Below are positions 1 to 63,254 of a DNA stretch of 63,254 nt, piece after piece; positions within the stretch are counted from its first letter, which is position 1, and each line of letters starts with the position of its first letter. The DNA is taken from assembly GCA_047638855.1 (NCBI GenBank), contig JBLIMP010000001.1, forward strand, positions 1 to 63,254, in the 5' to 3' direction. A program made the position numbers and the translations under genes. The notes under the pieces were generated by a model, which saw only the letters and a list, made by a program, of their open reading frames with translations, was not told the DNA's origin and made no database searches. Source of the stretch: Cellvibrionaceae bacterium (GTDB lineage Bacteria; Chloroflexota; Anaerolineae; Promineifilales; Promineifilaceae).

Positions 1-420
1 CGACTCAATCTGATCAAAGGGGGCGGTGGTGCTCTTTTACGCGAGAAGATCGTGGCACAAATGACCAAACGACTTGTCATTTGTGTAGATTCATCTAAGC
101 AAGTATCACTCTTAGGCGAAACTTGGGCTGTTCCTGTCGAAGTGGTTCACTTTGGATGGGAGTCGCAAAAACGATACTTAGAATCGATTGGTGCTACGGT
201 GCAAGTTCGCCAAGATGATAAAGGAGAGGCCTATCTAACCGATGGGGGCAACCTGATCCTCGATGCGAAATTCGGCCGGATATATAACATTCTTGCACTG
301 GAAACCAAGCTACAACGGCGAGTTGGCATCGTTGAAAGCGGCCTCTTTTTTGAAATGGCCCATGACCTCATTGTGGCAAGACCTGAAGGTGTCAAACACA
401 TTCAAGGACGAATTGCGTGA
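1..420 (+). CDS. rpiA: ribose-5-phosphate isomerase A, C-terminal ~140 aa (5' end outside the window)
   Basis: Frame 1 is open from nt 1 (RLNLIKGGGGALLREKIVAQ...) and runs into the 52..420 ORF. The GGGxALLREKI and TDGGNLILD motifs are typical of RpiA. Confidence 0.8.
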   Translation, partial: RLNLIKGGGGALLREKIVAQMTKRLVICVDSSKQVSLLGETWAVPVEVVHFGWESQKRYLESIGATVQVRQDDKGEAYLTDGGNLILDAKFGRIYNILALETKLQRRVGIVESGLFFEMAHDLIVARPEGVKHIQGRIA

Positions 421-1208
421 CTTTTTTAGGATACGGGGTTGATTTTTGGATCATCGCCTTTATCGCAGTTGCTCTAATCGGCTTATCGAAGGCCGGCTTT
501 GGAGGCGGTGTCGGGGCGATAGCCACCCCGTTAATGGCTCTGATCATGCCAGTGCCAGAAGCGGCCGCCTTGTTGCTCCCTATCTTGATTCTAGCTGATC
601 AAGCCGCTGTGTATAAATACAGAAATCGCTTTGACGCTAAAACGATTTGGGTGGCCCTGCCTGGGGCTATCATCGGGATCGGAATCGCATGGTTTGCATT
701 TGATCAGCTTCAATCGGCCGAAAACGAGCGGGCCTTGAAGATCGGCATCGGCGTTATTTCAATCGCTTTTCTTGTTTTTCAACTTTCTCGTGAATATGTT
801 TTCAAACGGATCGATGGGATCCGTCTTCCAGACTGGGCAGGTTTCGCTTTAGGCGCAACATCTGGATTCACCTCCACGTTAGCCCATGTGGGTGGCCCTC
901 CCTTCCATATTTATTTGATTCCACAAAAGCTCGATCGTGATATTTTTGTAGGCACCAACTCATGGATGTTTTGGGCAGTAAATTTAATCAAGCTCATCCC
1001 CTTTGGCTTTTTGGGGCTTTTAACCATTGGCAATTTAACGATCACGCTTGTGCTGATTCCGTTTGTGATCATGGGAGTTTATCTGGGCTTTTGGCTCAAC
1101 GGCCGAATGCGCCAAGATGTCTTTAATTGGATCATCTACATCCTATTGGCCGTAACCGGCGTGCAACTTATTTTAGGCCGTAGTTTGCTGAGTCTTATTC
1201 TGGGGTAG
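417..1208 (+). CDS. TauE/SafE (TSUP, DUF81) family anion exporter membrane protein
   Basis: 263 aa with multiple hydrophobic helices and the N-terminal LSKAGFGGGVG glycine motif typical of the family. The GTG start overlaps the rpiA stop (GTGA). Confidence 0.8.
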   Translation: MTFLGYGVDFWIIAFIAVALIGLSKAGFGGGVGAIATPLMALIMPVPEAAALLLPILILADQAAVYKYRNRFDAKTIWVALPGAIIGIGIAWFAFDQLQSAENERALKIGIGVISIAFLVFQLSREYVFKRIDGIRLPDWAGFALGATSGFTSTLAHVGGPPFHIYLIPQKLDRDIFVGTNSWMFWAVNLIKLIPFGFLGLLTIGNLTITLVLIPFVIMGVYLGFWLNGRMRQDVFNWIIYILLAVTGVQLILGRSLLSLILG

Positions 1209-1510
1209 AAATTTTTCAACTATTCAGCACCTATGCGTAGTAATGGCTTCAGCCGTTGTTTTTCCGATTAAAGCGACTCAAGTCGCACCTACAAACAGCA
1301 TGGGGGCCCTTTACAACTGAGTTTTACCCAACTTATGATTTCATGCCGATTTGGTAGCAGAATTGAGCCAAAGCACTTGAAACGTAACTAATTTAGATCG
1401 AACGGCTATTCTTAGAACCGAAAAAAGCATTTCGCCGTGTAAAAGGTGAGCCTAACAGATTCGTAGGTAGAATCATTCTAATTCAACTTTTAAATAGGAA
1501 GAGATTTAGG

Positions 1511-2632
1511 ATGATTTTAAATCAACAGCAAAAAGAAAAGATCATTGCTTTTGGGCACAAACTAATCGATCAAGAAAATGGCCGCATTGTTGTGCCTGCT
1601 ACGCAAGCCAAGAATGGCTTTTGGTTTGGTGGGGGAAACTTAACAGAGGGGGCTGACGGTAAACTATACCTGGTCGGCCGCTATCGCAACTTTGGCGATT
1701 CACGCACCGGGTTAGGCATGGGAGAACGGGGGCTGGAGCTGGCGATTTTCTGTTCAGAAGATCACGGTCAATCATTTGAAAAGGTGTTTTCAATGAGCAA
1801 AGCTGATTTATCCCGCCAGCACACGGCCGGATGGGAAACCCTCTCGATTGAAGGGGCCGCTTTGCATTTTAGTGAACATGGGGTTGAACTTTTTGTTTCA
1901 TCTGAGAAGAAAATAGGATATCCGGCTGAACTCGAAAATTACCTCAAGCCTGGCTCCGGCCGATGGACAATCGAGCAGGCGCAAGCCGCTACGCTCGACG
2001 AGCTAATGACTGCTCCTTTTAAGACAATTGTGGAAAGTGATGACCCTCGATGGCTGCACCCCAAAGATCCTTTCTTTAAAATTCAGCAGAACGGTGATCT
2101 GTTGCTTGGCTTTGTGACCCATCCTTTTAATTGGGCCGGATCAAATTCCGGCTATGCGGTGCGCAAAGCTGGGCAAGATGCGTTTGACCCGGCCGTGTTT
2201 GGCTTTTTTCCAACCGGTGTCACATGGGACATTGCGATTAGCCGCATCACCGGCTGGTTGCCGATTCCGCAGACCGGGGTTTTTGCCGATGGGGTGAGTC
2301 GGACGCTTGTCTTTTATGACGGTGGTGAATGTATGCGTGACTTGGATGAACATTCATCAGCGCTCAAACGGCCGCGTGGCTACTCTTGTGAAGAGCTAGG
2401 TGGGTTGGCGGTTGCAGACGCATCGGGCACGGCCGATTTTGAACGGCTATCGATTTTGGGACCATCGTTTGTTTCTCTGCATGGTAGTGGGTGTAGTCGC
2501 TATGTGGATGTGTTAGAAACGGCCGATGGCTATTACGCCACATGGCAGCAGTCTCAACCTGATTTTTCTCAGCCGCTGGTGATGAACTTTGTGAGCCGAG
2601 TCGAAGCGGAGAGGGTTTTAAGCCAACTCTGA
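1511..2632 (+). CDS. uncharacterised soluble protein with one Asp-box-like motif (possible beta-propeller fold)
   Basis: 373-aa ORF with a purine-rich stretch (AGGAAGAG) about 10 nt upstream of the ATG. SEDHGQSF resembles a BNR SxDxGxTW box. I do not recognise a family. Confidence 0.55.
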   Translation: MILNQQQKEKIIAFGHKLIDQENGRIVVPATQAKNGFWFGGGNLTEGADGKLYLVGRYRNFGDSRTGLGMGERGLELAIFCSEDHGQSFEKVFSMSKADLSRQHTAGWETLSIEGAALHFSEHGVELFVSSEKKIGYPAELENYLKPGSGRWTIEQAQAATLDELMTAPFKTIVESDDPRWLHPKDPFFKIQQNGDLLLGFVTHPFNWAGSNSGYAVRKAGQDAFDPAVFGFFPTGVTWDIAISRITGWLPIPQTGVFADGVSRTLVFYDGGECMRDLDEHSSALKRPRGYSCEELGGLAVADASGTADFERLSILGPSFVSLHGSGCSRYVDVLETADGYYATWQQSQPDFSQPLVMNFVSRVEAERVLSQL

Positions 2633-2649
2633 AAAACAAGCGTTTAGCG

Positions 2650-2686
2650 AGATAGATTAGGGGGTGGCTGTGGGGCGATTTTGGTG
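2650..2686 (+). repeat. truncated copy C of the same repeat
   Basis: AGATAGATTAGGGGGTGGCTGTGGGGCGATTTTGGTG aligns (about 33/37) with copy B positions 61562-61571 joined directly to 61611-61637. The 5' arm and loop of hairpin 1 are therefore missing. Confidence 0.6.
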
Positions 2687-2699
2687 CTAATTCGTCCCA

Positions 2700-3611
2700 T
2701 CACCTCAAAATGTAGCAAATATCTTCAATCGCTTTTTTCGTTTCAGGCATGCCAAACAACAGCCACGCATGCTGCATTTCTGGGTAAGCAAACAACTCAG
2801 CCTCACCTCCGGCCGACCTTACCTTTTCCACAAAGTCCCGCCCTTGTGGGTGCAGCACATCCCACGTTCCGGTAAACACATAAACCGGTGCAACCCCCGC
2901 CAAATCGCCAAACCACGGCGACACCAGCGGGTCAGTTGTCTCTCGCTCGCCAGCGTAAAACTTCCCACATGTAATCAATCCATCTATCCCCAAAATCAAA
3001 TCTTTTGAGTCGATTGATCGTGTTTCAGAGTGTGACATCGTTACGTCTAACCACGGGTACAGCAAAATGGTTGATTTTGGCTGCGGCCGACCGATATCCC
3101 GTAAATACAAGCTTAGTGCCATCGCCAAACCGCCCCCGGCCGAGTCTCCCATTAAAACCACATTTTCAACCCCGTATCGCTCAACCAAAAGATCGTACGC
3201 TTTCAAAGTCTTTTCAAGCACAGCCGTACATGTATATTCTGGAGCCAAAGGATAATCAAAAACCGCGATGTGACAGTCACCCTCCATCCCTACCTTCTCC
3301 ACAAACCCCCAATGTGCGGTTGCAATCCCCAAAACATAAGCCCCACCGTGTAGAGAAAGCACAACCTTTTGACGTCGGCCGATTTGATGTATGTGTAGAG
3401 CAAAGCCATCAATATCAACCTGTTCATACAGGTGTTTGTGTACAAGCGCGTCGGCCGGTTTTGACTGATACCCACGGCCTGCATGAGCCTTATCTAGTAT
3501 CTCTTGAAACTTTTCAGGTTTATGTTCTGCTTTGTAGAAATCCCCAAACATCTTTTTCGTTCGTAACAGCCTGAGCAACAAATTCATCAACCGGCTTTGA
3601 ATACTTTGCAT
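2700..3611 (-). CDS. alpha/beta hydrolase, hormone-sensitive-lipase-type esterase/lipase
   Basis: HGGAY oxyanion motif and GDSAGG nucleophile elbow; 303 aa. Confidence 0.85.
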   Translation of the reverse strand: MQSIQSRLMNLLLRLLRTKKMFGDFYKAEHKPEKFQEILDKAHAGRGYQSKPADALVHKHLYEQVDIDGFALHIHQIGRRQKVVLSLHGGAYVLGIATAHWGFVEKVGMEGDCHIAVFDYPLAPEYTCTAVLEKTLKAYDLLVERYGVENVVLMGDSAGGGLAMALSLYLRDIGRPQPKSTILLYPWLDVTMSHSETRSIDSKDLILGIDGLITCGKFYAGERETTDPLVSPWFGDLAGVAPVYVFTGTWDVLHPQGRDFVEKVRSAGGEAELFAYPEMQHAWLLFGMPETKKAIEDICYILR

Positions 3612-3743
3612 TTCTTTCTCCTGCGTATCATCTTGCCAGATTGTAACCCTTTTTAGCCCTGCTTAATAAAAAAGAGCATTTGCCTTTCCTCGGATTCCAC
3701 AAGCTTAGCCGCCGTTATTTTTAATGAACTGGATCAATTCGAT

Positions 3744-3783
3744 ATAGGTATTGTTCTTCACTCAAGCAAAAAACAATACCTAT
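3744..3783 (-). terminator. candidate terminator hairpin downstream of the YHYH gene
   Basis: Perfect 12-bp stem ATAGGTATTGTT/AACAATACCTAT with a 16-nt loop. No clear U-tract follows. Confidence 0.3.
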
Positions 3784-3828
3784 AAACTTGCAAAACTAAA
3801 ATGTGAAGCAATTTATCAATCAATGGAA

Positions 3829-4611
3829 TTATTCTTGGGCTTCTTCAAACTCCGCTTCAATATCTGCTAGCGTTGGGGGGTGATAGCCTTGAATTTCTCC
3901 AGAAAAACAAATGAGGCTATAAGGAGCTTCATCAATTAAATGATAATGAAAAATACCACCTGGAAATTCTGGCGTGGGGCCGATGTGACCGCGACATTGA
4001 TTTAGATCAGTGGGCGTTTTTCCATTTTTGCCTTGCGCTCCATAGATTGGAAAACCATCTAAAGCGATGCCGATGACATGGGAATGTTGCCCAGGTCGAT
4101 CAACAATATCAGTAATACAAACCGGCCGACCGTGATAATGATAGGAGCCTGGCGGTGATGGATGTCCCCAACAGCTGTCAAAAAACGAGATACCGTCTAC
4201 TTCAAACGCATCATCTTGAGCGACAGAAACTTGATCCCCTTCATATGGATTGTAGAGCGGTGCTCCACTTAGCATGAGTCCCACTTCATTCAAACCCGTG
4301 TAAGTGGGTTGGTCGGCCAATTCCGGGTTGAGAGTAATTTCTATGTCTAAAGGGCTTTCAACCACATATGTAAAGAAGGTGCTGACACCGTCTAAGTCAA
4401 GACCGATGTACTGATCCAAATATTCATGATCGGGTAATCCATTTGTTGAAATAGCGAATTGGTCTGTTCCAACAATAAGCCCGACATGGTCGGCCCAAGA
4501 CATGTTTTCCACAACATCACCCGTATTCACAATACGATTTGATGATCTGCACCCGCTGGCTAATATGAGCGGCACAACTAACAGTAAAAACAGATAACGT
4601 CTACTCTTCAT
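3829..4611 (-). CDS. YHYH-domain lipoprotein
   Basis: Lipobox LILASGC after a signal peptide. SYHYHG and FHYHL motifs are typical of YHYH proteins. Confidence 0.75.
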   Translation of the reverse strand: MKSRRYLFLLLVVPLILASGCRSSNRIVNTGDVVENMSWADHVGLIVGTDQFAISTNGLPDHEYLDQYIGLDLDGVSTFFTYVVESPLDIEITLNPELADQPTYTGLNEVGLMLSGAPLYNPYEGDQVSVAQDDAFEVDGISFFDSCWGHPSPPGSYHYHGRPVCITDIVDRPGQHSHVIGIALDGFPIYGAQGKNGKTPTDLNQCRGHIGPTPEFPGGIFHYHLIDEAPYSLICFSGEIQGYHPPTLADIEAEFEEAQE

Positions 4612-4701
4612 TAATTCCTCTTTTCCCAGTATAGGTCAATTCCAATGTAGTTGGCATTTAACATGAAGACTGGCTCGCCCTATCCCGCTCAATTAACTGC
4701 T

Positions 4702-5616
4702 TTAAGCCATTTCTTTTTCTAGGGTTGCCCGCATTTTTTGTAGCCCTGCTTCTAGCGAAAGCTCCGGCCGCCAGCCGGTTAACGTCTCGCTTTGGGCCAC
4801 ATTTGCAACCTGGACAGGTGCTTCCCCCGGCCGGCTGGGTAATGCTCCGATAAGCGGCTCTCCTCGGCTCTGACTGATTTTGTAGATTGTTTGCACCATT
4901 TTTGCCACACTGTGGCACTCCCCTGTGCCTAGCTCCATCGTTTCACCGGGCGCCAACTTTGTTTGGCCCATTAGTGCTAGAAAGCCAGACACCACATCGT
5001 TCACATGAATCCAATCCCGCTTTTGCGCCCCGGTCGTCATTGGAAAGTCTTCATGCCGGAGTGCGGCCGACATAGCGGCCGGAACAATGGCCCGGTGTGG
5101 TTGCCACGGGCCATATGCTTGGAAAATCATTCCGCCTAAAATCGGAAAGTTGCGCGTACGAGCGTACATTTCGCAAAAGTGCCATCCGGCCAACTTGCTG
5201 GCCGCATAAGGGTTCATTTTTGTCAACTCACCCGGGGTGCGGGCTACAATCATCTTTTTTGTTGTAACGTTTTTTTCAAAGCAAGCTTCAAGAAGATTGA
5301 TCATCCCATCCACGTTATGGCGTACCGCTTTGTGCGGGGGCAAGAAAGGATCGGTTGAACCCACAGCGGCCAAATGCACCACAATGTCAGGGGCTGCATC
5401 CCGCACAGCCCGATTAACTAAACTTTGAGTACGTAAATCTGCAAAAAAAAGATCAACTTTCTCACGTAAGTCATTAATTGGCGTAGGTAATGGGGTTCCC
5501 ATCCCGTATGGCTCCCGAACAAGTAAGCAAACATCATGCTGGTTGTCGGCAATGAGCCGGTTCACCAGATTTTTTCCGATAAAACCGGTCCCGCCGGTAA
5601 TGAGCACTCGTGACAT
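4702..5616 (-). CDS. NAD-dependent epimerase/dehydratase (extended SDR)
   Basis: N-terminal ITGGTGFIGKNL Rossmann motif and a YAASK catalytic motif; 304 aa. Confidence 0.85.
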   Translation of the reverse strand: MSRVLITGGTGFIGKNLVNRLIADNQHDVCLLVREPYGMGTPLPTPINDLREKVDLFFADLRTQSLVNRAVRDAAPDIVVHLAAVGSTDPFLPPHKAVRHNVDGMINLLEACFEKNVTTKKMIVARTPGELTKMNPYAASKLAGWHFCEMYARTRNFPILGGMIFQAYGPWQPHRAIVPAAMSAALRHEDFPMTTGAQKRDWIHVNDVVSGFLALMGQTKLAPGETMELGTGECHSVAKMVQTIYKISQSRGEPLIGALPSRPGEAPVQVANVAQSETLTGWRPELSLEAGLQKMRATLEKEMA

Positions 5617-5690
5617 AAAGTTATTGTATCAAAAACCGCTAGGCCAGTGACCCGTAATTAGGGATCAGTGCAAAACCCACAAATCGCTTG

Positions 5691-6527
5691 TTACCACACC
5701 CGCCATGGAGCGGATTCATCCCACGCTCTTTTAAGCTCTAAAGCGTCTTTTAACGTCTTCATCGATTGCCAATGCCCTTTATGCTGATATAGCATGAGCT
5801 GATTATCACGCGCTAGCCCCGGTAAAATATCGTTTTCAAGATGCAGCTCTTCAGATTGATCTCCACTTGAAATCATATCTAGAATTTCCCGCTCAAAAAT
5901 CATAAAACCGCCATTAATCCAATAGGGTAACTTTGGTTTTTCTTGAAAGCCGGTCACCGCACCATCAGGGGTTGAATCGATGACCCCATATTGAAAATCA
6001 ACTTGAATGCCTGTGACTGTCGCCAGTTTGCCATGTGCCTTGTGAAAGTCCATGAGCGCTGTTAGATCGATATCGCTGACCGCTTCCCCATACGCCACAA
6101 AAAAACGGTCACAATTTTCAAGATACGGCCGTAATTTGCCAATTCGTGCCGCTTTTTCTGTTGTTAACCCAGTATCGACCATTGTGATATGCCAGGGATC
6201 ATGTTCTGGCCGTTTGCCAAAATTGATAGCCGGCCGCCCCGTATCATGTTGGTCTTGGGCCAAAGTCAATGTGACATCGCGCGACATCATCTCGTATTCT
6301 AAAAAGTAACGGCGGACTTGCTCGCCCAAATGGCCCAAGGCTAAGTTGAAATGGTTGTGCCCATAGGCCGAAAAGATGCGTAGAACATGCCACAGTAGCG
6401 GCCGACCGCCGATGTCAATCAGCTCTTTTTTGGTTAGCGTGTCCCCCATGCGTGTCCCTTGCCCGCCACATAGAATAACGACAGGGGTTGCGGTTTCAGA
6501 TGTCGATTTGTCGGATGATTTATTCAA
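5691..6527 (-). CDS. rfbF: glucose-1-phosphate cytidylyltransferase
   Basis: VILCGGQGTRM nucleotidyltransferase motif, length of about 260-280 aa and a C-terminal APWRVW tail typical of RfbF. It lies adjacent to the SDR epimerase. Confidence 0.75.
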   Translation of the reverse strand: MNKSSDKSTSETATPVVILCGGQGTRMGDTLTKKELIDIGGRPLLWHVLRIFSAYGHNHFNLALGHLGEQVRRYFLEYEMMSRDVTLTLAQDQHDTGRPAINFGKRPEHDPWHITMVDTGLTTEKAARIGKLRPYLENCDRFFVAYGEAVSDIDLTALMDFHKAHGKLATVTGIQVDFQYGVIDSTPDGAVTGFQEKPKLPYWINGGFMIFEREILDMISSGDQSEELHLENDILPGLARDNQLMLYQHKGHWQSMKTLKDALELKRAWDESAPWRVW

Positions 6528-6537
6528 ATGAATGTTA

Positions 6538-6578
6538 GAAATCAGAAATCAGTCAATTACTTATGAATCAACTGATTT
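6538..6578. repeat. word-repeat spacer: GAAATCAG/AAATCAG direct plus inverted ACTGATTT
   Basis: Lies between the rfbF start and the mtnA stop. The 8-bp stem is 6546-6553 paired with 6571-6578. Confidence 0.75.
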
Positions 6579-6590
6579 GCTAAAAATGTA

Positions 6591-7649
6591 TTATTCAGGT
6601 TTACCCTGAGCCAATTCAACGGCCGCACGCAGGTTTTTTACATAGGGTGCATGGATGATACCCACCTCGGTCACGATGCCGGTTACATACCGATGGGGTG
6701 TCACATCGAAGGCGGGATTGCGGGCGGTAATCCCTTCAGGAGCAATGGTTTTGCCAAAAACAGACACAACCTCTTCCATGCTTCGCTCTTCGATAGGGAT
6801 TTTGTCCCCATGATCCAGATCTAAGTCGATGGTGCTGGTTGGCACAACGGGGTAGAACGGGATTCCGTTTTCTTTTGCCAGTACGGCTACATTGTAGGTG
6901 CCGATCTTATTGGCAACGTCCCCATTGGCGGCCGTGCGGTCTGATCCAACCAAACAAATGTCAATTTCACCTGCACGCATAAAGTGGCCTGAGGCATTGT
7001 CGGCGATTAGATCAAACGAAACACCACGCTCTTTAAGCTCCCAGCAGGTGAGCCGAGCCCCTTGTAGGCGCGGCCGGGTTTCGTCAACCAACACATGGAT
7101 GTTTTTACCTTGCTCGTGAGCCGCATAAATCACACCTAAAGCTGTTCCCCAGTCAACTGTCGCAAGTGCGCCGGTGTTGCAGTGGTGCAAAATCGTGTCT
7201 CCGTCAGAGATCAACTCAGCCCCGTGAAATCCCATCCTGCGATTTAAAGCAACGTCATCGTCAGCGATTTTTTGCGCTTTTACAAGCAGTGCATTCCGTA
7301 TGTCATCGATGTGTTCGAGCGATTCATCGGTGACGACCCGCATTTGTTGAGCAACAGCCCACATGAGGTTAACGGCGGTCGGCCGGGATGCGTTTAGCAC
7401 GTCGGCCGCCTGCTCCATTTCAGCGATAAAGGCCAAACGATCGTTTGATTTAGCTTGCATTGCGGCTAAAACCATCCCGAAAGCGGCAGTTGCCCCGATG
7501 GCCGGTGCACCACGCACCACCATTGTGGTAATGCCTGTCGCCGTTGACTCATAATCTGAAAACTCTGCAATTTCAAACGACCAAGGGAGCTTGGTCTGGT
7601 CGGTCATTTTTAGTGTGTTGGAATCATAATCCCAATAGACGGTTCTCAT
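6591..7649 (-). CDS. mtnA: S-methyl-5-thioribose-1-phosphate isomerase
   Basis: N-terminus ...LKMTDQTKLP..., a VRGAPAIGATAAFG motif and an eIF-2B-like fold of typical length (352 aa). Confidence 0.85.
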   Translation of the reverse strand: MRTVYWDYDSNTLKMTDQTKLPWSFEIAEFSDYESTATGITTMVVRGAPAIGATAAFGMVLAAMQAKSNDRLAFIAEMEQAADVLNASRPTAVNLMWAVAQQMRVVTDESLEHIDDIRNALLVKAQKIADDDVALNRRMGFHGAELISDGDTILHHCNTGALATVDWGTALGVIYAAHEQGKNIHVLVDETRPRLQGARLTCWELKERGVSFDLIADNASGHFMRAGEIDICLVGSDRTAANGDVANKIGTYNVAVLAKENGIPFYPVVPTSTIDLDLDHGDKIPIEERSMEEVVSVFGKTIAPEGITARNPAFDVTPHRYVTGIVTEVGIIHAPYVKNLRAAVELAQGKPE

Positions 7650-7807
7650 AATTTAGTTTGTCCTTGCTGAAAATAATTAACGGCCCGATGATAGCTGACA
7701 ACCGGTAACAGTCAACAATCATTGGATAAATAGATCCCCTTAAAACAGGCAATAGGCAATGCCATAGAGTTCTTCTCGATCATCTTAGAAGTTGTTAAAA
7801 TGACCTG

Positions 7808-9223
7808 ATGAATTCTGCAACTGTCGATAAACCACCTGTTCGCCACGTTGACCCACAACGCCTTCTTTATACCTTAATGGTTCCGGCCGTCATTATGCCT
7901 TTAGCTGGCTGGATGTTTTCCGTCTCGTTGCCAATTATCAAAGCTGATTTTCAGATTCCGGCCGATGTCGCAGCATGGATCGTGACAACGTTCTCGTTGC
8001 CATTTATGATTTTAATGCCCGTTTACGGCCGGGTGAGCGATGGGTTGGGTAAAAGGCGTTTGTTGCTGTTTGGAATTTCAGTTTTTGCCATTGGTGGGCT
8101 AGTCGCCTTTTTCTCAACCGATATGCGGATTCTGCTGATCGGCCGATTTATTCAGGGTGTTGGAGCGTCTAGCCTGGTTCCGTTGTCCCTTGCTTTAATC
8201 AGTGAGGTGTTCCCGGCCGAAAAGCGGGGCAAAGCGATGGGGCTATGGAGCACCGTGGGGCCACTAACCGGTGTTGCGGGGCCGGTTTTGGCCGGATTTA
8301 TTGTAGCCCGGTGGGGGTGGCGTGCTGGATTTCTCCCCTCTGTGATGATGTCGATCTTGGCTCTTGTTGTTGTTTATTACTTTATTCCATCGAGCGGCAG
8401 AAGCATCAGCTTTTCATATTTAAAATCCTTTGATTGGGGCGGGGTTGTGCTATTGGCATTGACCTTAACATTTCTCTTGTTTTACTTGTCCAGTCGGCCG
8501 ATTACCGGCGTGGCCCCCTTGCAAGACTGGCGCTTGTTAGGGCTGATGTTGATTTTCGCGGCTGCCTTTGTTGCCTATGAAAATAGAAAGCCGGACCCGT
8601 TCATCAAACTAGCGATTTTAAATAATCGATCACTCGTCGTTGGCTCAGCGTGTGCTTGTTTGCGCATGATGAGCTTAAGCGGTGGATTTAGCTTTTTATT
8701 GCCGCTTTATTTGTCGCAAGTGACGGGACTTACCCCGACTCAGTATGGCTTTTATCTTATGCTGAACCCGGCCGCGATGGTTGCCTTTGTTCGCTTTGGT
8801 GGTGGCGTTGCAGACCGTTTGGGTAGCCGGAAAATCGTGATGACCGGTTTTGGCATTTTTGCGGTTGTGATGTTTACCCTGTCACGGCTTCCGGCCGATG
8901 CCCCGCCCGTCTTTATGTGGGCGGCATTGACCTTCTTTGGTGTGGGGGCAGGCTTGATGCTTGCTGCGTTGCATCGGGCCGCTTTGAACGGAATCCCAGA
9001 TGAAGATTTAGGCACCTCTTCTGGCATTTACAGCATGATTCGGTTTTTAGGGTCAGCTTTGGGTGCGGCCGTCGCCGGGATTTTATTGCAAGCTAATTTC
9101 GACAAGTTTGGATTAGATGTTTTACCCGCTTACCAGACGGTGTTTCTGTGGTTCTTCGGCTTTGCGTTGTTTGGTGTTTTTGTGGCCAACTTTCTGCCCA
9201 GAAAAGCGACCCTTGAGCTGTAA
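7808..9223 (+). CDS. MFS transporter (14-TMS DHA2-like)
   Basis: 471 aa, highly hydrophobic, with the MFS motif A GRVSDGLGKRRLL between TM2 and TM3. Confidence 0.85.
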   Translation: MNSATVDKPPVRHVDPQRLLYTLMVPAVIMPLAGWMFSVSLPIIKADFQIPADVAAWIVTTFSLPFMILMPVYGRVSDGLGKRRLLLFGISVFAIGGLVAFFSTDMRILLIGRFIQGVGASSLVPLSLALISEVFPAEKRGKAMGLWSTVGPLTGVAGPVLAGFIVARWGWRAGFLPSVMMSILALVVVYYFIPSSGRSISFSYLKSFDWGGVVLLALTLTFLLFYLSSRPITGVAPLQDWRLLGLMLIFAAAFVAYENRKPDPFIKLAILNNRSLVVGSACACLRMMSLSGGFSFLLPLYLSQVTGLTPTQYGFYLMLNPAAMVAFVRFGGGVADRLGSRKIVMTGFGIFAVVMFTLSRLPADAPPVFMWAALTFFGVGAGLMLAALHRAALNGIPDEDLGTSSGIYSMIRFLGSALGAAVAGILLQANFDKFGLDVLPAYQTVFLWFFGFALFGVFVANFLPRKATLEL

Positions 9224-9262
9224 GGCTCCCGATGTTTCAGAAAACGAAGGGAATGGGTCTGT

Positions 9263-10822
9263 TTACACTTCTCGAAATAGCTCACGGACCAGAAAATGCT
9301 GAATCTTCCCCATCGCATTTTTCGGTAGCTCATCGGTAAAAATATACGCTTTAGGGAGCTTGTAACGGGCCAATCGGCCTTGCATAAACTCACGCATTTC
9401 AGCTTCAGTTAGCGTTTTCCCCGGCTTGGCAGCAATAATCGCTACCGGAATCTCACCCCATTTTGTGTCCGGTCGGCCGATGAGCGCACACTCCGCCACC
9501 GCCGGATGTTCGTAGATCACTCGCTCAACTTCGGCCGCGTAAATGTTCTCGCTCCCTGAAATGATCATGTTTTTCTTGCGATCTTTGATGTACAGATACC
9601 CATCTTCATCCAGATAACCGATGTCGCCCGAGTGAAACCAGCCGACATTGTGGGCCTCATCCAACTGACCAGACAAACGACCAAATACTTCGGCTGTTGC
9701 TTCTGGGTTACGCCAGTATTCGACCATCACATTGGCCCCTTTGATCAATACTTCTCCCTCTTCATTGGGGCCAACTTCCTTCCCGTTACTACCCACGATC
9801 CTAATCTCGCTATATAGCCCTGCCATGCCCGTTGAGCCTGTTTTGCTAAAGTCAGAGTCCGGCCGATGATAAACCGATACAGGAGCTGTTTCGGTCAGGC
9901 CGTACATTTCCAAAACAGCGACACCTTGGTCGCGAAAACTGTCCGATAAATTCGTGGGAACTAATGTGGAGCCAGTGATGGTTAGACGCAAGTTTGAAAA
10001 GTCGGTTTTGTTCCAATGTGGCGAGGCGATGCAGGCGGCCATAATCGCCGGAACAACACAAGTCACAGTCGGCCGCTCCTGTTCGCTTGATCCAATCGAT
10101 TCCAAGATTTTATCTGGCACCACATTGTCATGCAGCGTCACCGTGGCTCCCACACAAAGCGCTGGTGTCGTTTGATTATTCAATCCACCCACATGGAAAA
10201 GCGGCAACATCGTGAGCACATGATCTTCGCTGGTTAGGTTCATCATATGGATGGCGTTGAACGCATTCCATTGCAGGTTGCTTTGGGTCAGCACGGCACC
10301 TTTCGGCCGGCCGGTAGTCCCTGACGTGTAAACCAGCATCAGCGGATCATCCAGCATGCCAATGGCTTTAGTTAATTTGGTCGATTGACCTAAATCTTGC
10401 CAAAATTTGCTGTTCGGGTTGTGAGTCGGCCGGTAATCAAGCCCAACCACTTGGCAAGATGGCAATTGTTCAGCCAGCGGCTTTTCGATAGAGTCAAACA
10501 GCTCTGTCACAAATAACACGCTCAATTCTGCGTTTTGCACAATGAACATAAGTTCGGGCAGAGCCAAACGCCAGTTTATCGGATTAAGAATCGCCCCCAG
10601 TTTGGCACAAGCGAAAAGTAAGCTCAAGAATTCCGGCCGGTTATGGCTCAAAATCCCAACACGATCCCCTTTCTTGATGCCTAGTTCATGCTGAAGAATG
10701 CTGGCAACCCGTTCAACTTCGGCCGCCATTTCACTGTAGCTCCATGTTTGATCATTAAAATGAAGAGCCGCTTTGTTTGGAGAAAAAGCAGCATTTGTTG
10801 TGACCCATTTTGAAAGATTCAT
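9263..10822 (-). CDS. AMP-dependent acyl-CoA synthetase/ligase
   Basis: YTSGTTGRPKGA AMP-binding motif and GWFHSGD/YIKDRKK motifs; 519 aa. Confidence 0.85.
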   Translation of the reverse strand: MNLSKWVTTNAAFSPNKAALHFNDQTWSYSEMAAEVERVASILQHELGIKKGDRVGILSHNRPEFLSLLFACAKLGAILNPINWRLALPELMFIVQNAELSVLFVTELFDSIEKPLAEQLPSCQVVGLDYRPTHNPNSKFWQDLGQSTKLTKAIGMLDDPLMLVYTSGTTGRPKGAVLTQSNLQWNAFNAIHMMNLTSEDHVLTMLPLFHVGGLNNQTTPALCVGATVTLHDNVVPDKILESIGSSEQERPTVTCVVPAIMAACIASPHWNKTDFSNLRLTITGSTLVPTNLSDSFRDQGVAVLEMYGLTETAPVSVYHRPDSDFSKTGSTGMAGLYSEIRIVGSNGKEVGPNEEGEVLIKGANVMVEYWRNPEATAEVFGRLSGQLDEAHNVGWFHSGDIGYLDEDGYLYIKDRKKNMIISGSENIYAAEVERVIYEHPAVAECALIGRPDTKWGEIPVAIIAAKPGKTLTEAEMREFMQGRLARYKLPKAYIFTDELPKNAMGKIQHFLVRELFREV

Positions 10823-10864
10823 TTTTTGGCTCTTAGCTTTTGGCTACTAAATACCGGCGTGAAA

Positions 10865-10924
10865 CACGAGTCACTAACCACTTCTCACGAGTCACTTCTT
10901 ACTCATCACTTCTTACTCATCACT
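10865..10924. repeat. word-repeat spacer: CACGAGTCACT x2 and a 14-nt tandem CACTTCTTACTCAT x2.3 spanning the ACAD stop codon
   Basis: Units at 10865-10875 and 10886-10896, and at 10893-10906 and 10907-10920. Confidence 0.85.
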
Positions 10925-12172
10925 TTCACCTTTCTCATACAGCATCCCTCTGCCCAAATTGTCCAAACAAATTTCGGCCGTCCACGGCAACATCAGCGCA
11001 CCACAGCGGCTGTCACGATAAATGCGTTCAAGCGGCAAGCTTTTCAACATAGACTGACCCCCACATGTGCGAATGGCTAGTTGGGCGATGTCGTTCGCAT
11101 TTTCCATGACGGTATATTGTGTCACATAGGCTCTCATCACCTGATCTTTGTCAGGATTACGCCGTGCTTCCGACATCGTTTGGTGGAAAAGCGCCTTGGT
11201 TTGCTCTAGCTTGATTTTCATCTGGGCCACCGCAATTTGTTTGGTCGGATACATGCGTCGTTTAACCGGCGGCAAACCTTGATATTCGCCCCGTAAATAT
11301 TTTTGGGTGAAGTCAAACGCCGCCTGAGCCAGCCCCATATAAGCGGGGCAGAGAGTCAAAAACATATGCGGCCACTGACTAGCCGCTTGATAGTAGATGC
11401 CCCGAGGCATTAACATCGCCTCTTCTGGCACAAATACATCTTTGAAAAGCAACGTGCGTGAGACGGTGCCTCGCATCCCCATCGGGTCCCAATCGCCGGT
11501 GACTGTCACACCTTCGGCCGTCGCTGGCACAGCGATGTAAACACTGTTTCTGCGACTGGGCTTCTCGTCTTCCTTGATCTCGGTGCATAAAATGCCGTAA
11601 TAATCAGCATGACCCGAAAGTGATGCAAAAATCTTTTTGCCGTTGACAATCCAGCCACCCCCGTTTGCATCGGTTGGAATCGCATGTGTGCCCCAAGCCA
11701 CTCGTCCGGCCGCCGCTGCTCCTCCTTCTGAGAACGGTTGGGAATAGATCGCACCCTCTTCTAAAATGCGTTTGTAGTGGATGGCACGTCTTGCGTCTTG
11801 AATGGCCCGATCTTCGGCCGACATGTCTAAATCATCGGTTAGATCGCCGGTCCATAAAGTGGATGAGACGTGCATGTTCCACGTAAGTGCCGTCGCCCCG
11901 CAATAACGGCCCAATTCGGCCGCTGTCATTGCGTAGGTCAGCAGGTCAGCCCCATGCCCCCCATGTTTTTCTGGGATACAGATTCCCATGAGGCCAGCTT
12001 TGTACATGTCCTGATAGTTTTCTACCGGAAACGAAGCCTCACGGTCATAACGGGCCGCACGTAGTGCTAGTTTTTCCTGGCCTAATATGCGGGCTGTTTC
12101 AGTCAGGTCAATCTGTTTGTCGGTGAGCCTAAATGCGATTGGGTCAAAAAGAGGTGAGTCGCTTGTCATCAT
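10913..12172 (-). CDS. acyl-CoA dehydrogenase family protein
   Basis: 419 aa with an ACAD-like three-domain pattern (N-terminal helical part, middle beta part, C-terminal RIYRD... helices). Confidence 0.75.
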   Translation of the reverse strand: MMTSDSPLFDPIAFRLTDKQIDLTETARILGQEKLALRAARYDREASFPVENYQDMYKAGLMGICIPEKHGGHGADLLTYAMTAAELGRYCGATALTWNMHVSSTLWTGDLTDDLDMSAEDRAIQDARRAIHYKRILEEGAIYSQPFSEGGAAAAGRVAWGTHAIPTDANGGGWIVNGKKIFASLSGHADYYGILCTEIKEDEKPSRRNSVYIAVPATAEGVTVTGDWDPMGMRGTVSRTLLFKDVFVPEEAMLMPRGIYYQAASQWPHMFLTLCPAYMGLAQAAFDFTQKYLRGEYQGLPPVKRRMYPTKQIAVAQMKIKLEQTKALFHQTMSEARRNPDKDQVMRAYVTQYTVMENANDIAQLAIRTCGGQSMLKSLPLERIYRDSRCGALMLPWTAEICLDNLGRGMLYEKGESDE

Positions 12173-12236
12173 ATTAAATGTCGCAGTCGAATAGTGCTTT
12201 TGTTTAAAAGCTGAATAAAAACGGAAAACTTGCCTC

Positions 12237-13634
12237 TTAGTCGGCTATCAAACGTTGAACATTCATCACAGCAAGCAGGGTGTTCTGCTTGATGCGGCCG
12301 AGAATCTCCTTGTGCACCGGATCTTTGCCAGCCCCTTCGCGTATCGCGGCCGCATTCGGATTGAGCCGACACTGGTTTGCCCACTTATTCATTTCCTTAT
12401 TTTGCGACCAGCTATAAGCGTTCATCATATTGCCCAGCGTTGAAGCGATCCATTCTTCTGGGGTATCTGCCAGTTCCACCGGCGGACATAAGGCGTTCTT
12501 TTCTGCATCGGTTTCGCAACTGGCTTCTACATGGGCGATGACAGCCGCACTATAGGTTACCAATGGGGCAAAGACCGCTTGGAGCGTGATTAGGCCGGGT
12601 TCAAACACCGGCTTTGTTGATTCACCCACAAACTCAACAGCACGGGCGGTACAGTCTATGTAAAGCGTTTCAGGTGCGGCCGAAACCGTCTTTCCCCCAT
12701 CCATAACTATTTGGCCGGCTTCTATTTGGGCTACGCGTTGGCCACGGACGATGTTCTTGATGCGGCGCAATTGGGCAATCTCACCGTCAGAAATTGTTGC
12801 ATAGTGAAACATGTTGGGTGTGACCCCTAGGTCAACGCGTAACATTGTACCGGCCGCTTCCATCCGCTTGAACAGGTCGTCCACAGAAGTTGCATCTCGC
12901 ATCGCCTCAACATTTGCTGCAAATCCACCGACTGTTTTTTCAAAGAAGGCCAATCCTGGCTGAATAGACCCCCGATTGATTAACCAAGAATCTCTGGGGC
13001 ACACCCACGTAATCGTGTCTGGGTCAGCGCCATTGTCAAGTAGCCAAACGCAAGTGTCCATCGCGGTCTTGCCACCACCTAAAACGGTAAAGTGCTTATG
13101 TCCAGCCGCCAGACGTGGCAAGTCGTTTGGTGCAACACAAACAACGTCATCTTCAACTGCGAACTTGCGCGTGTGCATAGAAGGGACTGTTGTGTTGTAG
13201 AACGTTCCATCAACCGTTTTATTCCCAACAGCTACGGCATAGTTCTGATTAGACAACAGCGAATGGAATTTGCCGTCACCATCATAGTTGCACATCGGGA
13301 AATACTGTACCCGGCCGGACGGTAAAAATCGCTCGCTCATTAACTTTCCGAAATAGGCGGAGATTTCTGCACCTGAAGCCAAATCATAAAAGCCTTTATT
13401 GGAGCCGACCTCGTCAATTCGATTGCTACCCAGCTCGGTAGAAGCGACCCCGTAAAAGGCTGAAGGCTGGTGTAGCCGCACGAAGGAATAAGCGTCATTC
13501 CAATGCCCGCCTGGCAAGTGATGACGATCAACCATGATAAAGTTGGCATTGGTTTCGTCCAACATTGTATCTACGAAAGTCATGCTGACAGCACCTGTCC
13601 CGATGACTAGATAATCTGCTTCAATTTGTTTCAT
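12237..13634 (-). CDS. FAD/NAD(P)-binding oxidoreductase (flavin-monooxygenase-like)
   Basis: DYLVIGTGAVS dinucleotide-binding motif near the N-terminus and a second VLGGGKTAMD Rossmann motif. I chose the start at Met25 of the tracked ORF (13634) because the longer ORF overlaps the paaK 3' end by 41 nt. Confidence 0.65.
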   Translation of the reverse strand: MKQIEADYLVIGTGAVSMTFVDTMLDETNANFIMVDRHHLPGGHWNDAYSFVRLHQPSAFYGVASTELGSNRIDEVGSNKGFYDLASGAEISAYFGKLMSERFLPSGRVQYFPMCNYDGDGKFHSLLSNQNYAVAVGNKTVDGTFYNTTVPSMHTRKFAVEDDVVCVAPNDLPRLAAGHKHFTVLGGGKTAMDTCVWLLDNGADPDTITWVCPRDSWLINRGSIQPGLAFFEKTVGGFAANVEAMRDATSVDDLFKRMEAAGTMLRVDLGVTPNMFHYATISDGEIAQLRRIKNIVRGQRVAQIEAGQIVMDGGKTVSAAPETLYIDCTARAVEFVGESTKPVFEPGLITLQAVFAPLVTYSAAVIAHVEASCETDAEKNALCPPVELADTPEEWIASTLGNMMNAYSWSQNKEMNKWANQCRLNPNAAAIREGAGKDPVHKEILGRIKQNTLLAVMNVQRLIAD

Positions 13635-13665
13635 ACCGCTTTGTCCATCTGCGGATTTATGCTTT

Positions 13666-15006
13666 TTATCGATTATCTTGTACTCGCTTGATTTTTCCAC
13701 CTTCACTGCGTGGTGCGGTGCCAGGAGCGATTAAGGTGATTTTTGCGCCTATCAAGAGTGATTCTCGCATCATTTTTGCAAGATTCTCAGCCAGTGCTTT
13801 GGCGCGTGGATCGTTGTGAATCCCGTCTGTGCCGTCAACAAGGCGGAAAAATTCTTCGGTGACTTCTGGTTGAATTTCGATGCGATCAAGCCGATCTTCA
13901 CGGGTGACGATGAGGTTGTAGTGGGGTGAAAGTTCATCCAATACGATCATCGTGGCTTCGATCTGACTCGGGAAAACGTTGACACCACGGATGATGAGCA
14001 TGTCATCGGCCCGCCCCAAAATCCGGCTCATGCGGGAGTGTGTCCGGCCGCAGATGCACGCTTTTGTCGTGATCGAACATAGGTCGCCCGTGCGATAGCG
14101 GATCATCGGAATCGCCTCTTTTGTCAGGGTTGTGATTACTAATTCGCCCACTTCGCCTTCAGCCAACTGCTCACCTGTTTTCGGATCGATAATTTCGCAG
14201 AAGAAATGATCGTCCATTAGATGCATGCCGTCTTTTGCTTCCACGCATTCGTTTGACACCCCTGGCCCCATAATCTCGCTTAAGCCGTAAATATTGACGG
14301 CGTCGGCGTGTAGCCGTTCTTCGATTTCGTGGCGCATTTCATCCGTCCATGGTTCAGCACCTAAGATAAACGTACGGACCGGAAGATCGGCCGGGTCGAT
14401 CCCTGCATCGTTGAGTGCATCGGCCAACGTGAGCGCATAAGAGGGGGTACAGGCCATGATATCAGTCTGGAAATCTTGCAGTAAAAGGATTTGGCGGGTG
14501 GTGTTGCCACCCGAAACGGGGATCGTGTTTAACCCCATCAATTCAGAGCCATAGTGCATGCCCAAGCCACCGGTAAAAAGCCCGTAACCGTATGCGTTTT
14601 GGAACACGTCACCCGGTTTTGCCCCGCTTAGCCCAAAACAACGCGCGACCAGTTCGGACCAGACTGCAATGTCGTTGCGCGTGTAGCCGACTACTGTGGG
14701 TTTGCCCGTTGTCCCAGATGAAGCATGGGTGCGAATGACTTCGTTCATCGGCACAGCAAACAGCTTGAACGGGTAGTTCTCACGCAACTGTTTCTTGTAG
14801 GTGAACGGCAGCTTCGTGACGTCACGAATGTCCTTGATGTCGGCCGGGCTGACCCCAGCCTGGTCAAAAGCATCCTTGTAAAACGGGACTCGTTCGTAGA
14901 CATAAGCGGCCAGTTTTGCCAGTCGCTCGCTTTGCAGTGCTTCGATTTCACTGCGGCTCATCGTTTCAATCGGTTCGTTCCAAATCATGATTTTATTTGT
15001 TTCCAT
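13666..15006 (-). CDS. paaK: phenylacetate-CoA ligase
   Basis: N-terminus IWNEPIETMSRSEIEALQSERL...VPFYKDAFDQAGV and an SSGTTGKPT motif are typical of PaaK. It is 446 aa and paaX lies nearby. Confidence 0.85.
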   Translation of the reverse strand: METNKIMIWNEPIETMSRSEIEALQSERLAKLAAYVYERVPFYKDAFDQAGVSPADIKDIRDVTKLPFTYKKQLRENYPFKLFAVPMNEVIRTHASSGTTGKPTVVGYTRNDIAVWSELVARCFGLSGAKPGDVFQNAYGYGLFTGGLGMHYGSELMGLNTIPVSGGNTTRQILLLQDFQTDIMACTPSYALTLADALNDAGIDPADLPVRTFILGAEPWTDEMRHEIEERLHADAVNIYGLSEIMGPGVSNECVEAKDGMHLMDDHFFCEIIDPKTGEQLAEGEVGELVITTLTKEAIPMIRYRTGDLCSITTKACICGRTHSRMSRILGRADDMLIIRGVNVFPSQIEATMIVLDELSPHYNLIVTREDRLDRIEIQPEVTEEFFRLVDGTDGIHNDPRAKALAENLAKMMRESLLIGAKITLIAPGTAPRSEGGKIKRVQDNR

Positions 15007-15042
15007 TCAGGTCTGTGGGGCATTCCCTGCGGTCGGGCGAGA

Positions 15043-15089
15043 CATTTGCCAAAACATTTGCCAAAACAAGTGAAGTGCCTTGGCAAATG
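15043..15089. repeat. word-repeat spacer upstream of paaK: CATTTGCCAAAA x2 plus an inverted TTGGCAAATG
   Basis: Direct copies at 15043-15054 and 15055-15066, and an inverted copy at 15080-15089. Confidence 0.85.
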
Positions 15090-15098
15090 CCATAGCCC

Positions 15099-15785
15099 CT
15101 ACAGCATAAATCTCGCTATCGCATCCGCCAACATCGGCATGTCAACTTGCTCGATGGGATGCTTTGTGTTCGGGAAAACTTGCAGAGCACCGTTGGGTAG
15201 CGCACGTGCCGCTTGCACACTCTCTTCTATTGTTGAAAGGTTGTCACGATCACCAATGCTAACGATGACCGGCTGTTGAGTTTCACTTAGTTGATCAAAG
15301 CTAGGCGGGTTTTCGCCAAAATCGCTCATCATCTCACGGCTTTGAGCCATGTTTTCCTGCCAATCAACGGCCGTGTGTCGTTTGGCCAGCATCTGTGCAA
15401 ATTTAGGTACTTTCTCAAGAATCTTTTCAGGGTTTAGGTTTTTGTGCTCTTTAAGGGCTATTTCAGGTGTCCAGACAAATTTTGTGCCTAGAGTGAACAC
15501 CCGGCCGACCTTGGCAGGATGGCTATGAGCCATGTTTAATCCGACCAGTCCACCTAAGCTGTGCCCAAAAAGATTGGCCTGCTCGATCCCATTAGTCTGC
15601 ATGTATTCAACGATGTTTTCAACAAGATAGGGGACGCGAAACGGCCGGCCGCGATGAGGCTGATCGCCATGCCCTTCGAAGGTAAAGGTGTGTGCTTCAT
15701 GGCCTAATTGACGCAGTTCAACCGCCAGCGGTTCAAGCTGATCTTTGGCACCAATCGCACCGTGGAGAAGAATAAGTGGAAGCAT
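15099..15785 (-). CDS. alpha/beta hydrolase
   Basis: LILLHG N-terminal motif and GHSLGG nucleophile elbow; 228 aa. Confidence 0.8.
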   Translation of the reverse strand: MLPLILLHGAIGAKDQLEPLAVELRQLGHEAHTFTFEGHGDQPHRGRPFRVPYLVENIVEYMQTNGIEQANLFGHSLGGLVGLNMAHSHPAKVGRVFTLGTKFVWTPEIALKEHKNLNPEKILEKVPKFAQMLAKRHTAVDWQENMAQSREMMSDFGENPPSFDQLSETQQPVIVSIGDRDNLSTIEESVQAARALPNGALQVFPNTKHPIEQVDMPMLADAIARFML

Positions 15786-15795
15786 GGGGGGGGGG
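15786..15795 (-). repeat. homopolymer G10 (C10 on the coding strand) abutting the start codon of the 15099..15785 hydrolase gene
   Basis: Read directly: the CAT at 15783-15785 is followed by ten G. Confidence 0.9.
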
Positions 15796-15836
15796 AGTGA
15801 CTAGTGATTAGTGGGAAGTGACTAGACTAATCACTA
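15796..15836. repeat. word-repeat spacer (AGTGACTAG x2) with an 11-bp hairpin TAGTGATTAGT/ACTAATCACTA overlapping the EthD stop codon
   Basis: Read directly from the sequence. Confidence 0.8.
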
Positions 15837-16127
15837 ATCTTCCGTCGCAATCATCGTGGTCAAAATGTCGCTGGCAAAGCGGGCCGCATCTTTGCCGGTG
15901 GCCCCCATTTCAGGGCTGCGTAGCGCAGTGTTGAATGTCTCTTTATCTGGAAAGATCATTTCCGCCATCAAGTAACAGTCGTGAGCACCGGCCAGCTTTT
16001 TCTTGAAGCGGGTAATACGAACCGACTGCAAGCCAGGGATCGCATCGACTAATTTAACATGATTGGCATATTCGGCTTCAAATGCTTCGATATCGGCCGG
16101 GGTTGAATACAGGGCAACTAATTTCAT
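15834..16127 (-). CDS. EthD-domain protein (TIGR02118-like)
   Basis: 97 aa; the MKLVALYSTPADIEAFEAEY...GLQSVRITRF pattern matches EthD family proteins. Confidence 0.65.
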   Translation of the reverse strand: MKLVALYSTPADIEAFEAEYANHVKLVDAIPGLQSVRITRFKKKLAGAHDCYLMAEMIFPDKETFNTALRSPEMGATGKDAARFASDILTTMIATED

Positions 16128-16159
16128 TTTTTGGAACTCCTTTTATATGGGTGGCGCTA

Positions 16160-16972
16160 CTAAAAACTTGTTTTCTTCTGACTGGTTGGATAAACCTGTC
16201 GCTTTTTCTTGCGCAAGCCGTCAATCGCAACCGGCATATCTGGGCTGAAAAAGCCCAGCATTTCAAGCGCCAATGAATGATCAAAGATCGGACCTGCTTG
16301 AAGCAGCCATTGGTTCAAAGCTCGTTTGGTGAATTTGATCGCGTGGCGTGGTCCTGTTGCCAGATCAGTAGCGATCGCCATGGCTTTCTCGTGTAGTTCT
16401 GCGTCTGGTACGCACACACTCACAAGCCCGATGCGCTCTGCTTCGGTGCCGCTGACAAAACCGCTGGTCATTAAATAATATTTCGCTTTGGCCATGCCTA
16501 CTAATAAGGGCCAAATGATGGCCGCATGATCTCCGGCTGCAACTCCCATACGCACATGGCCGTCAGCCAATCGGGCGTTTTCGGCCGCAATCGAGATGTC
16601 TGCCAATAGTGCGACGACCAATCCCGCACCCACGGCCGGGCCGTTGATGGCTGAAATGATCGGGGTGTCACAGTTGATTTGGTTATAAACCAGATCACGA
16701 GCTTCATTAAGGGTGTGAATGATTTCGTCGTAGTCGCCCGCCATTGAATCAACCCACTCAAGATCGCCTCCGGCCGAAAACCCTTTGCCTGCGCCGGTGA
16801 TCACCGCTACGTTGACTTCTGGATCCGCGTCGATGGTGTCCCACAAGGCGCAGAATTCAGTGTGCATACGCCGGTTAGCGGCGTTGAGCACTTCCGGCCG
16901 GTTGAGGGTGACCCACAAAATGTTGGGGTCGCGTTTTTCAAATAGGATGTGTTGATAGTCGGAGTAATTCAT
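16160..16972 (-). CDS. enoyl-CoA hydratase/isomerase (crotonase)
   Basis: Crotonase motifs [15 protein letters not shown] and INGPAVGAG. Confidence 0.85.
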
Positions 16973-17090
16973 ATTGTGGTGGCACTCTGTCCGTTCTTAA
17001 TTCTTAATTGTTCGTTGCCCATTGGTTATTAAATTGCCAATAGCCAATTGAGAATGAAGAATTGCCAACGGGATTTTGCTGATATTGAAA

Positions 17091-17876
17091 TTAGTGCCCC
17101 TTAAAAACCGGTTTTCTCTTCTCATTAAACGCCGCCACCCCTTCACTGTAATCTTCTGAGTGGCCAGCAACTTCTTGCAGGTGGGTTTCATAGTCGATTT
17201 GCTCGTCAAAGGTGACACCAAGCGATTTGTTGAGCGCCCGTTTGGTCATGCCGATGCCCAATGTTGGAGAGGTTGCCAGCTTTTGAGCCAACGCACGGGC
17301 TTCATCTAGAAATGTTTCATGCGGGAAGACCTTGTTGACCAGACCGGCATCGGCCGCCTGTGTGCCGTCAAGCCTGTCGTTGGTGAAGAGCATTTCGGCC
17401 GCATTGGCTGGGCCGATCAGACGGGGAAGCCAGTAGCTAACCCCGGTATCTGGGGCTAGTCCAATGCCGATAAATGCGGTCAGGAATTTCGCACGTTCGC
17501 TGGCGTACCGAATATCACAGGCCAACGCCAAACCTAATCCTGCTCCAGCGCAAGCCCCATTAATCGCAGCGATAACCGGTTTTTCGAGCGTCCGAATCGC
17601 CTGCGCCATCGGGTTGTAGCTGTTGTTTAGATGCTCACGAAACGAGAAATTATCGCCGCGACCTTCAATTTCTGACAGATCTTGCCCGGCGCAGAAGCCA
17701 CGTCCAGCTCCGGTAAGCAAAATGGCGCGCATGTCTGGGTCGCGTTTGACCATTTTTACAACTGCGATGATTTCTTTAGCGGTAGCGGTATTCAACGCAT
17801 TAAATTTGTCTGGATTGTTGAGCGTGACCTCAACAACGCCACCATTGACTTCAACTAGAATGTTTTCATAATTCAT
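17091..17876 (-). CDS. enoyl-CoA hydratase/isomerase, PaaG-like
   Basis: LTGAGRGFCAGQDL and INGACAGAG crotonase motifs. Its start overlaps the paaX stop by 4 nt (ATGA). Confidence 0.8.
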   Translation of the reverse strand: MNYENILVEVNGGVVEVTLNNPDKFNALNTATAKEIIAVVKMVKRDPDMRAILLTGAGRGFCAGQDLSEIEGRGDNFSFREHLNNSYNPMAQAIRTLEKPVIAAINGACAGAGLGLALACDIRYASERAKFLTAFIGIGLAPDTGVSYWLPRLIGPANAAEMLFTNDRLDGTQAADAGLVNKVFPHETFLDEARALAQKLATSPTLGIGMTKRALNKSLGVTFDEQIDYETHLQEVAGHSEDYSEGVAAFNEKRKPVFKGH

Positions 17877-18814
17877 GAGGATTGTCTTTCTCCTGCAACA
17901 ACTTGATCGATAAATGGATCAACGATGGGGGTGAGTAGATTGCGATAGTGAGTGAAAAGTTTTCGGCCGGTGATCCCCGGCCAATCTTTCGGCAACATGT
18001 TTAATGGTAAATTTGGGTCTTTTTGCAAAATGGGAAACAGCCGGACTGGAAGCATAAAGCGACGAACAAAGCACTCTTCTTCGAAGACGGGAGCTTTGAC
18101 GGGAGCTTTAGTAGAAGGAGCTGGCTTCGAATGGTGTCCTATCTTTTTAAATTCAGCAAGGTCACTTTCATAGAAATCGTTGAAGCGTCGATACTCATCT
18201 GCTAAAACGGGTAAGTTCCAACATTGTGCAACCAATTCTTGGGTTGAAAGTGGTCCCCAGTAATCGCCTGAAAAGATATTGACATGATCTTGAACATCAA
18301 ACGTCTTGAGCGCGGTTTCTAATTCGGCACGCCGGTTATTGGGTGAAATCCAAAGCCCTGGACCAAGCGAGCCGTATCCTAGCCAAGTGAGCTGTTTACG
18401 CAGGTCGTTGCGCCGTTTGCGCTTTTCTTCTGGGAGTGAATAGGCGACCATGTGCCAAGTTCGGTCCCAATTTTCAGTTGGGATTTCGTTGAGGCGTAAG
18501 TCGCCACCTTGCAAGATATTTTCCCCTTTTTCAGTGACAGAAAACTTGCTATTGCGCCCTTCTTTTTCAACAGTGAACCATCCTTCACGCACCATGCGGT
18601 TGATTGTTGACCGGCCGGTATGCTCGCCGATGCCCAACAGTCCTAGTAAATAGAGGAGGTCGGCCATCCTGATCGAATTGTCTCTGTGCCGAATATAGTC
18701 GCCAAACAAAACCAGCATGAAAAACTTTGAATTGTGCTTGTGGTTCAGCATTTCAAATGTTGTGCTGGAGAAGGGGGTAGCCGGTTGATTCATGTTTATG
18801 TAATGCAAAATCAA
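17873..18814 (-). CDS. paaX: PaaX-family transcriptional repressor
   Basis: Winged-helix N-terminal region (LFGDYIRH...STINRMVREGW...) and a PaaX C-terminal domain. An alternative start is at 18793. Confidence 0.75.
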   Translation of the reverse strand: MILHYINMNQPATPFSSTTFEMLNHKHNSKFFMLVLFGDYIRHRDNSIRMADLLYLLGLLGIGEHTGRSTINRMVREGWFTVEKEGRNSKFSVTEKGENILQGGDLRLNEIPTENWDRTWHMVAYSLPEEKRKRRNDLRKQLTWLGYGSLGPGLWISPNNRRAELETALKTFDVQDHVNIFSGDYWGPLSTQELVAQCWNLPVLADEYRRFNDFYESDLAEFKKIGHHSKPAPSTKAPVKAPVFEEECFVRRFMLPVRLFPILQKDPNLPLNMLPKDWPGITGRKLFTHYRNLLTPIVDPFIDQVVAGERQSS

Positions 18815-19054
18815 AACGGTAGACGTAAAAATGCATTAAAAGAATTGTACGGTAATTCAATTAGGATGCAAGACAAAAGGAAAAAAGTATTTAGCAAGAA
18901 TTATTCGCATAGTAAAATTGGTGTAGATAATAACTTGGATGAAATTTAGACGATTATGTTGAAAATCTTTTTCAAATAGAAAAAGGGTAAACTGGAAGAC
19001 GGTATTTGATATGAGTACAACTTGGAAAACAAATTTAACTGCAAAAAATGGTGA

Positions 19055-19663
19055 TTGATGACAATAAAAGTTATTGGTACAGGACTGGGAAGAACCGGAA
19101 CTGCTTCTTTGAAACAGGCTTTAGAAACGTTGTTGGGTGGTACATGTCACCATATGTTTGAGGTGGATGTTGATCAAGAGGCTCAGGTTCCAGTATGGAC
19201 GGCCGCGGCAAAAGGAGAAATGCCAGATTGGCATGATTTTTTGAAAAATTTTACGGCGATTGTAGATTGGCCAGGATGTTCGTTCTGGCCCGAGATAACC
19301 GCTGCTTTCCCGGATGCGCTTGTGATCCTTTCGGTTCGTGATCTTGATAAATGGTATAACAGCGCCATCGACACGATTTTTCTGCGCGAATATCCACGAG
19401 AAGTAACTGCGTTTGACAGAATGTGGATGGGAATTATTCGAGATCGATTTTGCGCTGATTTTACGAATCGTAAAAAGATGATTGCGGCCGCTACCGCCCA
19501 TCAAAACAAAGTTATCGCATCGATTCCGGCCGAGCGCCTTCTTGTTTGGACAGTCACCGACGGGTGGGGACCGATTTGTGAACGCTTAGGACTTCCAATC
19601 CCGAATGAACCTTTCCCACGTACGAATAGTAAGAAAGAGTTTGCAGAGAGGTTTGTATCATGA
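19055..19663 (+). CDS. sulfotransferase-family protein (Sulfotransfer_4-like)
   Basis: 202 aa; the N-terminal GTGLGRTGTASL PAPS-binding-loop-like motif is typical of this small sulfotransferase family. Confidence 0.6.
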   Translation: MMTIKVIGTGLGRTGTASLKQALETLLGGTCHHMFEVDVDQEAQVPVWTAAAKGEMPDWHDFLKNFTAIVDWPGCSFWPEITAAFPDALVILSVRDLDKWYNSAIDTIFLREYPREVTAFDRMWMGIIRDRFCADFTNRKKMIAAATAHQNKVIASIPAERLLVWTVTDGWGPICERLGLPIPNEPFPRTNSKKEFAERFVS

Positions 19664-20010
19664 GTTTAGAAATCGTTTTTGAAAAAATGGCTGATATGCT
19701 GACGCATATGGAGCCTGACGCCCCTGTGAAAAATGTTGTAGCGGGTGATCCGCAAACAATGTTTAACGAATTGGTGAAAGGAGATGGGTTTGAAAGTGGC
19801 GTTTGGTCATGTTCGGCCGGGGCTTTTGAAATTACTTCCTATTCGATCAATGAGGTGATGCTACTGCTTGAAGGGCGCATGGATTTAACCGACACTACAG
19901 GCAAATCTGTTCAACTCAGCAAGGGCGACATGTTTTACATTCCGAAAGGTTGGTCTGGCACGTGGACTGTACATGAAGATATGCAGAAGATGTACGTAAT
20001 TATGTATTAG
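19660..20010 (+). CDS. cupin-domain protein (DUF861/cupin_3-like)
   Basis: 116 aa with a C-terminal beta-barrel pattern (GDMFYIPKGWSGTW...). It overlaps the upstream gene by 4 nt. Confidence 0.6.
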   Translation: MSLEIVFEKMADMLTHMEPDAPVKNVVAGDPQTMFNELVKGDGFESGVWSCSAGAFEITSYSINEVMLLLEGRMDLTDTTGKSVQLSKGDMFYIPKGWSGTWTVHEDMQKMYVIMY

Positions 20011-20200
20011 GTGATCTGAAGGACTGGAATATCCAAATTAAATTCTTGAGCTAGGTAGCTATTAGATGATTTTAGCGTGTGACTTAGGACTCGGGATACA
20101 ATCTTAAATGCAGGTATTAGTGATGGGTGAGACGCCTTGGATAAATTTGCGGGCCATCAAGTTTTATGCGCATCACACATTTTTTAGGTAGCATAGAGCA

Positions 20201-21721
20201 ATGTATCCAACAATTGAATCCATTCAACAGGCGGTTAAACCCCATGATCAATATCAAGTTGAAATCAAGCTTGATTATGAGCTTTTAGAAGGTCGTCAAA
20301 CACGTTACACGGTTGAGACCTATATTTTTGCACCACACACATTGGGGGTTTCGGCCCAAACATATAGCAAAAACAACTTTTACCGGGATGTCCAAAATTA
20401 CATACGTCTAAAAACACCGTCTATGTTGTTGCGAGACTTTACCGAAAGCCAAACCTCTCCTTTGTTTACAATCAATGAGCTTATCAGCCAGCCAGACTGG
20501 ATTCAAAACCATGATGTCTTACGGCAGCTTAGCACACATTTTAAACTATTGGCAGCTATGCTAAACAGCGCTATCCGTGAGCACCTAGTCCATACTAAAT
20601 CTCGTATCGAAGAAGTTGGACCAAACGCTAAGATCCACCTTGTTGTTGATAATCTTGTCGAAGAGTTCTTGACAGAAACCTCTACAATCAGCGGCCGGTT
20701 CCGCGAGATGTTTTCAACTTTCAACTTGCCACATGTGCCAGAATCGGTGCTTAATGGTTATCAACTTACTGACGAGTCTATCAGCATTTTAGTTGAAGAA
20801 GGGCTGATAGATTTGTTTCAAATCGTCGACAATTACTCAAAGAAAAGCAATCGGCCGGATTTTCGTATGCGCATCTCTGCTCGGGTTAACCTAGAAACCA
20901 AACACAGGGTGTGGCACGGTTATCCTTCGCTTTTAAATACGCTGAACGAAAACGAGGATTATCTTTACCGTGCATCGGTTTTGAAAAAGCATGCGGCCAG
21001 CGTTTTGTTTTTAAGCGCCGACATTTCGAAAGATGGCCAAAGGCTAACCCAACTGGGGAATGCAGTTGCGGCCGGGGTTGCCATGATTTTTGCTACATTG
21101 GTCGCCTTTTATTTTCAGTCAAAGTTCGACAACTTTACTTTTCCAGTTTTTGCTGCACTTGTCGTTGGCTATATGTTTAAAGATCGGATTAAAGAGATTG
21201 TTCGAGAGATCTTCTCTCAGCGACTTCAGATATTTTTACATGATCGACGCATCGTCATTCATACCCAAGATGGGGTCAAGCTGGGGTATCTAAAAGAAAA
21301 AGTAGACTTTATCTATGAAAGCCAGGTGCCTCGTTCCGTGTTGAAAACCCGTAACCGCGATCAGTTTAGCAGGCTAGACAATGACGGCCGGGAAGAAAAT
21401 ATTATCCGGCATTCAAAAGAGATTGTGTTGTACACCGGCGCCTTTAATCGTATCTTTGGCAATATGATTCAAATCACCGGAATTAACGATATTCTGCGTT
21501 ACGACATCCGTGCCTATTTAAACAAAATGGCGGAACCGATCCAAGAGAGACATTACATTGAAAACGAAGAACTTCACTCTGTTCTCTGTCACAAAGTTTA
21601 TCATTTAAACATCGTCTCTCGTTACCGGACGGTTCACCCACAAAAAGCTAAAATTCACAGGTGTTTTCGACTCGTACTAGACCGTGCTGGGATCAAGCGT
21701 ATGGAGTTGATTCCAGAATAA
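20201..21721 (+). CDS. uncharacterised 506-aa protein with two central transmembrane helices
   Basis: Long ORF flanked by 190-nt and 93-nt intergenic regions. Hydrophobic segments are AVAAGVAMIFATLVAFYF and FPVFAALVVGYMF. I see no recognisable family motif. Confidence 0.6.
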   Translation: MYPTIESIQQAVKPHDQYQVEIKLDYELLEGRQTRYTVETYIFAPHTLGVSAQTYSKNNFYRDVQNYIRLKTPSMLLRDFTESQTSPLFTINELISQPDWIQNHDVLRQLSTHFKLLAAMLNSAIREHLVHTKSRIEEVGPNAKIHLVVDNLVEEFLTETSTISGRFREMFSTFNLPHVPESVLNGYQLTDESISILVEEGLIDLFQIVDNYSKKSNRPDFRMRISARVNLETKHRVWHGYPSLLNTLNENEDYLYRASVLKKHAASVLFLSADISKDGQRLTQLGNAVAAGVAMIFATLVAFYFQSKFDNFTFPVFAALVVGYMFKDRIKEIVREIFSQRLQIFLHDRRIVIHTQDGVKLGYLKEKVDFIYESQVPRSVLKTRNRDQFSRLDNDGREENIIRHSKEIVLYTGAFNRIFGNMIQITGINDILRYDIRAYLNKMAEPIQERHYIENEELHSVLCHKVYHLNIVSRYRTVHPQKAKIHRCFRLVLDRAGIKRMELIPE

Positions 21722-21814
21722 GTATGCTTTTACGCTGGCTCCGGTTATTGTCAGTAGGGTATCCTCCTATGCCAAAACTAATTTAGGAGAAAGACACCAA
21801 AACAGGAAAACATA

Positions 21815-22486
21815 ATGCTAAATATTGGACACCGTGGGGCGATGGGTCATGCGCCTGAAAATACACTTGAATCGATTCAAATTGCACTCGATATGGGGGT
21901 TGATTGGATGGAAATCGATGTTTACTTCATAGAAGGAGAGCTGGTTGTTATTCATGACGATGATCTTGACCGCACAACAAACGGTACCGGCGCTGTCATA
22001 GATCAAACGCTTGCCCATCTGCGTTCGCTTGATGCCGGTAATGGGCAACAAATCCCACTTTTAAGTGAGGTGGTTGGGCTGATCGCCGGCCGAGTTGGGT
22101 TAAATATTGAACTGAAGGGACCTGGTACGGCTGGGCCAGTGATTGAATATTTAGAGAACCATTTATCTGATGAATGGAAAACAGATCAAATTTTGCTGTC
22201 GGCTTTTGATCACCAAGAATTAGCTGACGCCAAAGCCATCAACCCAAAATACAAAAGAGCGCCGCTCTATTGGCAAGGCGAGATTGATTACGATTTTGTT
22301 GTCAATGAATTGGAAGCGGTCAGTATCAACCCATCCTTGCGTATGGTGACCAAAGAGATGGTAGATGAGGCACATGGCCATGGGCTGTCTGTTTTTGTTT
22401 ACACGGTCAATGAATCGGCCGACATTGAACGCATGCGCAAGATCGGAGTTGACGGGATTTTTACTAATTATCCAGATCGTGTATAG
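21815..22486 (+). CDS. glycerophosphodiester phosphodiesterase
   Basis: N-terminal GHRGAMGHAPENT...MEIDV GDPD catalytic motif; 223 aa. Confidence 0.85.
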   Translation: MLNIGHRGAMGHAPENTLESIQIALDMGVDWMEIDVYFIEGELVVIHDDDLDRTTNGTGAVIDQTLAHLRSLDAGNGQQIPLLSEVVGLIAGRVGLNIELKGPGTAGPVIEYLENHLSDEWKTDQILLSAFDHQELADAKAINPKYKRAPLYWQGEIDYDFVVNELEAVSINPSLRMVTKEMVDEAHGHGLSVFVYTVNESADIERMRKIGVDGIFTNYPDRV

Positions 22487-22541
22487 GTGTAAAATGAAAA
22501 ACGAGAACCGGTATGAAAAAGAGTCCTACTTCGCTAGCCAC

Positions 22542-23456
22542 ATGCGTATTAAATCACTTTTTGGTTCTATGACTCTTTTGATCGCTTTGGTCGTTGTCGG
22601 CTGTTCGCCACCACCTGCATCTGAGCCACAGTCTGATTCTAATTCTGATGACGTTGTTATCTTGGGTGAATCATCTGACCCAAATACAGGTTTAAACAGT
22701 ATTTCTGAGCTTCAGATTGTCATTCCTGCCAACGATTTCCAAATCGGCCAACCCCGTATCCCATTTATTATCATGGACGGGGGCACTATGACGGGTGAGG
22801 TTGAGCAAGTATTCTTGACTGTTTTTGACCTAAGTCAAGAATCGCCTGCGGTTGTTTGGGAAGGGTCTGGAATAAATTATTCTGACTATACAGTTCCCTA
22901 TTGGATCTTTTACCCACAAATTGATACGGCCGGAACGTATGGTGTGCGGGCCAAGATGCTTCGTCAAAATGGGGAATCAACAGAAGCTCAGTTTGCTATC
23001 GAGGTGCTTGAAAAAGCGATTGCCCCGGCCGTTGGCGATGCTGGTTTCCCGAGTCAAAGCCGTACGGCAACTGATGCCGAAACGCTTAAAACAATCTCGT
23101 CAGATTTTGAGCCTGACCCAGAGTTATATACCCTATCCGTGGCCGATGCTTTGAGCAACGGTCGGCCGACCGTTATTTCGTTCAGCACCCCCGCCTATTG
23201 CCAAACCGCCATATGCGCCCCTGTGCTTGAATCGGTCAAACAAGTCAAAGCGCAAAATAACAACGCTGTAAACTTTCTGCATGTTGATATTTTTGCAGAC
23301 TTTGAAACCTTTGCGGTCGATCAGACAATCACCGAGTGGAACTTGCAAAGCGAGCCTTGGACATATGTGCTCGACAGCAGCGGAATCATCACAGCCAGAC
23401 TAGCTGGTCCTGTGTCCCCCTCTGAGTTAGCCAGTCATTTGGAAAGCACTCAATAA
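22542..23456 (+). CDS. thioredoxin-fold lipoprotein with a CxxxxC motif
   Basis: I chose the start at MRIKSLFGSMTLLIALVVVGCS (signal peptide plus lipobox). The tracked ORF start at 22365 overlaps the GDPD gene. The C-terminal part has the redoxin-like motif FSTPAYCQTAICAP. Confidence 0.55.
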   Translation: MRIKSLFGSMTLLIALVVVGCSPPPASEPQSDSNSDDVVILGESSDPNTGLNSISELQIVIPANDFQIGQPRIPFIIMDGGTMTGEVEQVFLTVFDLSQESPAVVWEGSGINYSDYTVPYWIFYPQIDTAGTYGVRAKMLRQNGESTEAQFAIEVLEKAIAPAVGDAGFPSQSRTATDAETLKTISSDFEPDPELYTLSVADALSNGRPTVISFSTPAYCQTAICAPVLESVKQVKAQNNNAVNFLHVDIFADFETFAVDQTITEWNLQSEPWTYVLDSSGIITARLAGPVSPSELASHLESTQ

Positions 23457-23616
23457 TAGAATTGCTGTGCTTATTTTTTTTTTGGTACCTTTGTAGCAGC
23501 CGTAGAAAAAAGCTGCAGAAACTGAAACGATTGGTTTACTCCCGTAGGGTAACGGTTTGCTGAACGATGGGAACCACTATTGGCAACCGATTTTTCGCTC
23601 TGCTACACTTCAAAAC

Positions 23617-24936
23617 ATGAATCAGGGAACAGGAAAAACAGTTAAAACGATTATTATCACAAGTGCTATCGCCATTGTGCTCGCCGCCATTGCGGGCGCA
23701 ATTATCTGGCGCGTTTATCAGGGAGACAGCACGCTTTTACGCAATGTGGTTGTCAGCAGTCAACGCATGACCCCAAACGCAGACGGCGACACCGATCTTA
23801 TCCAGCTCAGTTACGATGTTTCACGCAACGCCACCGTTTCGATTTGGTTCGAAAATACGGCCGGAGACAAATTCTGGTTTCGGCGTGACCGGCCGCGTGG
23901 CGTAGGTGAATATCAGGTTTTGTTTAGCGGGGTTGTTGAAGGCTATCGATTGCCCGACGAAATTATACAAGGTGCAATCGAAGCACGATTATTGCAAGAT
24001 GGAAACTATTCATGGGTGATTGAAGCCATAGATATAAAGGGTGTTCGTGAAGAAGCTCGTGGGCCGCTGGCCGTGGTAGATGCTGACTCTGCATTGCCCG
24101 AAATGCGTGATTTTAGCCTAGATAAAGACACCTTTACCCCCAATCGTGATGGCATCAATGACCGTGTTTTAATTCAGTATAACCTCCAAAAAGACGCCAA
24201 TGTGCGGGTTATGCTTGTTTTGCCCGGTGGCGGTGAGTTGCCTTTGTTCGAGAAAGAGCGTGATGTGCCAGCGGGTATGCCCGGCCGCCATTATTATGAT
24301 TATGAAGGTGGGGTTGATAATGGGGAAACACCTCCGGCCGATGGCGTTTATCAAATCGTCGCTTATGCCGAAGATGCAGAAGGGCAAAAGATGAGGGTCG
24401 AAGACGAACTAACCATCGAGCTAGGTGGCGTTCCAAGAGCTGACATTTTCGCCCCGGCCGCAGGCGACACATTCGAAGTAAGTGCAACCGCCATCAGCAT
24501 TTGCAACACACTGTTTTTTACTATGACGGTAGAAAATTATGGCGATACCCCGATCCGTACAACCGGCCCGTCAGCAGGCACCGTTTATGATTCAGATGAG
24601 AACTACAATTCGATTGGCTGGTCTACAGAATCAGGTGCGTGGCGCGTGGCAATCGGTTTCGAAAATGAACTGAGCAACTATCCATATCGCTGGGCGGTTG
24701 GAACCGAGGATGACTTGGTTGAAATTGATGGGTTTCAATACCTGATGCCAGGGGATCGGGCGCTGGTCACAGGTGGTATTCGGATTGTTGCACCCTTTGG
24801 CGAACGGAACCCTCAGCCGATTTGGGCGGGACTGATTCACGAAGATGTCGAGGTTTCTCAATTTAATAATAGGGTAGACCCGAAAGCGATTTTGATTGAT
24901 TTACCCGATCCTGAGAATATTGAACCGTGTGAATAG
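23617..24936 (+). CDS. membrane-anchored extracytoplasmic protein with two FlgD-Ig-like repeats
   Basis: I chose the start at MNQGTGK, which precedes a single TM helix. MTPNADGDTDL...ATVSIWF and FTPNRDGINDRV...ANVRVML resemble FlgD Ig-like/CHU-type modules. Confidence 0.5.
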   Translation: MNQGTGKTVKTIIITSAIAIVLAAIAGAIIWRVYQGDSTLLRNVVVSSQRMTPNADGDTDLIQLSYDVSRNATVSIWFENTAGDKFWFRRDRPRGVGEYQVLFSGVVEGYRLPDEIIQGAIEARLLQDGNYSWVIEAIDIKGVREEARGPLAVVDADSALPEMRDFSLDKDTFTPNRDGINDRVLIQYNLQKDANVRVMLVLPGGGELPLFEKERDVPAGMPGRHYYDYEGGVDNGETPPADGVYQIVAYAEDAEGQKMRVEDELTIELGGVPRADIFAPAAGDTFEVSATAISICNTLFFTMTVENYGDTPIRTTGPSAGTVYDSDENYNSIGWSTESGAWRVAIGFENELSNYPYRWAVGTEDDLVEIDGFQYLMPGDRALVTGGIRIVAPFGERNPQPIWAGLIHEDVEVSQFNNRVDPKAILIDLPDPENIEPCE

Positions 24937-25079
24937 CACCAAGTTATGATGAGCTAGGACGATCACAATAAATTCCTTGAACACAGCGGCACAGAGTATT
25001 CAACTGTTGTCTCTGAGTCTCTATGTTTTTAATTCAATATCCTTTTTGTGGCTCATTTAGAAGAAAGAGGAAATTTACA

Positions 25080-25571
25080 ATGCAAAATGTTCAACTGATT
25101 CGACGATTTTCGCTTACGGCCGTCACGATTGGTGCTTTCATGCTTTACCTCGCTTTTTTCCTGGCTAGTTTCACTACCGCATCCTCACTTGAGCCCGAAG
25201 CTCACTCTCGCTATTCCAGCAACAATGCCCTGATCGAAACTGCTGGCGGGGGAGCTGATTTCTTTAGCCCATCGGTGGTCACAATTCAAGCCGGAGAGAC
25301 GGTGACTATCACCAACAGCGGCCGGGGATATCACAATGTCGTATTTGATGACACTTTCCCCAATGGCGATATTTTGGATGGATTTGTCGCCGATTCACCA
25401 TCAACGGATGAATGGGTTAGAACGGTCACATTTGAAAAGCCTGGAACCTACTATTTTTATTGTGATCCCCATTTTGACAAGATTACAAAAGAGGGGATGG
25501 TCGGCCGCATTACGGTGGAATCCACACCCCTTAACATTTACATTTATCTCCCTCTAATCGAAAAACAGTAG
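25080..25571 (+). CDS. plastocyanin/azurin-like blue-copper (cupredoxin) protein, membrane anchored
   Basis: H...C..H....M ligand pattern (YHNV ... YYFYCDPHFDKITKEGMVG). I chose the start at MQNVQ, which has AGAGGAAA 8 nt upstream. Confidence 0.7.
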   Translation: MQNVQLIRRFSLTAVTIGAFMLYLAFFLASFTTASSLEPEAHSRYSSNNALIETAGGGADFFSPSVVTIQAGETVTITNSGRGYHNVVFDDTFPNGDILDGFVADSPSTDEWVRTVTFEKPGTYYFYCDPHFDKITKEGMVGRITVESTPLNIYIYLPLIEKQ

Positions 25572-25609
25572 TATGATCCAGGAATAAAGACAAAATATTT
25601 GGAGGAAAG

Positions 25610-26407
25610 ATGGATCTTGGATTAAAAGGTAAGGTAGCCTTGGTAACGGCCGCCAGTAAAGGGCTAGGCTATGCCACGGCCGAACAGCTGTTGAATGAGG
25701 GGGCTAGCGTGATGATTTGCAGCCGTAGCGAAGAGGGCCTTGCAAACGCTGTCGCCAAACTAAAAGAAAAATGCGGAGCCGATGCTCCGATCCAATCAAT
25801 CGCTTGTGATGTGATGGCTGAATCGGCCGCTCAGACATTGGTTGATGCAACCGTTTCGGCGTTCGGTGGCTTAGACATTTTGGTTACCAATGCGGGCGGC
25901 CCTCCGGCCGGTACATTTGATAGCACTGGGATATCCCTATGGCAATCCGCCTTCGACTTAACCGTTATGAGTGCCGTGCGCCTCGTCAAGGCGGCCGAAC
26001 CCTATCTTAAAGCCAGCGACTCAGGATCAATTTTGACCGTTACCAGCGTTTCAGTTAAGTTCCCAGTCGCCAATCTTATGCTCAGCAACGTGATTCGTCC
26101 GGCCGTAATCGGTCTGACCAAAGCGTTGGCCCAAGAGTATGGTCCCGATGGCGTACGCGCCAACTCGATTTTGCCTGGCTACACCCGTACCGACCGCATT
26201 GAGTACCTGCTTACTCAGTGGGCTGACGAACGAGGGACCACACCTGACGAAGAAGCTGCGAAACTTGGGGCAAATGTCCCACTCCGGCGCATCGGCACGG
26301 CCGAAGAATTTGGCAAAGTTGCCTGTTTCCTTTGCTCACCGGCCGCAAGCTATATGACCGGTGAAATGGTTCTTGTCGACGGCGGTGCATATCCGGGATT
26401 GATGTAG
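25610..26407 (+). CDS. SDR-family oxidoreductase (FabG-like)
   Basis: VTAASKGLG cofactor motif and NAGG motif; 265 aa. Confidence 0.85.
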   Translation: MDLGLKGKVALVTAASKGLGYATAEQLLNEGASVMICSRSEEGLANAVAKLKEKCGADAPIQSIACDVMAESAAQTLVDATVSAFGGLDILVTNAGGPPAGTFDSTGISLWQSAFDLTVMSAVRLVKAAEPYLKASDSGSILTVTSVSVKFPVANLMLSNVIRPAVIGLTKALAQEYGPDGVRANSILPGYTRTDRIEYLLTQWADERGTTPDEEAAKLGANVPLRRIGTAEEFGKVACFLCSPAASYMTGEMVLVDGGAYPGLM

Positions 26408-26596
26408 AAGTTTGCTGGAACCAAATGCTACCGGTCGAAGTTGGCTAAAAGATAACCAATAGAATATGGGAATTTGTCAGAAAGAACTCTTTCAATCTGG
26501 CTTATTCTCGAAACAATAATCACAACTGAAGAAAAGTTCATCAAAAAGACACGACGATATGTAACTTGCATCTTGCAACTTACATCTTTTTAAACT

Positions 26597-28525
26597 ATGG
26601 GATTTCATGGCGGCGGCTGGTTTTCATACATAGCCCACGATCCAAAAGACAAACTTGGTGTAAGCCGAGAGCTACTCATACGTGTATGGCATTTTGCCAA
26701 ACCGTACGTTGGCAAAATTAGCGTTCTGCTAATTACGATTCTACTTATTACCGGTCTCTCTCTGCTCAATCCGCTCATTTTTCGGGACCTCATTGACAAT
26801 GCTCTCGTCAATAAAGATCAGACCCGATTGAACTGGCTTGCCTTGGCCCTCGTTGCCATCCCGATCCTAAACGGGTTGATTGGGGTTGTTCAACGACGTG
26901 CTAGCTCTGAAGTAGGTGAAGGAATTATCTTCGATCTACGACGTGCCTTGTACGAACATATGCAGCGCCAGTCACTCCGCTTTTTTACTCAAACACGAAC
27001 GGGCGAACTGATGTCACGCATGAGCTCCGATGTCGTTGGGGCGCAAAGTGCAATTACCAGCACTTTTGTAACGATGATCAGCAACATTGTTGCCGTGACT
27101 GGGACCCTGTTTATTATGTTTTTCCTTCAATGGCAGCTGACATTATTAGCCCTTGCTGTTTTGCCGGGATTCATTGTGTTGGCCAGGCGGATCGGAAAAG
27201 TTGTTCGCAAATTACGCCGCCGTTCGATGGTGGCCAGTGCTGAGATGAGTTCGACGATGAATGAGACGCTAAACGTGAGTGGCGCCTTACTCGTCAAGAT
27301 TTTCGGCCGGGAAATGCGCGAGCGTGAACGTTTTAGCAGGCATGCCAGTGAAGTGCGCGATATCGGCATACAGTCGGCCGTTGTCACCCGCTGGTTTTTT
27401 ATGGGGATGGGGATCGCAACCGCGATAGGGACCGCATTGATTTACTGGGTTGGCGGATGGCTTGTCATCAATACTGAGACCTTCACCGTTGGGACCATAG
27501 TCGCGTTCGCAGGCTATTTGGGCCAGCTTTACGGCCCGCTTTCATCCCTCACAAATGCTCCAGTTGAATTTGCACGTAGCATGGTTAGCTTTGAACGGGT
27601 TTTTGAAGTGCTTGATCTGCCGATTGAAATTGACGAAAAGCCCGACGCTATTGAGTTACCTGCGGCCGCAGGTTTGATTCAATTCGAAAATGTCACCTTC
27701 TCATATGCGGCCGGTGAGCCAGGGCTTGAAGAAGTTGAGCGTTTCCGCTTTTTTGGTGGTCCTGGAAACGTCAAACGGGGCAAAGCCAAAGATGGAGAAG
27801 AGCTCGAAGTTGAGCGCAAGGAATCTGCGCCCGCTCTCACTGACCTAAATGTTGAAATTCAACCGGGGCAACTCGTTGCCTTAGTTGGCCCAAGTGGTGC
27901 CGGAAAAACCACCTTCACCTATATGATCCCCCGTCTTTACGACCCGACCGAAGGGGTTGTGCGCATCGACGGTCATGATATTCGAGATGTCACTCTCACT
28001 TCGTTGGCCAACAACATCGGCATGGTTACCCAGGAGACCTATCTGTTTTACGAAACGGTCAGGGCCAACTTGCTTTACGCCAATCCCGATGCCACAAATG
28101 ATGAAATGGTCGCGGCCGCCAAAGCGGCAAATATTCATGACTTCATCGCGGGGTTAACCGATGGCTATGACACCGTCGTGGGTGAACGTGGTTACCGACT
28201 CAGTGGGGGGGAACGCCAGCGTATCGCCATCGCCCGAGTGATCCTCAAGAATCCGCGCATCTTGGTTCTTGACGAAGCCACATCCAGCCTTGACTCACTT
28301 TCTGAGGCGTTAATTCAAGAGGCGCTTGAACGAGTCATGGCAGGGCGGACAAGCATCGTTATCGCTCACAGGTTATCGACTATTCTGGCCGCTGACCTAA
28401 TTTTGGTGGTAGACGCAGGCCAGATTGTTGAGCAAGGTACGCACGCTTCATTGCTGTCACAAGATGGGTTGTACGCAAATCTATACCATACACAATTTGT
28501 CTCAGGACATGAGTTGAGTAATTAG
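26597..28525 (+). CDS. ABC exporter, fused permease/ATPase (MsbA/MdlB-like)
   Basis: N-terminal 6-TM domain, Walker A GPSGAGKTT, signature LSGGERQR and Walker B ILVLDEATS. Confidence 0.9.
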   Translation: MGFHGGGWFSYIAHDPKDKLGVSRELLIRVWHFAKPYVGKISVLLITILLITGLSLLNPLIFRDLIDNALVNKDQTRLNWLALALVAIPILNGLIGVVQRRASSEVGEGIIFDLRRALYEHMQRQSLRFFTQTRTGELMSRMSSDVVGAQSAITSTFVTMISNIVAVTGTLFIMFFLQWQLTLLALAVLPGFIVLARRIGKVVRKLRRRSMVASAEMSSTMNETLNVSGALLVKIFGREMRERERFSRHASEVRDIGIQSAVVTRWFFMGMGIATAIGTALIYWVGGWLVINTETFTVGTIVAFAGYLGQLYGPLSSLTNAPVEFARSMVSFERVFEVLDLPIEIDEKPDAIELPAAAGLIQFENVTFSYAAGEPGLEEVERFRFFGGPGNVKRGKAKDGEELEVERKESAPALTDLNVEIQPGQLVALVGPSGAGKTTFTYMIPRLYDPTEGVVRIDGHDIRDVTLTSLANNIGMVTQETYLFYETVRANLLYANPDATNDEMVAAAKAANIHDFIAGLTDGYDTVVGERGYRLSGGERQRIAIARVILKNPRILVLDEATSSLDSLSEALIQEALERVMAGRTSIVIAHRLSTILAADLILVVDAGQIVEQGTHASLLSQDGLYANLYHTQFVSGHELSN

Positions 28526-28771
28526 TTTGCCCAACTCATCAATTATGGGTGACATCCTTCTCGCTCAGCAAAGTACTTTGCACCCACACGAGATAAAACG
28601 GGCTCTTCGGGAATTCAAAGGGTTGAAACCACATGTAGGCCGGAGGCATTCATATACCGGTTCCCCCCTAAGATCCCAAAGAGCCATAAAACGCTGGGCA
28701 GTTTTCTAACTGGTCGGTAAGTAATTTGTGCATCAGTCTCTATTCAGACTAGAATCTCAAGCACTCAATAA

Positions 28772-28796
28772 AATGAAGCGTATTCTGCGCTTCATT
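28772..28796 (+). terminator. candidate hairpin between the ABC exporter and DsbA genes
   Basis: AATGAAGCG-TATTCTG-CGCTTCATT (9-bp stem). No U-tract. Confidence 0.2.
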
Positions 28797-28830
28797 ACTT
28801 ATCAACTTTCACTCATTACTTGAGGCAAAT

Positions 28831-29568
28831 ATGACAAAAATGAAACCACGCCGTAGACCATCATCTCGGCAAGAATCCCCCTTAACTAGTGGTCCAAACT
28901 GGGTAATAATCGGATCGATTATCGGTATCTCTACAATCGCTTTAATCGCATTGGCCGTTATTAGTTCACTTAACCCCACAGTAGCCGCTGCACCAACCCC
29001 GGTTTTAGGCGAAACGGTTACAAACGCCACGCTCTATTGCGAAACCAATCCAGAGCGTTGTGTTACTGTCGGCAATCCCGACGCAGAAGTAACTATGATC
29101 GAAGTGGTTGATTATGGCTGTCCGCATTGTGCCGCTTTTAATCGTGAAAAATCACCTACACTGCAAGCAAACTATGTAGAAACAGATCAGGTTCGCTGGA
29201 TGGTAATGCCCTACGCGTTAGGTGCTTTAACCATGCCGTCAGCCGCAGCTGTGATGTGTGTCAATGAGCAAAGTCCCGAACTTGCACTGGCATTCCACGA
29301 ACGGCTCTTTTCACTGCAACAATCAGGCAGCGAGCATACGCTCGGTGGCTTCTTGAGTGCGGGTAATTTTGTGGATGGCCTTGATACAGATGCACTTGAA
29401 TCTTGCGTAGATGACGGCCGACATATGGAAAATGTCAGCTTTAATCAGCAAGCGGCACGTGCTTTAGGTGTTTCATCTACACCCGCCTTTTTCTTAAATG
29501 ACCGCATTATCACCGGTAACCAAGATTTGGCCGTTTTCACTGAGCGCCTTGATGCTGAATTAAATTAA
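28831..29568 (+). CDS. DsbA-family thiol:disulfide oxidoreductase, membrane anchored
   Basis: Single N-terminal TM helix and the CPHC active site (DYGCPHCAAF). Confidence 0.8.
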   Translation: MTKMKPRRRPSSRQESPLTSGPNWVIIGSIIGISTIALIALAVISSLNPTVAAAPTPVLGETVTNATLYCETNPERCVTVGNPDAEVTMIEVVDYGCPHCAAFNREKSPTLQANYVETDQVRWMVMPYALGALTMPSAAAVMCVNEQSPELALAFHERLFSLQQSGSEHTLGGFLSAGNFVDGLDTDALESCVDDGRHMENVSFNQQAARALGVSSTPAFFLNDRIITGNQDLAVFTERLDAELN

Positions 29569-29585
29569 GCAGGTTGCAAGATGCT

Positions 29586-29681
29586 GGATGCAAACGTTTA
29601 TAAAAACTTTGAGGTCAAGATAGTATTTATTACTCCAAGATGGTAAATACAAACACCTTAAAGACTTTAACGTTTGCATCC
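29586..29681. repeat. long imperfect palindrome filling the DsbA-GNAT spacer
   Basis: Perfect 13-bp arms GGATGCAAACGTT (29586-29598) and AACGTTTGCATCC (29669-29681), with further imperfect pairing inside. Confidence 0.75.
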
Positions 29682-29711
29682 TGTTCGCTTGCATCTTGTG
29701 TCTCTTAACTT

Positions 29712-30203
29712 ATGAATATTTCAATCTACGAAGCAGATGAAACCAATGCACCACGGGCCTATGAACTTATGCGGATGGCGTTTGAACGGCAACGGCGCTT
29801 TATTGAGCCTGAGCCTGGAGTTTTTCGTAACGACTCAATTGGTTCGATGTCGGCCGCTGTTGCGCGCAAAGAAAAACGACTTGTGGTTGCTTTGCATCGC
29901 AAAAGGCTATTGGGGTGCATTTTATGTAGCCCAAATGAAGAAAACGACGAAGATTATCATTTCGGCCGACTTGCCGTCAATCCTCGTTACCAAGGGAATG
30001 GTATTGGCAACATGCTGCTTGACGACGTTGAGTCTTGGGCTAAATCAAAGGGTTACAAGCGAGTCACCTGCAATGTGCGAAAAGCATTGGGTCAGAACGT
30101 GGCCATGTTTGAAAGTAGAGGATATGTAATTTACGGCGAAGGAACTCATGAAGGTTTTGATGAACCAACTTTTGTAAAAATGGGAAAAGTCATCAATGAG
30201 TAA
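29712..30203 (+). CDS. GNAT-family N-acetyltransferase
   Basis: RLAVNPRYQGNGIGNMLL acetyl-CoA-binding motif A; 163 aa. Confidence 0.8.
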   Translation: MNISIYEADETNAPRAYELMRMAFERQRRFIEPEPGVFRNDSIGSMSAAVARKEKRLVVALHRKRLLGCILCSPNEENDEDYHFGRLAVNPRYQGNGIGNMLLDDVESWAKSKGYKRVTCNVRKALGQNVAMFESRGYVIYGEGTHEGFDEPTFVKMGKVINE

Positions 30204-30226
30204 TTAGTTGGTTTAAAAATAGAACT

Positions 30227-31057
30227 ATGGTGCAAGCAGAAATAATCCTTGAGCAAATTAAATTAGTTGTTAAAAAGAAGCGTATTCGTATCCCGGGGCT
30301 ACAACTGGCAGATCAAGGGATTCTCCATGCGCTTAGGTTTGGTGGGCTTTCGTCTGATACGTTGAGCCGTTTTCAAATTTTGCTCGAAGCGTACGATTCT
30401 GGACAGCAGATTTATGGTAGTCATTTTCACAATGTGCTCCTTATACGTCTGGTTGAAAGCTTTTTGTTATTCGGCCGGTCATTGACCCAACCCCAATTAG
30501 AGAAGACTGCACTCGATCTGCTTGCTCGCAATACGAACCAAGAGATTTTTATGCGTAATTTAGCAGCGGCAGAAGAGCCGCTCGCTATGTTCCTAGGAGT
30601 CATTAAGCCTGAGGCGATGGCCTCGTTTTTTGAATGGAAAACAAAAACAGGCAAAAACCGGCCGATTGTTTTGCCAGAGCAAGTTGTGCAAGGGCGATTT
30701 ATGCCGCTTACCCATATCACCTGGACTGTTGAGAATAGAATGTATCTGGTCACCAAGCGTGAAAACAAGCTCATGGGGCTTCAAATGACCTTTTCCCCTC
30801 TAAAGCCAACAGGAAACGTTCCCCGTATGGGATTGTGCGACTTTTGCCACGGTCAGTATAAGTTGCATGAAACCGCTTCAATCACCGCACGAGTTCCTCT
30901 CTCAAAGCTTCCACCGTACCACCATTACAAGTCAGTCGGCCGCTACATTTGCATTGATCATGTTGACTGTAATCGCAAGCTCTACCGCAATGGTAAATAT
31001 GACCGAGTGGCTCAATTTATCGAGTCAGTCAATCAGAATACCCCCCTCATTCTGTAA
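30227..31057 (+). CDS. FusB/FusC-like EF-G-binding protein (FBP family), tentative
   Basis: The C-terminal GLCDFCHG...VGRYICIDHVDCNRKL matches the treble-clef zinc-finger pattern of S. aureus FusB (GFCTICN...GDYICRDSIHCNKQL), recalled from memory. Confidence 0.5.
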   Translation: MVQAEIILEQIKLVVKKKRIRIPGLQLADQGILHALRFGGLSSDTLSRFQILLEAYDSGQQIYGSHFHNVLLIRLVESFLLFGRSLTQPQLEKTALDLLARNTNQEIFMRNLAAAEEPLAMFLGVIKPEAMASFFEWKTKTGKNRPIVLPEQVVQGRFMPLTHITWTVENRMYLVTKRENKLMGLQMTFSPLKPTGNVPRMGLCDFCHGQYKLHETASITARVPLSKLPPYHHYKSVGRYICIDHVDCNRKLYRNGKYDRVAQFIESVNQNTPLIL

Positions 31058-31058
31058 T

Positions 31059-31934
31059 TTAAAAGGGAATATCGTCGATAGATTTTGTGGCTGGGGCTGG
31101 CTCTTTTGGCTTGGGCAAAAAGTTCTCGTTTGTCACAACCTTACTCCCCGTCTCGCCTTCAATCTGCTTCCGTGCACTGCCTGCCACTCGGCCGCCCCGC
31201 TTCGCCACCGACTTGTTTTGCTCAAACCCTTGTGCATCATCAACCCGCACAATCTCAGTCGTTGCTACTTCCCCCAACATCGTCAAAACCAATTCCACCT
31301 GACTCATATGATCACGCAATGACTGGCTCTTTAACCCTTTCAGTTCTTTATGCTGCCGGGTTGTGACGCCAAATGCCTCTCGTGAAATAATCGATGTGAG
31401 AATGGCATAATCACGGCCGATCTTGACCCCCCGGCCAGACCATTCGTCGGTCAACTCCTCACGCACAATAATCGACTTTAGCCGCACATCAACCCAATCT
31501 TCAGGATAACCTTTATCACGATAGATCTGTCTCGCCCGGTCAATCGCTTTTGCGGGGTCTTGAACTTCTTCGATCCTCTGCTTCGCCAATTTCGCCAACC
31601 ACAGTTTAAACTGCTCCACAGCCTCATGTTCGCTTGACAGTGATTGAACGATGCGGCTCATTCCTTCGGCCGTGGCGCAATCTTCGATACGATTTTTACC
31701 ATTGCCATTGTCTCTGCTAGGTAGCCTAAATCCGCGTGTCACAGCCCCCGCTTTAGGGTCAAGGCGTTTTAACCGACGCCAATCTTCTTTTGCATCTTGG
31801 CTCGCATCTTGGCTCGCATCTTGTTTTTCTGTCAGTAAGGCAAGCACATCAACCACTGAGAAATACCATTGCTTTGTCTCTTCATCGAAAATACGACGAA
31901 GACCGTTTGGATCAATATTTTCTAATTTTTTCAT
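31059..31934 (-). CDS. Bro-N/DinD-like (DNA-damage-inducible protein D family) protein
   Basis: The N-terminal RRIFDEETKQWYFSVVDVLALL is a Bro-N-like pattern. The C-terminal KSVAKRGGRVAGSARKQIEGETGSKVVTNENFL is typical of DinD-like proteins. It contains an internal QDAS tandem repeat. Confidence 0.55.
   Translation of the reverse strand: MKKLENIDPNGLRRIFDEETKQWYFSVVDVLALLTEKQDASQDASQDAKEDWRRLKRLDPKAGAVTRGFRLPSRDNGNGKNRIEDCATAEGMSRIVQSLSSEHEAVEQFKLWLAKLAKQRIEEVQDPAKAIDRARQIYRDKGYPEDWVDVRLKSIIVREELTDEWSGRGVKIGRDYAILTSIISREAFGVTTRQHKELKGLKSQSLRDHMSQVELVLTMLGEVATTEIVRVDDAQGFEQNKSVAKRGGRVAGSARKQIEGETGSKVVTNENFLPKPKEPAPATKSIDDIPF
31792..31823 (-). repeat. 12-nt in-frame tandem repeat (2.7 copies) inside the Bro-N/DinD-like gene
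   Basis: GCATCTTGGCTC x2 plus GCATCTTG on the plus strand, encoding QDASQDASQDA. Confidence 0.9.
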
Positions 31935-32341
31935 GTGTATCTATTCATCGCTATCAAATGCAAATGCGATTCAATGTGGCTATCGCTTATCTTTTCCTAG
32001 AGTGACTAACACAGACAGTTTAGGGAACATGTGTTCTTGCGTCAAGGTTTTGATAACATCTTGTATTTCTGCAAAAGTTAAAATGATGCGGCAGATAGAG
32101 CGGTTTTAACTGCATGTATGCCCCGATTAAAGCAGAGTGCAATCTTCCAGATATCCTGCCAAATTAGCACTGTTACTCGAAAACAAAGACGAACCCTTCT
32201 GGAGATTCCTTATAGGTATGGCAGCTCTGCCTAATTTAGTTGCAGTTGAAATTGAGTTGATTGAGTTGATTGTAGAAGTCCACGCTCCATAGAAACTTTG
32301 CTGAGTACAAAAGGGAGGGTTCTGTTGCAACGATTTTCTTT

Positions 32342-32465
32342 AGGCTATTTCCGAGAATAAAACATGCAATTGCATCAACAAAATCGCCTCACCTCGTCAA
32401 CTTGATTGACACAGCCAATTCCCCTGAGCTAGTTTGCTAGATAATTATTTTTCGGGGTTGGCCTT
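32342..32465 (-). repeat. copy A of the same repeat, inverted relative to copy B
   Basis: The reverse complement of copy B matches in perfect 46-nt and 37-nt blocks. Copy A has about 20 extra nt between the two hairpin modules and small changes that weaken both stems. Confidence 0.85.
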
Positions 32466-32523
32466 AGACTCGATAAATCCTAATGCACTACCTGTTTTTC
32501 CCATCACAACCGTTCATTTACGA

Positions 32524-33483
32524 TCAACCCCAATTTCCTGGATTTAACAGCTTCGCATGGTCCCAGCGTAACCGGTCGAACTGCCGAATCAGTTCGGCCG
32601 GAAATGGCTCCTTCTCAGCAATCCCTAGCGAAGTTTCCAACTCATCTTCAGTGCGAACGCCCACTAGCGTTGTAGTCACAAGGGGATTTGATAAAACAAA
32701 ACGCAAGGCGGTTTCAATTTGATTCAGCGAAGGGGTTAAACTTTTTCCAAACTGTTTGACCGCATCTGCCTGCGCTTTAAGTTCCGCCAGATGAGGGGGT
32801 AAATCGGCTGATCGTGGCGTAAGTGCCCCTTTCAAAAAGACAGAACGAACAACAATCCCCACACCTTTTTCGGCCGCCAACGGAAAAACCACATCTGCCA
32901 AGCGTTGATCCAACACATTGTAGGCAATTTGCAAAGCATCAATGCCTGACTCAATCGCCCGCACCGGATCTTCAGTGCCATAAGTTGACGCCCCAATGGC
33001 TCGGATGTGGCCCTGCTGCCGGAACTCTTTGAGAATGCCTACCGCTTCGCTGTAATCATCAGGTGTGCTGTGCAACATCATCAGGTCGATGTGATCAGTG
33101 TGCAACAGGCGCAAACTCGCTTCAAGCGACGTTTGCATATGCTGACGCAAAACAGCCCCTTTTAACTCATTGCCATCCCCATCGTGAATCCCCATCTTGC
33201 TGGCTAACACCACCTTGTCCCGATAGCCTTGCAACGCGTGCCCCAGTACTTCTTCGCTCCGGCCGTACCCTCGAGCTGTATCGATAAACGTGATACCACC
33301 GTCAATCGCCTTGTGGATTAGCTGGGTCGCTTCACTTAACGTGGGTGGGTTCATCCCATCGCTTGAGTTTTGTGCCTGCCCAGCTTGAGGCGTGATGCCA
33401 TAGGCCATTCCCAAAGCAACTGTTCCCAAGCCCAGCACAGAAATTTTCAGATCGGTTTTACCAAGTTGATTCGTGCGGATCAT
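32524..33483 (-). CDS. aldo/keto reductase
   Basis: LGLGT...GITFIDTARGYG AKR N-terminal motifs; 319 aa. Confidence 0.85.
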   Translation of the reverse strand: MIRTNQLGKTDLKISVLGLGTVALGMAYGITPQAGQAQNSSDGMNPPTLSEATQLIHKAIDGGITFIDTARGYGRSEEVLGHALQGYRDKVVLASKMGIHDGDGNELKGAVLRQHMQTSLEASLRLLHTDHIDLMMLHSTPDDYSEAVGILKEFRQQGHIRAIGASTYGTEDPVRAIESGIDALQIAYNVLDQRLADVVFPLAAEKGVGIVVRSVFLKGALTPRSADLPPHLAELKAQADAVKQFGKSLTPSLNQIETALRFVLSNPLVTTTLVGVRTEDELETSLGIAEKEPFPAELIRQFDRLRWDHAKLLNPGNWG

Positions 33484-33497
33484 GATCGTCTCCTGAT

Positions 33498-34406
33498 CTA
33501 AAACGGAATGTCTATCAGTTTGCTAAATTCAGCCTCTTCAAGCTGTTGCCAAAGCTGATCCGTTTCGGCCGTGGTTAAGGGGCGCAACGGCCGCCGAGGC
33601 ACCCCGCAATCAAAGCCCAAGCGGCCTAAAATCGCTTTAACCGTTGATAGCGACGGGGCCGAAGTAAATGCTTTAATCACCCGGTTCGCCTGATACTGTT
33701 TGGTTTGAGCCGCCACTAAATCCCCTTCACGGTAACAGCGGTACAAGTCAGCAAATAAGCCTGGCAAAATGTTGTACGTCGTTCCAATCGCTCCGTCAGA
33801 CCCCATCACAAGCGCGGGCAAACACATCTCATCTGGACCCGAAAGCACCGTGACCGGCCGCCCCGCATCAATCTCGATCATTTTGCGCATTGTGAAAAAA
33901 TCATACGATGTGTATTTGATGCCTGTCACCTGTGGAATCTTCAGGAGTTCTGTAAACATGTCTGCGGTCACAGTCACCCCTGTTGCGCCTGGAATGTTGT
34001 ATAGCCACAGCGGCAGATCGGGTGCGGCGTCAGCGATCTGTTGATAATGGGCACGTAGCGCAGGTAGGTCTACCTTAAAGTAGATGGGGGGAATCGCAGA
34101 AATGGCCGTGGCTCCGGCCGCCTGCGCATGGGCCGCAAGATCAGCCGCCGTGTGCGTAGCAACCGCACCCACATGGGCGATCACATGCCCGGCATCGCCT
34201 GTTTCATCGATCACCGTCTCCAACGCCTGCTTGCGCTCATCCGAATCGAGCAACAGCCCTTCACCTGTGCCACCGTTGACAAAAAAGCCGGTTAAGCCTG
34301 CATCAAGCTGGTAGCGCACCAAGCGCCGGATCATCTCATGGTTAATGTTGCCTGCGGAATCAAACGGGGTAATCAGGGCAGATAATATGCCATTTATCGG
34401 TTTCAT
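33498..34406 (-). CDS. dihydrodipicolinate synthase/N-acetylneuraminate lyase family (class I aldolase) protein
   Basis: ITPF, GGTGEG and GIKYTS (Schiff-base Lys) motifs. I chose the start at MKPINGI (34406), which has AAGGAG 6 nt upstream; the tracked start at 34454 overlaps the upstream gene. Confidence 0.8.
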   Translation of the reverse strand: MKPINGILSALITPFDSAGNINHEMIRRLVRYQLDAGLTGFFVNGGTGEGLLLDSDERKQALETVIDETGDAGHVIAHVGAVATHTAADLAAHAQAAGATAISAIPPIYFKVDLPALRAHYQQIADAAPDLPLWLYNIPGATGVTVTADMFTELLKIPQVTGIKYTSYDFFTMRKMIEIDAGRPVTVLSGPDEMCLPALVMGSDGAIGTTYNILPGLFADLYRCYREGDLVAAQTKQYQANRVIKAFTSAPSLSTVKAILGRLGFDCGVPRRPLRPLTTAETDQLWQQLEEAEFSKLIDIPF

Positions 34407-34431
34407 CAGTTCTCCTTTATTTGTTGTCATT

Positions 34432-35640
34432 TTAATGTCGGCGTGACACACCATCTTTCTTTTTCGGGTGTGCTTGTTTCAAAAAATTTCTCGTACTATC
34501 TAGGCCAAACCGCTTCGGTGAAAAAGCACTAATATCGATTTGAGTCTCCCCATCAGCCGCTAGTTCGGCTAACAGCACACCGGCGGCTGGATTATAAGCA
34601 AAGCCCCCCGAGTGGAAAGCCCCACCGATAAACAGATTCTTGACGTGAGGTGCTTCACCCACAATCGGCTCTTCATCCATCGAAAAAGAAAGCAGGCCAA
34701 CCTGTTCGCTTGCCCACTTTGTCTCTTTCAAACGGGGTGTTAACTGACAGATGGCTTTGTAAAGCACCCGCTCTAACCCTTCAGGAGCCTTTAACCCATC
34801 CATCCGAAAGTTGAGAGATGGAACATTGAACGTAATCCGCTCCGGTGTTTCACCCCCAACCAATAATCGATTCCCATGTGCGGGGCGAATATACCCTTCG
34901 TATGGGTTGGCATTCACGGCCGGAATATTAACAGGGGCCGTCAGCGGGGCAGTAAGATAGCGTTGGTGAACCACCGCTTGCATCGGCAGTTCCCAATCAA
35001 GCGAAGCCAGCAGTTGTAACGCCCACGTATGCACCGTGCAAATCACAACATCCGCCTCAATTAACCCATTTTGGGTTTTCACTCCACGCACTTGCCCGCT
35101 TTCAGACACAATTTGTTCAACCATTTCCCCTTCTCGAATTTCCACACCCAAAGCTTGGCAACCTTGGGTTAAGGCGGGTAGATAATGTTCCGGTTCGCTG
35201 TACCCGCCCAATGGGTCATACAAACCGGTGATATCTTCAAGGGGTGTTAATTCAGGCCAGCGATAGTTGATTTCGGCCGCATCGAGCAGTTCATATGGAG
35301 CCTGAAACTCATCGTAGAGACCCAGTAAAGGTTGACGGTCAGCCCATGAAGCGGGGTCGAAAAGGTTGAGGCAGCCGACATTTTGGTAAGTGTAACCATA
35401 ATCATTCAGCTCTTCCGATAATTCGCTGTAGCGCGACAGGCTGATCTTCCGAGCCGCAACCCCCGTTTCCGTCCATAACAAACCGGTCACAATCCCTCCG
35501 GCTCGACTACTCGATCCATCACCAATTTTCTCTTTTTCGAGCAAGATAATTCGGCCGAACCCCTTTTGTGCCAAATGGTAAGCGGTACTTAAACCGATTA
35601 CCCCTCCACCGATAATAATCGCTGTACTAGCTGCTTTCAT
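34432..35640 (-). CDS. FAD-dependent oxidoreductase, DAO family (D-amino-acid/sarcosine oxidase-like)
   Basis: N-terminal IIIGGGVIGLSTAYHLA Rossmann motif; 402 aa. Confidence 0.85.
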   Translation of the reverse strand: MKAASTAIIIGGGVIGLSTAYHLAQKGFGRIILLEKEKIGDGSSSRAGGIVTGLLWTETGVAARKISLSRYSELSEELNDYGYTYQNVGCLNLFDPASWADRQPLLGLYDEFQAPYELLDAAEINYRWPELTPLEDITGLYDPLGGYSEPEHYLPALTQGCQALGVEIREGEMVEQIVSESGQVRGVKTQNGLIEADVVICTVHTWALQLLASLDWELPMQAVVHQRYLTAPLTAPVNIPAVNANPYEGYIRPAHGNRLLVGGETPERITFNVPSLNFRMDGLKAPEGLERVLYKAICQLTPRLKETKWASEQVGLLSFSMDEEPIVGEAPHVKNLFIGGAFHSGGFAYNPAAGVLLAELAADGETQIDISAFSPKRFGLDSTRNFLKQAHPKKKDGVSRRH

Positions 35641-36659
35641 TAGCTTTCCCCATTCAGCTCTTGCGGAGTGAGTTCATTGAGCAACGGCTTTTCACCTAAA
35701 AACCGTTCCACATTTTCGGTAAAGATCGACCATATCCGTGTGGTAAAACGGGCGTTGGCGGACGAGCCAGAAATATGCGGGGTCATAATCACGTTTGGGT
35801 AGCGCCACAACACATGATCGGCCGGCATCGGGTAATGGTAATGGGTGTCGAGAGCGGCTCCAGCAATTGTTTTATTATCGAGTGCTTCAAGTAGGGCCGT
35901 TTGCTCAATGATCGGTCCACGGGCCGGGTTTAGAATATAGGCATGGTCGGGCAGGGCTTGTAACTCTGCCCGGCCGATGATCCCCTCTGTCTTCGCTGTC
36001 AACGGCATCGCCACAATCAGGAAATCTAGCCCAGCCAAAAACTCACTTTTCTCGGCAGGTAAAAAGGCTTTATCCGGCAACTTGCCTTCAGGGTCACCCG
36101 TTCCAGCAACACAATAGATATTTTCTCGCGGGCCAACGCCGTGTCGGCTCAAAACATGGACCGTCATACCTAACGTTTTACACAAGCGGGCTGTCTCCCG
36201 GCCGATCCCCCCGTATCCCCAAATGCCCACAACTGATCCGTTGATCTCTTGCTGAAAGCGTGCCCCTCCGTCCCAAACGCCAGAATCTTGATTGCGAATC
36301 ATCTGGCGTAGATCACGCACCAAATTGATCATCATGGCGATGTTCCATTCCCCTATCGGCACATCAAAGACCCCGCGCGCGTTGCAGGCTCGAATCTCTT
36401 TCTGGGGCAGGTTTAATCCGACTAGTTGGGTGTACCCGGCAGAGCCGATTTGCCACAATTTGAGGGCTGTCATCTCAGCTAGGTTTTTAGGCGGATGGGT
36501 TGATAGCAGGATGTCAACATGCGGAGCGATGTCGGCCCCGATCGACCAATCTATCTCTTCAGCCTCCGCTTCCATTACAGTCACTCGGCCGGTTGTCAAC
36601 GACGACAAAACCGCTAATTGCTCTTGATCAATGGTGCCATGCACAAGAATGTTTTTCAT
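35640..36659 (-). CDS. D-isomer-specific 2-hydroxyacid dehydrogenase
   Basis: GIWGYGGIGRETA NAD motif, NPARG and TPHISG motifs. I chose the start at MKNILVHG (36659). Confidence 0.8.
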   Translation of the reverse strand: MKNILVHGTIDQEQLAVLSSLTTGRVTVMEAEAEEIDWSIGADIAPHVDILLSTHPPKNLAEMTALKLWQIGSAGYTQLVGLNLPQKEIRACNARGVFDVPIGEWNIAMMINLVRDLRQMIRNQDSGVWDGGARFQQEINGSVVGIWGYGGIGRETARLCKTLGMTVHVLSRHGVGPRENIYCVAGTGDPEGKLPDKAFLPAEKSEFLAGLDFLIVAMPLTAKTEGIIGRAELQALPDHAYILNPARGPIIEQTALLEALDNKTIAGAALDTHYHYPMPADHVLWRYPNVIMTPHISGSSANARFTTRIWSIFTENVERFLGEKPLLNELTPQELNGES

Positions 36660-36716
36660 ATCGTAAAACAGGTATCCTACCTGTTGCTTAGGAACGGAAA
36701 TTAAATAACTGCCCCA

Positions 36717-36785
36717 CCCCAGCATTCATGCTGGGGCTACAGACAACGGCCTCCGGCCTTTGAAGCCGAGGGATTTATCCCTCGG
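36717..36785 (-). terminator. two candidate terminator/stabiliser hairpins downstream of the enolase-family gene
   Basis: CCCCAGCAT-TC-ATGCTGGGG (36717-36736) and CCGAGGGA-TTTA-TCCCTCGG (36766-36785). A third small hairpin lies at 36668-36684. None has a clear U-tract. Confidence 0.3.
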
Positions 36786-36818
36786 TGCAAAGTGCGGCAG
36801 TTGTTTACTTCTCAACCT

Positions 36819-38027
36819 TTAATCTGTCAAAATTTTACCCGGCACACTATTATATTCACCGCTACCTGGTACAAATGGGAAGCGAGCTTTGGTTTCTTCG
36901 GTCAGACGAATCCCTAAGCCAGGAGCTTCAGGCGGCCGTGCTCGGCCGTTGATCATCACAAATGAATCGCCAATGATTTCACTATGCAACGGCCCATAAT
37001 CAGGGGCGATTTCCAAAATCGTTGTATTGGCCGCCGCGAATCCACAGTGCAGATTTTGCATAAAGCCGCCACCGGCCGCCCAAGAGTGGGTCGCTATTTT
37101 TCGGCCGCGACCTTCCAGCAGTGCCGCAACCCGCATAAATTCATGCATGCCACCCGTAAAGGCCGCATCAGGTTGCCCGATGTCGAAAGAATCCTGTTCA
37201 GCAAACACTCGCCATTCATACATCGTTGTCAAACATTCGCCACCTGCAATCGGCACAGTCGTCGAATTTCGCAACTCAGCATATCCCCACGGATCGGTAT
37301 AATGGAGCGGTTCTTCAAAGAAAAAGAGGTCATACGGCTCGACAGCCCGCATCACCGTGAGAGCTGTGTTCAAATCCCACGTGTTGTTTGGATTATTCCC
37401 CATATGCCCATCTAGGCAGATTTTGACATCTTTGCCCACATGCTGGCGGACCATGTCTACTTTTTGAGCTTCAAATTCGGCCGCCTGATGCGGGCTACTC
37501 ACGTCACAAAATTCGGCCGGATACGCACCCGAGGCGATTTTGAACCCGCTGAAACCCAATCCTAAATAGTAATCAACTTTTTCAAGCAATTTTTTGGCCG
37601 GATAATTGCTGGGGCCCCCCGTGGCATAGCAATCGAGTTCATCATGTTTCCGGCCGCCGAGCAGTTCATAAACCGGTACACCCAGCATTTTCCCTTTTAA
37701 GTCCCACAAAGCCGCCTCGATCCCGCTTAACACAATCGGGCCCAGACCAACCCGTCCCCAGAAGTTTCCGCAGTGATACATCTGCTCCCAAAGTTGAGCG
37801 ATGTTATCGACCGTTCGGCCGATCAAAATCGGTTTGTAAAAATCAACCACGCCGGGAACCAGCTCTGGGCAAAAATAACCCCCATACGTCTCCCCTAATC
37901 CGATCAATTCTGTATCGGTGTGGATTTCAATAAAGGCCGCGCTCCGCCGTGAACGGGCCTCGCTCAAATATCGATCATTTGTGCAAGGGCCAGTCAATAA
38001 TATCGTTCTGACATCTGTAATTTTCAT
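36819..38027 (-). CDS. enolase-superfamily enzyme (mandelate racemase/muconate lactonizing family)
   Basis: MKITDV N-terminus with capping domain, a metal-ligand pattern (LDGHM..., FFEEP, GEC) and a KxK-type barrel; 402 aa. Confidence 0.85.
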   Translation of the reverse strand: MKITDVRTILLTGPCTNDRYLSEARSRRSAAFIEIHTDTELIGLGETYGGYFCPELVPGVVDFYKPILIGRTVDNIAQLWEQMYHCGNFWGRVGLGPIVLSGIEAALWDLKGKMLGVPVYELLGGRKHDELDCYATGGPSNYPAKKLLEKVDYYLGLGFSGFKIASGAYPAEFCDVSSPHQAAEFEAQKVDMVRQHVGKDVKICLDGHMGNNPNNTWDLNTALTVMRAVEPYDLFFFEEPLHYTDPWGYAELRNSTTVPIAGGECLTTMYEWRVFAEQDSFDIGQPDAAFTGGMHEFMRVAALLEGRGRKIATHSWAAGGGFMQNLHCGFAAANTTILEIAPDYGPLHSEIIGDSFVMINGRARPPEAPGLGIRLTEETKARFPFVPGSGEYNSVPGKILTD

Positions 38028-38188
38028 TTAGTTAGCCGTCAACTACCAGCCAACAGCTTTTAGCTATTGGTTTTGCTGAGCCTACGTTTACTACCAGACC
38101 AGTTGTATTTTGAGGGTTTAGCCTGTGATTTTTTCAGAATGGGTCAATAAATGAGCAGCTGATAGCTGAAAGCTAACGGCTAACAGCT
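38028..38188. repeat. TAGC/AGCT-word spacer (GTTAGCCGTCAACT ... AGCTAACGGCTAAC at its two ends)
   Basis: 161-nt spacer between the ABC ATPase stop and the enolase-family gene start. It has terminal inverted words and repeated AACAGCTTT. Confidence 0.75.
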
Positions 38189-40213
38189 TTACAAGAACTG
38201 ATCTGCGTGATGGCATGCCACCATATGCGGCTCACTGTCTGAACCTAAATTACGAAATTCTGGATCAACCTTTTTGCAAATATCAGTGACAAAACTACAG
38301 CGTGTATGAAAACGACACGCCTGTGGTGGGTTGGCCGGATTCGGCACGTCGCCCTGCAAAATGAGGCGTTCTCGTTGAGCCTCTTTATCTGGGTCAGGCA
38401 CCGGAATAGCTGAAAGCAGTGCTTGGGTATACGGGTGCAGCGGCCGATCAAAAAGCTGTTCTCTGCCGCTTAACTCAACAATCCGGCCGAGATACATCAC
38501 CGCCACTCGGTCGCTGATATAGCGCACCATTGATAAATCATGCGCAATAAACAGATAGGTCAAGCCCAACTGACTTTTTAACTCCATCAGCAAATTGATC
38601 ACTTGAGCCTGAATCGAAACATCCAATGCGGAGATCGGTTCATCTGCCACAATAAAAGATGGGTTTGTCGCCAAAGCCCGGGCAATCCCGATCCTTTGCC
38701 GCTGACCACCCGAAAACTCATGAGGGTAGCGATTTACAAAATTTGGATTAAGACCCACAAGTTCTAAAAGCTCATGAACGCGTGCATCTTGACTGGCTTT
38801 GTCCCCAATCTCATGAATCTCAAGGGCTTCGCGAACAATGCTCCCCACCGTGATACGTGGATTCAACGAGGCGTAGGGGTCCTGGAAAATCATCTGCATA
38901 TTGCGCCGAGCTAGACGAAGATCTTCTTTGCCCAATTGGGTTAAATCTTGCCCATCAAGAATGACACGGCCGGCGGTGGGTTCCAAAAGTTGCAGAATAG
39001 TCTGCCCTGTTGTCGACTTGCCACAGCCACTTTCACCGACCAGTCCCAACGTCTCCCCACGCATAATTTCAAATGAAACCCCATCAACCGCTTGAACCGC
39101 CCCAGTTTGGCGTCGCAGAAATCCCTGTTGCACAGGAAAATGCTTTTTCAAGTTTTCGACCTTTAGCAAAACTTCATCAAAGTCTGACTCTCTGACTTCA
39201 GCTAGTTCAACAGTCTCTTTTGCAGGCAGATTAATCCCATCACGAATATCTTCCCAACGCCAACAGGCTGAAAAATGGTCATCACTCACCTGCTGTAACG
39301 GCGGGTTCTCTTCCCAACATCGGTCAACCGCAAACCGACAGCGAGGGGCAAATGGGCAATGGGTTGCTTCTTGCAAAAGATCAGGCGGTAGTCCAGGAAT
39401 CGGAATGAGCTTATCAGCACTTCCTTCTATTGTGGGGATCGATTCTAAAAGGCCAAGCGTGTATGGATGGCTTGTTAATTTATACAGGTCATGGACGGGT
39501 GCCATTTCGACGATGAAGCCCCCATACATGACGGCCACTTTTTCGACCAGCCTCGCCACAACCCCCAGATCATGGGTAATCCAAATGATCGCCATTCCTA
39601 ATTCTTTTTGCAGTTTGGCCACTAGCTCCATAATTTGAGCTTGGATCGTCACATCAAGAGCAGTAGTTGGCTCGTCGGCAATCAGCAAAGATGGGTCACA
39701 CAACAAGGCCATGGCGATCCCGATACGCTGACGTTGACCGCCGGAAAATTGATGCGGATAATCACTAATCCGGTCGGCCGCATTTGGGATGCCAACCAAT
39801 GACATCAAATCAACCGAACGTTTGTTGGCATCAGTCCGACTCATTCTGAGGTGGCGTTCGAGTGATTCGGTCAGTTGTCGGCCGATAGTCAGCACTGGAT
39901 TAAGCGAAGTCATCGGGTCTTGAAAGACCATCGCTATCTCTCGGCCGCGAATGTTCCGGACCTTGTTCGCTGGCAATTTGAGTAAATCTTGCCCGTTAAA
40001 AATCACTTCACCCGCTTCGATTTCACCAGGGGGGTTGGGGATCAACCCCATAATCGAAAGCACCCCAACAGATTTTCCGCTCCCACTCTCACCCACAATC
40101 GCCAACGACTCCCCTTTGTTCAGCTTATATGAGATTCCATTGACAGCATGAACCGTCCCTTCTTCGGTGTGGAACCGTGTTTTTAGATTTTTGACTTCAA
40201 GTAAATGTGTCAT
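38189..40213 (-). CDS. fused tandem ABC ATPase of a peptide/nickel (Dpp/Opp) type importer
   Basis: Two complete ATPase modules (GESGSGKS ... SGGQRQR ... and GESGCGKST ... SGGQRQR ...), each with an Opp-type C-terminal Cys-rich extension. Confidence 0.9.
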
Positions 40214-40275
40214 GTGTTCAGCTTCTAGCTTTTGGCCGTTAGCTATCAGTGTTTGGCTAATAGCTAATAGCTGTT
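40214..40275. repeat. TAGC/AGCT-word spacer
   Basis: CAGCTTCTAGCTTTTGGCCGTTAGCTATCAGTGTTTGGCTAATAGCTAATAGCTG. It shares GCCGTTAGCTATCAG and AGCTTTTGGC with the 38-kb, 59-kb and 10.8-kb spacers. Confidence 0.75.
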
Positions 40276-41184
40276 TTAAAGTTTAGTTAGTACCGTTTGA
40301 ATCTCAGATTGTCGAGATAAGTTTTCGGCCGTAAATGCTTGATCAACCTGGTCGGTGTTCCTTGCGCCAATCAGTACCGAGGTGATCCCCGGCCGATTCA
40401 GGACCCATGCCAGAGCCAACTGAGCCATCGAGATACCTGATGCAGTCGCTTGGCTACGTAATGTTTCGACGATAGCAAAGTTCTCATCACTAAAATAAAC
40501 ATCTTGATGAGCTGGCATAATGTCAAAACGAGTTCCGGCCGGAATGCCCCCCCCTTTGCTATATTTTCCTGTCAAGAATCCAGCCCCTAGTGGGCTAAAA
40601 GAAAGGACGCCGATTTCCTCTTTCAAACACAAAGGAATCGTTTCCGCTTCAATCTCTCGTTGCACAAGGTTGTAGCTAGGTTGGATTGAAACCATCATGT
40701 TAAAGCTCATCGCTTTTTGCATCGTTAGCATTTCGGCCAGTTGTGTTGCACTGTAATTGCTACAACCCACATACCGGACTTTGCCTTGATTCACAAGCGT
40801 TTCAAGGGCTAAAGCAATCTCGTCAAGTGGCACATTTGCATCCCAATGATGCAATTGAAAAAGATCAATGTGATCAGTTTTCAAGCGCTTTAAACTGGCT
40901 TCGGCTGAGCCGATAATACGCTCCTTTGTCAAAGCCCCAGCCACTTTGGTAGCCAGCACAACCTGGTCCCTGCGGCCGCTTTTTTGTAACCAACGCCCAA
41001 CCACTTCTTCAGATGCCCCAGCAGCATATGCCTCGGCCGTATCGAGCAAATTAATGCCACAGCCAAGAGCATGATCCAGCACTTTAAAAGATGTGGGTTC
41101 GTCAATTTCCCGGCCGAATGTCACGCAGCCCAGCCCGATTGAGCTGACACGTAAATCGCTTGACCCCAGTTTCTGCATGTCCAT
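40276..41184 (-). CDS. aldo/keto reductase
   Basis: LGLGCVTFG...[12 protein letters not shown] motifs; 302 aa. Confidence 0.85.
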
Positions 41185-41229
41185 CAGATCTTATTTCCCG
41201 AATAGATTTTTATTTCAAACTCCACAAAT

Positions 41230-42192
41230 CTACTCATACCGAATCCTCGGATCAACCACACCGTACAAAAGATCAGCCAGCAAATTACTGAGTAAAATCA
41301 TTAATGCACTGATCAGAGTGACCCCCATCAAAATCGGGTAATCACGGGTTGTTGTAGCCCGCCACCCCAGCATGCCCATGCCGGGCCATTGGAAAATCGT
41401 TTCAACGATGATCGCTCCGCCCAATAGTTGTGGCAGGCTCAAAGTGACTACTGTCACAAGAGGAAGCAGTGCGTTGCGAAACGCGTGCCGTACAACCACA
41501 GTCCACTCTAACAGCCCTTTTGCTCGGGCCGTTCGAATATAATCTTGTCCAAGCACTTCTAAAATGCTTGACCGAGCATAGCGTGCCCAAACACCTGCAT
41601 AAAACGACCCCAACACCAGCGTTGGCAATACCAAATGTAATAAGCGATCTTTTAGATCAAATGGTGATCCAATCGTCTGCATACCACTAGTGGGCAACAT
41701 ATCAAGCCTAAGCGCAAAAATATAAATGGTGCCTAATGCCAGGAAAAAACTTGGGATAGATAAATTAAAAAAGGCGAGCACCGTCAGCACATAATCAAGA
41801 AGGGAATATTGTTTCAGCCCCATCACAATGCCCATCGGTATCCCTATGACCAATGAGGTAATGAAGGCACTGCCCATTAACACGAGCGTCGGCCCGATTC
41901 GTTCCCCCAACAACGCTGTCACCGATTTTGATCCTTTAAACGGGTAGCCCAAGTCACCCCGTACCGCATCACCGAGCCAACGTGCATAGCGTACGGGCCA
42001 TGGTTTATCTAGCCCAAATTGCACACGTACTTTCTCAACTTGGTCAGGCGACATCTCAACAAAAGAAGCAAAGCCGATAATGTTGATAACCGGATCGCCC
42101 GGTGACAGTGCAAACAGGGCGAAAATAATAAGCGTGACGCCAAAAAATACTGGGATCGTAACAAGTAACCGATTAACAATATAACGTAGCAT
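41230..42192 (-). CDS. ABC importer permease, DppB/OppB-like
   Basis: MLRYIVNRLL N-terminus and the EAA-loop region YIRTARAKGL. Confidence 0.9.
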   Translation of the reverse strand: MLRYIVNRLLVTIPVFFGVTLIIFALFALSPGDPVINIIGFASFVEMSPDQVEKVRVQFGLDKPWPVRYARWLGDAVRGDLGYPFKGSKSVTALLGERIGPTLVLMGSAFITSLVIGIPMGIVMGLKQYSLLDYVLTVLAFFNLSIPSFFLALGTIYIFALRLDMLPTSGMQTIGSPFDLKDRLLHLVLPTLVLGSFYAGVWARYARSSILEVLGQDYIRTARAKGLLEWTVVVRHAFRNALLPLVTVVTLSLPQLLGGAIIVETIFQWPGMGMLGWRATTTRDYPILMGVTLISALMILLSNLLADLLYGVVDPRIRYE

Positions 42193-42211
42193 TAAAAACC
42201 TTTAGACTTTT

Positions 42212-42310
42212 AAAAAGTGACAAGTGACAAGTGCGCTAGTGACCAGCAACCAGTTTCGAGTAACCTTCGGCTACTTGTCACTGATCACTGATCACTTTTT
42301 ACTTGTCACT
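42212..42310. repeat. GTGAC-word spacer forming a long imperfect palindrome
   Basis: AAAAAGTGACAAGTGACAAGT ... ACTTGTCACTGATCACTGATCACTTTTT ACTTGTCACT, between the SBP stop and the DppB-like start. Confidence 0.8.
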
Positions 42311-42324
42311 TCTAACTATCGAAA

Positions 42325-44193
42325 CTAACTACCGTCCCAAACCCACAAGTCACCTGGACGATACATATTCAACCATTTGCCTAATCCGGCATGTGTATCC
42401 CAATCAGTCCCTTGCAAAGCATTACTGCGAGCAGAAATAAACGAAGGAGAAGCGGTCATAAAGGCGGGAAGCTCTTCATTCCAGATACAGTCAATCGCTT
42501 GGTAGATTTCAACCCGTTTTGCTGGGTCGGTTTCCACAAGCGCTTGTTCGATCAAGCCAGGAAGTTCTGGGCTTGTGTACCGAATAGCACCTTCTTTCAC
42601 ACCGTCAGCATTGGGTGATACCGGCCATGAGCGATAGCCCCAATTTGCATTGGAGTCTTCAGTCATGAATGGCAAGATGCCACCTGGATCAACGCCAGGG
42701 CCAAAGAGTAGAACATGGAAGTCCCAATCTTGTCCACGAGGTCCATTACCGTTCACATAATCAGTGATCAAAGAGTTGTCGATAAAATCGACATTAACTT
42801 TAAATCCTTGAGCACGGAGGAATTCTTGAGCGATTGGTAAATAATCTCGACGAGCATTTAGCCCTAACCAAGACATCATATCAATCGTGACATCTTCAGG
42901 AACTACCCCGATTTCAGCCCATAATTCGGCCGCTTTTTCAGGATCGTAGTTGTACTCTGTCATGGTTGGACAGGCATAAACCGTGCCATCAAAGTAGCTG
43001 TGACGCACGATACCTTGGCCTGACAAGATACTGTCAACATACCCTTGGCGGTCGATTGAATAGAGGAACGCCTGTTTCGCTTTTGGATTCCGCCACAGTC
43101 CATCATTGGTAAACTGGTTCATTTCCATGCCGTACCATTGCGCACTATTTTCAGCGACTAAGACTTCAAGCCCTTCAACCTCTTGCAAACGCGCGACTTC
43201 AGTTGCCTGAATCGGGTTCACAAAGTGGAGTTCACCTCGTTGCAATTTAACAGTCGCAACTTCGGCCGTTGAAATCTCCATGAACATACGGTCTGGAGCT
43301 GGCGCACCATCCCAATAGTCATCAAAGCGTTCGTACTCGATGAATTGGTCCGTTTGGTATTGAACAAACTTGTAAGGGCCTGTTCCAATCGGATTGGTAA
43401 ACCAATAATCAGCTGTGCCGTTTAAAACAGCATCTTGATCTAATTCACTTACCACATGATGTGGCAAAATTTCGACCATTTCACCCGCAAAGAACAAGCG
43501 GGCCAAACCAGCGTCTGGGCTAGCTAGGTTGATCTCAAGCGTAAGATCATCAATGATGACGATTCCTTCAATTGAATCAGCATCACCATTGTGATAGTCG
43601 GCCATTCCGGCAATCGTGGTCCCTGCGCGTAAACCATTTAGTGGGCGCAAATTAGGGCTGAGGCGTAGCTCCCAGGTGTAAAGAACATCTTGGGCTGTAA
43701 ACGGTTCGCCGTCATGCCACAAGACACCTTCACGCAAGTTCAAGGTATAAGTCAGACCATCATCTGAAACCTCATATCCCATAGCCAAACGTGGTTCTAA
43801 ATCGCCCGCAACTGGCCAGAAAAGGGTTTCAGCCATTGGGCCAATCGCCCAGCCGCTTTCCCAGTTGCTACGATGTGGCCAACTTTGTTCTGGCCATCCG
43901 TTTGGTTGCCAAATGCGCACATCGCCACCAATTTGAGGTTCGCTAGGTGGGTCAGCCATAACCGGTGCTTCTTCAGCTGCGGCCGTTACTTCTACCTCAA
44001 CAATTTCCGTTTCGACGACAACACGGGTAACCTCAACTTCTTCCCCTTCTTCAACAATTGTTTCCGTCACAACCCGTGTGACCTCAACTTCTACCTCTTT
44101 AATCACCTCAATGACTTGAGGCTCTGGGGTACAAGCCACGACGACAAATAACAACAAAAGTGTTGCTGTTAAAGTTAAATATTTAAACTTCAT
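42325..44193 (-). CDS. ABC importer substrate-binding lipoprotein (family 5, peptide/nickel type) with an acidic Val/Glu repeat linker
   Basis: Signal peptide plus lipobox VVVACT, a linker of about 50 aa with duplicated VEVTRVV(T/V)ET, then an SBP_bac_5-like body (622 aa). Confidence 0.85.
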   Translation of the reverse strand: MKFKYLTLTATLLLLFVVVACTPEPQVIEVIKEVEVEVTRVVTETIVEEGEEVEVTRVVVETEIVEVEVTAAAEEAPVMADPPSEPQIGGDVRIWQPNGWPEQSWPHRSNWESGWAIGPMAETLFWPVAGDLEPRLAMGYEVSDDGLTYTLNLREGVLWHDGEPFTAQDVLYTWELRLSPNLRPLNGLRAGTTIAGMADYHNGDADSIEGIVIIDDLTLEINLASPDAGLARLFFAGEMVEILPHHVVSELDQDAVLNGTADYWFTNPIGTGPYKFVQYQTDQFIEYERFDDYWDGAPAPDRMFMEISTAEVATVKLQRGELHFVNPIQATEVARLQEVEGLEVLVAENSAQWYGMEMNQFTNDGLWRNPKAKQAFLYSIDRQGYVDSILSGQGIVRHSYFDGTVYACPTMTEYNYDPEKAAELWAEIGVVPEDVTIDMMSWLGLNARRDYLPIAQEFLRAQGFKVNVDFIDNSLITDYVNGNGPRGQDWDFHVLLFGPGVDPGGILPFMTEDSNANWGYRSWPVSPNADGVKEGAIRYTSPELPGLIEQALVETDPAKRVEIYQAIDCIWNEELPAFMTASPSFISARSNALQGTDWDTHAGLGKWLNMYRPGDLWVWDGS

Positions 44194-44451
44194 TTCTCAA
44201 TCTCCTTTTTGAATAAATTAGCTGTCTGCTATTAATTTTAATCGGCCGATTGGCCTTTCTAATTTGTTCGACTACTGGTCTATCCATATCTACTCCTTTA
44301 TTGTTAAGCGGCATCGAAACGGCTAACTTCCAAAACACCGTTTCGAGCTCCAGCTATTCCTTCCAAAAATTCAATCACAACCTCACCGGATCGTTCCACA
44401 CGGTGAGCACGAGGCAAGGTGATAAATAACTAAAATAACTAGCTCTTCTTT

Positions 44452-45360
44452 CTACTCTGAGCGTGTTGTATCCAGCGCATCTCTTAAGCCGTCGCCAACA
44501 AAGTTGATCGACAGCACGGCGAGCATGATTGCTAAACCAGGCGGGAGCCAAAGCCACGGCATCTGTTCAAGGATGACCAGCTCTTGGGCGGCCGTCATCA
44601 TGTTCCCCCAACTTGCGGCTGGGGGCAGAATGCCGAGGTTCAAAAACGATAATGCCGCTTCAAGCAAGATGGCGGTTGCCACACCAAAGGTGGCATGCAC
44701 AACCAAAGGGGCCACAACCCCTGGCAAAATATGCCGCCGAATGATCCGGCCGTCCTTCGCCCCTAATGAGCGAGCCGAAAGCACATAATCCATCTCCCGT
44801 AGCGATAAAATTTGTCCACGCACCAAACGGGTCGGTTCTGTCCAGCGCAATATCGCAATGGCGACAATCGTATTTCGTAAACCTGGACCTAAAATCGCCA
44901 CTAAAAAGATAATGATAATTAGCGATGGAAAGGTCATTACGACATCAACCGCGCGCATGATGATCCAGTCAACTTTGCCGCCGTAGTAACCGGCCAACGA
45001 ACCGAGAACAATCGCAATCGATTCATAAAAAGTGACAGCGATCAAGCCCACCGATAAAGAGGGGCGTGCGCCCCAGATTAGCCGACTTAGCACGTCCCGG
45101 CCGAAGCCGTCTGTACCTAACCAATGTGCTTGGCTGGGTGCTTGTCGAAAGTTAACCAAGTCTTGGGCGGCCGGGTCATAGGGGGCGATCAGCGGCGCGA
45201 AAAGCGCTGCCAGCCCCATGATGGTTAAAACTACCAATCCAAATATGGCGAGCTTATGGCGCAAAAAGCGGCGTAACGCGCGGCGTCCTGGGCTTTCAAT
45301 GCTGTGGTCTGCTTGTTCGGCAATGGTGAGTGTTGCTGGCCTTGCAAGGTTTTCGGACAT
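44452..45360 (-). CDS. ABC importer permease, DppC/OppC-like
   Basis: GTDGFGRDVLSRL motif and an EAA-loop region (DYVLSARSLGA). Confidence 0.9.
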   Translation of the reverse strand: MSENLARPATLTIAEQADHSIESPGRRALRRFLRHKLAIFGLVVLTIMGLAALFAPLIAPYDPAAQDLVNFRQAPSQAHWLGTDGFGRDVLSRLIWGARPSLSVGLIAVTFYESIAIVLGSLAGYYGGKVDWIIMRAVDVVMTFPSLIIIIFLVAILGPGLRNTIVAIAILRWTEPTRLVRGQILSLREMDYVLSARSLGAKDGRIIRRHILPGVVAPLVVHATFGVATAILLEAALSFLNLGILPPAASWGNMMTAAQELVILEQMPWLWLPPGLAIMLAVLSINFVGDGLRDALDTTRSE

Positions 45361-45397
45361 TAAGTTTCTTTCCTTCTGTTTTACTTTTAAATCGAAT

Positions 45398-46147
45398 TTA
45401 AATTCTTAATATTCGGGCGGCGTTCCCACCCAAGACCATTTTCTTGGCCTCGTCCGAAATATCGGCCGTGATGATTTTTCCAATCTGCGAACGGGGGTCC
45501 ATCAAGGGAATGTCTGAGCCAAATAAAACCCGATCTGCGCCCGCTTCATTGACCAAACGTTCGATGACACCTGGTGATCGAAAGGTCGAACAGGTTTCCA
45601 AATAGACGTTTGGGTGTGCTTGGGCGGCCGCAATCGCCTCATTCCGCGCCTCTTCCACATTGCCCGAATGGCCTGCCACAAAGTTTGCGTCAGGGAACAT
45701 CGGGGCGATTTCAGCCAAAAAGCGTGGCCGATTGGTCGGGAAATGGTCGGTATGAAAAATGATAGCCAACTTGCGCTCATTCGCAAACTCATAAATCGGA
45801 TACCAGACTGGTTCGTTAAACGGCCAAGGGGTGTACGGTGGATAAAGTTTGATCGCCACAAAATTTAATTCATCAATTGCTCGATTGAGCTCAGGAATCA
45901 TCCGTTCTGGCATCAGCGGTGACACATAAGCAAAGCCGACAAAGCGGTCGGGATGCTGGGCGATAAAACGGGCATTAATATCATTGCTTGTCGTCCCATC
46001 TGGCTGAAAGATGTGGAACAGACAGGCCACATCAACCCCAGCTAAATCCATTGTGCGCAACATCGCTTCGGGGTCATCAACAAAGCCGATGCTGTCCTGC
46101 CGGCCGGAGTGGCCGTGAAAATCGATAATTCGGTTGCCTTCAATCAC
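45398..46147 (-). CDS. Amidohydro_2 (ACMSD-like metal-dependent hydrolase/decarboxylase) family protein
   Basis: N-terminal IDFHGH metal motif, an AGHSG motif and a late GSD motif; 249 aa. Confidence 0.7.
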   Translation of the reverse strand: MIEGNRIIDFHGHSGRQDSIGFVDDPEAMLRTMDLAGVDVACLFHIFQPDGTTSNDINARFIAQHPDRFVGFAYVSPLMPERMIPELNRAIDELNFVAIKLYPPYTPWPFNEPVWYPIYEFANERKLAIIFHTDHFPTNRPRFLAEIAPMFPDANFVAGHSGNVEEARNEAIAAAQAHPNVYLETCSTFRSPGVIERLVNEAGADRVLFGSDIPLMDPRSQIGKIITADISDEAKKMVLGGNAARILRI

Positions 46148-46922
46148 GCTGACCTCCTCCTGCTAAAATGCGTTCTAAGTTACCGGCGCAAACCAAAGCC
46201 AACTGCTCGTCGTTCCAGCCACAGTGATGGGTGTAAAAAAGAATGGGACCCATCGCATAATTTGAATACCAAGAGCCGTATAACAAACGATCAGCCCCAA
46301 CGTCTTGACTCAACGCTTCAAATTGATTCATTGGTTCAAATCGACTGAGTTCTAGATAGGAATTGGGGAGTGCTTGAAGCATCGGCCGCACCCACATATA
46401 GTGTGAGTAATGTGCACCTACCAAAACGGTCACCAGCTTTGGATACCGTTGCAACGTATCCATCAACTCATCGGCATCTGACTCGGGTAGTGGAATCCAC
46501 AGCGGAATCCCAGCGTCGCTCAACCAGCTCAACATTTCATCGTAAGCCCAGCTTCTGAATGGCAATCCGGCTGAGCGCGAATTATGCAGGCGCACCGCTC
46601 GTGCCCGGCCGGCAGTGTGCAATGCTTTGATTTGGTTTAGAGATTCAGCCGTCGGCATCATCATCCACTGTGCTTCCAAACGATCATCTTTATTAGACAA
46701 CGACCCTTCAGACAACCATTCTTCTAAGAAGCGATTTCCATCAACCGGACTGAGCAATTCACCTTGAGCGTGATAAATCAATGCCTTATCAACCCCGTGA
46801 CGATCCATTTCAGCCAGTAAGTCAGCCCGATTACGGCTGGGCGCAACCTCATCACGCCGATCACCAACACGGACGTTGGCATCAAATACGGGGACTTTTG
46901 CTTTGAAATTCAGTGTCGGCAT
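46140..46922 (-). CDS. Amidohydro_2-like TIM-barrel protein (divergent; N-terminal HxH not evident)
   Basis: 260 aa with a fold pattern and C-terminal LLYGSWY similar to its neighbours. Its 3' end overlaps the downstream gene start by 8 nt. Confidence 0.55.
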   Translation of the reverse strand: MPTLNFKAKVPVFDANVRVGDRRDEVAPSRNRADLLAEMDRHGVDKALIYHAQGELLSPVDGNRFLEEWLSEGSLSNKDDRLEAQWMMMPTAESLNQIKALHTAGRARAVRLHNSRSAGLPFRSWAYDEMLSWLSDAGIPLWIPLPESDADELMDTLQRYPKLVTVLVGAHYSHYMWVRPMLQALPNSYLELSRFEPMNQFEALSQDVGADRLLYGSWYSNYAMGPILFYTHHCGWNDEQLALVCAGNLERILAGGGQRD

Positions 46923-46924
46923 AT

Positions 46925-47800
46925 TTAATTTACCTTGACCCGATACGAGACTCGCTGGAGGCGATCATGGTCAGATTCCCGTGTTCCTTCAAGCGCGTAA
47001 GTCGTGAGTGGCAGGGTGTAATGGGTTTCAGCATTGAGCGAAATAAATGCTTCAGCGTAAGGGACACCGCCAGCCATACCCATCGCACCATCACTTGTTT
47101 CGATCCGTTTACGCGCATACGCGCCACCATAACCTTGGCTGACTAAGGCATCAAGGCAAGCGATCTTTTTGTCCACCACATCGGTAATATCGATAAAAAC
47201 ATCGTTGTAATATCCGCCATGTGCGTCCCAGACTTGGCGACGGGGAATAGCGGCCGCCCCGGTGCCAAAGTAGAAGACTTGCCCCACTTTATGGGGCGGA
47301 TTACGGTCGCCAGGATCAACGGCCGCCGCCAAACTCATGGCTGCAATAACAATATGGCCGGTTACCGCATGGGGGTTGACCAGCCCATCCCCTTCTCTGG
47401 GGAAATGGGTCAGGACCACGTTCGGCCGGAACTCACGGAGCAAACGGGCCAAGCGTTTAACTAGCACGGGCTCGACCTGCAAGAGCGCATCGTCAGCCCC
47501 GAAAAAATGGATTTCTTCAACCCCCAATAATAAACAAGCTTCACGAGTTTCTTGAGCTTTGACATCAGCCCGCTCACTCATTAATGCGGTTAGCTCAGCC
47601 GCCTCCGGCACTTCAGATCGTTTGTGCATCTCATCGCTAATCACCTTGTCGTGGACGCGTGCCCCGTGGGTCAGCACCGCACAGCCAACATAATCCCCTT
47701 TGCTCACATGGTGGGCCATTGTGCCCCCAGATTGATCAAAGATGTCGGCCGGGTGCGCCCCAATCGATAGAATTCGTAATGTTTCGTTTGTTAAAGTCAT
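46925..47800 (-). CDS. PIG-L/LmbE-family N-deacetylase
   Basis: LSIGAHPADI (a variant of AHPDD) and a later HPH-type motif (VNPHAVTGH); 291 aa. Confidence 0.7.
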   Translation of the reverse strand: MTLTNETLRILSIGAHPADIFDQSGGTMAHHVSKGDYVGCAVLTHGARVHDKVISDEMHKRSEVPEAAELTALMSERADVKAQETREACLLLGVEEIHFFGADDALLQVEPVLVKRLARLLREFRPNVVLTHFPREGDGLVNPHAVTGHIVIAAMSLAAAVDPGDRNPPHKVGQVFYFGTGAAAIPRRQVWDAHGGYYNDVFIDITDVVDKKIACLDALVSQGYGGAYARKRIETSDGAMGMAGGVPYAEAFISLNAETHYTLPLTTYALEGTRESDHDRLQRVSYRVKVN

Positions 47801-47820
47801 TAGATTAAATTAACCAACTC

Positions 47821-48747
47821 TCACGACGGAACCCAATCGGGAAACTCGTCATGAAAAACTTTTTTGACTACTTGATACTGTTCTTCGGTAAAACCTTTGT
47901 ACGGTGACAAAAGTCGTAAGGGCATCTCTTCTAATCCGCCCAACCGCACCAAAACTTTATCGTAAGCGCCATCCATCCGATTTTCATGGCGCAATTTGCT
48001 CCATAGCGTTGAGCCAAATTTATGGAAAGCGTGTTGCAGTTTAATCGCCTCTGCGATATTTCCACTGCGCCCAGCTTCAAATAGAGCTTTCACTTTATGC
48101 GGTGAGGTAGGGCCGGTGGAAGACAAAATTGAACACTCACCAACCATGCAACCGTGGGCAAAATTTGTTTCTCCCAAAAAGTGCTGTAATTCTCCAGCCT
48201 CACTGACCAAGGCAACGGCCCGAGCCATCCCCCCGACCGTATTTTTCGTCGCAACCAGATTGGGAATTTCGTCGATCAAACGGCGATAATCGGCCGCCTG
48301 CAAAACTCGCCCTGCACGAGGCAAGTTGTAGTGCAAAAATTTCGCATCAGGATAAGAGCCACACACATCTTTAAAAAAGGTCAGTACCTCGTCGTCATTA
48401 AGAGCGCCCCAAGGTGGCATCGCCATTTGGAAGACACGAAAGCCAACTTTGTAAGCGTAGTGAAGCTTTTCCATCATCGTCCCTGTCGAAAGGGCGATCA
48501 AACCGACCATCGGGTGAACATCATCTCCTCGCGTTTCTTCGTAGAAGATGTCAACGATGCGCCGGAATTGGGCGGTGTTAACCGCATGTCCTTCGCCCGC
48601 CGTACCAAAAATATAGAGGTGCTTGTAATTTTCTAGCGTGTGCTGAATTTCTCGACGAAAAATATCTTCAAGTAAGTTTTCGTTTTCGTCCCACGGCACT
48701 TCGCAAGAAACCAAAATCGCTTGTGGATAACGGGCCATACTTTTCAC
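47821..48747 (-). CDS. dihydrodipicolinate synthase-family (class I aldolase) protein
   Basis: GTAGEG motif and VATKNT (candidate Schiff-base Lys); 308 aa. Confidence 0.65.
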   Translation of the reverse strand: MKSMARYPQAILVSCEVPWDENENLLEDIFRREIQHTLENYKHLYIFGTAGEGHAVNTAQFRRIVDIFYEETRGDDVHPMVGLIALSTGTMMEKLHYAYKVGFRVFQMAMPPWGALNDDEVLTFFKDVCGSYPDAKFLHYNLPRAGRVLQAADYRRLIDEIPNLVATKNTVGGMARAVALVSEAGELQHFLGETNFAHGCMVGECSILSSTGPTSPHKVKALFEAGRSGNIAEAIKLQHAFHKFGSTLWSKLRHENRMDGAYDKVLVRLGGLEEMPLRLLSPYKGFTEEQYQVVKKVFHDEFPDWVPS

Positions 48748-49139
48748 TTTCCTCCAATTTTGACCAAAATACGGTCATTCTTAATTAAAACGGGATAGGT
48801 TGTTAATTTAACTGCCTGATCAAAGAGACTACAACCGGTTAATAAATCAAATTCCCAGCCATGCCACGGACATCGCAATACTTGTCCTTCCATCCCCCAG
48901 ACATATTCACCAAATTCTGAGGGGACATAGGTGCCGCTTACATCACCTAAACAAACCGGTGCTTGATCGTGAATACAAGAATTTTTAATGGCACAAAATC
49001 GGCCGTCTACATTAAAAACGCCAATCGTTTGCTGTCCGACTTTTATTAGTTTTCTCTGGCCCGGCCGAATATCGGTTATTGGGCCCAAATCGTGCTCAGC
49101 CATAGGAAATTTTCGCACGGGCAACACAGTTTGATACAA
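48744..49139 (-). CDS. Rieske [2Fe-2S] domain protein (small ferredoxin-type)
   Basis: CIHDQ ... CPWHGWEF CxH/CxxH cluster ligands. An alternative start is at 49103. Confidence 0.8.
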   Translation of the reverse strand: MYQTVLPVRKFPMAEHDLGPITDIRPGQRKLIKVGQQTIGVFNVDGRFCAIKNSCIHDQAPVCLGDVSGTYVPSEFGEYVWGMEGQVLRCPWHGWEFDLLTGCSLFDQAVKLTTYPVLIKNDRILVKIGGK

Positions 49140-49153
49140 AAATGTGATAGCCC

Positions 49154-50254
49154 CTATAACTTAAATAACGCTTCCGCATTTTCATGAAATATTTTGCGCC
49201 GATAGTCGCGCGGAAGCCGATTGATGACATGCATCGCATCAAAATCCCAATGGGGATAATCGCTGGCATACAGAAGCATGTCTTGGGCATCAATCATGTC
49301 GAATATCTGCCGGAGCCAATCGGGATTTGATGGTTCTTCAATCGGCTGTGTCGTGAAGTAACAGTGGTTTTTGATGTACGTGCTGGGGAGCTGACGCACC
49401 CATGGGGCATCTGCCCGTAACGATTTGTAGTTCTTATCCATGCGCCACATGAGCTGTGGCAACCAAGCGACGCCTCCTTCTATAAAAACCCATTTGAGCG
49501 TCGGGAATTTTTCGAACACCCCTTCAGCGATGATGCTGATCAGCTGTACTTGAAAAATAGTGGGCAACGCTGTGTGATATTCAAAGAAGGTGCGTGGATA
49601 GCCAACGGCCGTCACCGGATGGGCTATTCCTGTACCTGCGGCGGCCGGATGTATAGCAACCGGCAAATCGTGTCGGACGGCCGCTTCATAGATGGGGTAA
49701 TAAAATTTTTGCCCGTAAGGTGATGTCGATGTAGCCCCCATGATGACCATTACCATGTCATCTCGGTCGCCAAGTCGGTCGATTTCGGCCGCGGCCGCTT
49801 GCGGGTCATTTGAGTTGACCGCAATTGCGCCCCGCAACTGTGAGTAAGGCTCCAGCCAATGTTCAATCGTAAAATCGTTAAATGCTGCGATTACCGCATT
49901 GGCATATTCATGATGAGGATGTGTGTTCCAGCCGTAAATCTCACCCGTTAAAATCGCTATATCAACTTTGTTGTCATCACAAAGTTGGCGCAACAGTAAT
50001 TCGGGATCAGATCCAGGCGCAGCACCGTTTTCAGGATACGCATCTTTGCGCCGATGCCCAGCCGGGGACAGATAGCCGAGTCCACCCACCCGCGACCCAG
50101 CCTCCATGATGCGTGATCGCCAAGGTTGATTTAAATAAGGTTGTAAATCGGACCAATCTGCCACTGTGTGATGCACATCGCTATCAATAATACGGTAGCG
50201 ACGTGCTGATTCTGTTTGGCGGATTGGCACTTCTTCTTCCTTTACTACATTCAT
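49154..50254 (-). CDS. Amidohydro_2 family protein
   Basis: IIDSDVHH N-terminal metal motif and a late SDYPHWD motif; 366 aa. Confidence 0.75.
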   Translation of the reverse strand: MNVVKEEEVPIRQTESARRYRIIDSDVHHTVADWSDLQPYLNQPWRSRIMEAGSRVGGLGYLSPAGHRRKDAYPENGAAPGSDPELLLRQLCDDNKVDIAILTGEIYGWNTHPHHEYANAVIAAFNDFTIEHWLEPYSQLRGAIAVNSNDPQAAAAEIDRLGDRDDMVMVIMGATSTSPYGQKFYYPIYEAAVRHDLPVAIHPAAAGTGIAHPVTAVGYPRTFFEYHTALPTIFQVQLISIIAEGVFEKFPTLKWVFIEGGVAWLPQLMWRMDKNYKSLRADAPWVRQLPSTYIKNHCYFTTQPIEEPSNPDWLRQIFDMIDAQDMLLYASDYPHWDFDAMHVINRLPRDYRRKIFHENAEALFKL

Positions 50255-50309
50255 CTTTCGGCCTATATTCGGCCGCCTGTTATGACCTTTTTATCAGTCT
50301 ACAAGGGGC

Positions 50310-50990
50310 CTACACTGGAAAATCTTGCAACCGGAAATGAGCATGCATCGCGAATCGTGCAGCGACAACGTCGGCCGCACGCAACGCATCCACAATGCGC
50401 CGATGCTCAATCACGATCCGGTCTGGATTGCGTCGAATGGCAGATGGGTCTTCAGAGAGTGTTCGCCGAAACATGTCATAAACCAATGGCGCCATCTCTT
50501 CAATGACTTTGTTTTTGGTCGCTTTTAGCAACGCAAGGTGAAATTCAATATCTTCTTTGATTGTGCTTTTACCCGCACTATGCTTGTCTTCGTACACCTG
50601 AAGAATTTTCTCTAGATTGGTGATTTCACTTGGGGTGATACGACTAACGATCAAGCCAACCGCTCCGATTTCTAAAGCGGCGCGCGCTTCACGAACTTCT
50701 TTTGCTGTCGTATCAACTTGACTCACGGTAATCGGCATAGAGATATGGACCGCATGGCGATCAAATTTACTAACAAAGGTCCCTTTGCCAGCAAACTTTT
50801 CAACAACCCCTAGAGCCACAAGTGTGCTCAATGATTCACGAATGATATTACGGCTAACCGCAAGCATTTCGCTTAACTCACGCTCGCTGGGTAGCTGAGT
50901 GCCTTCGGCTAAATCTTCAGACAATATATAGCGTTTTAAGGTGTCTGCTGCCTGATGTGTTAAGGTGTCTTTGGATACAGCAGTTAACAT
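50310..50990 (-). CDS. GntR-family transcriptional regulator, FadR subfamily (FCD domain)
   Basis: N-terminal winged HTH (LPSERELSEMLAVSRNIIRESL) and an all-helical C-terminal domain; 226 aa. Confidence 0.85.
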   Translation of the reverse strand: MLTAVSKDTLTHQAADTLKRYILSEDLAEGTQLPSERELSEMLAVSRNIIRESLSTLVALGVVEKFAGKGTFVSKFDRHAVHISMPITVSQVDTTAKEVREARAALEIGAVGLIVSRITPSEITNLEKILQVYEDKHSAGKSTIKEDIEFHLALLKATKNKVIEEMAPLVYDMFRRTLSEDPSAIRRNPDRIVIEHRRIVDALRAADVVAARFAMHAHFRLQDFPV

Positions 50991-51148
50991 AGGATTGCAC
51001 TCCTATGTATTGAATGTGTTGAGGTGATGGTTTGGGATTTCATCTGATAATTATAGTGAGTCAGTTAAGCGTGCAATAACCGCTTACATAAGGGTTGCTG
51101 GGATATTATGTTTGCGAAGGTAGTTTCTGTTTGTCTGGAACCTTTGAG

Positions 51149-51175
51149 TGGTTCACTTGAAGTACCAGTATACCA
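51149..51175 (+). promoter_or_regulatory. 27-nt conserved box, candidate GntR operator (site 1, upstream of the GntR gene)
   Basis: TGGTTCACTTGAAGTACCAGTATACCA lies 159-185 nt upstream of the GntR start. It is identical to site 2 at 26/27 positions and contains the palindrome ACTTGAAGT and a GTATAC core. Confidence 0.45.
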
Positions 51176-51369
51176 AAAAGTATTTCATTCGCAACGCTTA
51201 CATCAGCTAGATCAGGGTGATGGCTGAACAAGTTTAGATTCCGCCGATTGAACAGCTAAAGAGCTTTAACTCTGTTTCATCTGTGGAAGAGTTGCTGATT
51301 GCAGGAAATGTTCTAGCCCAAGGAAAAAGCCTATGATGGCTGATTAATTGCGTTGGATTTAACCCTGAA

Positions 51370-53511
51370 CTAATCACCGATCCTTACCACTTTAATTCGA
51401 TTGTTAAAATGATCACTGATCAATAAGACGTCATCATTTAAGAAAGCTAGCCCGTGTGGCTCATTGAGATGAGCCTTAGTTGCTATGACGCATTCTCCCT
51501 GATCTCCAAATTGCTCGCAACCGGCGACAGTCTCTAAACGGCCGTCGCTCGAAACTCGCCGCACACGGCCGTTGCGTGAGTCTGAAAAGTAAAGCTGGTC
51601 GCTGGCAGAAAGGATGACACCCCAAGGGGTATCGATGTTGGCATCGGTGGCAATTGTGCCGTCGGCCGAAAACCCGGCAGCTCCCGTCCCAACTACCGTT
51701 GAAATAACCCCTTTCTTGTCCACCTTGCGAATAACATGATGGGTACTGTCAGCAAAATAAAGCGCGCCTTGGCTGTCAAGACACAGCGCCGTGGGGCTCC
51801 CGATTTTTGCCTGCGTCGCCAGACTCCAATCGCCCGAATATCCAGATTGCCCTATCCCGGCAATGGTAGTGATGATCCCAGTTTGAGCATTGATGCGTCG
51901 AATACGGCCGACCCCATCCCCTACTAAAATATCATCGTTTGGCGCATGAATAATCGATAATACCGCCACAAAACTGGCGCTTACCGCTGGCCCATGATCC
52001 CCTTTATCCCAGCGGCCGTTGCTCCCGTCCCATGGTAACGTCGTGCCTGCAATCGTTTGAATCGTGCCATCTAACTCAACCCGTCGCAGTCGGCCGTTGC
52101 GACTGTCAGCGATCACGATGCGCCCTAACGAATCGGCCGAAACATCGTGCGGGTTTCCCAAATAGGCTTGAGTGGCCTGTTCATTGTCACCCCCATAAGC
52201 CCGCGCCCCATTTCCAGCTACTGTTTTAATGATGGCTGTTTTTGGATCGATGGCCCGAATACGCTGGTTCCAGACATCAGCGATAAAAATCATCCCATCT
52301 TTCCCAATCGATAGCCCGCCGGGGCCATTTAAAAAGCCCTCTATTGCCGGTTCGCCATCATGAACGCTTGTGCCTCCCAACACCGTTGTCACAATTCCGG
52401 TTTTCCCATCATAGCGCCTGATTCGGCCGGAACAATCTCCCCACAAAACCGTACCGTCTGGGTCAGCCCAAATCCCAGCCTCAACAGAATTGCAGTGTGT
52501 TTGTGATCCATGCAGTCCTTCCTCACCAAAGCCAGGAACCCCATTGCCGACAAGTGTTGTGACAATGCCGGTATTGGCGTCAACTTTGCGGACCCGAAAA
52601 CCGTATTTCTCCCCTACATAAAGATTATCGTGGTTGTCTAAACAGATCGCGTCTGGCATCAAGATACTGGCATTGGTCGCCAAACCACCGTCTCCGTTTG
52701 AAGATTGTTGGCCATTCCCCAAAACAGTTGTGATGATGCCGGTTGCCATATCGATTTTGCGGATGCGGTGATTGGCATTATCACATACGTATAAGTCTCC
52801 TTTTGAATCAAAGGCGAGATGTTCAGGGTTGTGAAAAGCTGCGTCACGAGCGGGGCCGCCATCGCCGTGAAACCCCATCAGACTAAGATTGGAGCCGAAA
52901 ATCGGCCGACTTTGCCCTTGACCGATTTCAGAGGGGTAGTCTCGGCCGTCTTGCCCTGCAAATAGCTCAATGATGCCGGTTTTGGCGTCGACCCGCCGTA
53001 TGTTGTTCCCCCATTCGCTGGACAGATAGAGATTGCCCTCATCATCAATCGCAATTCCGCAAGTTGTGTCGAGCTCAGCGTCTAAGGCTGACCCACCATC
53101 GCCACCACGCCCTTTTCGGCCGCTTCCCGCAACACGGGTGATGATGCCTGTTTTGTGGTCGATACGCCGATAAGTGTAGTTGCCTAAATCTGATAGAAAA
53201 AGGTTGCCATGTTTATCTTGAGTGAGATCGTGCGGGCCAAAAAAACGAGCTTGTTTAGCAGGTCCATCATCACCAGAATTTCCAGGTACACCATCCCCGG
53301 CAAATGCGTGCAGCACCCCTTCTTGATCGATGCGCCACAGCCGATGGGCCTGATAATCGACGACGATCAAATCGCCGTCCGGCCGACGGACGACCCCTAA
53401 CGGCCAACCGGCATCGGCCTCTTTGGCTGGCACACCGTCACGATAACCAGCACCAGCGATGGTGCTGATGACTCCTGCGGGTAAAGCTTCAAGATGATCT
53501 AGTAAATTCAT
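51370..53511 (-). CDS. NHL-repeat protein (about 12 blades, probably two six-bladed propellers), no signal peptide
   Basis: A repeating unit of about 55 aa (...P.G.A.D..GNLY.AD..N.RIR..D..TGII.T.AG.G..G..GDGG.A..A) recurs through 713 aa. The N-terminus is not hydrophobic. Confidence 0.8.
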   Translation of the reverse strand: MNLLDHLEALPAGVISTIAGAGYRDGVPAKEADAGWPLGVVRRPDGDLIVVDYQAHRLWRIDQEGVLHAFAGDGVPGNSGDDGPAKQARFFGPHDLTQDKHGNLFLSDLGNYTYRRIDHKTGIITRVAGSGRKGRGGDGGSALDAELDTTCGIAIDDEGNLYLSSEWGNNIRRVDAKTGIIELFAGQDGRDYPSEIGQGQSRPIFGSNLSLMGFHGDGGPARDAAFHNPEHLAFDSKGDLYVCDNANHRIRKIDMATGIITTVLGNGQQSSNGDGGLATNASILMPDAICLDNHDNLYVGEKYGFRVRKVDANTGIVTTLVGNGVPGFGEEGLHGSQTHCNSVEAGIWADPDGTVLWGDCSGRIRRYDGKTGIVTTVLGGTSVHDGEPAIEGFLNGPGGLSIGKDGMIFIADVWNQRIRAIDPKTAIIKTVAGNGARAYGGDNEQATQAYLGNPHDVSADSLGRIVIADSRNGRLRRVELDGTIQTIAGTTLPWDGSNGRWDKGDHGPAVSASFVAVLSIIHAPNDDILVGDGVGRIRRINAQTGIITTIAGIGQSGYSGDWSLATQAKIGSPTALCLDSQGALYFADSTHHVIRKVDKKGVISTVVGTGAAGFSADGTIATDANIDTPWGVILSASDQLYFSDSRNGRVRRVSSDGRLETVAGCEQFGDQGECVIATKAHLNEPHGLAFLNDDVLLISDHFNNRIKVVRIGD

Positions 53512-53525
53512 TTCAGAAACCCCAA

Positions 53526-54500
53526 TTATTTTGACTGCGCATGGACCACATTTTCAAGTGGCTCGCCGCGATAATAACGGCCGATATTGTCCGCAATAAA
53601 CTCAAAACGATAGTTCATCGTTCCGTTTGTTGTCCCGGCGTTATGGGGTGTCATGATGATGTTAGGCAATTCATGAAACGGATAAGTTGCAGGGATGCAG
53701 ACCTCATCTAACGCATTTGGATAAATGTACCAGACGTCGTTTGCAGCCCCAGCGATCACTTTGTCTCGCAACCCTTCATATAAACTCTGCTCATCAACAA
53801 CTGGGCCACGAGCCACATTGACTAAATAGGCCGAATCCTTCATCATCTTGAGCTCTGCCTGACCGACAAATCCGGCCGTTTCGGCCGTATTCGGAATCGC
53901 CACAACGACAAAATCAGCCTGTGGCAAATAGTCGTGCATTTTTGTTAGGCTGTCGATTTGGTTGAGACCTAAGTGCTGACCACGTTCGGCCGATGGCGAA
54001 CGTGTGAGTCCAGTCACCTGCATTCCATAGAATTCCCCCCAGCGAGCCACTTCCGCCCCGATATGACCCAGCCCCAAAACAAGCAGATTACATCCTCGCA
54101 ACTCATTGCGAAACACGCCACCACTCCAGTTACCGGCTCGTAGCGCCGCATCTTGCTTAATCACTTCTCGTTTGAGCATCGCCATCGTCATAAAGCTATA
54201 TTCTGCAACCGCCCATTCGTGCCCGTAAACGTTGCAAACAGCACAGCTTGATGGCAATCCAGCAAAATCAATCCCTTCTGTCCCTGCACCAACCCCTTGT
54301 ACAAGCTTTAAAGGGGCATCTTTTTGGAGCCACTCACCCTTGACAAAAGAGCTAATCATGACATCTACGTCTCGAAGCTTATTTGAATAAGATTCATCGG
54401 TTTCTTTATTGAAAGATGTCAGCTCATGTGGGACTTGAATCAGTTTTCTGAACGTCTCAACGTACTTTTCTAAGACCAAAATACGGATCGGTTTCGTCAT
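53526..54500 (-). CDS. D-isomer-specific 2-hydroxyacid dehydrogenase
   Basis: GLGHIGAEVA NAD motif, NVARG and TPHNAG motifs; 324 aa. Confidence 0.85.
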   Translation of the reverse strand: MTKPIRILVLEKYVETFRKLIQVPHELTSFNKETDESYSNKLRDVDVMISSFVKGEWLQKDAPLKLVQGVGAGTEGIDFAGLPSSCAVCNVYGHEWAVAEYSFMTMAMLKREVIKQDAALRAGNWSGGVFRNELRGCNLLVLGLGHIGAEVARWGEFYGMQVTGLTRSPSAERGQHLGLNQIDSLTKMHDYLPQADFVVVAIPNTAETAGFVGQAELKMMKDSAYLVNVARGPVVDEQSLYEGLRDKVIAGAANDVWYIYPNALDEVCIPATYPFHELPNIIMTPHNAGTTNGTMNYRFEFIADNIGRYYRGEPLENVVHAQSK

Positions 54501-54522
54501 TTCAAACTCCTTTGATCAGGTG

Positions 54523-55659
54523 CTATGACCTTGTTTTTAAGAGGGCGTATCGGATGTGGGTAATAGACATTTCGGTACACCAAAAACTAAAGAGAATATC
54601 TCCATTGTTCAGCAGATTGGCGGTTGGGGCACCGTAGGCGATTGTGTCGTGAGAGCGTGGATAAGATTCTGGCGCGTCGATGCCCAATCGCTCCCGGCCG
54701 GTTGCGTCCCAAACAACAATTTGGTTGGCGATGTCCCACGTTAAGCCCCAATCGTCAGAGACACAAGCGAAAAAACCAGGAGATGTTTGTTCTCTTGAGG
54801 TATAGATGGCCACAAATCGGCCGTCGCCCAAATCAACCACTGCGTTGGTCTGCCCCAGAATATTGGTGGCCTCTGGAGTACTCCATTCACGGCTGTCGGC
54901 TGTTCCAAAACAGCGGTGAAGCGGAAGGTCGCCCATCGGGTCGCTCATTTCTGCGCTCCAAAAAAGGGCAAAGAGACGTTGATCAGTCAACGGTGTGATT
55001 CGGCCGTGCCAAAAACCTTTGCCCTCTGCCGAACCATTGGCAAAAGAAACCGGTGCATTCCATGTTTTCCCTTTGTCATCAGAAAAGAATCCCACCGTTC
55101 GAGGCTTATAAGGGCCAGGATCGTCAAACGCGTGCCACTGGTCATGGGCTAAAAACCAACGGCCATCTGGCAATTCAACAATGGCCGAACTTGGTGTAAT
55201 GACCATATCAGCCGGTACACCGATTGTTTCAGGCGGTGACCAGGTTACCCCTTTATCGGCTGAGCGTTGCAAAATCAGCTCCAGCTCAGTTAGACCCCCC
55301 GTTTTCTCATTGAAAATCGGCCGATTTGGATCAGAACGATCAACCCGAAACGCTACAAAAACGAGCAACCCATCTCGCATATGAGATATGAACGGACTGT
55401 GATAAGAGTAGGGGCGGTCGTCCAAACTGCGATCAGTGATGAGGGTATGGTCACCCCAAGTTCGGCCGCCATCGTGCGAACGTGCCTGCCAAAAGCTGAG
55501 ATCGGTGGCATACATCCCTTGGCCTCGGTTATAGGTACACAGGAGTTCATCTCCGTCCAAAGGGACGATATGGCTAAAAAGGGCGGTTACATGGGTATAA
55601 CCTGGATCTGGGTTGAGATAAATCGGTCCGCTGCTTAGCAATTCAAGTTTACTCATCAT
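54523..55659 (-). CDS. BNR/Asp-box (sialidase-fold) propeller protein, no signal peptide
   Basis: Four Asp-boxes: SHDGGRTW, SADKGVTW, SDDKGKTW and SDDWGLTW; 378 aa. Confidence 0.75.
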   Translation of the reverse strand: MMSKLELLSSGPIYLNPDPGYTHVTALFSHIVPLDGDELLCTYNRGQGMYATDLSFWQARSHDGGRTWGDHTLITDRSLDDRPYSYHSPFISHMRDGLLVFVAFRVDRSDPNRPIFNEKTGGLTELELILQRSADKGVTWSPPETIGVPADMVITPSSAIVELPDGRWFLAHDQWHAFDDPGPYKPRTVGFFSDDKGKTWNAPVSFANGSAEGKGFWHGRITPLTDQRLFALFWSAEMSDPMGDLPLHRCFGTADSREWSTPEATNILGQTNAVVDLGDGRFVAIYTSREQTSPGFFACVSDDWGLTWDIANQIVVWDATGRERLGIDAPESYPRSHDTIAYGAPTANLLNNGDILFSFWCTEMSITHIRYALLKTRS

Positions 55660-55664
55660 TTCTC

Positions 55665-56879
55665 CTAAAAAAGTTGCTCCCCACTCTCTAAATATTTTTC
55701 ACAAACAGATTCGTTAAGCGTCAGTCCCAAACCGGGTTCATCGTTCAAAACGATATGCCCATCTTCAAATAGAGGTAATCCACCTCGATCAGCAATCTGT
55801 CCGATCCATGGGGCATTGTGCCAATGGTATTCGAGCCCGATAAAGTTGGGGCTGGCGGCCGCCACATGGGCACAAGCGATGACGCCCAACGCACAGCTAT
55901 TGTTGTGCAGCGCCATCGGCAAATAGTTAAGATCAGCGTAATCAGCGATTTTGCGCGTCTCAAACAATCCACCTGAAAAAAGAATGTCGGGATGGATCAT
56001 GTCGCAAGCACCACGATCGATAAAAAGGCGAAATTGTTCGGCCACAAAGGTTTCGCCAAGGCAAATCGGGATCGGGCTTTTTTCTCGAATGGCCACGCAG
56101 GCATCAGGGTTGGTGACAGGCGTTGGGTCTTCAAACCATTTTAGATTTAGGTGAGCCAACGCTCGGGCCAAACGAATCGATGACGGGACATCATATTGCA
56201 TGTGCCCATCAATGGAGATTTCCATATCTGGGCCAACGGCATTGCGCACGGCCGTCAAGCGTTCAACGATTTTGTTGATTTGGGGCAACGTTAAACTTTT
56301 GTTCCAAGGATCGTTGGGATAGTCAGTTGCGGCATAATCGATGTCAAACTTGATGTCGGTAAAACCTTGTTCCTGCGCATCGAGAGCAAGCTTGCGCCAC
56401 GCCTCTAAATCATTGAGGTCGGCCGGACTGCTACGATCAAGATAAACGAGCAAACGATCTCGATACTTTCCGCCAAGCAGGTTGTAAACGGGGGTGTTGA
56501 GCGCCTTGCCGACCAGATCGCACAGAGCCATCTCAACCCCACTTACCGCCCAGACGACCGGTCCAAACGGAGTGGCACTGGCTGATTGACTCGGTTCATG
56601 CGGCGGAAGGCCTCCGTAAAGCATGGCTGTAACAAACGGCCGGATGGTAAAAGGATCTTTACCGATTAAATATTCCTTCATTTTGCCCATAATCAATTGG
56701 CGAACGCCTAAGGTTTGATTTTGGAAATGGGCCGCTTCACCCAAGCCGTACAGCCCTGAGTCGGTGTCGATCCGCACCAGTAAAATATGCCAATCCCGTC
56801 CTTGCCCGCCGATGCCATGTGCATCTGGGCCAACCATCGCCATGGTGCGTACATTAGTTATTTTCATCAGCTTGTCCAT
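55665..56879 (-). CDS. enolase-superfamily enzyme (mandelate racemase/muconate lactonizing family)
   Basis: MKITNV... capping domain and barrel ligand pattern (IDGHM, WFEDP, GET); 404 aa. An alternative start is at 56867. Confidence 0.85.
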   Translation of the reverse strand: MDKLMKITNVRTMAMVGPDAHGIGGQGRDWHILLVRIDTDSGLYGLGEAAHFQNQTLGVRQLIMGKMKEYLIGKDPFTIRPFVTAMLYGGLPPHEPSQSASATPFGPVVWAVSGVEMALCDLVGKALNTPVYNLLGGKYRDRLLVYLDRSSPADLNDLEAWRKLALDAQEQGFTDIKFDIDYAATDYPNDPWNKSLTLPQINKIVERLTAVRNAVGPDMEISIDGHMQYDVPSSIRLARALAHLNLKWFEDPTPVTNPDACVAIREKSPIPICLGETFVAEQFRLFIDRGACDMIHPDILFSGGLFETRKIADYADLNYLPMALHNNSCALGVIACAHVAAASPNFIGLEYHWHNAPWIGQIADRGGLPLFEDGHIVLNDEPGLGLTLNESVCEKYLESGEQLF

Positions 56880-57201
56880 TTATATTTGCCGGTTCGATGC
56901 GTTCGAGCAAGAAGAAGACCGGCCGGAACCCGTCCGTACAATTGGTTACAAAAACCCCTGGTTTAACCCCCAACATATTGCCACCACGGGCTAGCACCAT
57001 CACATATTTCTGAATGTCGGTCCAAGCCCAATCACTAAACCCTTCAGGCATATGGCCGTCTGAAATAAAGCTGTGCCCCACAGGGAAACTGTGACAACAT
57101 CCCTCCGGTTTCCATGCAACCCCTTCAGTGTAGGCGTCAGCAAAATCTTGATTAAACGTTTTCTTTAACACGGTAATGCGCACTTGATAAGGGGTTAACA
57201 T
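56854..57201 (-). CDS. TIGR04076-like small Cys-containing protein
   Basis: The pattern VRITVLKKTFNQDFADAY...MPEGFSDWAWTDI...TNCTDGFRPVFFLLERIE matches my memory of TIGR04076 family proteins. Its 3' end overlaps the downstream enolase gene start by 14-26 nt. Confidence 0.55.
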   Translation of the reverse strand: MLTPYQVRITVLKKTFNQDFADAYTEGVAWKPEGCCHSFPVGHSFISDGHMPEGFSDWAWTDIQKYVMVLARGGNMLGVKPGVFVTNCTDGFRPVFFLLERIEPANINGQADENN

Positions 57202-57245
57202 TTTGCTCTTCTCCTTTTCCTTTCCTTTCTTTTCAGCCTGCTCAG

Positions 57246-58133
57246 TTATCCGTAATCGATTTTCAAGGTGTAGCGTGGGTCTTCATGTAAGGCCCAATAG
57301 CCATCTTGAAATTTCTGCGTCATTGGCCCTATCATGCCCGAACCGATCAATTGATCATCGATTTTTGTGATCGGCATAATGCCTCCGGCCGTGCTTGTGA
57401 TAAATACCTCGTCAGCATTGCGAATCTCATCAGCCGACAAGTCACCTTCTACAATTTTGGTACCAAAATCGGCCGCCAAACCGATTGTCGTTTGTCTTGT
57501 AATTCCTTGTAGAATGCCTGTAGCTGGGGTTGTGATTATTTCCCCTTTGACCGAGAAGATATTAAAGCCTGGCCCCTCTTTCAAATACCCGTATTGGTCA
57601 ACAAGTGCGGCCGTTTCACCCCCTCGATCATATGCTTCAAACTGCCCCATCACCAAGTCGAGCCAATGATAGTTTTTTACGGTAGGATCAATTGACTCGG
57701 GAGCGATACGTTGCTGTTTACTGATGATCATGTGCAGCCCAGTTTCCGGTTTAGTCACCCAAATAAACGGAACCGCAAAAGCATAAAATCGATTGGCGCA
57801 TGTTCTGGGATCTCGTGATCCGGGTGCTGGTAGCCCTCGGGTCACAATCATTTCGACGTAGGCATCACGCAGGCCGGTTTTCTTCACACAATCGGTCAAA
57901 ATCGCAGATAATTCTTGGCGGTTGTAGGGAATTGACATCCGTAATACTTCCATCCCAGCAAAGAAACGATCAAAATGATCGTCAAGCCGAAAAAAGCGTC
58001 CCTTCCAAACATGCGAAACATCATAAGTCGCATCTGAATGGAGAAAGCCCCAATCAAGGAGCGAGATTTTCGCCTCTGTAATTGGAACGAATTTTTCGTC
58101 AATAAAGGCTGTTCCCCTGGAATAATCAGGCAT
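57246..58133 (-). CDS. class IV aminotransferase (branched-chain/D-amino-acid type)
   Basis: The N-terminal FIDEKFVPITEAKISLLDWGFLHSDATYDV pattern and a length of 295 aa are typical of fold-type IV PLP enzymes. Confidence 0.8.
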   Translation of the reverse strand: MPDYSRGTAFIDEKFVPITEAKISLLDWGFLHSDATYDVSHVWKGRFFRLDDHFDRFFAGMEVLRMSIPYNRQELSAILTDCVKKTGLRDAYVEMIVTRGLPAPGSRDPRTCANRFYAFAVPFIWVTKPETGLHMIISKQQRIAPESIDPTVKNYHWLDLVMGQFEAYDRGGETAALVDQYGYLKEGPGFNIFSVKGEIITTPATGILQGITRQTTIGLAADFGTKIVEGDLSADEIRNADEVFITSTAGGIMPITKIDDQLIGSGMIGPMTQKFQDGYWALHEDPRYTLKIDYG

Positions 58134-58209
58134 GTTTTCTTTTCCTTAAAGAGTGCTTGATAAATAGCATTAGTATAGATTTTTCCCAGACGGACATATT
58201 GTCGTAAGG

Positions 58210-58270
58210 GCGGAAGGGGTCGGGAAATACCCTCTCTCTTCGGAGCCAAGATGGTTCCGACCCCTTCCGC
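58210..58270. other. GC-rich long hairpin (14-bp perfect stem, 33-nt loop)
   Basis: GCGGAAGGGGTCGG ... CCGACCCCTTCCGC. It shares the GGGGTCGG core and the loop length with the 60253 hairpin. Confidence 0.8.
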
Positions 58271-58287
58271 ACCTACTAAATTTCAGG

Positions 58288-59124
58288 TCAACCCCAACGA
58301 GATGGGCTTAAACCGGCCGCACCATCTGCCATCACGGCCGGTTTATTGGCGACATTAAAATCAGCTTTGCGAATGTTTCGGTCGATAAAGTACGGCCGGA
58401 TGTTATCTGGTAAGGTGGCGATTTTAGCCTCGTCCCACTGAGCCACTTTTGGCAAGATGGGCCCCCCCCAAGCTGGTCGGTAAGCGATGGCCAGCATGCG
58501 CCGATCATAACCGCCTACATTTGGGAAATTTCCGTGGAAGACTTTGTGATTGAGCAAAAGGGCTGATCCGGCCGAAGCGGTCACCATCACCTCTTCAGGG
58601 TGGCTGGCATAGCGTTTATATGGATTCGCATCAGCGTTTAGCGAAAGATGAGAGCGGGGAACCACTTTGAATGGAGAGACTTCAGGGGTTAGGTCATCTA
58701 AATAGTAGAGGACTCGAATGATGATTGGGCAACTGCCTTCATAGCCAAATATCTCTGAACCATACGGCTGGCCGTCGGTGTGTAAACTTATCCCAGGATG
58801 GCCAGGTTCTGAGACCGCATAGGCATAGGTCATGAAGACAAGTTCATCGTTCAAAAGCTCTTTAACAAAATTTATTACGGGTGGATGATCGATTAATTGA
58901 GTAGCGGCACCCCCGCTAAACTGCATATTGCCACGGGTGCGCTGATGCACGCTGTAATCCATTGGGGTCGTTTCTAAATCGGCCGTTTCAGCCCTTAGCT
59001 GTGTCAGCAGTTCGGCCGGTAGAACATCTGGCAAAACCAGATACCCATCCACTTCTAAACTGCGGATCTGCTCCCCACGTGTCAATTTTGACCAATCTTG
59101 ATTGTCAATTTGTTTGTTATCCAT
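58288..59124 (-). CDS. PhyH-family Fe(II)/2-oxoglutarate dioxygenase
   Basis: HTDG (HxD) plus a later VFHGNF His; LVLPDVL N-terminal pattern; 278 aa. Confidence 0.7.
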   Translation of the reverse strand: MDNKQIDNQDWSKLTRGEQIRSLEVDGYLVLPDVLPAELLTQLRAETADLETTPMDYSVHQRTRGNMQFSGGAATQLIDHPPVINFVKELLNDELVFMTYAYAVSEPGHPGISLHTDGQPYGSEIFGYEGSCPIIIRVLYYLDDLTPEVSPFKVVPRSHLSLNADANPYKRYASHPEEVMVTASAGSALLLNHKVFHGNFPNVGGYDRRMLAIAYRPAWGGPILPKVAQWDEAKIATLPDNIRPYFIDRNIRKADFNVANKPAVMADGAAGLSPSRWG

Positions 59125-59198
59125 TTGTTGAAACCTTCGGTTTTTTAGCCGTCAGCTATCAGCTATTAGCCAAAAGCTGGGAACTGACGGCTGTTAGC
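59125..59198. repeat. TAGC/AGCT-word spacer with a 9-bp hairpin AGCCGTCAG/CTGACGGCT
   Basis: TTAGCCGTCAGCTATCAGCTATTAGCCAAAAGCTGGGAACTGACGGCTGTTAGC. The stem is 59147-59155 paired with 59184-59192. Confidence 0.8.
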
Positions 59199-60200
59199 TT
59201 AAGTAAGGGGGAACAGTTGCTTGGCGTTGTTGTAAAAGATGTCTTCAATTTGACTGTCTTTTAATTTGAGCCGTTGACACGCTAGACGAATGCTCCGAAT
59301 CGACTCTAAGCCAACCAAGACCGGTTTCAGGGTCGTATGTTTTTCGCCTAAATCCATATCGTTCGCATAAAACCAGTGGAACGAGTCGCCAATAGCGATA
59401 CACCGGCCGCGAATGTGGCTGACATGAAAATCGGTTCCATACATCAATTTGTGATGCCCCATCGTTTCAATAATCGCTTCAAATGCTCCTGCTTCGGTCA
59501 CGGCAGAACTATCAAACCAGACGTTTTCTAACCCTTTTAGGCTGTGAATCCCTTCGATCGTATGCCACGGGTTAAAGCCACGGGCGGCATGGGCCAAAAT
59601 CAACTGCATCTTGGGATAGGTTTCGCAGTAGCGTCGGATCGTCGCTTGATTAATCGGGTCAGCCAATGCCCGATCTCGCACCATGTGGAGCGTAATCGTT
59701 AAACCTAGCTCATGGGCTACCTGAATGTGCTTCTCTGGCAAGTAGGCTTCGATGGGTGCATCCCATGTGGGGCCATCCATGACCGCCATCGTGTGATAGC
59801 ACTTTAAGCCGACCATGCCTAAGCGTTTGACTTCACTTGCCACATATTCAGCCGTCATATCGGGTGAGATCAGCATTTGGCCAAAACAATTTTCGCCGAG
59901 GGGCCCGCTGACTTCGGCCGCAATATATTCGTTATTGCCAACGCGATCTCCGTTCATAGCCAGGCCAAAAAACAGCCCCCCTTTGGTACGCCCTTTTGGA
60001 TGAATCCATTCGCTGTAATCATAAAATTCTGCCAACCCTTGCGGATTGGGGGTGTCGGCAAAGCCAGCCAAGTCTCCTTTCGGAAAATGGCTGTGCAAAA
60101 ACAAGTGGGCGTGTGAATCAAAAATTTTGTCAGGTAAAAACGGCTCCACCTCACGCTCCACCATCAGTCGATCTTCGTCTGTAAATTTCCAGCTAACCAT
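59199..60200 (-). CDS. Amidohydro_2 family protein
   Basis: IFDSHAHLF N-terminal metal motif, ILAHA and a late GTDFH motif; 333 aa. Confidence 0.7.
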   Translation of the reverse strand: MVSWKFTDEDRLMVEREVEPFLPDKIFDSHAHLFLHSHFPKGDLAGFADTPNPQGLAEFYDYSEWIHPKGRTKGGLFFGLAMNGDRVGNNEYIAAEVSGPLGENCFGQMLISPDMTAEYVASEVKRLGMVGLKCYHTMAVMDGPTWDAPIEAYLPEKHIQVAHELGLTITLHMVRDRALADPINQATIRRYCETYPKMQLILAHAARGFNPWHTIEGIHSLKGLENVWFDSSAVTEAGAFEAIIETMGHHKLMYGTDFHVSHIRGRCIAIGDSFHWFYANDMDLGEKHTTLKPVLVGLESIRSIRLACQRLKLKDSQIEDIFYNNAKQLFPLT

Positions 60201-60252
60201 TGTTTTTCCTTTTATCCTTTTTTAAATTATTCAACAGGTACTAAAAATTCGC

Positions 60253-60327
60253 CGTAGGGGTCGGCGCCGCCGGAGCGGATGTTTGATCGTAGAACGACAC
60301 TCTAGACCGGCGGCGTCGGCCCCTACG
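60253..60327. other. GC-rich long hairpin (21-bp stem, 33-nt loop) in an AT-rich spacer
   Basis: CGTAGGGGTCGGCGCCGCCGG ... CCGGCGGCGTCGGCCCCTACG. There are 19 Watson-Crick pairs plus 2 positions that are G-T on the plus strand and A-C on the minus strand. Confidence 0.8.
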
Positions 60328-60355
60328 CAAGGTGCTGAACAATTACCTTTTTTTA

Positions 60356-61387
60356 TTAATCCCGCCAATCAAAAATGACACCCAACATCGATTTTTCTCG
60401 ATGATAGGCCATCTCATACGCTTTCACGATCTCAGAATAATGGAAGCGATGTGTAACCAATCGTTTGGGTTCAAGTTTGCCGTCAGCCATCAGCGACAAC
60501 ACGTGAGCGGCCGCACGGTCGGCCGTAAATCGATTTTGCATATCGTGCGGTGTGCTGCCTGCATCAGGGAATAGATATCCGGCTGGTCCTGAAACGGCAT
60601 GTAGTGAAATCCCTTTGATATAAAAAGCGTCCATCGCCAACGGATTAAAGTCGAGCGGTGCTTCGCCCCGGCCGGTTAGGGCCACGATAGACACCCGGCC
60701 GTGCGGCCGGACAATATCAAGGGCTGTGCGAAAAGCGGGCCATGGATTGGCGGTTAAAATCACTAAATCGATGCCGTGTCCATCGGTAAACTCATCAAGC
60801 TTCGCTTTTAAATCGGGATCACCCGAAAGCATCCCCGCGTGAGCACCCATCTTTTCAGCCATTTCGAGCCGAACAGGGCTGTTGGCTATAGCAACGACCC
60901 GGCCGCCAAATAGCGGACCCAATGCAATTGCTCCTAGCCCCAAAACACCAACTCCCACTACTGCAACATTTTCACCTGGCTGAAAAAAAGCTTTGCGATA
61001 ACAGTGGGAGCTTAAGGCGTACAAATGGGCGTAGACTGCGTCTTCGTAATCAACCCCTTTTGGCACTTTGACCAGGCTGGCCGATTCTTTGGTGATGTAT
61101 TCTGACTGATGGGGCTGACGGGTGACAACTACGTCTCCGACTTTGACACGGCTCACTCCACTGCCAATCCCTCGCACAATACCTAGATTGCTATCACCAA
61201 CCCAGCGGGGATAACCAGGCGCACCAGGAACATCTTCCGCCCCTTCATAGTTGCCACGGTCAGTCCCGATTTTAAAGGCGCTAATTTGGGTTTCAATCCA
61301 AATGTCATCGGCCGCCAGCGAGCCAGTATCCAGCTCTTGATCTTCGATACGCAGGTCACGTGGCCCATAAAGGATGGGAATTTTCAT
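60356..61387 (-). CDS. medium-chain dehydrogenase/reductase (zinc-ADH-like) oxidoreductase
   Basis: GroES-like N-terminal domain and a VAVVGVGVLG Rossmann motif. The classical Zn ligands are not obvious. Confidence 0.7.
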   Translation of the reverse strand: MKIPILYGPRDLRIEDQELDTGSLAADDIWIETQISAFKIGTDRGNYEGAEDVPGAPGYPRWVGDSNLGIVRGIGSGVSRVKVGDVVVTRQPHQSEYITKESASLVKVPKGVDYEDAVYAHLYALSSHCYRKAFFQPGENVAVVGVGVLGLGAIALGPLFGGRVVAIANSPVRLEMAEKMGAHAGMLSGDPDLKAKLDEFTDGHGIDLVILTANPWPAFRTALDIVRPHGRVSIVALTGRGEAPLDFNPLAMDAFYIKGISLHAVSGPAGYLFPDAGSTPHDMQNRFTADRAAAHVLSLMADGKLEPKRLVTHRFHYSEIVKAYEMAYHREKSMLGVIFDWRD

Positions 61388-61468
61388 GGCTACTCCTATT
61401 TTTAATGGTCAACTTCAAAGAATTAAGTGATCAGTTAGAGCGTGCCTAAGTTGAGGAATTAACCCAAC

Positions 61469-61495
61469 TGGTTCACTTGAAGTACCAGTATGCCA
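61469..61495 (+). promoter_or_regulatory. 27-nt conserved box, candidate GntR operator (site 2, upstream of the first gene of the cluster)
   Basis: TGGTTCACTTGAAGTACCAGTATGCCA lies 82-108 nt upstream of the MDR oxidoreductase start at 61387. Confidence 0.45.
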
Positions 61496-61508
61496 CCCAG
61501 TATGCCAC
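61485..61508 (+). repeat. 12-nt tandem duplication CCAGTATGCCAC x2, overlapping box site 2
   Basis: Read directly: CCAGTATGCCAC at 61485-61496 and again at 61497-61508. Confidence 0.9.
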
Positions 61509-61569
61509 ACTGAAGGGAAGCCGTCAAAATAGGGTTACTTGAGAGATTCATGCAGACGTTAAGATAGAT

Positions 61570-61674
61570 AAGGCCAACCCCGAAAAATAATTATCTAGCA
61601 AACTAGGTCAGGGGTTGGCTGTGAGGCGATTTTGTTGATGCAATTGCATGTTTTATTCTCGGAAATCGCCTCAC
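61570..61674 (+). repeat. copy B of a two-hairpin intergenic repeat (most intact copy)
   Basis: Hairpin 1 is GCCAACCCC/GGGGTTGGC (9 bp, 29-nt loop). Hairpin 2 is GTGAGGCGATTT/AAATCGCCTCAC (12 bp), with a loop containing the perfect palindrome ATGCAATTGCAT. Confidence 0.85.
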
Positions 61675-61797
61675 TAGAACGAGGATAAGCCCAACGCAAA
61701 TTCCGGTTTTAGGCGTTATGTTTGGAGAGAAGCATATGGCTGGAAATTATCACGAGAAGGGATTAGTCTAATGTGTGATCAAGGTCAAGCTGCCTTG

Positions 61798-63240
61798 TCA
61801 CGATGAGAAGCCGAGAAGGCTAGGAGGTTGCCAGCCCCCATATTTTGATTCTAAATATTCAAGTACCCCCAGCACAACATCCTCGCGCCATGCGTTCGCA
61901 GCAACCTGGATACCCAACGGTAGCCCCTCCGTTGACGTGCCGGTGCGGACTGTGCCACACGGCCAGCCGGTTAGATTAAATGGCACTACATAGCTGAACA
62001 TAGGGTCAAAACCAGCATAAGCAGGATCAAGCATCGTTTCCCCATGTGCCACGGCCGCTACCGGTGCTACAGGGCAGATAATCACATCATAATCAGCCAT
62101 GAAGACCGACATTCGTTGCCGGAATTGATCAAGTTTATAGAGCCAGCCGCCAAATTCACCAGCCGTGAGTTGATGTTGCTGTTGGGCCGCTTGCGCCCGT
62201 TTTGTGTATCGATGCGCTTCAGCGGTGCCCCAACTTTTGAGTAGTTCTCCAAGTCCAACACCGCCATCGGCCGAGAGCAAGTGAACGTAAATCTCGTGTG
62301 CCTCATGAATCATGGATGGGCGGATGTGTGAAACAGTTGCCCCCGCCTGCGCCAGCGTATCTGCGCACTGAGCCACCATACCCCCGATTTCTGAAGTAGG
62401 GGAGACGACCCCATTATCTGCAAAGAAAGCGACACGTAGGCTCGCTAAATCGACATTTCCAAGTTGAGGAAAGGCGACAGGAACGCTGGACGGATCGCGC
62501 GGATCGGGGCCACAGATGAGAGGGAGGGCGAGTGACAGATCGGCCGCTGAACGGGCCATGAGGCTCATTTGCCAGAAGGGATTGATAAAGCCCCCAGGTG
62601 GCGGCATATGGCCGATTTTGGCCGTGCGCCCTGTCGTCGGTTTGATACCGGCGATCCCGCAGCAATGGGACGGCCAGCGAACACTGCCGCCACCGTCTGT
62701 CGCCAGGCCAAGGGGTGAGCCACCTGCTGCAATGAGAGCCGCCTCACCCCCGCTGCTACCCCCGCAAGTACGGGAAAGATCGTATGGATTATTGGTCCGG
62801 CCGTAAAGCAGGTTGTCCGTTTCATAGCCTAGTCCAACTTCAGGCAGATTGGTTTTGCCGAGTAAAATACCGCCAGCGGCCCGGATGCGCGCAACAACAA
62901 TTGCATCTTCTGCGGGTATATTCTGCGCAAGCCCCGTGCTACCACAGCCGCAAACGACACCTTGGGTCTCGATATTGTCTTTGACAGTAAAGGGGACACC
63001 GTGTAGCGGTCCAACCTTTTTCCCTTTGGCTATGTCCGCATCGGCCGCATCTGCTTGGGCCAGCGCTTTGACAGCGGCCGATTGGACCAAGGCATTAATG
63101 GCGGGGTTGACAGCGTTGATTTGACCTATGTGTGCTTGTACAACTTCTCTAGCCGAGACGGTTTTATCTTGAATGGCAGCGGCCAATGTACGAGCGGAAG
63201 CGAATGTAAGTTGTTCCATTGGATTGTTATACCTCTTCAA
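61798..63240 (-). CDS. amidase (amidase-signature family, GatA-like)
   Basis: GGSSGG signature with a conserved upstream K and a Ser-cisSer context; 480 aa. Confidence 0.9.
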   Translation of the reverse strand: MKRYNNPMEQLTFASARTLAAAIQDKTVSAREVVQAHIGQINAVNPAINALVQSAAVKALAQADAADADIAKGKKVGPLHGVPFTVKDNIETQGVVCGCGSTGLAQNIPAEDAIVVARIRAAGGILLGKTNLPEVGLGYETDNLLYGRTNNPYDLSRTCGGSSGGEAALIAAGGSPLGLATDGGGSVRWPSHCCGIAGIKPTTGRTAKIGHMPPPGGFINPFWQMSLMARSAADLSLALPLICGPDPRDPSSVPVAFPQLGNVDLASLRVAFFADNGVVSPTSEIGGMVAQCADTLAQAGATVSHIRPSMIHEAHEIYVHLLSADGGVGLGELLKSWGTAEAHRYTKRAQAAQQQHQLTAGEFGGWLYKLDQFRQRMSVFMADYDVIICPVAPVAAVAHGETMLDPAYAGFDPMFSYVVPFNLTGWPCGTVRTGTSTEGLPLGIQVAANAWREDVVLGVLEYLESKYGGWQPPSLLGFSS

Positions 63241-63254
63241 TAGGATTATCTTTA

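Follow-up and report, generated by a model that had tools for sequence, protein, structure and literature searches.

CGGCCG is a hyper-abundant, HIP1-like palindrome inherited within one clade of Chloroflexota

Results

The stretch of DNA analyzed here, which we call the window, spans 63,254 bp at 48.7% GC and belongs to an uncultured lineage of Chloroflexota, class Ardenticatenia, in the Promineifilales/Ardenticatenales neighbourhood. At least one copy of the palindrome CGGCCG lies in 56 of its 57 long ORFs, which encode unrelated proteins. The features on which the analysis draws are as follows.

1..63254, unstranded: CGGCCG set, 227 copies in 56 of 57 long ORFs plus three intergenic positions
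6591..7649, minus strand: MtnA-like gene, 5 sites, phylogenetic marker
10304..10313, unstranded: overlapping doublet CGGCCGGCCG
15642..15651, unstranded: overlapping doublet CGGCCGGCCG
16094..16099, unstranded: intergenic CGGCCG, absent from the original prediction
25610..26407, plus strand: short-chain dehydrogenase-like ORF, the densest gene of the window (8 sites, 10 per kb)
41230..42192, minus strand: the sole long ORF without CGGCCG, with zero peptide contexts able to encode it
42325..60200, minus strand: segment sharing synteny with L167 and L168, the nearest relatives
44243..44248, unstranded: intergenic CGGCCG
49786..49797, unstranded: adjacent doublet CGGCCGCGGCCG
50270..50275, unstranded: intergenic CGGCCG
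51370..53511, minus strand: NHL-repeat protein gene, 12 sites

CGGCCG is the commonest hexamer of the window by a wide margin, with 227 overlapping matches (3.59 per kb) against 68 for the best non-overlapping word and 13.1, 18.1 and 34.3 expected from Markov models of order 0, 1 and 2. The original prediction had counted about 225; all eight coordinates that it quoted, those of the doublets at 10304, 15642 and 49786 among them, are correct in position and context, and its three codon phases agree with our ORF calls. Within coding sequence, 225 copies were compared with three codon-aware null models.

Within-gene synonymous shuffle: 33.4±5.1 copies (maximum 54 in 500 shuffles), observed 225, z≈38
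Codon resampling from window-wide usage: 30.9±5.1 copies, observed 225
Shuffled codon order: 23.6±4.4 copies, observed 225

The prediction had staked itself on a codon-usage-preserving shuffle yielding fewer than about 200 sites, and its central claim, a DNA-level, HIP1-like iterated palindrome rather than a by-product of protein sequence or codon usage, is borne out by nulls of 24–33.

The word fills 225 of the 361 peptide contexts able to encode it (62%), and 38 of 54 Arg-Pro pairs are encoded as CGGCCG, where codon usage outside the motif predicts ~5%. Codon phases 0, 1 and 2 hold 38, 120 and 67 sites, at similar occupancies of their permissive contexts (0.70, 0.57 and 0.71). The ORF at 41230..42192 is no exception to the rule, since it offers no permissive context at all. 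In the NHL-repeat gene, V459A (GCC) and P616A (GCC) each complete a CGGCCG, and both are private to the window in a comparison with 119 homologues. Gap lengths between sites are near random (coefficient of variation 0.91), and a search for extended flank conservation around the window's sites found none. Seven- and eight-base extensions show no excess over the maximal-order Markov expectation; hence, the repeated unit in the window is exactly 6 bp.

Intergenic DNA (5.96 kb, GC 40.9%) contains three sites under our ORF calls. Two of them, 44243 and 50270, had been reported, and the one at 16094 had been missed. Their scarcity is a composition effect and no true preference for coding sequence: at this low GC only 0.4–0.8 sites are predicted, so there is enrichment outside genes too. 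Across 32 related loci taken together, observed/expected ratios (O/E) were 5.95 for intergenic and 5.04 for coding DNA, which we judge equal. The further argument, that genes on either strand contain sites, is uninformative because the word is a palindrome. The CGGCCG excess is thus a DNA-level property, independent of reading frame, encoded protein and coding status. The window sequence recurs identically in GCA_047613795.1 (an NCBI MAG), three JGI metagenomes and two SRA runs, so the excess is not an assembly artefact, and the density of sites goes on for 2 kb beyond the left edge.

The MtnA-like gene was used to retrieve and order 160 related loci. CGGCCG ranks first or nearly first among hexamers in ~30 related genomes, and in the MtnA tree ~45 loci form a single hyper-abundant clade with two exceptions nested inside. 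CGGCCG hyper-abundance is therefore inherited within a single clade of Chloroflexota, Ardenticatenia. In a neighbouring Anaerolineae clade, the same word occurs 2 times against 236 expected, and no other of the 64 palindromic hexamers is avoided as strongly.

Several relatives use longer, lineage-specific palindromes of 8–10 bp. ACGGCCGT is the top 8-mer in eight chromosomal loci as well as in L167 and L168 (O/E ≈81), GCGGCCGC occurs 53 times within 21 kb of L022 (O/E 69) and CCGGCCGG has 46 copies in L024 (O/E 27). An alternate word, TGCCGGCA, has 23 copies in L009 (O/E 16), where CGGCCG is at zero; in the lineage of L009, L021 and L050 the former core has been purged. All four excesses persist after codon shuffling. 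The word thus differs by sublineage and is always palindromic: CGGCCG, ACGGCCGT, AACGGCCGTT, CACGGCCGTG, GCGGCCGC, CCGGCCGG or the alternate TGCCGGCA. Densities per Mb are 3590 for CGGCCG in the window, about 1480 for ACGGCCGT and about 2520 for GCGGCCGC. One-off variants are enriched at outer positions 1/8 only (O/E 4.3) and depleted internally (0.5–0.7), and the sites of one dialect align with near-cognate words in others. We take CGGCCG to be the EagI/XmaIII recognition sequence and GCGGCCGC that of NotI, both Type II restriction-modification specificities; we know of no characterized enzyme specificity to which ACGGCCGT, CCGGCCGG or TGCCGGCA could be attributed.

In the sublineages examined, orthologous sites are kept far above GC-matched control palindromes: 180/214 (84%) against 18/119 (15%) in one comparison, 80/85 (94%) against 44/113 (39%) in a second and 10/13 against 2/13 in a third, with an overall range of 84–97% against 15–39%. 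Retention is weak in a basal sublineage that uses the bare 6-mer (57–61% against 54–60% at 90% identity; pooled, 61% against 48%), where CGGCCG may be decaying or turning over, and site turnover in the L003/L006 lineage is close to background. Retention fits selection and conversion-type drive alike and does not separate them. The window's closest relative is no nearer than 79% amino-acid identity, so retention of its own sites is seen indirectly. Fifteen of the 26 CGGCCG sites of L167 are also CGGCCG in the window (control 12%). At 18 ACGGCCGT sites of L167, the window keeps the 8-mer at only 3 and the 6-bp core at 10. The window lineage thus maintains the 6-bp core only, where its nearest relatives maintain 8-mers, and its CGGCCG density is roughly doubled (3.6 against about 1.9 per kb).

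The same word is at least as dense on phage and plasmid-like DNA as on chromosomes. On such contigs, the viral ones among them with putative hosts only, ACGGCCGT reaches 3–3.7 per kb, with 44 copies in the 14.7 kb of phage fragment L169 and 49–71 on a plasmid-like 100-kb element (L186/L289).

Discussion

In every property tested, CGGCCG parallels the cyanobacterial palindrome HIP1, GCGATCGC (Elhai 2015, PMC4390886; Xu, Lawrence & Durand 2018, PMC5861425); the phylum and the word differ. Both are perfect palindromes rich in GC, with copy numbers per Mb in the hundreds or thousands (300–2700 for HIP1). They occupy every reading frame as well as non-coding DNA, characterize a whole clade apart from some exceptions and extend up to 10 bp. 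Both are nested, GATC within CGATCG within GCGATCGC there and GGCC within CGGCCG within NCGGCCGN here. One-off variation concentrates at the outer positions, as Elhai reported for HIP1 (PMC4390886), and orthologous retention exceeds that of control palindromes; HIP1 is conserved by selection (Xu, Lawrence & Durand 2018, PMC5861425). Relatives carry variant and alternate words in both cases. HIP1-poor cyanobacteria have GGGATCCC, CAGGCCTG, TCGATCGA, GCsGC and rCCGGy, and in both phyla the dominant palindrome is replaced within the clade by a related one (here ACGGCCGT, GCGGCCGC or CCGGCCGG) or by an unrelated one (TGCCGGCA in L009), each conserved in its own lineage. The systems differ in that most switches here keep a fixed 6-bp core, purged only in L009/L021/L050, that the window's unit is a bare 6-mer (O/E 13–17 against 15–300 for HIP1), that a neighbouring clade has next to no CGGCCG, and that enrichment in mobile elements matches or exceeds that of chromosomes.

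On balance, we think it probable that CGGCCG is a HIP-type element, recognized by a sequence-specific enzyme system of this lineage, written by substitutions and actively kept. The recognizer would be a two-fold-symmetric DNA enzyme system, and the word would have been written into the genome by point substitutions that arose independently in their thousands, the majority of them synonymous. HIP1 is linked to CGATCG and GATC methyltransferases and promotes transformation and recombination solely when methylated; here, the sites would likewise carry a mark from a cognate modification enzyme, the likeliest candidate being a cytosine methyltransferase of the EagI type, possibly an orphan, whose drifting specificity could yield the dialects. 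Alleles bearing the mark would be fixed preferentially, by selection or by conversion biased to the cognate word, because some process reads it: perhaps the recombination or repair of DNA that enters the cell or is damaged, or the distinction between self and foreign DNA. The neighbouring clade's near-zero counts resemble restriction avoidance and would reflect the restriction counterpart of this specificity, whereas in the window the EagI/XmaIII site is hyper-abundant and no such enzyme gene was seen. Neither the window nor any chromosomal locus (~2 Mb of related DNA) contained a methyltransferase, restriction enzyme, Vsr or Dnd cluster, an absence that carries no information because only about 20 kb was read per genome.

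A neutral mutational ratchet, in which context-specific mismatch-repair bias turns near-cognate words into functionless cognate ones, is possible but unlikely. In E. coli, Dcm/Vsr very-short-patch repair enriches CCWGG and depletes CTWGG to a small extent, so a mechanism tied to a methyltransferase site can raise the count of its word. Here, the enrichment is 7-fold or more over codon-aware nulls, and the C-to-T neighbours TGGCCG, CGGCTG and CGGTCG are the least depleted in the window (O/E 0.92, 1.09 and 0.80, against 0.42–0.68 for transversion neighbours), the opposite of the Dcm/Vsr signature. For the biased short-patch repair offered in the original prediction, the simple Vsr signature is thus absent from the window. 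Vsr is also limited to T-to-C changes, where these sites required every kind of substitution, and no ORF with a Vsr motif was found in the window or related loci. A ratchet, be it Vsr-like or the methyl-directed mismatch-repair version of Elhai, would fit the near-saturation of synonymous opportunities, the equal coding and non-coding enrichment, the alignment of dialect sites to near-cognate words, the background turnover in L003/L006 and the exposure of all DNA replicating in the cell, phages and plasmids included, to one bias. The 84–97% retention speaks against it, since Xu et al. read such retention as evidence against pure replenishment.

We regard as quite unlikely an uptake or transfer signal without modification, in which a transformation or conjugation receptor or processing protein prefers the word and biased uptake with recombination produces molecular drive, a model put forward for DUS/USS and, more recently, HIP1. 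Neisseria DUS and Pasteurellaceae USS are hyper-abundant short words at about 1 per kb or more, with lineage dialects and a plausible accumulation through fixation bias; our dialects recall those of Neisseriaceae, and a density of about 1.5–3.6 per kb would suit such a signal, as would conjugative-type and phage DNA that is as rich or richer. DUS and USS are, however, non-palindromic 9–12-mers tied to a known receptor and competence, whereas strict palindromy survives every dialect change here, pointing to a dimeric or restriction-modification-type recognizer, and the avoidance in the neighbouring clade (2 against 236 expected) is a restriction-type signature. HIP1 makes transformation more efficient, and its occurrence correlates with machinery for DNA transfer, but its effect on transformation needs methylation.

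It is very improbable that the logic of a marked, actively kept site holds with a Dnd-type phosphorothioate at GpsGCC within CGGCCG in place of a methyl group. The Dnd system of Streptomyces lividans modifies GpsGCC and prefers exactly CGGCCG, a palindrome with a GGCC core (PMC6435447). On the HIP-dense element L235, a DndC/PAPS-reductase-like gene adjoins ParB and a methyltransferase-like ORF, but its match of 103–114 bits falls far below the NCBIfam curated cut-off of 290–536. It may instead belong to an IbrA/ParB-type gene pair. No dnd cluster was found at any locus examined; to our knowledge, such systems modify only part of their sites, and we know of no motif enrichment in Dnd hosts. Composition, codon usage, a recurrent peptide, a dispersed family of repeats or an assembly error can be set aside almost entirely as the source, given codon-aware nulls of 24–33 against 225, unconserved flanks, sites in 56 unrelated genes and all phases, identical independent assemblies and orthologous conservation in relatives.

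As an enzyme-recognized, actively kept HIP-type element, our preferred reading, the CGGCCG system of these Chloroflexota provides a second, independent case for learning what HIP1-like palindromes do.

Results

The palindrome CGGCCG occurs 227 times in the window (63,254 bp, GC 48.7%), against about 225 counted in the original prediction, which had quoted every coordinate correctly. Base composition (order 0) predicts 13.1 sites, dinucleotides (order 1) 18.1 and trinucleotides 34, so that CGGCCG is over-represented 13–17-fold under the order 1 and order 0 Markov models, respectively. CGGCCG is the top hexamer of the window by a wide margin, and the next most enriched hexamers all overlap it. 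The unit is exactly 6 bases, with no excess of 7- or 8-mer extensions, and 227 of the 285 GGCCG copies lie inside CGGCCG sites. Local spacing across the 63 kb is near random (coefficient of variation 0.91). The maximal-order Markov expectation, under which the ratio is only 1.35, was discarded as a null because its 4- and 5-mer sub-words are dominated by the motif.

Neither codon usage nor peptides explain the excess. Heuristic calling gave 57 long ORFs and a coding fraction of 90.6%. A within-gene synonymous codon shuffle, which had been named as the decisive check, yielded 33.4 ± 5.1 coding sites (never more than 54 in 500 trials), far below the 225 observed, and resampling from window-wide codon usage yielded 30.9 ± 5.1. 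Both nulls are conservative, because the motif itself raises the usage of GCC, GGC, CGG and CCG. The DNA-level excess thus stands, and it is extremely improbable that it is an artefact.

Only three kinds of peptide context can spell CGGCCG: Arg-Pro; Ser/Pro/Thr/Ala followed by Ala and then Val/Ala/Asp/Glu/Gly; and any residue with an NNC codon followed by Gly-Arg. In the window, 225 of 361 permissive contexts (62%) spell the word, with similar occupancy in the three phases (0.70, 0.57 and 0.71), which upholds frame independence as an argument for a DNA-level drive. Arg-Pro is written CGGCCG in 38 of 54 cases, where codon usage outside the motif predicts ~5%. Occupancy is uniform from gene to gene, and a single ORF lacks the word:

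41230–42192, ORF without CGGCCG and without any permissive context

Intergenic DNA of the window had been described as nearly free of sites, an effect of its low GC (40.9%): 3 sites are found against 0.4–0.8 expected. Pooled over 32 related loci, O/E (observed/expected) is 5.95 in intergenic and 5.04 in coding DNA. A coding-specific process is ruled out, as the intergenic deficit vanishes after local GC correction and is absent in the pooled relatives. Occurrence in genes of both strands, also offered as an argument, carries no information, because a palindrome reads alike in every mRNA. Frame independence and non-coding enrichment together speak against a cause at the protein or translation level; the process works on the DNA itself.

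The window proteome holds 109 Gly-Arg dipeptides, spellable as GGC CGN, and 61 Arg-Gly (ratio 1.8). The same ratio is 1.37 in pooled ORFs of the clade rich in CGGCCG and 1.16–1.18 in avoiding and neutral relatives, a suggestive hint that protein sequences have shifted under the influence of the DNA word. An amino-acid-level drive was not significant in one deeply aligned protein (5/34 vs 79/679, p = 0.37), which leaves such an effect unproven. Two window-private changes each complete a CGGCCG site:

51370–53511, gene with the changes V459A and P616A

To place the window among its relatives, we fetched 160 loci by their MtnA-like gene and ordered them on a neighbour-joining tree, on which, as a one-protein tree, 'neighbouring' is a loose term:

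6591–7649, minus strand, MtnA-like marker gene

Its best matches in genome and metagenome scans are MAGs of at most 76% identity, labelled Promineifilaceae, Ardenticatenaceae, Anaerolineae or Chloroflexota (class Ardenticatenia in the NCBI taxonomy), and the nearest relatives in a collection of 5.8 billion proteins reach 78–79% at most; neither search found closer relatives for an analysis of gain and loss. The window's population is also present in a fragmented MAG (GCA_047613795.1), the JGI metagenomes 3300055003, 3300054698 and 3300055002 and the SRA runs SRR28416755 and SRR28417640, and one metagenome contig runs 2 kb past the window edge at equal CGGCCG density. Among these nearly identical population contigs, no SNP fell inside a CGGCCG motif. 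Some labels look inconsistent with content, possibly through mis-binning: L006, titled 'Patescibacteria group bacterium', matches the Chloroflexia-labelled L003 at 90% identity over 21 kb, and L056 and L062/L113, labelled as the cyanobacterium Pleurocapsa, group with Anaerolineae on the MtnA tree.

CGGCCG is inherited clade-wide. The relatives contribute 2–22 kb each, with expectations from the order-1 model and codon shuffles for eight loci. A single clade of some 45 loci has CGGCCG as its top or a near-top hexamer almost throughout (O/E ~3–9), and the window is its extreme (O/E 12.6). Nested within this hyper-abundant clade are a neutral subclade (L026, L027 and L029) and a second subclade that has lost the word (0 vs 15.7 expected in its member L009). 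A large neighbouring Anaerolineae clade holds 2 CGGCCG sites against 236 expected in ~430 kb, with none in 24 of 26 loci (L031, L034, L035, L037, L039, L043–L045, L051–L054, L056, L057, L060, L073, L096, L101 and others), which makes CGGCCG the most avoided of all 64 palindromic hexamers there. Such complete avoidance over such deep branches is unusual in itself. Deeper branches of the tree are neutral (O/E 0.99). Depletion of the kind expected of a Type II restriction–modification (R-M) recognition site is present in the avoiding clade and L009 and reversed in the window. That one class holds CGGCCG at both extremes is hard to explain unless proteins of that specificity are common there.

Other palindromes are also unevenly used. 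Near-absent in the avoiding clade are GGGCCC (0.04), CTCGAG (0.08), GAGCTC (0.10), CGATCG (0.12) and GGATCC (0.12). In codon-aware comparisons the window is strongly depleted of TCCGGA (1 vs 15–18), CTGCAG (1 vs 13.5), CCGCGG (2 vs 18–20), CTCGAG (1 vs 8.6), GGATCC (2 vs 16) and CGATCG (6 vs 24), which looks like exposure to restriction, and mildly enriched in ATCGAT (2.6-fold), ACCGGT (2.25-fold) and TGATCA (2-fold). RGGCCY is depleted in the window (17 vs 59.5) and most hyper-abundant loci (0 vs 18 in L032, 0 vs 9.8 in L001), YGGCCR words besides CGGCCG are 2–4-fold enriched in many lineages, and TGGCCA is near zero in L001, L016, L028 and L088; this pattern could reflect transition decay from CGGCCG or additional specificities. 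TGGCCG and TGGCCA are 2–4-fold enriched in basal lineages, whose true word may be the degenerate YGGCCR; transition decay from CGGCCG accounts for the enrichment equally well.

Many hyper-abundant genomes use a longer word, and all variants are perfect palindromes of 6–10 bp. We refer to these lineage-specific words as dialects.

Dialect words, the related loci that use them and their copy numbers
ACGGCCGT: top 8-mer of L010, L012, L014–L017, L032, L088 and the window's nearest relatives L167 and L168; 10–35 per locus
AACGGCCGTT: commonest 10-mer of L010, L012, L016, L023 and L030; 7–13 copies
CACGGCCGTG: L001; 8 copies
GCGGCCGC (NotI site): L022; 53 copies in 21 kb
CCGGCCGG: L024; 46 copies, 27 of them CCCGGCCGGG
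TGCCGGCA: L009, which lacks CGGCCG; 23 copies in 21 kb

Pooled O/E values for the dialect 8-mers of the relatives are 81, 69, 27 and 16, and none of the dialects is explained by the codon-preserving shuffle, which gives, for example, 2.7 copies against 31 observed and 5.3 against 53. In L009, with L021 and L050, the core word itself is replaced: CGGCCG is gone and TGCCGGCA stands instead (23 copies in L009 vs 1.8 under the shuffle). The sites of one dialect are not common to the others, in which the aligned positions hold near-cognate words; hence each lineage wrote its own set. One-off variants in the ACGGCCGT group are enriched only at the outer positions 1 and 8 (O/E 4.3) and depleted internally (0.5–0.7), a pattern like that of HIP1 one-off variants (Elhai). 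For the window's bare 6-mer, one-off variants lie at ~0.8–1.1 at all positions, and the outer-position bias is inapplicable.

Sites are retained at orthologous positions far beyond controls in several lineages. In a test modelled on Xu et al., with GC-matched palindromes as controls and genome pairs that are not phylogenetically independent, effects were large: ACGGCCGT was retained at 180 of 214 positions (84%) vs 18 of 119 (15%) for controls across five genomes of ~80% nucleotide identity, CGGCCG at 80 of 85 (94%) vs 44 of 113 (39%) between L167 and L168 (92% identity), and TGCCGGCA at 10 of 13 (77%) vs 2 of 13 (15%) in the L009 group. Retention of CGGCCG is weak in basal pairs that use the bare 6-mer (61% vs 48%), and the closest of these, L003/L006 (21 kb, 89.8% identical), shows no excess (57–61% vs 54–60% for control hexamers). 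The word is ~5-fold enriched in that lineage despite control-level retention, and in the basal group it may be a decaying relic or turn over fast. Such retention is compatible with both selection and a conversion-type drive, between which it has no power to distinguish.

For the window itself, 15 of 26 CGGCCG sites in L167 are also CGGCCG, vs 12% for control hexamers, at 70% nucleotide identity. Where 18 ACGGCCGT sites could be aligned, the full 8-mer is preserved in the window at 3 and the 6-bp core at 10, and most of the window's neighbours on the MtnA tree have the ACGGCCGT dialect. The simplest reading is that the window's lineage relaxed from 8-bp to 6-bp specificity, after which site density would have roughly doubled.

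Mobile DNA is at least as dense in the word as the chromosomes. Viral contigs were scanned for ACGGCCGT pairs at close spacing, which yielded 120 loci, ~20 of them very rich in ACGGCCGT. The phage and plasmid/ICE-like IMG/VR contigs L169, L183, L186/L289/L290, L235, L252, L260, L287 and L233 hold 2–3.7 copies per kb (O/E >100), and bare CGGCCG abounds in L205 and L283 (45 in 5.9 kb and 93 in 15 kb, respectively). L169 is a genuine phage fragment, with a small terminase and a DnaC-like loader, and has 44 ACGGCCGT copies in 14.7 kb vs 0.34 expected. L186/L289 is a 100-kb element with genes for an integrase, ParA, an FtsK-type translocase and an SLT transglycosylase; it was assembled in two different permutations and so is probably circular. 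Its L186 locus (13.2 kb) has 49 ACGGCCGT copies and its L289 locus (21.3 kb) 71, of which 20 fall within 3.6 kb of non-coding DNA. A search for named homologues of its FtsK-like protein, tried for host assignment, returned none. L235, with 47 ACGGCCGT copies in 13 kb, has a gene set that looks like the DNA-modification type:

L235, 36–13187, stretch that also encodes ParB
L235, 2546–3640, methyltransferase-like ORF with a partial N6_Mtase/Type I methyltransferase match
L235, 12024–13187, DndC/PAPS-reductase-like

If a host restriction enzyme cut a CGGCCG-type word, invaders should avoid it; instead, they are equally or more dense in it.

We then searched chromosomal DNA for the machinery. No C5, N4 or N6 DNA methyltransferase was found in the window or the ~20-kb chromosomal loci, and motif scans of all loci, with Pfam, PADLOC and NCBIfam applied to candidates, found no methyltransferase, Vsr or R-M gene in chromosomal DNA. 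Phosphorothioation (Dnd) genes were likewise missing from the window and the ~20 kb per genome. A recurrent ORF with a [DNS]PP[YFW] motif proved to be a metallophosphoesterase. Four further ORFs of the window stood out:

31059–31934, minus strand, 291 aa, match to PADLOC defence candidate PDC-S13 (E = 1.4e-90) and faint match to a Type I specificity subunit; none in Pfam or NCBIfam
1511–2632, 373 aa, no Pfam, NCBIfam or PADLOC match
20201–21721, 506 aa, no Pfam, NCBIfam or PADLOC match
22365–23456, 363 aa, no Pfam, NCBIfam or PADLOC match

Discussion

In all HIP-defining tests that could be run, the CGGCCG system behaves as a highly iterated palindrome. It shares with HIP systems a GC-rich perfect palindrome in strong excess over Markov models; occurrence in all three frames and in non-coding DNA; a clade-wide distribution on the MtnA tree, with derivative and alternate palindromes in some members; and retention above control palindromes, seen in relatives and, for the window itself, suggested by the comparison with L167. 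Over-representation of HIP1 is 15–300-fold; the window's 13–17-fold falls near the bottom of the range, where a 6-mer should lie. HIP-type genomes also encode a cognate, often orphan, DNA methyltransferase for the core, a gene absent from the window and the ~20-kb chromosomal loci. HIP-type chromosomal periodicity has a period of 10–90 kb, and the window spans only 63 kb. HIP1 proper is GCGATCGC in cyanobacteria, whereas the word here is CGGCCG in Chloroflexota, and CGATCG, the HIP1 core, is depleted in the window. The system is therefore not HIP1 but HIP-type, in another phylum and with another word. Neither a CGGCCG-type iterated palindrome nor any HIP from beyond the cyanobacteria was described in the open-access papers and preprints searched.

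A DNA-level fixation bias favours a two-fold-symmetric word in this clade; it is heritable, can change specificity, maintains its sites and is common to mobile DNA. We lean towards a model in which a cognate modification enzyme would mark the sites, and alleles that bear the mark would gain from a process that reads it. The most parsimonious guess for the mark is methylation by an EagI-type enzyme, by analogy with HIP1, which has been tied to CGATCG and GATC methyltransferases (Elhai) and boosts transformation and recombination only if methylated.

A purely neutral repair ratchet is unlikely. Biased short-patch repair had been proposed as a driver, and in its simple Vsr form it does not fit the window, where depletion among one-off words is weakest for the C→T neighbours (TGGCCG/CGGCCA 0.92, CAGCCG/CGGCTG 1.09, CGACCG/CGGTCG 0.80; transversion neighbours 0.42–0.68); these deamination products are not depleted, and counts in the ACGGCCGT group are too small to decide. 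Many sites require transversions, which are beyond a Vsr, and no ORF with a GCFWH-type Vsr motif or C5 methyltransferase motifs I/IV was found in the window and the partial DNA available per relative genome. An uptake or transfer signal acting without modification is quite unlikely: DUS/USS-type words are non-palindromic and 9–12 nt long, unlike every variant described here. Very unlikely, finally, is a phosphorothioate (Dnd-type) mark in place of a methyl group, although the preferred Dnd site of S. lividans is the palindrome CGGCCG.

For some thirty years, the debate on what HIP1 does and how it arose has had only one phylum to draw on. A possibility that we rate a little short of probable is that HIP-type 'genome tagging' extends beyond cyanobacteria: it would have emerged separately in Chloroflexota, with an EagI/NotI-type core whose specificity evolves into dialects, with resident phages and conjugative elements copying the tag and neighbours purging the word. 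Such tagging may represent a general, unrecognised R-M-related class, in which a modified palindrome serves as a self mark for recombination, repair or defence.

The Chloroflexota system is more informative than a further HIP1 genome would be, because its core stays fixed while the flanks evolve, one relative has exchanged the purged word for another, a neighbouring clade avoids it completely, and phages and plasmids are enriched in it. A second, independent HIP case changes what is testable. Its specificity shifts are clear (6, 8 and 10 bp and one core replacement), the completely avoiding relatives provide a built-in negative control, and the tag-sharing mobile elements provide comparison material; correlating dialect with methyltransferase or reader specificity across genomes could identify the machinery. 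In practice, EagI or NotI would cut these genomes to pieces unless modification protects the sites, k-mer-based binning and codon models will be biased for them, and CGGCCG offers a sensitive marker by which contigs, phages and plasmids can be assigned to the clade. Should the tag turn out to mark DNA as self for recombination, uptake or defence, the implications would reach beyond both phyla.

Follow-up and report, generated by a model that had tools for sequence, protein, structure and literature searches.

MITE-like intergenic repeats are known from several groups of bacteria and include the Correia elements of Neisseria, the ERIC/IRU elements of enterobacteria, and the RUP and BOX elements of pneumococci. 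REP units measure 20 to 40 nt and are characterized by a conserved GTAG-type tetranucleotide and by RAYT transposases, and the ends of IS200/IS605 elements place 10 to 20 nt between the hairpin and the cleavage site. Inverted repeats also flank invertible DNA segments, and the repeats of known invertible segments are far shorter than ~105 to 125 nt.

Here, we describe three copies of a repeat, designated R (right copy), L (left copy), and T (third copy), in a stretch of 63,254 nt that is referred to as the window. R and L stand in inverted orientation at the two ends of a 29-kb catabolic gene cluster. We favor the reading, with a probability of roughly 0.58, that the three copies are lineage-restricted dispersed repeats (~85 to 130 nt) of the MITE/REP kind in one uncultured lineage of Anaerolineae (Chloroflexota) and that the bracketing of the cluster is largely incidental. 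As to the mode of spread of the repeats, we infer either transposition or recombination.

Three copies of a two-hairpin repeat

A first-pass annotation of this DNA had reported an inverted repeat pair of 105 to 125 nt, and a repeat search of the window bore this out, recovering two pairs of arms that are each 98% complementary, 32342-32392/61621-61671 (51 nt) and 32421-32466/61569-61614 (46 nt). The perfect blocks of 46 and 37 nt that it described each occur once per strand, at 32347/61621 and 32429/61570, respectively, and the ~20 extra nucleotides of the left copy were found as a 20-nt insertion, CTCGTCAACTTGATTGACAC, at 32393-32412, plus TT. Repeat cores of 26 and 29 nt, with 3 mismatches allowed, matched solely at R and L in the window and nowhere in 100 shuffled sequences. 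Within the blocks, R and L are 98% identical, far closer to each other than either is to T, and they are nearest neighbors within the family.

R (61566..61677, minus strand; covariance model match of 140 bits) is the most intact member. The copy follows the stop of an amidase gene (61798) by 126 nt and, as first annotated, precedes the ADH start (61387) by 182 nt, with the ADH promoter/operator downstream of it. Its predicted fold (-38.9 kcal/mol, z = -5.3; other strand, z = -4.9) comprises two hairpins on the minus strand. H1 (61621..61674) has a 12-bp stem, GTGAGGCGATTT / AAATCGCCTCAC, and a 30-nt loop containing the perfect palindrome ATGCAATTGCAT, which occurs solely in R and L within the window. 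H2 (61571..61619) has a 9-bp G+C-rich stem, GCCAACCCC / GGGGTTGGC, and a 29-nt loop containing the mini-palindrome CTAGTTTGCTAG; 3' of this stem, a U-tract is absent and CCUUAUCUAUCUU comes next. The blocks in which R and L match perfectly are the palindrome-bearing loops, and R alone among the three copies keeps both hairpins clean.

L (32336..32469, plus strand, inverted relative to R; 121.8 bits) begins 58 nt past the AKR stop (32524), a distance that the first-pass annotation also gave correctly, and 408 nt upstream of the start (31934) of a BRO/DinD-like gene. The outer part of its H1 stem is gone, H2 carries a TT bulge, and the copy folds poorly (z = -1.9). By alignment with R and T, both of which lack it, the 20-nt insertion (32393..32412, plus strand) separates H1 from H2; it has no second occurrence in the window and forms a small hairpin itself (GTCAA-CTTGA-TTGAC) with CAC repeats at both edges. 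Together with the 2 nt of TT, it brings the internal indel between L and R to 22 nt. Two coding interpretations were set aside. L as the 3'-UTR of a plus-strand gene at 31651-32109 was rejected because this open reading frame (ORF) is noncoding by codon score. A 13-codon ORF starting at the palindrome ATG in R and L was dismissed as a small peptide, as it has no ribosome-binding site, differs in its 3' part between R and L, and is missing from T.

T (2615..2703, minus strand; nhmmer E = 1.4e-5 for a model derived solely from R and L) is an old partial copy, ~70% identical, that lies ~30 kb from the cluster and is unconnected to it. Its H1 loop is short by ~14 to 23 nt, the first palindrome among them, and its second palindrome is mutated. 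T fills the 67-nt gap between the convergent genes 1511-2632 (plus strand) and 2700-3611 (minus strand), both of which take their final codons and stop codon from the repeat. The 81% relative (L040) does not have T, and the tail of its gene ceases to match at the start of the element.

Three copies are thus documented in the window, and a further 7 kb of the sister contig L017 contained no additional one. Logan contigs stop inside each copy. At k = 31, they end at 32440, 32371, and 61645, where a two-copy de Bruijn graph predicts 32437, 32376, and 61637; stops that come 3 to 8 nt early within the repeat are a hint that these metagenomes contain more copies or variants. Exact searches for block 1 (a 21-mer, genome collection), for the 3' end (a 23-mer, metagenome collection), and for a gapped two-palindrome pattern (metagenome collection) each returned 0 matches, which says little, since the best MTTB match in the genome collection was 88%, the source species is absent from it, and the scanned metagenome set excludes the JGI samples holding the contig. 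Four patterns run against viral contigs gave one chance match of 21 nt (L041), which we rejected as a further copy; it lies in a G+C-rich region that looks protein coding by eye and has no covariance model score. A blastn search against plasmids gave no match, and neither this search nor the exact 19- to 23-mer scans of genomes, metagenomes, and viral contigs yielded a parent insertion sequence with matching ends. In the literature, we found nothing on CGGCCG together with Chloroflexi or on MITEs together with Anaerolineae.

Placement at the ends of transcription units and proposed decay

Each of the three copies follows a stop codon at a distance of 0 to 126 nt and occupies a spacer that separates transcription units. 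The stem changes in L and T are one-sided and uncompensated and are accompanied by indels, with three distinct copies being too few for covariation. R alone retains both hairpins while L and T carry uncompensated changes, as would be expected if selfish copies were decaying. We favor a family of non-autonomous mobile or recombination-spread elements, the intact unit of which would consist of two different hairpins. Copies would settle in the spacers that follow the 3' ends of transcription units, where insertions are tolerated, and would degrade neutrally thereafter. R and L would represent either two young insertions or a pair that has recently been homogenized, and they occupy the two operon-boundary gaps flanking the ADH-to-AKR block. 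Their inverted flanking position would be due largely to where insertions can survive.

All copies have T(T/G)A on the 5' flank and TTA on the 3' flank (TGA...TTA for R and T and TTA...TTA for L, as well as for R in the strain variant L005). These triplets fit a possible 3-bp TTA target duplication, a candidate that is indistinguishable from element sequence because the same triplet is present in all copies. The 5' end, TTAGGCGAT, agrees with the reverse complement of the 3' end, TAAGGCCAA, at 6/9 positions, a short and imperfect match. No precise empty site was recovered from relatives L018 (94%), L007/L038 (89%), L019 (88%), and L040 (81%), the neighbors of which differ at the three sites.

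Location just past the stop codon in all three copies would also suit a host-serving boundary element, in which the hairpin pair acts in either orientation as a terminator, an insulator, or an RNA-stabilizing 3' structure. R stands where the amidase operon of L019 ends in a canonical hairpin terminator, followed there by a convergent gene, and it precedes the separately regulated ADH promoter/operator. In neither spacer did the transcribed strand contain another terminator-like site, and R is strongly structured on both strands. However, neither stem has a U-tract, the loops are 29 to 30 nt long, and scans of both strands placed no terminator-like site on R or L. The hairpins of L and T have degraded without compensation, and the element is missing from relatives with the same operons. 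Across the window, terminator-like sites are as frequent as in shuffled sequence, and this terminator scan therefore has little power in this organism. We consider a boundary function improbable: of the terminator/insulator module suggested earlier, the position 0 to 126 nt after stop codons stands, whereas a stem-plus-U-tract is lacking and the hairpins are degraded in two of the three copies.

A duplicated small RNA gene, or a protein-binding module with the two palindromes ATGCAATTGCAT and CTAGTTTGCTAG as operators, is very unlikely in our estimation. Both palindromes fall inside blocks that are perfectly conserved between R and L, and the predicted structure of R is strong. On the other hand, spacer scans detected no promoter-like site in or beside R and L, and Rfam gave 0 matches across the whole window at gathering thresholds; a permissive Rfam search of both spacers returned a sole chance match, to a microRNA model, at 24 bits versus a 71-bit cutoff. 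Neither palindrome is preserved in T, ATGCAATTGCAT is found nowhere else in the window, and the element is absent from relatives.

The catabolic cluster between R and L

The 26 ORFs between R and L are all on the minus strand, as the first-pass annotation had it, and encode catabolic or transport Pfam domains. That annotation also held that the cluster is not a recent import, and our results agree: CGGCCG density is 3.61/kb inside versus 3.51/kb outside, the genome-wide CGGCCG signature is shared, and the cluster is syntenic in related Anaerolineales metagenome-assembled genomes. Gene order is kept in related Anaerolineales/Chloroflexota genomes, and a conserved GntR-type operator box between R and the ADH start is also syntenic in relatives. 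The cluster was thus inherited vertically. In contrast, the claim that the repeats bracket it exactly did not survive. Minus-strand genes lie on both sides, namely, the BRO/DinD-like gene on the left (31059-31934; coding score of 0.22 versus -0.22 for the overlapping plus-strand ORF) and the amidase gene on the right (61798-63219), upstream of which the sister contig L017 carries four more same-strand genes; moreover, the existence of T raises the number of copies above two. The scenario of a dispersed family with coincidental bracketing, which the first-pass annotation had named as what would refute its reading, now holds in part.

No copy of the repeat was detected in ~360 kb of relatives' loci, including the orthologous positions (relatives with ADH identities of 94%, 89%, 84%, and 83%, an MTTB identity of 88%, and a sialidase-like protein identity of 81%). 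The copies are therefore lineage-specific additions rather than conserved regulatory parts of the cluster. This bears on the proposal that the repeats are the terminal inverted repeats of a 29-kb non-autonomous transposon or island mobilized in trans, or relics of such an element. Inverted placement at the two ends of a gene block that is functionally coherent is what such an element would show, but relatives hold the syntenic cluster without the repeats, and the CGGCCG density is native. Transposase, integrase, recombinase, and invertase domains are lacking among the 58 ORFs scanned in the window, in accordance with the earlier statement that it has no transposase or integrase, and there is no tRNA gene. 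Furthermore, homology ends cleanly with no direct repeat around the 29-kb unit, T stands alone 30 kb away, and L differs from R by its internal indel. We regard a 29-kb element as extremely unlikely.

The repeats may also have served as recombination partners. R, L, and T are all located at synteny breakpoints relative to the nearest relatives. The 94%, 89%, and 83% relatives have ADH with a divergent upstream neighbor and without the amidase, and in L038 a co-directional Mo-hydroxylase gene follows AKR. Exchange between R and L could have caused an inversion or relocation that gave the ADH-AKR block its present orientation, with the amidase operon on one side and the BRO/DinD-like gene on the other, and RecA-dependent exchange between the identical arms of 46 to 51 nt could still flip the block. 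R and L are inverted, near identical, and adjacent within the family, and reversing an R/L inversion would give divergent ADH and convergent AKR/amidase junctions, as in relatives. The likeness and adjacency of R and L could point to a local, cluster-linked event and not to insertions that arose independently. Nevertheless, no ancestral arrangement can be reconstructed because no relative has the actual flanking genes, and operon-end breakpoints are common anyway because the relatives are distant (70 to 94% at the protein level). All five junction-spanning contigs, from four JGI metagenomes (L004, L005, L006, L013, and L015), have the parental orientation, albeit as consensus assemblies, which would hide minority forms. 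A GC3 skew test for recent inversion gave no usable strand signal. The segment, moreover, includes its promoter and operator, so that no consequence of flipping it for regulation is obvious. We judge this history to be unlikely.

A broader version would make the family a driver of operon rearrangement in this lineage of Anaerolineae, in which copy-to-copy recombination, as opposed to transposition of genes, moved or inverted the 29-kb block and made other junctions, with R and L still able to flip the block. The argument for it is that three copies lie at breakpoints, that R and L are near-identical nearest neighbors, and that the two convergent genes both take their stop codons from T, which would suit a recombinant joint; we find it doubtful. 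Under the preferred reading of a small dispersed family, the bracketing by R and L is not a sign that the 29 kb form a mobile or invertible unit, and none of the three mechanisms originally put forward (inversion or excision, a large element, or a terminator/insulator) gained positive support.

Comparison with described repeat systems

If true, the dispersed-family reading would contribute mostly housekeeping knowledge, along with a small repeat family not yet described from uncultured marine-type Anaerolineae, a group for which the literature searched yielded no repeat family. Such repeats break short-read assemblies, can mislead island or transposon calls, and can seed rearrangements. The weight of the finding would rise if copies systematically mark rearrangement joints or if the 29-kb block exists in both orientations.

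Like invertons and shufflons, the locus has inverted repeats flanking a DNA segment. The segment here, however, is 29 kb long with its own promoter and was observed in one orientation, and the 63 kb contain no invertase or tyrosine recombinase gene. The repeat shares with IS200/IS605-derived PATEs two different hairpins near the ends, no convincing terminal inverted repeat (TIR), small size, and a noncoding nature. It differs from them in that the hairpin feet are 0 to 3 nt from the ends of homology, that the copies are not preceded on the 5' side by a common tetra- or pentanucleotide target, and that no TnpA or TnpB gene is nearby.

The similarity to REP/BIME sequences lies in palindromic intergenic units that follow stop codons and sit between convergent genes, in either orientation, and that can affect mRNA ends. 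Unlike REP/BIME sequences, the three copy boundaries have no tetranucleotide in common and the loops are 29 to 30 nt long; the window contains no RAYT gene, and none of the 58 ORFs scanned has a Y1/HUH transposase domain.

With respect to MITEs, the TIRs here are weak (~6/9) and a TTA target duplication is a candidate feature, no parent insertion sequence is known, and three copies are documented in 63 kb. Moreover, the unit is composed of two different side-by-side hairpins instead of one long TIR-driven stem. Nevertheless, just like MITEs, the repeat is noncoding, lineage specific, and strongly folding, belongs to the ~100- to 150-nt class, and is intergenic, often at gene 3' ends. As in MITE families, its copies are of different ages, with internal indels, and can mark rearrangement points.

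The inverted repeat and its three copies

Our repeat search of the window confirmed the inverted repeat that the first-pass annotation had placed around a 29-kb gene cluster, recovering its inverted arms as two pairs, 32342-32392/61621-61671 (51 nt) and 32421-32466/61569-61614 (46 nt), both with 98% complementarity. These arms belong to a right copy, R (about 61566-61677, minus strand), and a left copy, L (about 32336-32469, plus strand), which departs from R at the 5' edge, by one C/G change and by insertions of 20 nt (32393-32412) and of TT. The perfect blocks of 46 and 37 nt occur once per strand each, the distances of 58 nt to the stop codon at 32524 and 182 nt to the start codon at 61387 are correct, and repeat cores of 26 and 29 nt, allowing up to 3 mismatches, were found only at the R and L sites and in 0 of 100 shuffles.

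A third copy, T, was detected at about 2615-2703 on the minus strand with an nhmmer profile built from R and L only (E = 1.4e-5, about 450 kb searched). This copy is diverged and partial, keeping the collinear runs CAAAATCGCC, CACAGCCA, CCCCT, TTTTTC and GTTGGC and lacking most of the first loop, palindrome included. It occupies the entire 67-nt gap between two convergent genes, a sialidase-like gene (1511-2632, plus strand) and an Abhydrolase_3 gene (2700-3611, minus strand), and provides the last codons and the stop codon of both; the sialidase-like protein is 2 amino acids longer than that of its 81% relative. No copies beyond these three were detected in the window or in same-population sister contigs.

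Read on the minus strand, R forms two hairpins side by side: H1, with a 12-bp stem (GTGAGGCGATTT/AAATCGCCTCAC) and a 30-nt loop containing ATGCAATTGCAT, and H2, with a 9-bp stem (GCCAACCCC/GGGGTTGGC) and a loop containing CTAGTTTGCTAG. R folds well on both strands (z = -5.3 and -4.9). The folding of L is hardly above that of shuffled sequence (z = -1.9 and -0.8), with the outer pairs of H1 lost, a G-to-T change breaking one pair and a TT bulge in H2. According to alignments read by eye, T keeps 8 of the 12 pairs of H1 and 6 of the 9 pairs of H2, and its stem changes are one-sided or disruptive, none being compensatory. One alternative reading, in which the repeat would be a small RNA gene or an operator module, draws on the hairpins of R; Rfam gave no match and no tRNA gene was found. 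Another alternative, in which the repeat serves the host as a terminator or insulator, likewise draws on the hairpins of R; within the element, neither the spacer of R nor that of L yielded terminator-like sites, in a scan that is poorly informative in this organism, or promoter-like sites. Each of the three copies has T(T/G)A on its 5' side and TTA on its 3' side, which could represent a 3-bp target duplication or just element sequence, and the termini form weak inverted repeats (6 of 9 positions).

Gene context of R and L

As the first-pass annotation had claimed, all 26 ORFs between R and L lie on the minus strand. They run from a zinc alcohol dehydrogenase (ADH) gene to an aldo-keto reductase (AKR) gene and encode five Amidohydro_2 proteins, a PhyH dioxygenase, a class IV aminotransferase of the D-amino-acid type, two enolase-superfamily enzymes, a BNR protein and an NHL propeller protein, two D-2-hydroxyacid dehydrogenases, a GntR/FCD regulator, a Rieske protein, two DHDPS-family proteins, a PIG-L protein, a peptide-type ABC importer, two AKRs in all and a DAO flavoenzyme. 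The claim that the repeats exactly bracket this run does not hold, because the adjoining genes on the left and right are also on the minus strand. The left neighbor of L (31059-31934), whose product is a weak BRO-N/DinD-like protein, has a codon-usage score of 0.22 (training mean, 0.25), and an overlapping plus-strand ORF (31651-32109) scores -0.22. The right neighbor of R is an amidase gene with its true start at 63219. A contig of the same population from another run (L017; such numbered contigs are distinct from copy L) is 100% identical to the window across the overlap and carries four further co-directional genes upstream of the amidase, encoding a cytidine-deaminase-like protein, MTTB, DAO and a polysaccharide deacetylase. 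Since the flanking genes are co-directional, R and L lie in two inter-operon spacers (31935-32523 and 61388-61797) inside a longer same-strand stretch. None of the other spacers among the window's 57 is as long as these two (589 and 410 nt), and this would still hold with the element removed.

As judged from domain families, the peptide importer, D-type aminotransferase, enolase-superfamily, DHDPS, DAO, PhyH and amidohydrolase genes of the cluster (32524-61387), along with the upstream amidase, deacetylase and MTTB genes, suggest that modified or D-amino-acid peptides, or else compounds like hydroxyproline, are broken down.

A box of about 32 nt, TGGCATACTGGTACTTCAAGTGAACCAGTTG, with a TGGT...ACCA dyad, recurs upstream of the ADH and GntR/FCD genes and, in one relative (L007), also precedes an aminotransferase gene. 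It is found at 61469-61503 and 51149-51183 in the window and in the loci of relatives L007 (9772-9803, 13409-13437 and 920-949), L010 (9847-9876 and 19613-19650), L009 (9090-9123) and L018 (about 265-296). The box overlaps promoter-like hexamers, probably serves the GntR-family regulator of the cluster as its operator and, in the window, lies together with a TTGACG-17-CATACT promoter-like site between R and the ADH start. The repeat is outside this conserved control region and was not brought along when the cluster arrived.

Relatives, breakpoints and arrangement

The source is an uncultured Anaerolineae/Chloroflexota population present in several JGI and SRA metagenomes, and the window comprises one complete contig of 63,254 nt. 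The nearest relatives available are metagenome-assembled genomes (MAGs) with 94% (L018), 89% (GCA_030425205.1) and 83 to 84% identity in ADH, 88% in MTTB (MAG-171) and 81% in the sialidase-like protein (GCA_045105475.1). These relatives share the cluster in synteny, with genes gained or lost locally, and the repeat went undetected by blastn, nhmmer and a covariance model across about 360 kb of their loci. Together, these results argue that the repeat is a recent, lineage-specific addition. Exact repeat patterns had no match in the collections scanned, the genome collection among them lacking the source species according to a protein control.

R, L and T all lie at synteny breakpoints relative to the nearest relatives. 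In the 94% relative, homology ends 15 to 20 nt from the edge of R, and a divergent amidohydrolase-like gene lies beyond; in MAG-171 (L019), the amidase operon is followed by a classical hairpin terminator and a convergent gene, with no ADH cluster there. GCA_030425205.1 has a co-directional Mo-hydroxylase gene after the last AKR gene, and the 81% relative has a different next gene and a sialidase-like gene whose tail diverges at the start of T. With relatives this distant, the coincidence of copies and breakpoints is suggestive, not decisive. The MAG-171 terminator (L019, 11395-11480) is a textbook bidirectional hairpin, AAAAACGGGGTGTTGGAAAATAATTTCCAACACCCCGTTTAAAA, whose stem, CGGGGTGTTGG, bears a loose resemblance to that of H2 in the repeat, CGGGGTTGG; homology and convergence are both possible.

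The breakpoints also bear on the alternative that R and L are recombination partners in an inversion or relocation. GC3 skew carried no usable strand signal. Four JGI samples yielded five assembled contigs that each cross one junction completely, either amidase-R-ADH (L004, L005 and L006) or AKR-L-BRO/DinD (L013 and L015), and all five have the parental arrangement at 99.9 to 100% identity, with single-base variants at the element edges in two. Logan contigs (k = 31) break off inside R and L, as a repeat would make them, and end at 32371 (L014), 32440 (L001/L003) and 61645 (L017). The window's two-copy de Bruijn graph predicts 32376, 32437 and 61637; the observed ends come 3 to 8 nt earlier, a weak and indirect hint of extra copies or edge variants in those metagenomes. 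Two independent assemblies (L036 and L037) also break in the 302-nt spacer 1209-1510, at 1244 and 1339, and no repeat was detected in that spacer. Among the alternatives, the one that our data most clearly oppose is that R and L are the ends of a 29-kb mobile unit, and we found no evidence that the repeat makes the cluster mobile or invertible.

A probable small dispersed repeat and its likeness to known systems

The observations are most simply explained by a small dispersed repeat of the MITE or REP kind. Such a repeat would lodge at the ends of transcription units and decay afterwards, R being the most intact copy, L a young, slightly altered one and T an old relic. The bracket would owe its apparent meaning to the tight packing of the region, which leaves inter-operon spacers as the only sites where a copy is tolerated; any pair of copies would bracket whatever DNA separates the two. 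The finding is a modest one, a new repeat within a well-known category of small intergenic elements of bacteria, from a poorly studied phylum.

Two other iterated sequences mark the window. Degenerate 7-nt tandem repeats of the AGCTATT/AGCTAAC, AAGTGAC and ACTTATC types make up many of the short intergenic spacers (38156-38188, 40235-40273, 42209-42324, 59152-59191, 15796-15825, 26565-26588 and 6537-6552) and recall the STRR sequences of cyanobacteria; within the cluster, those at 40235-40273 and 59153-59191 pair in inverted orientation (82%). The palindrome CGGCCG is highly iterated, with 225 sites in 63 kb where base composition would predict about 13. Of these sites, 223 are coding (3.9/kb) and 2 noncoding (0.35/kb), and every reading frame is represented (121/67/38). 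Related Chloroflexota MAG loci (L007 to L019) are enriched in CGGCCG too (1.2 to 3.5/kb), and the strongly avoided 6-bp palindromes include TCCGGA, CTGCAG, CTCGAG and GGATCC. Our literature search found nothing tying CGGCCG to Chloroflexi; its iteration resembles that of HIP1 in cyanobacteria, although the word itself differs.
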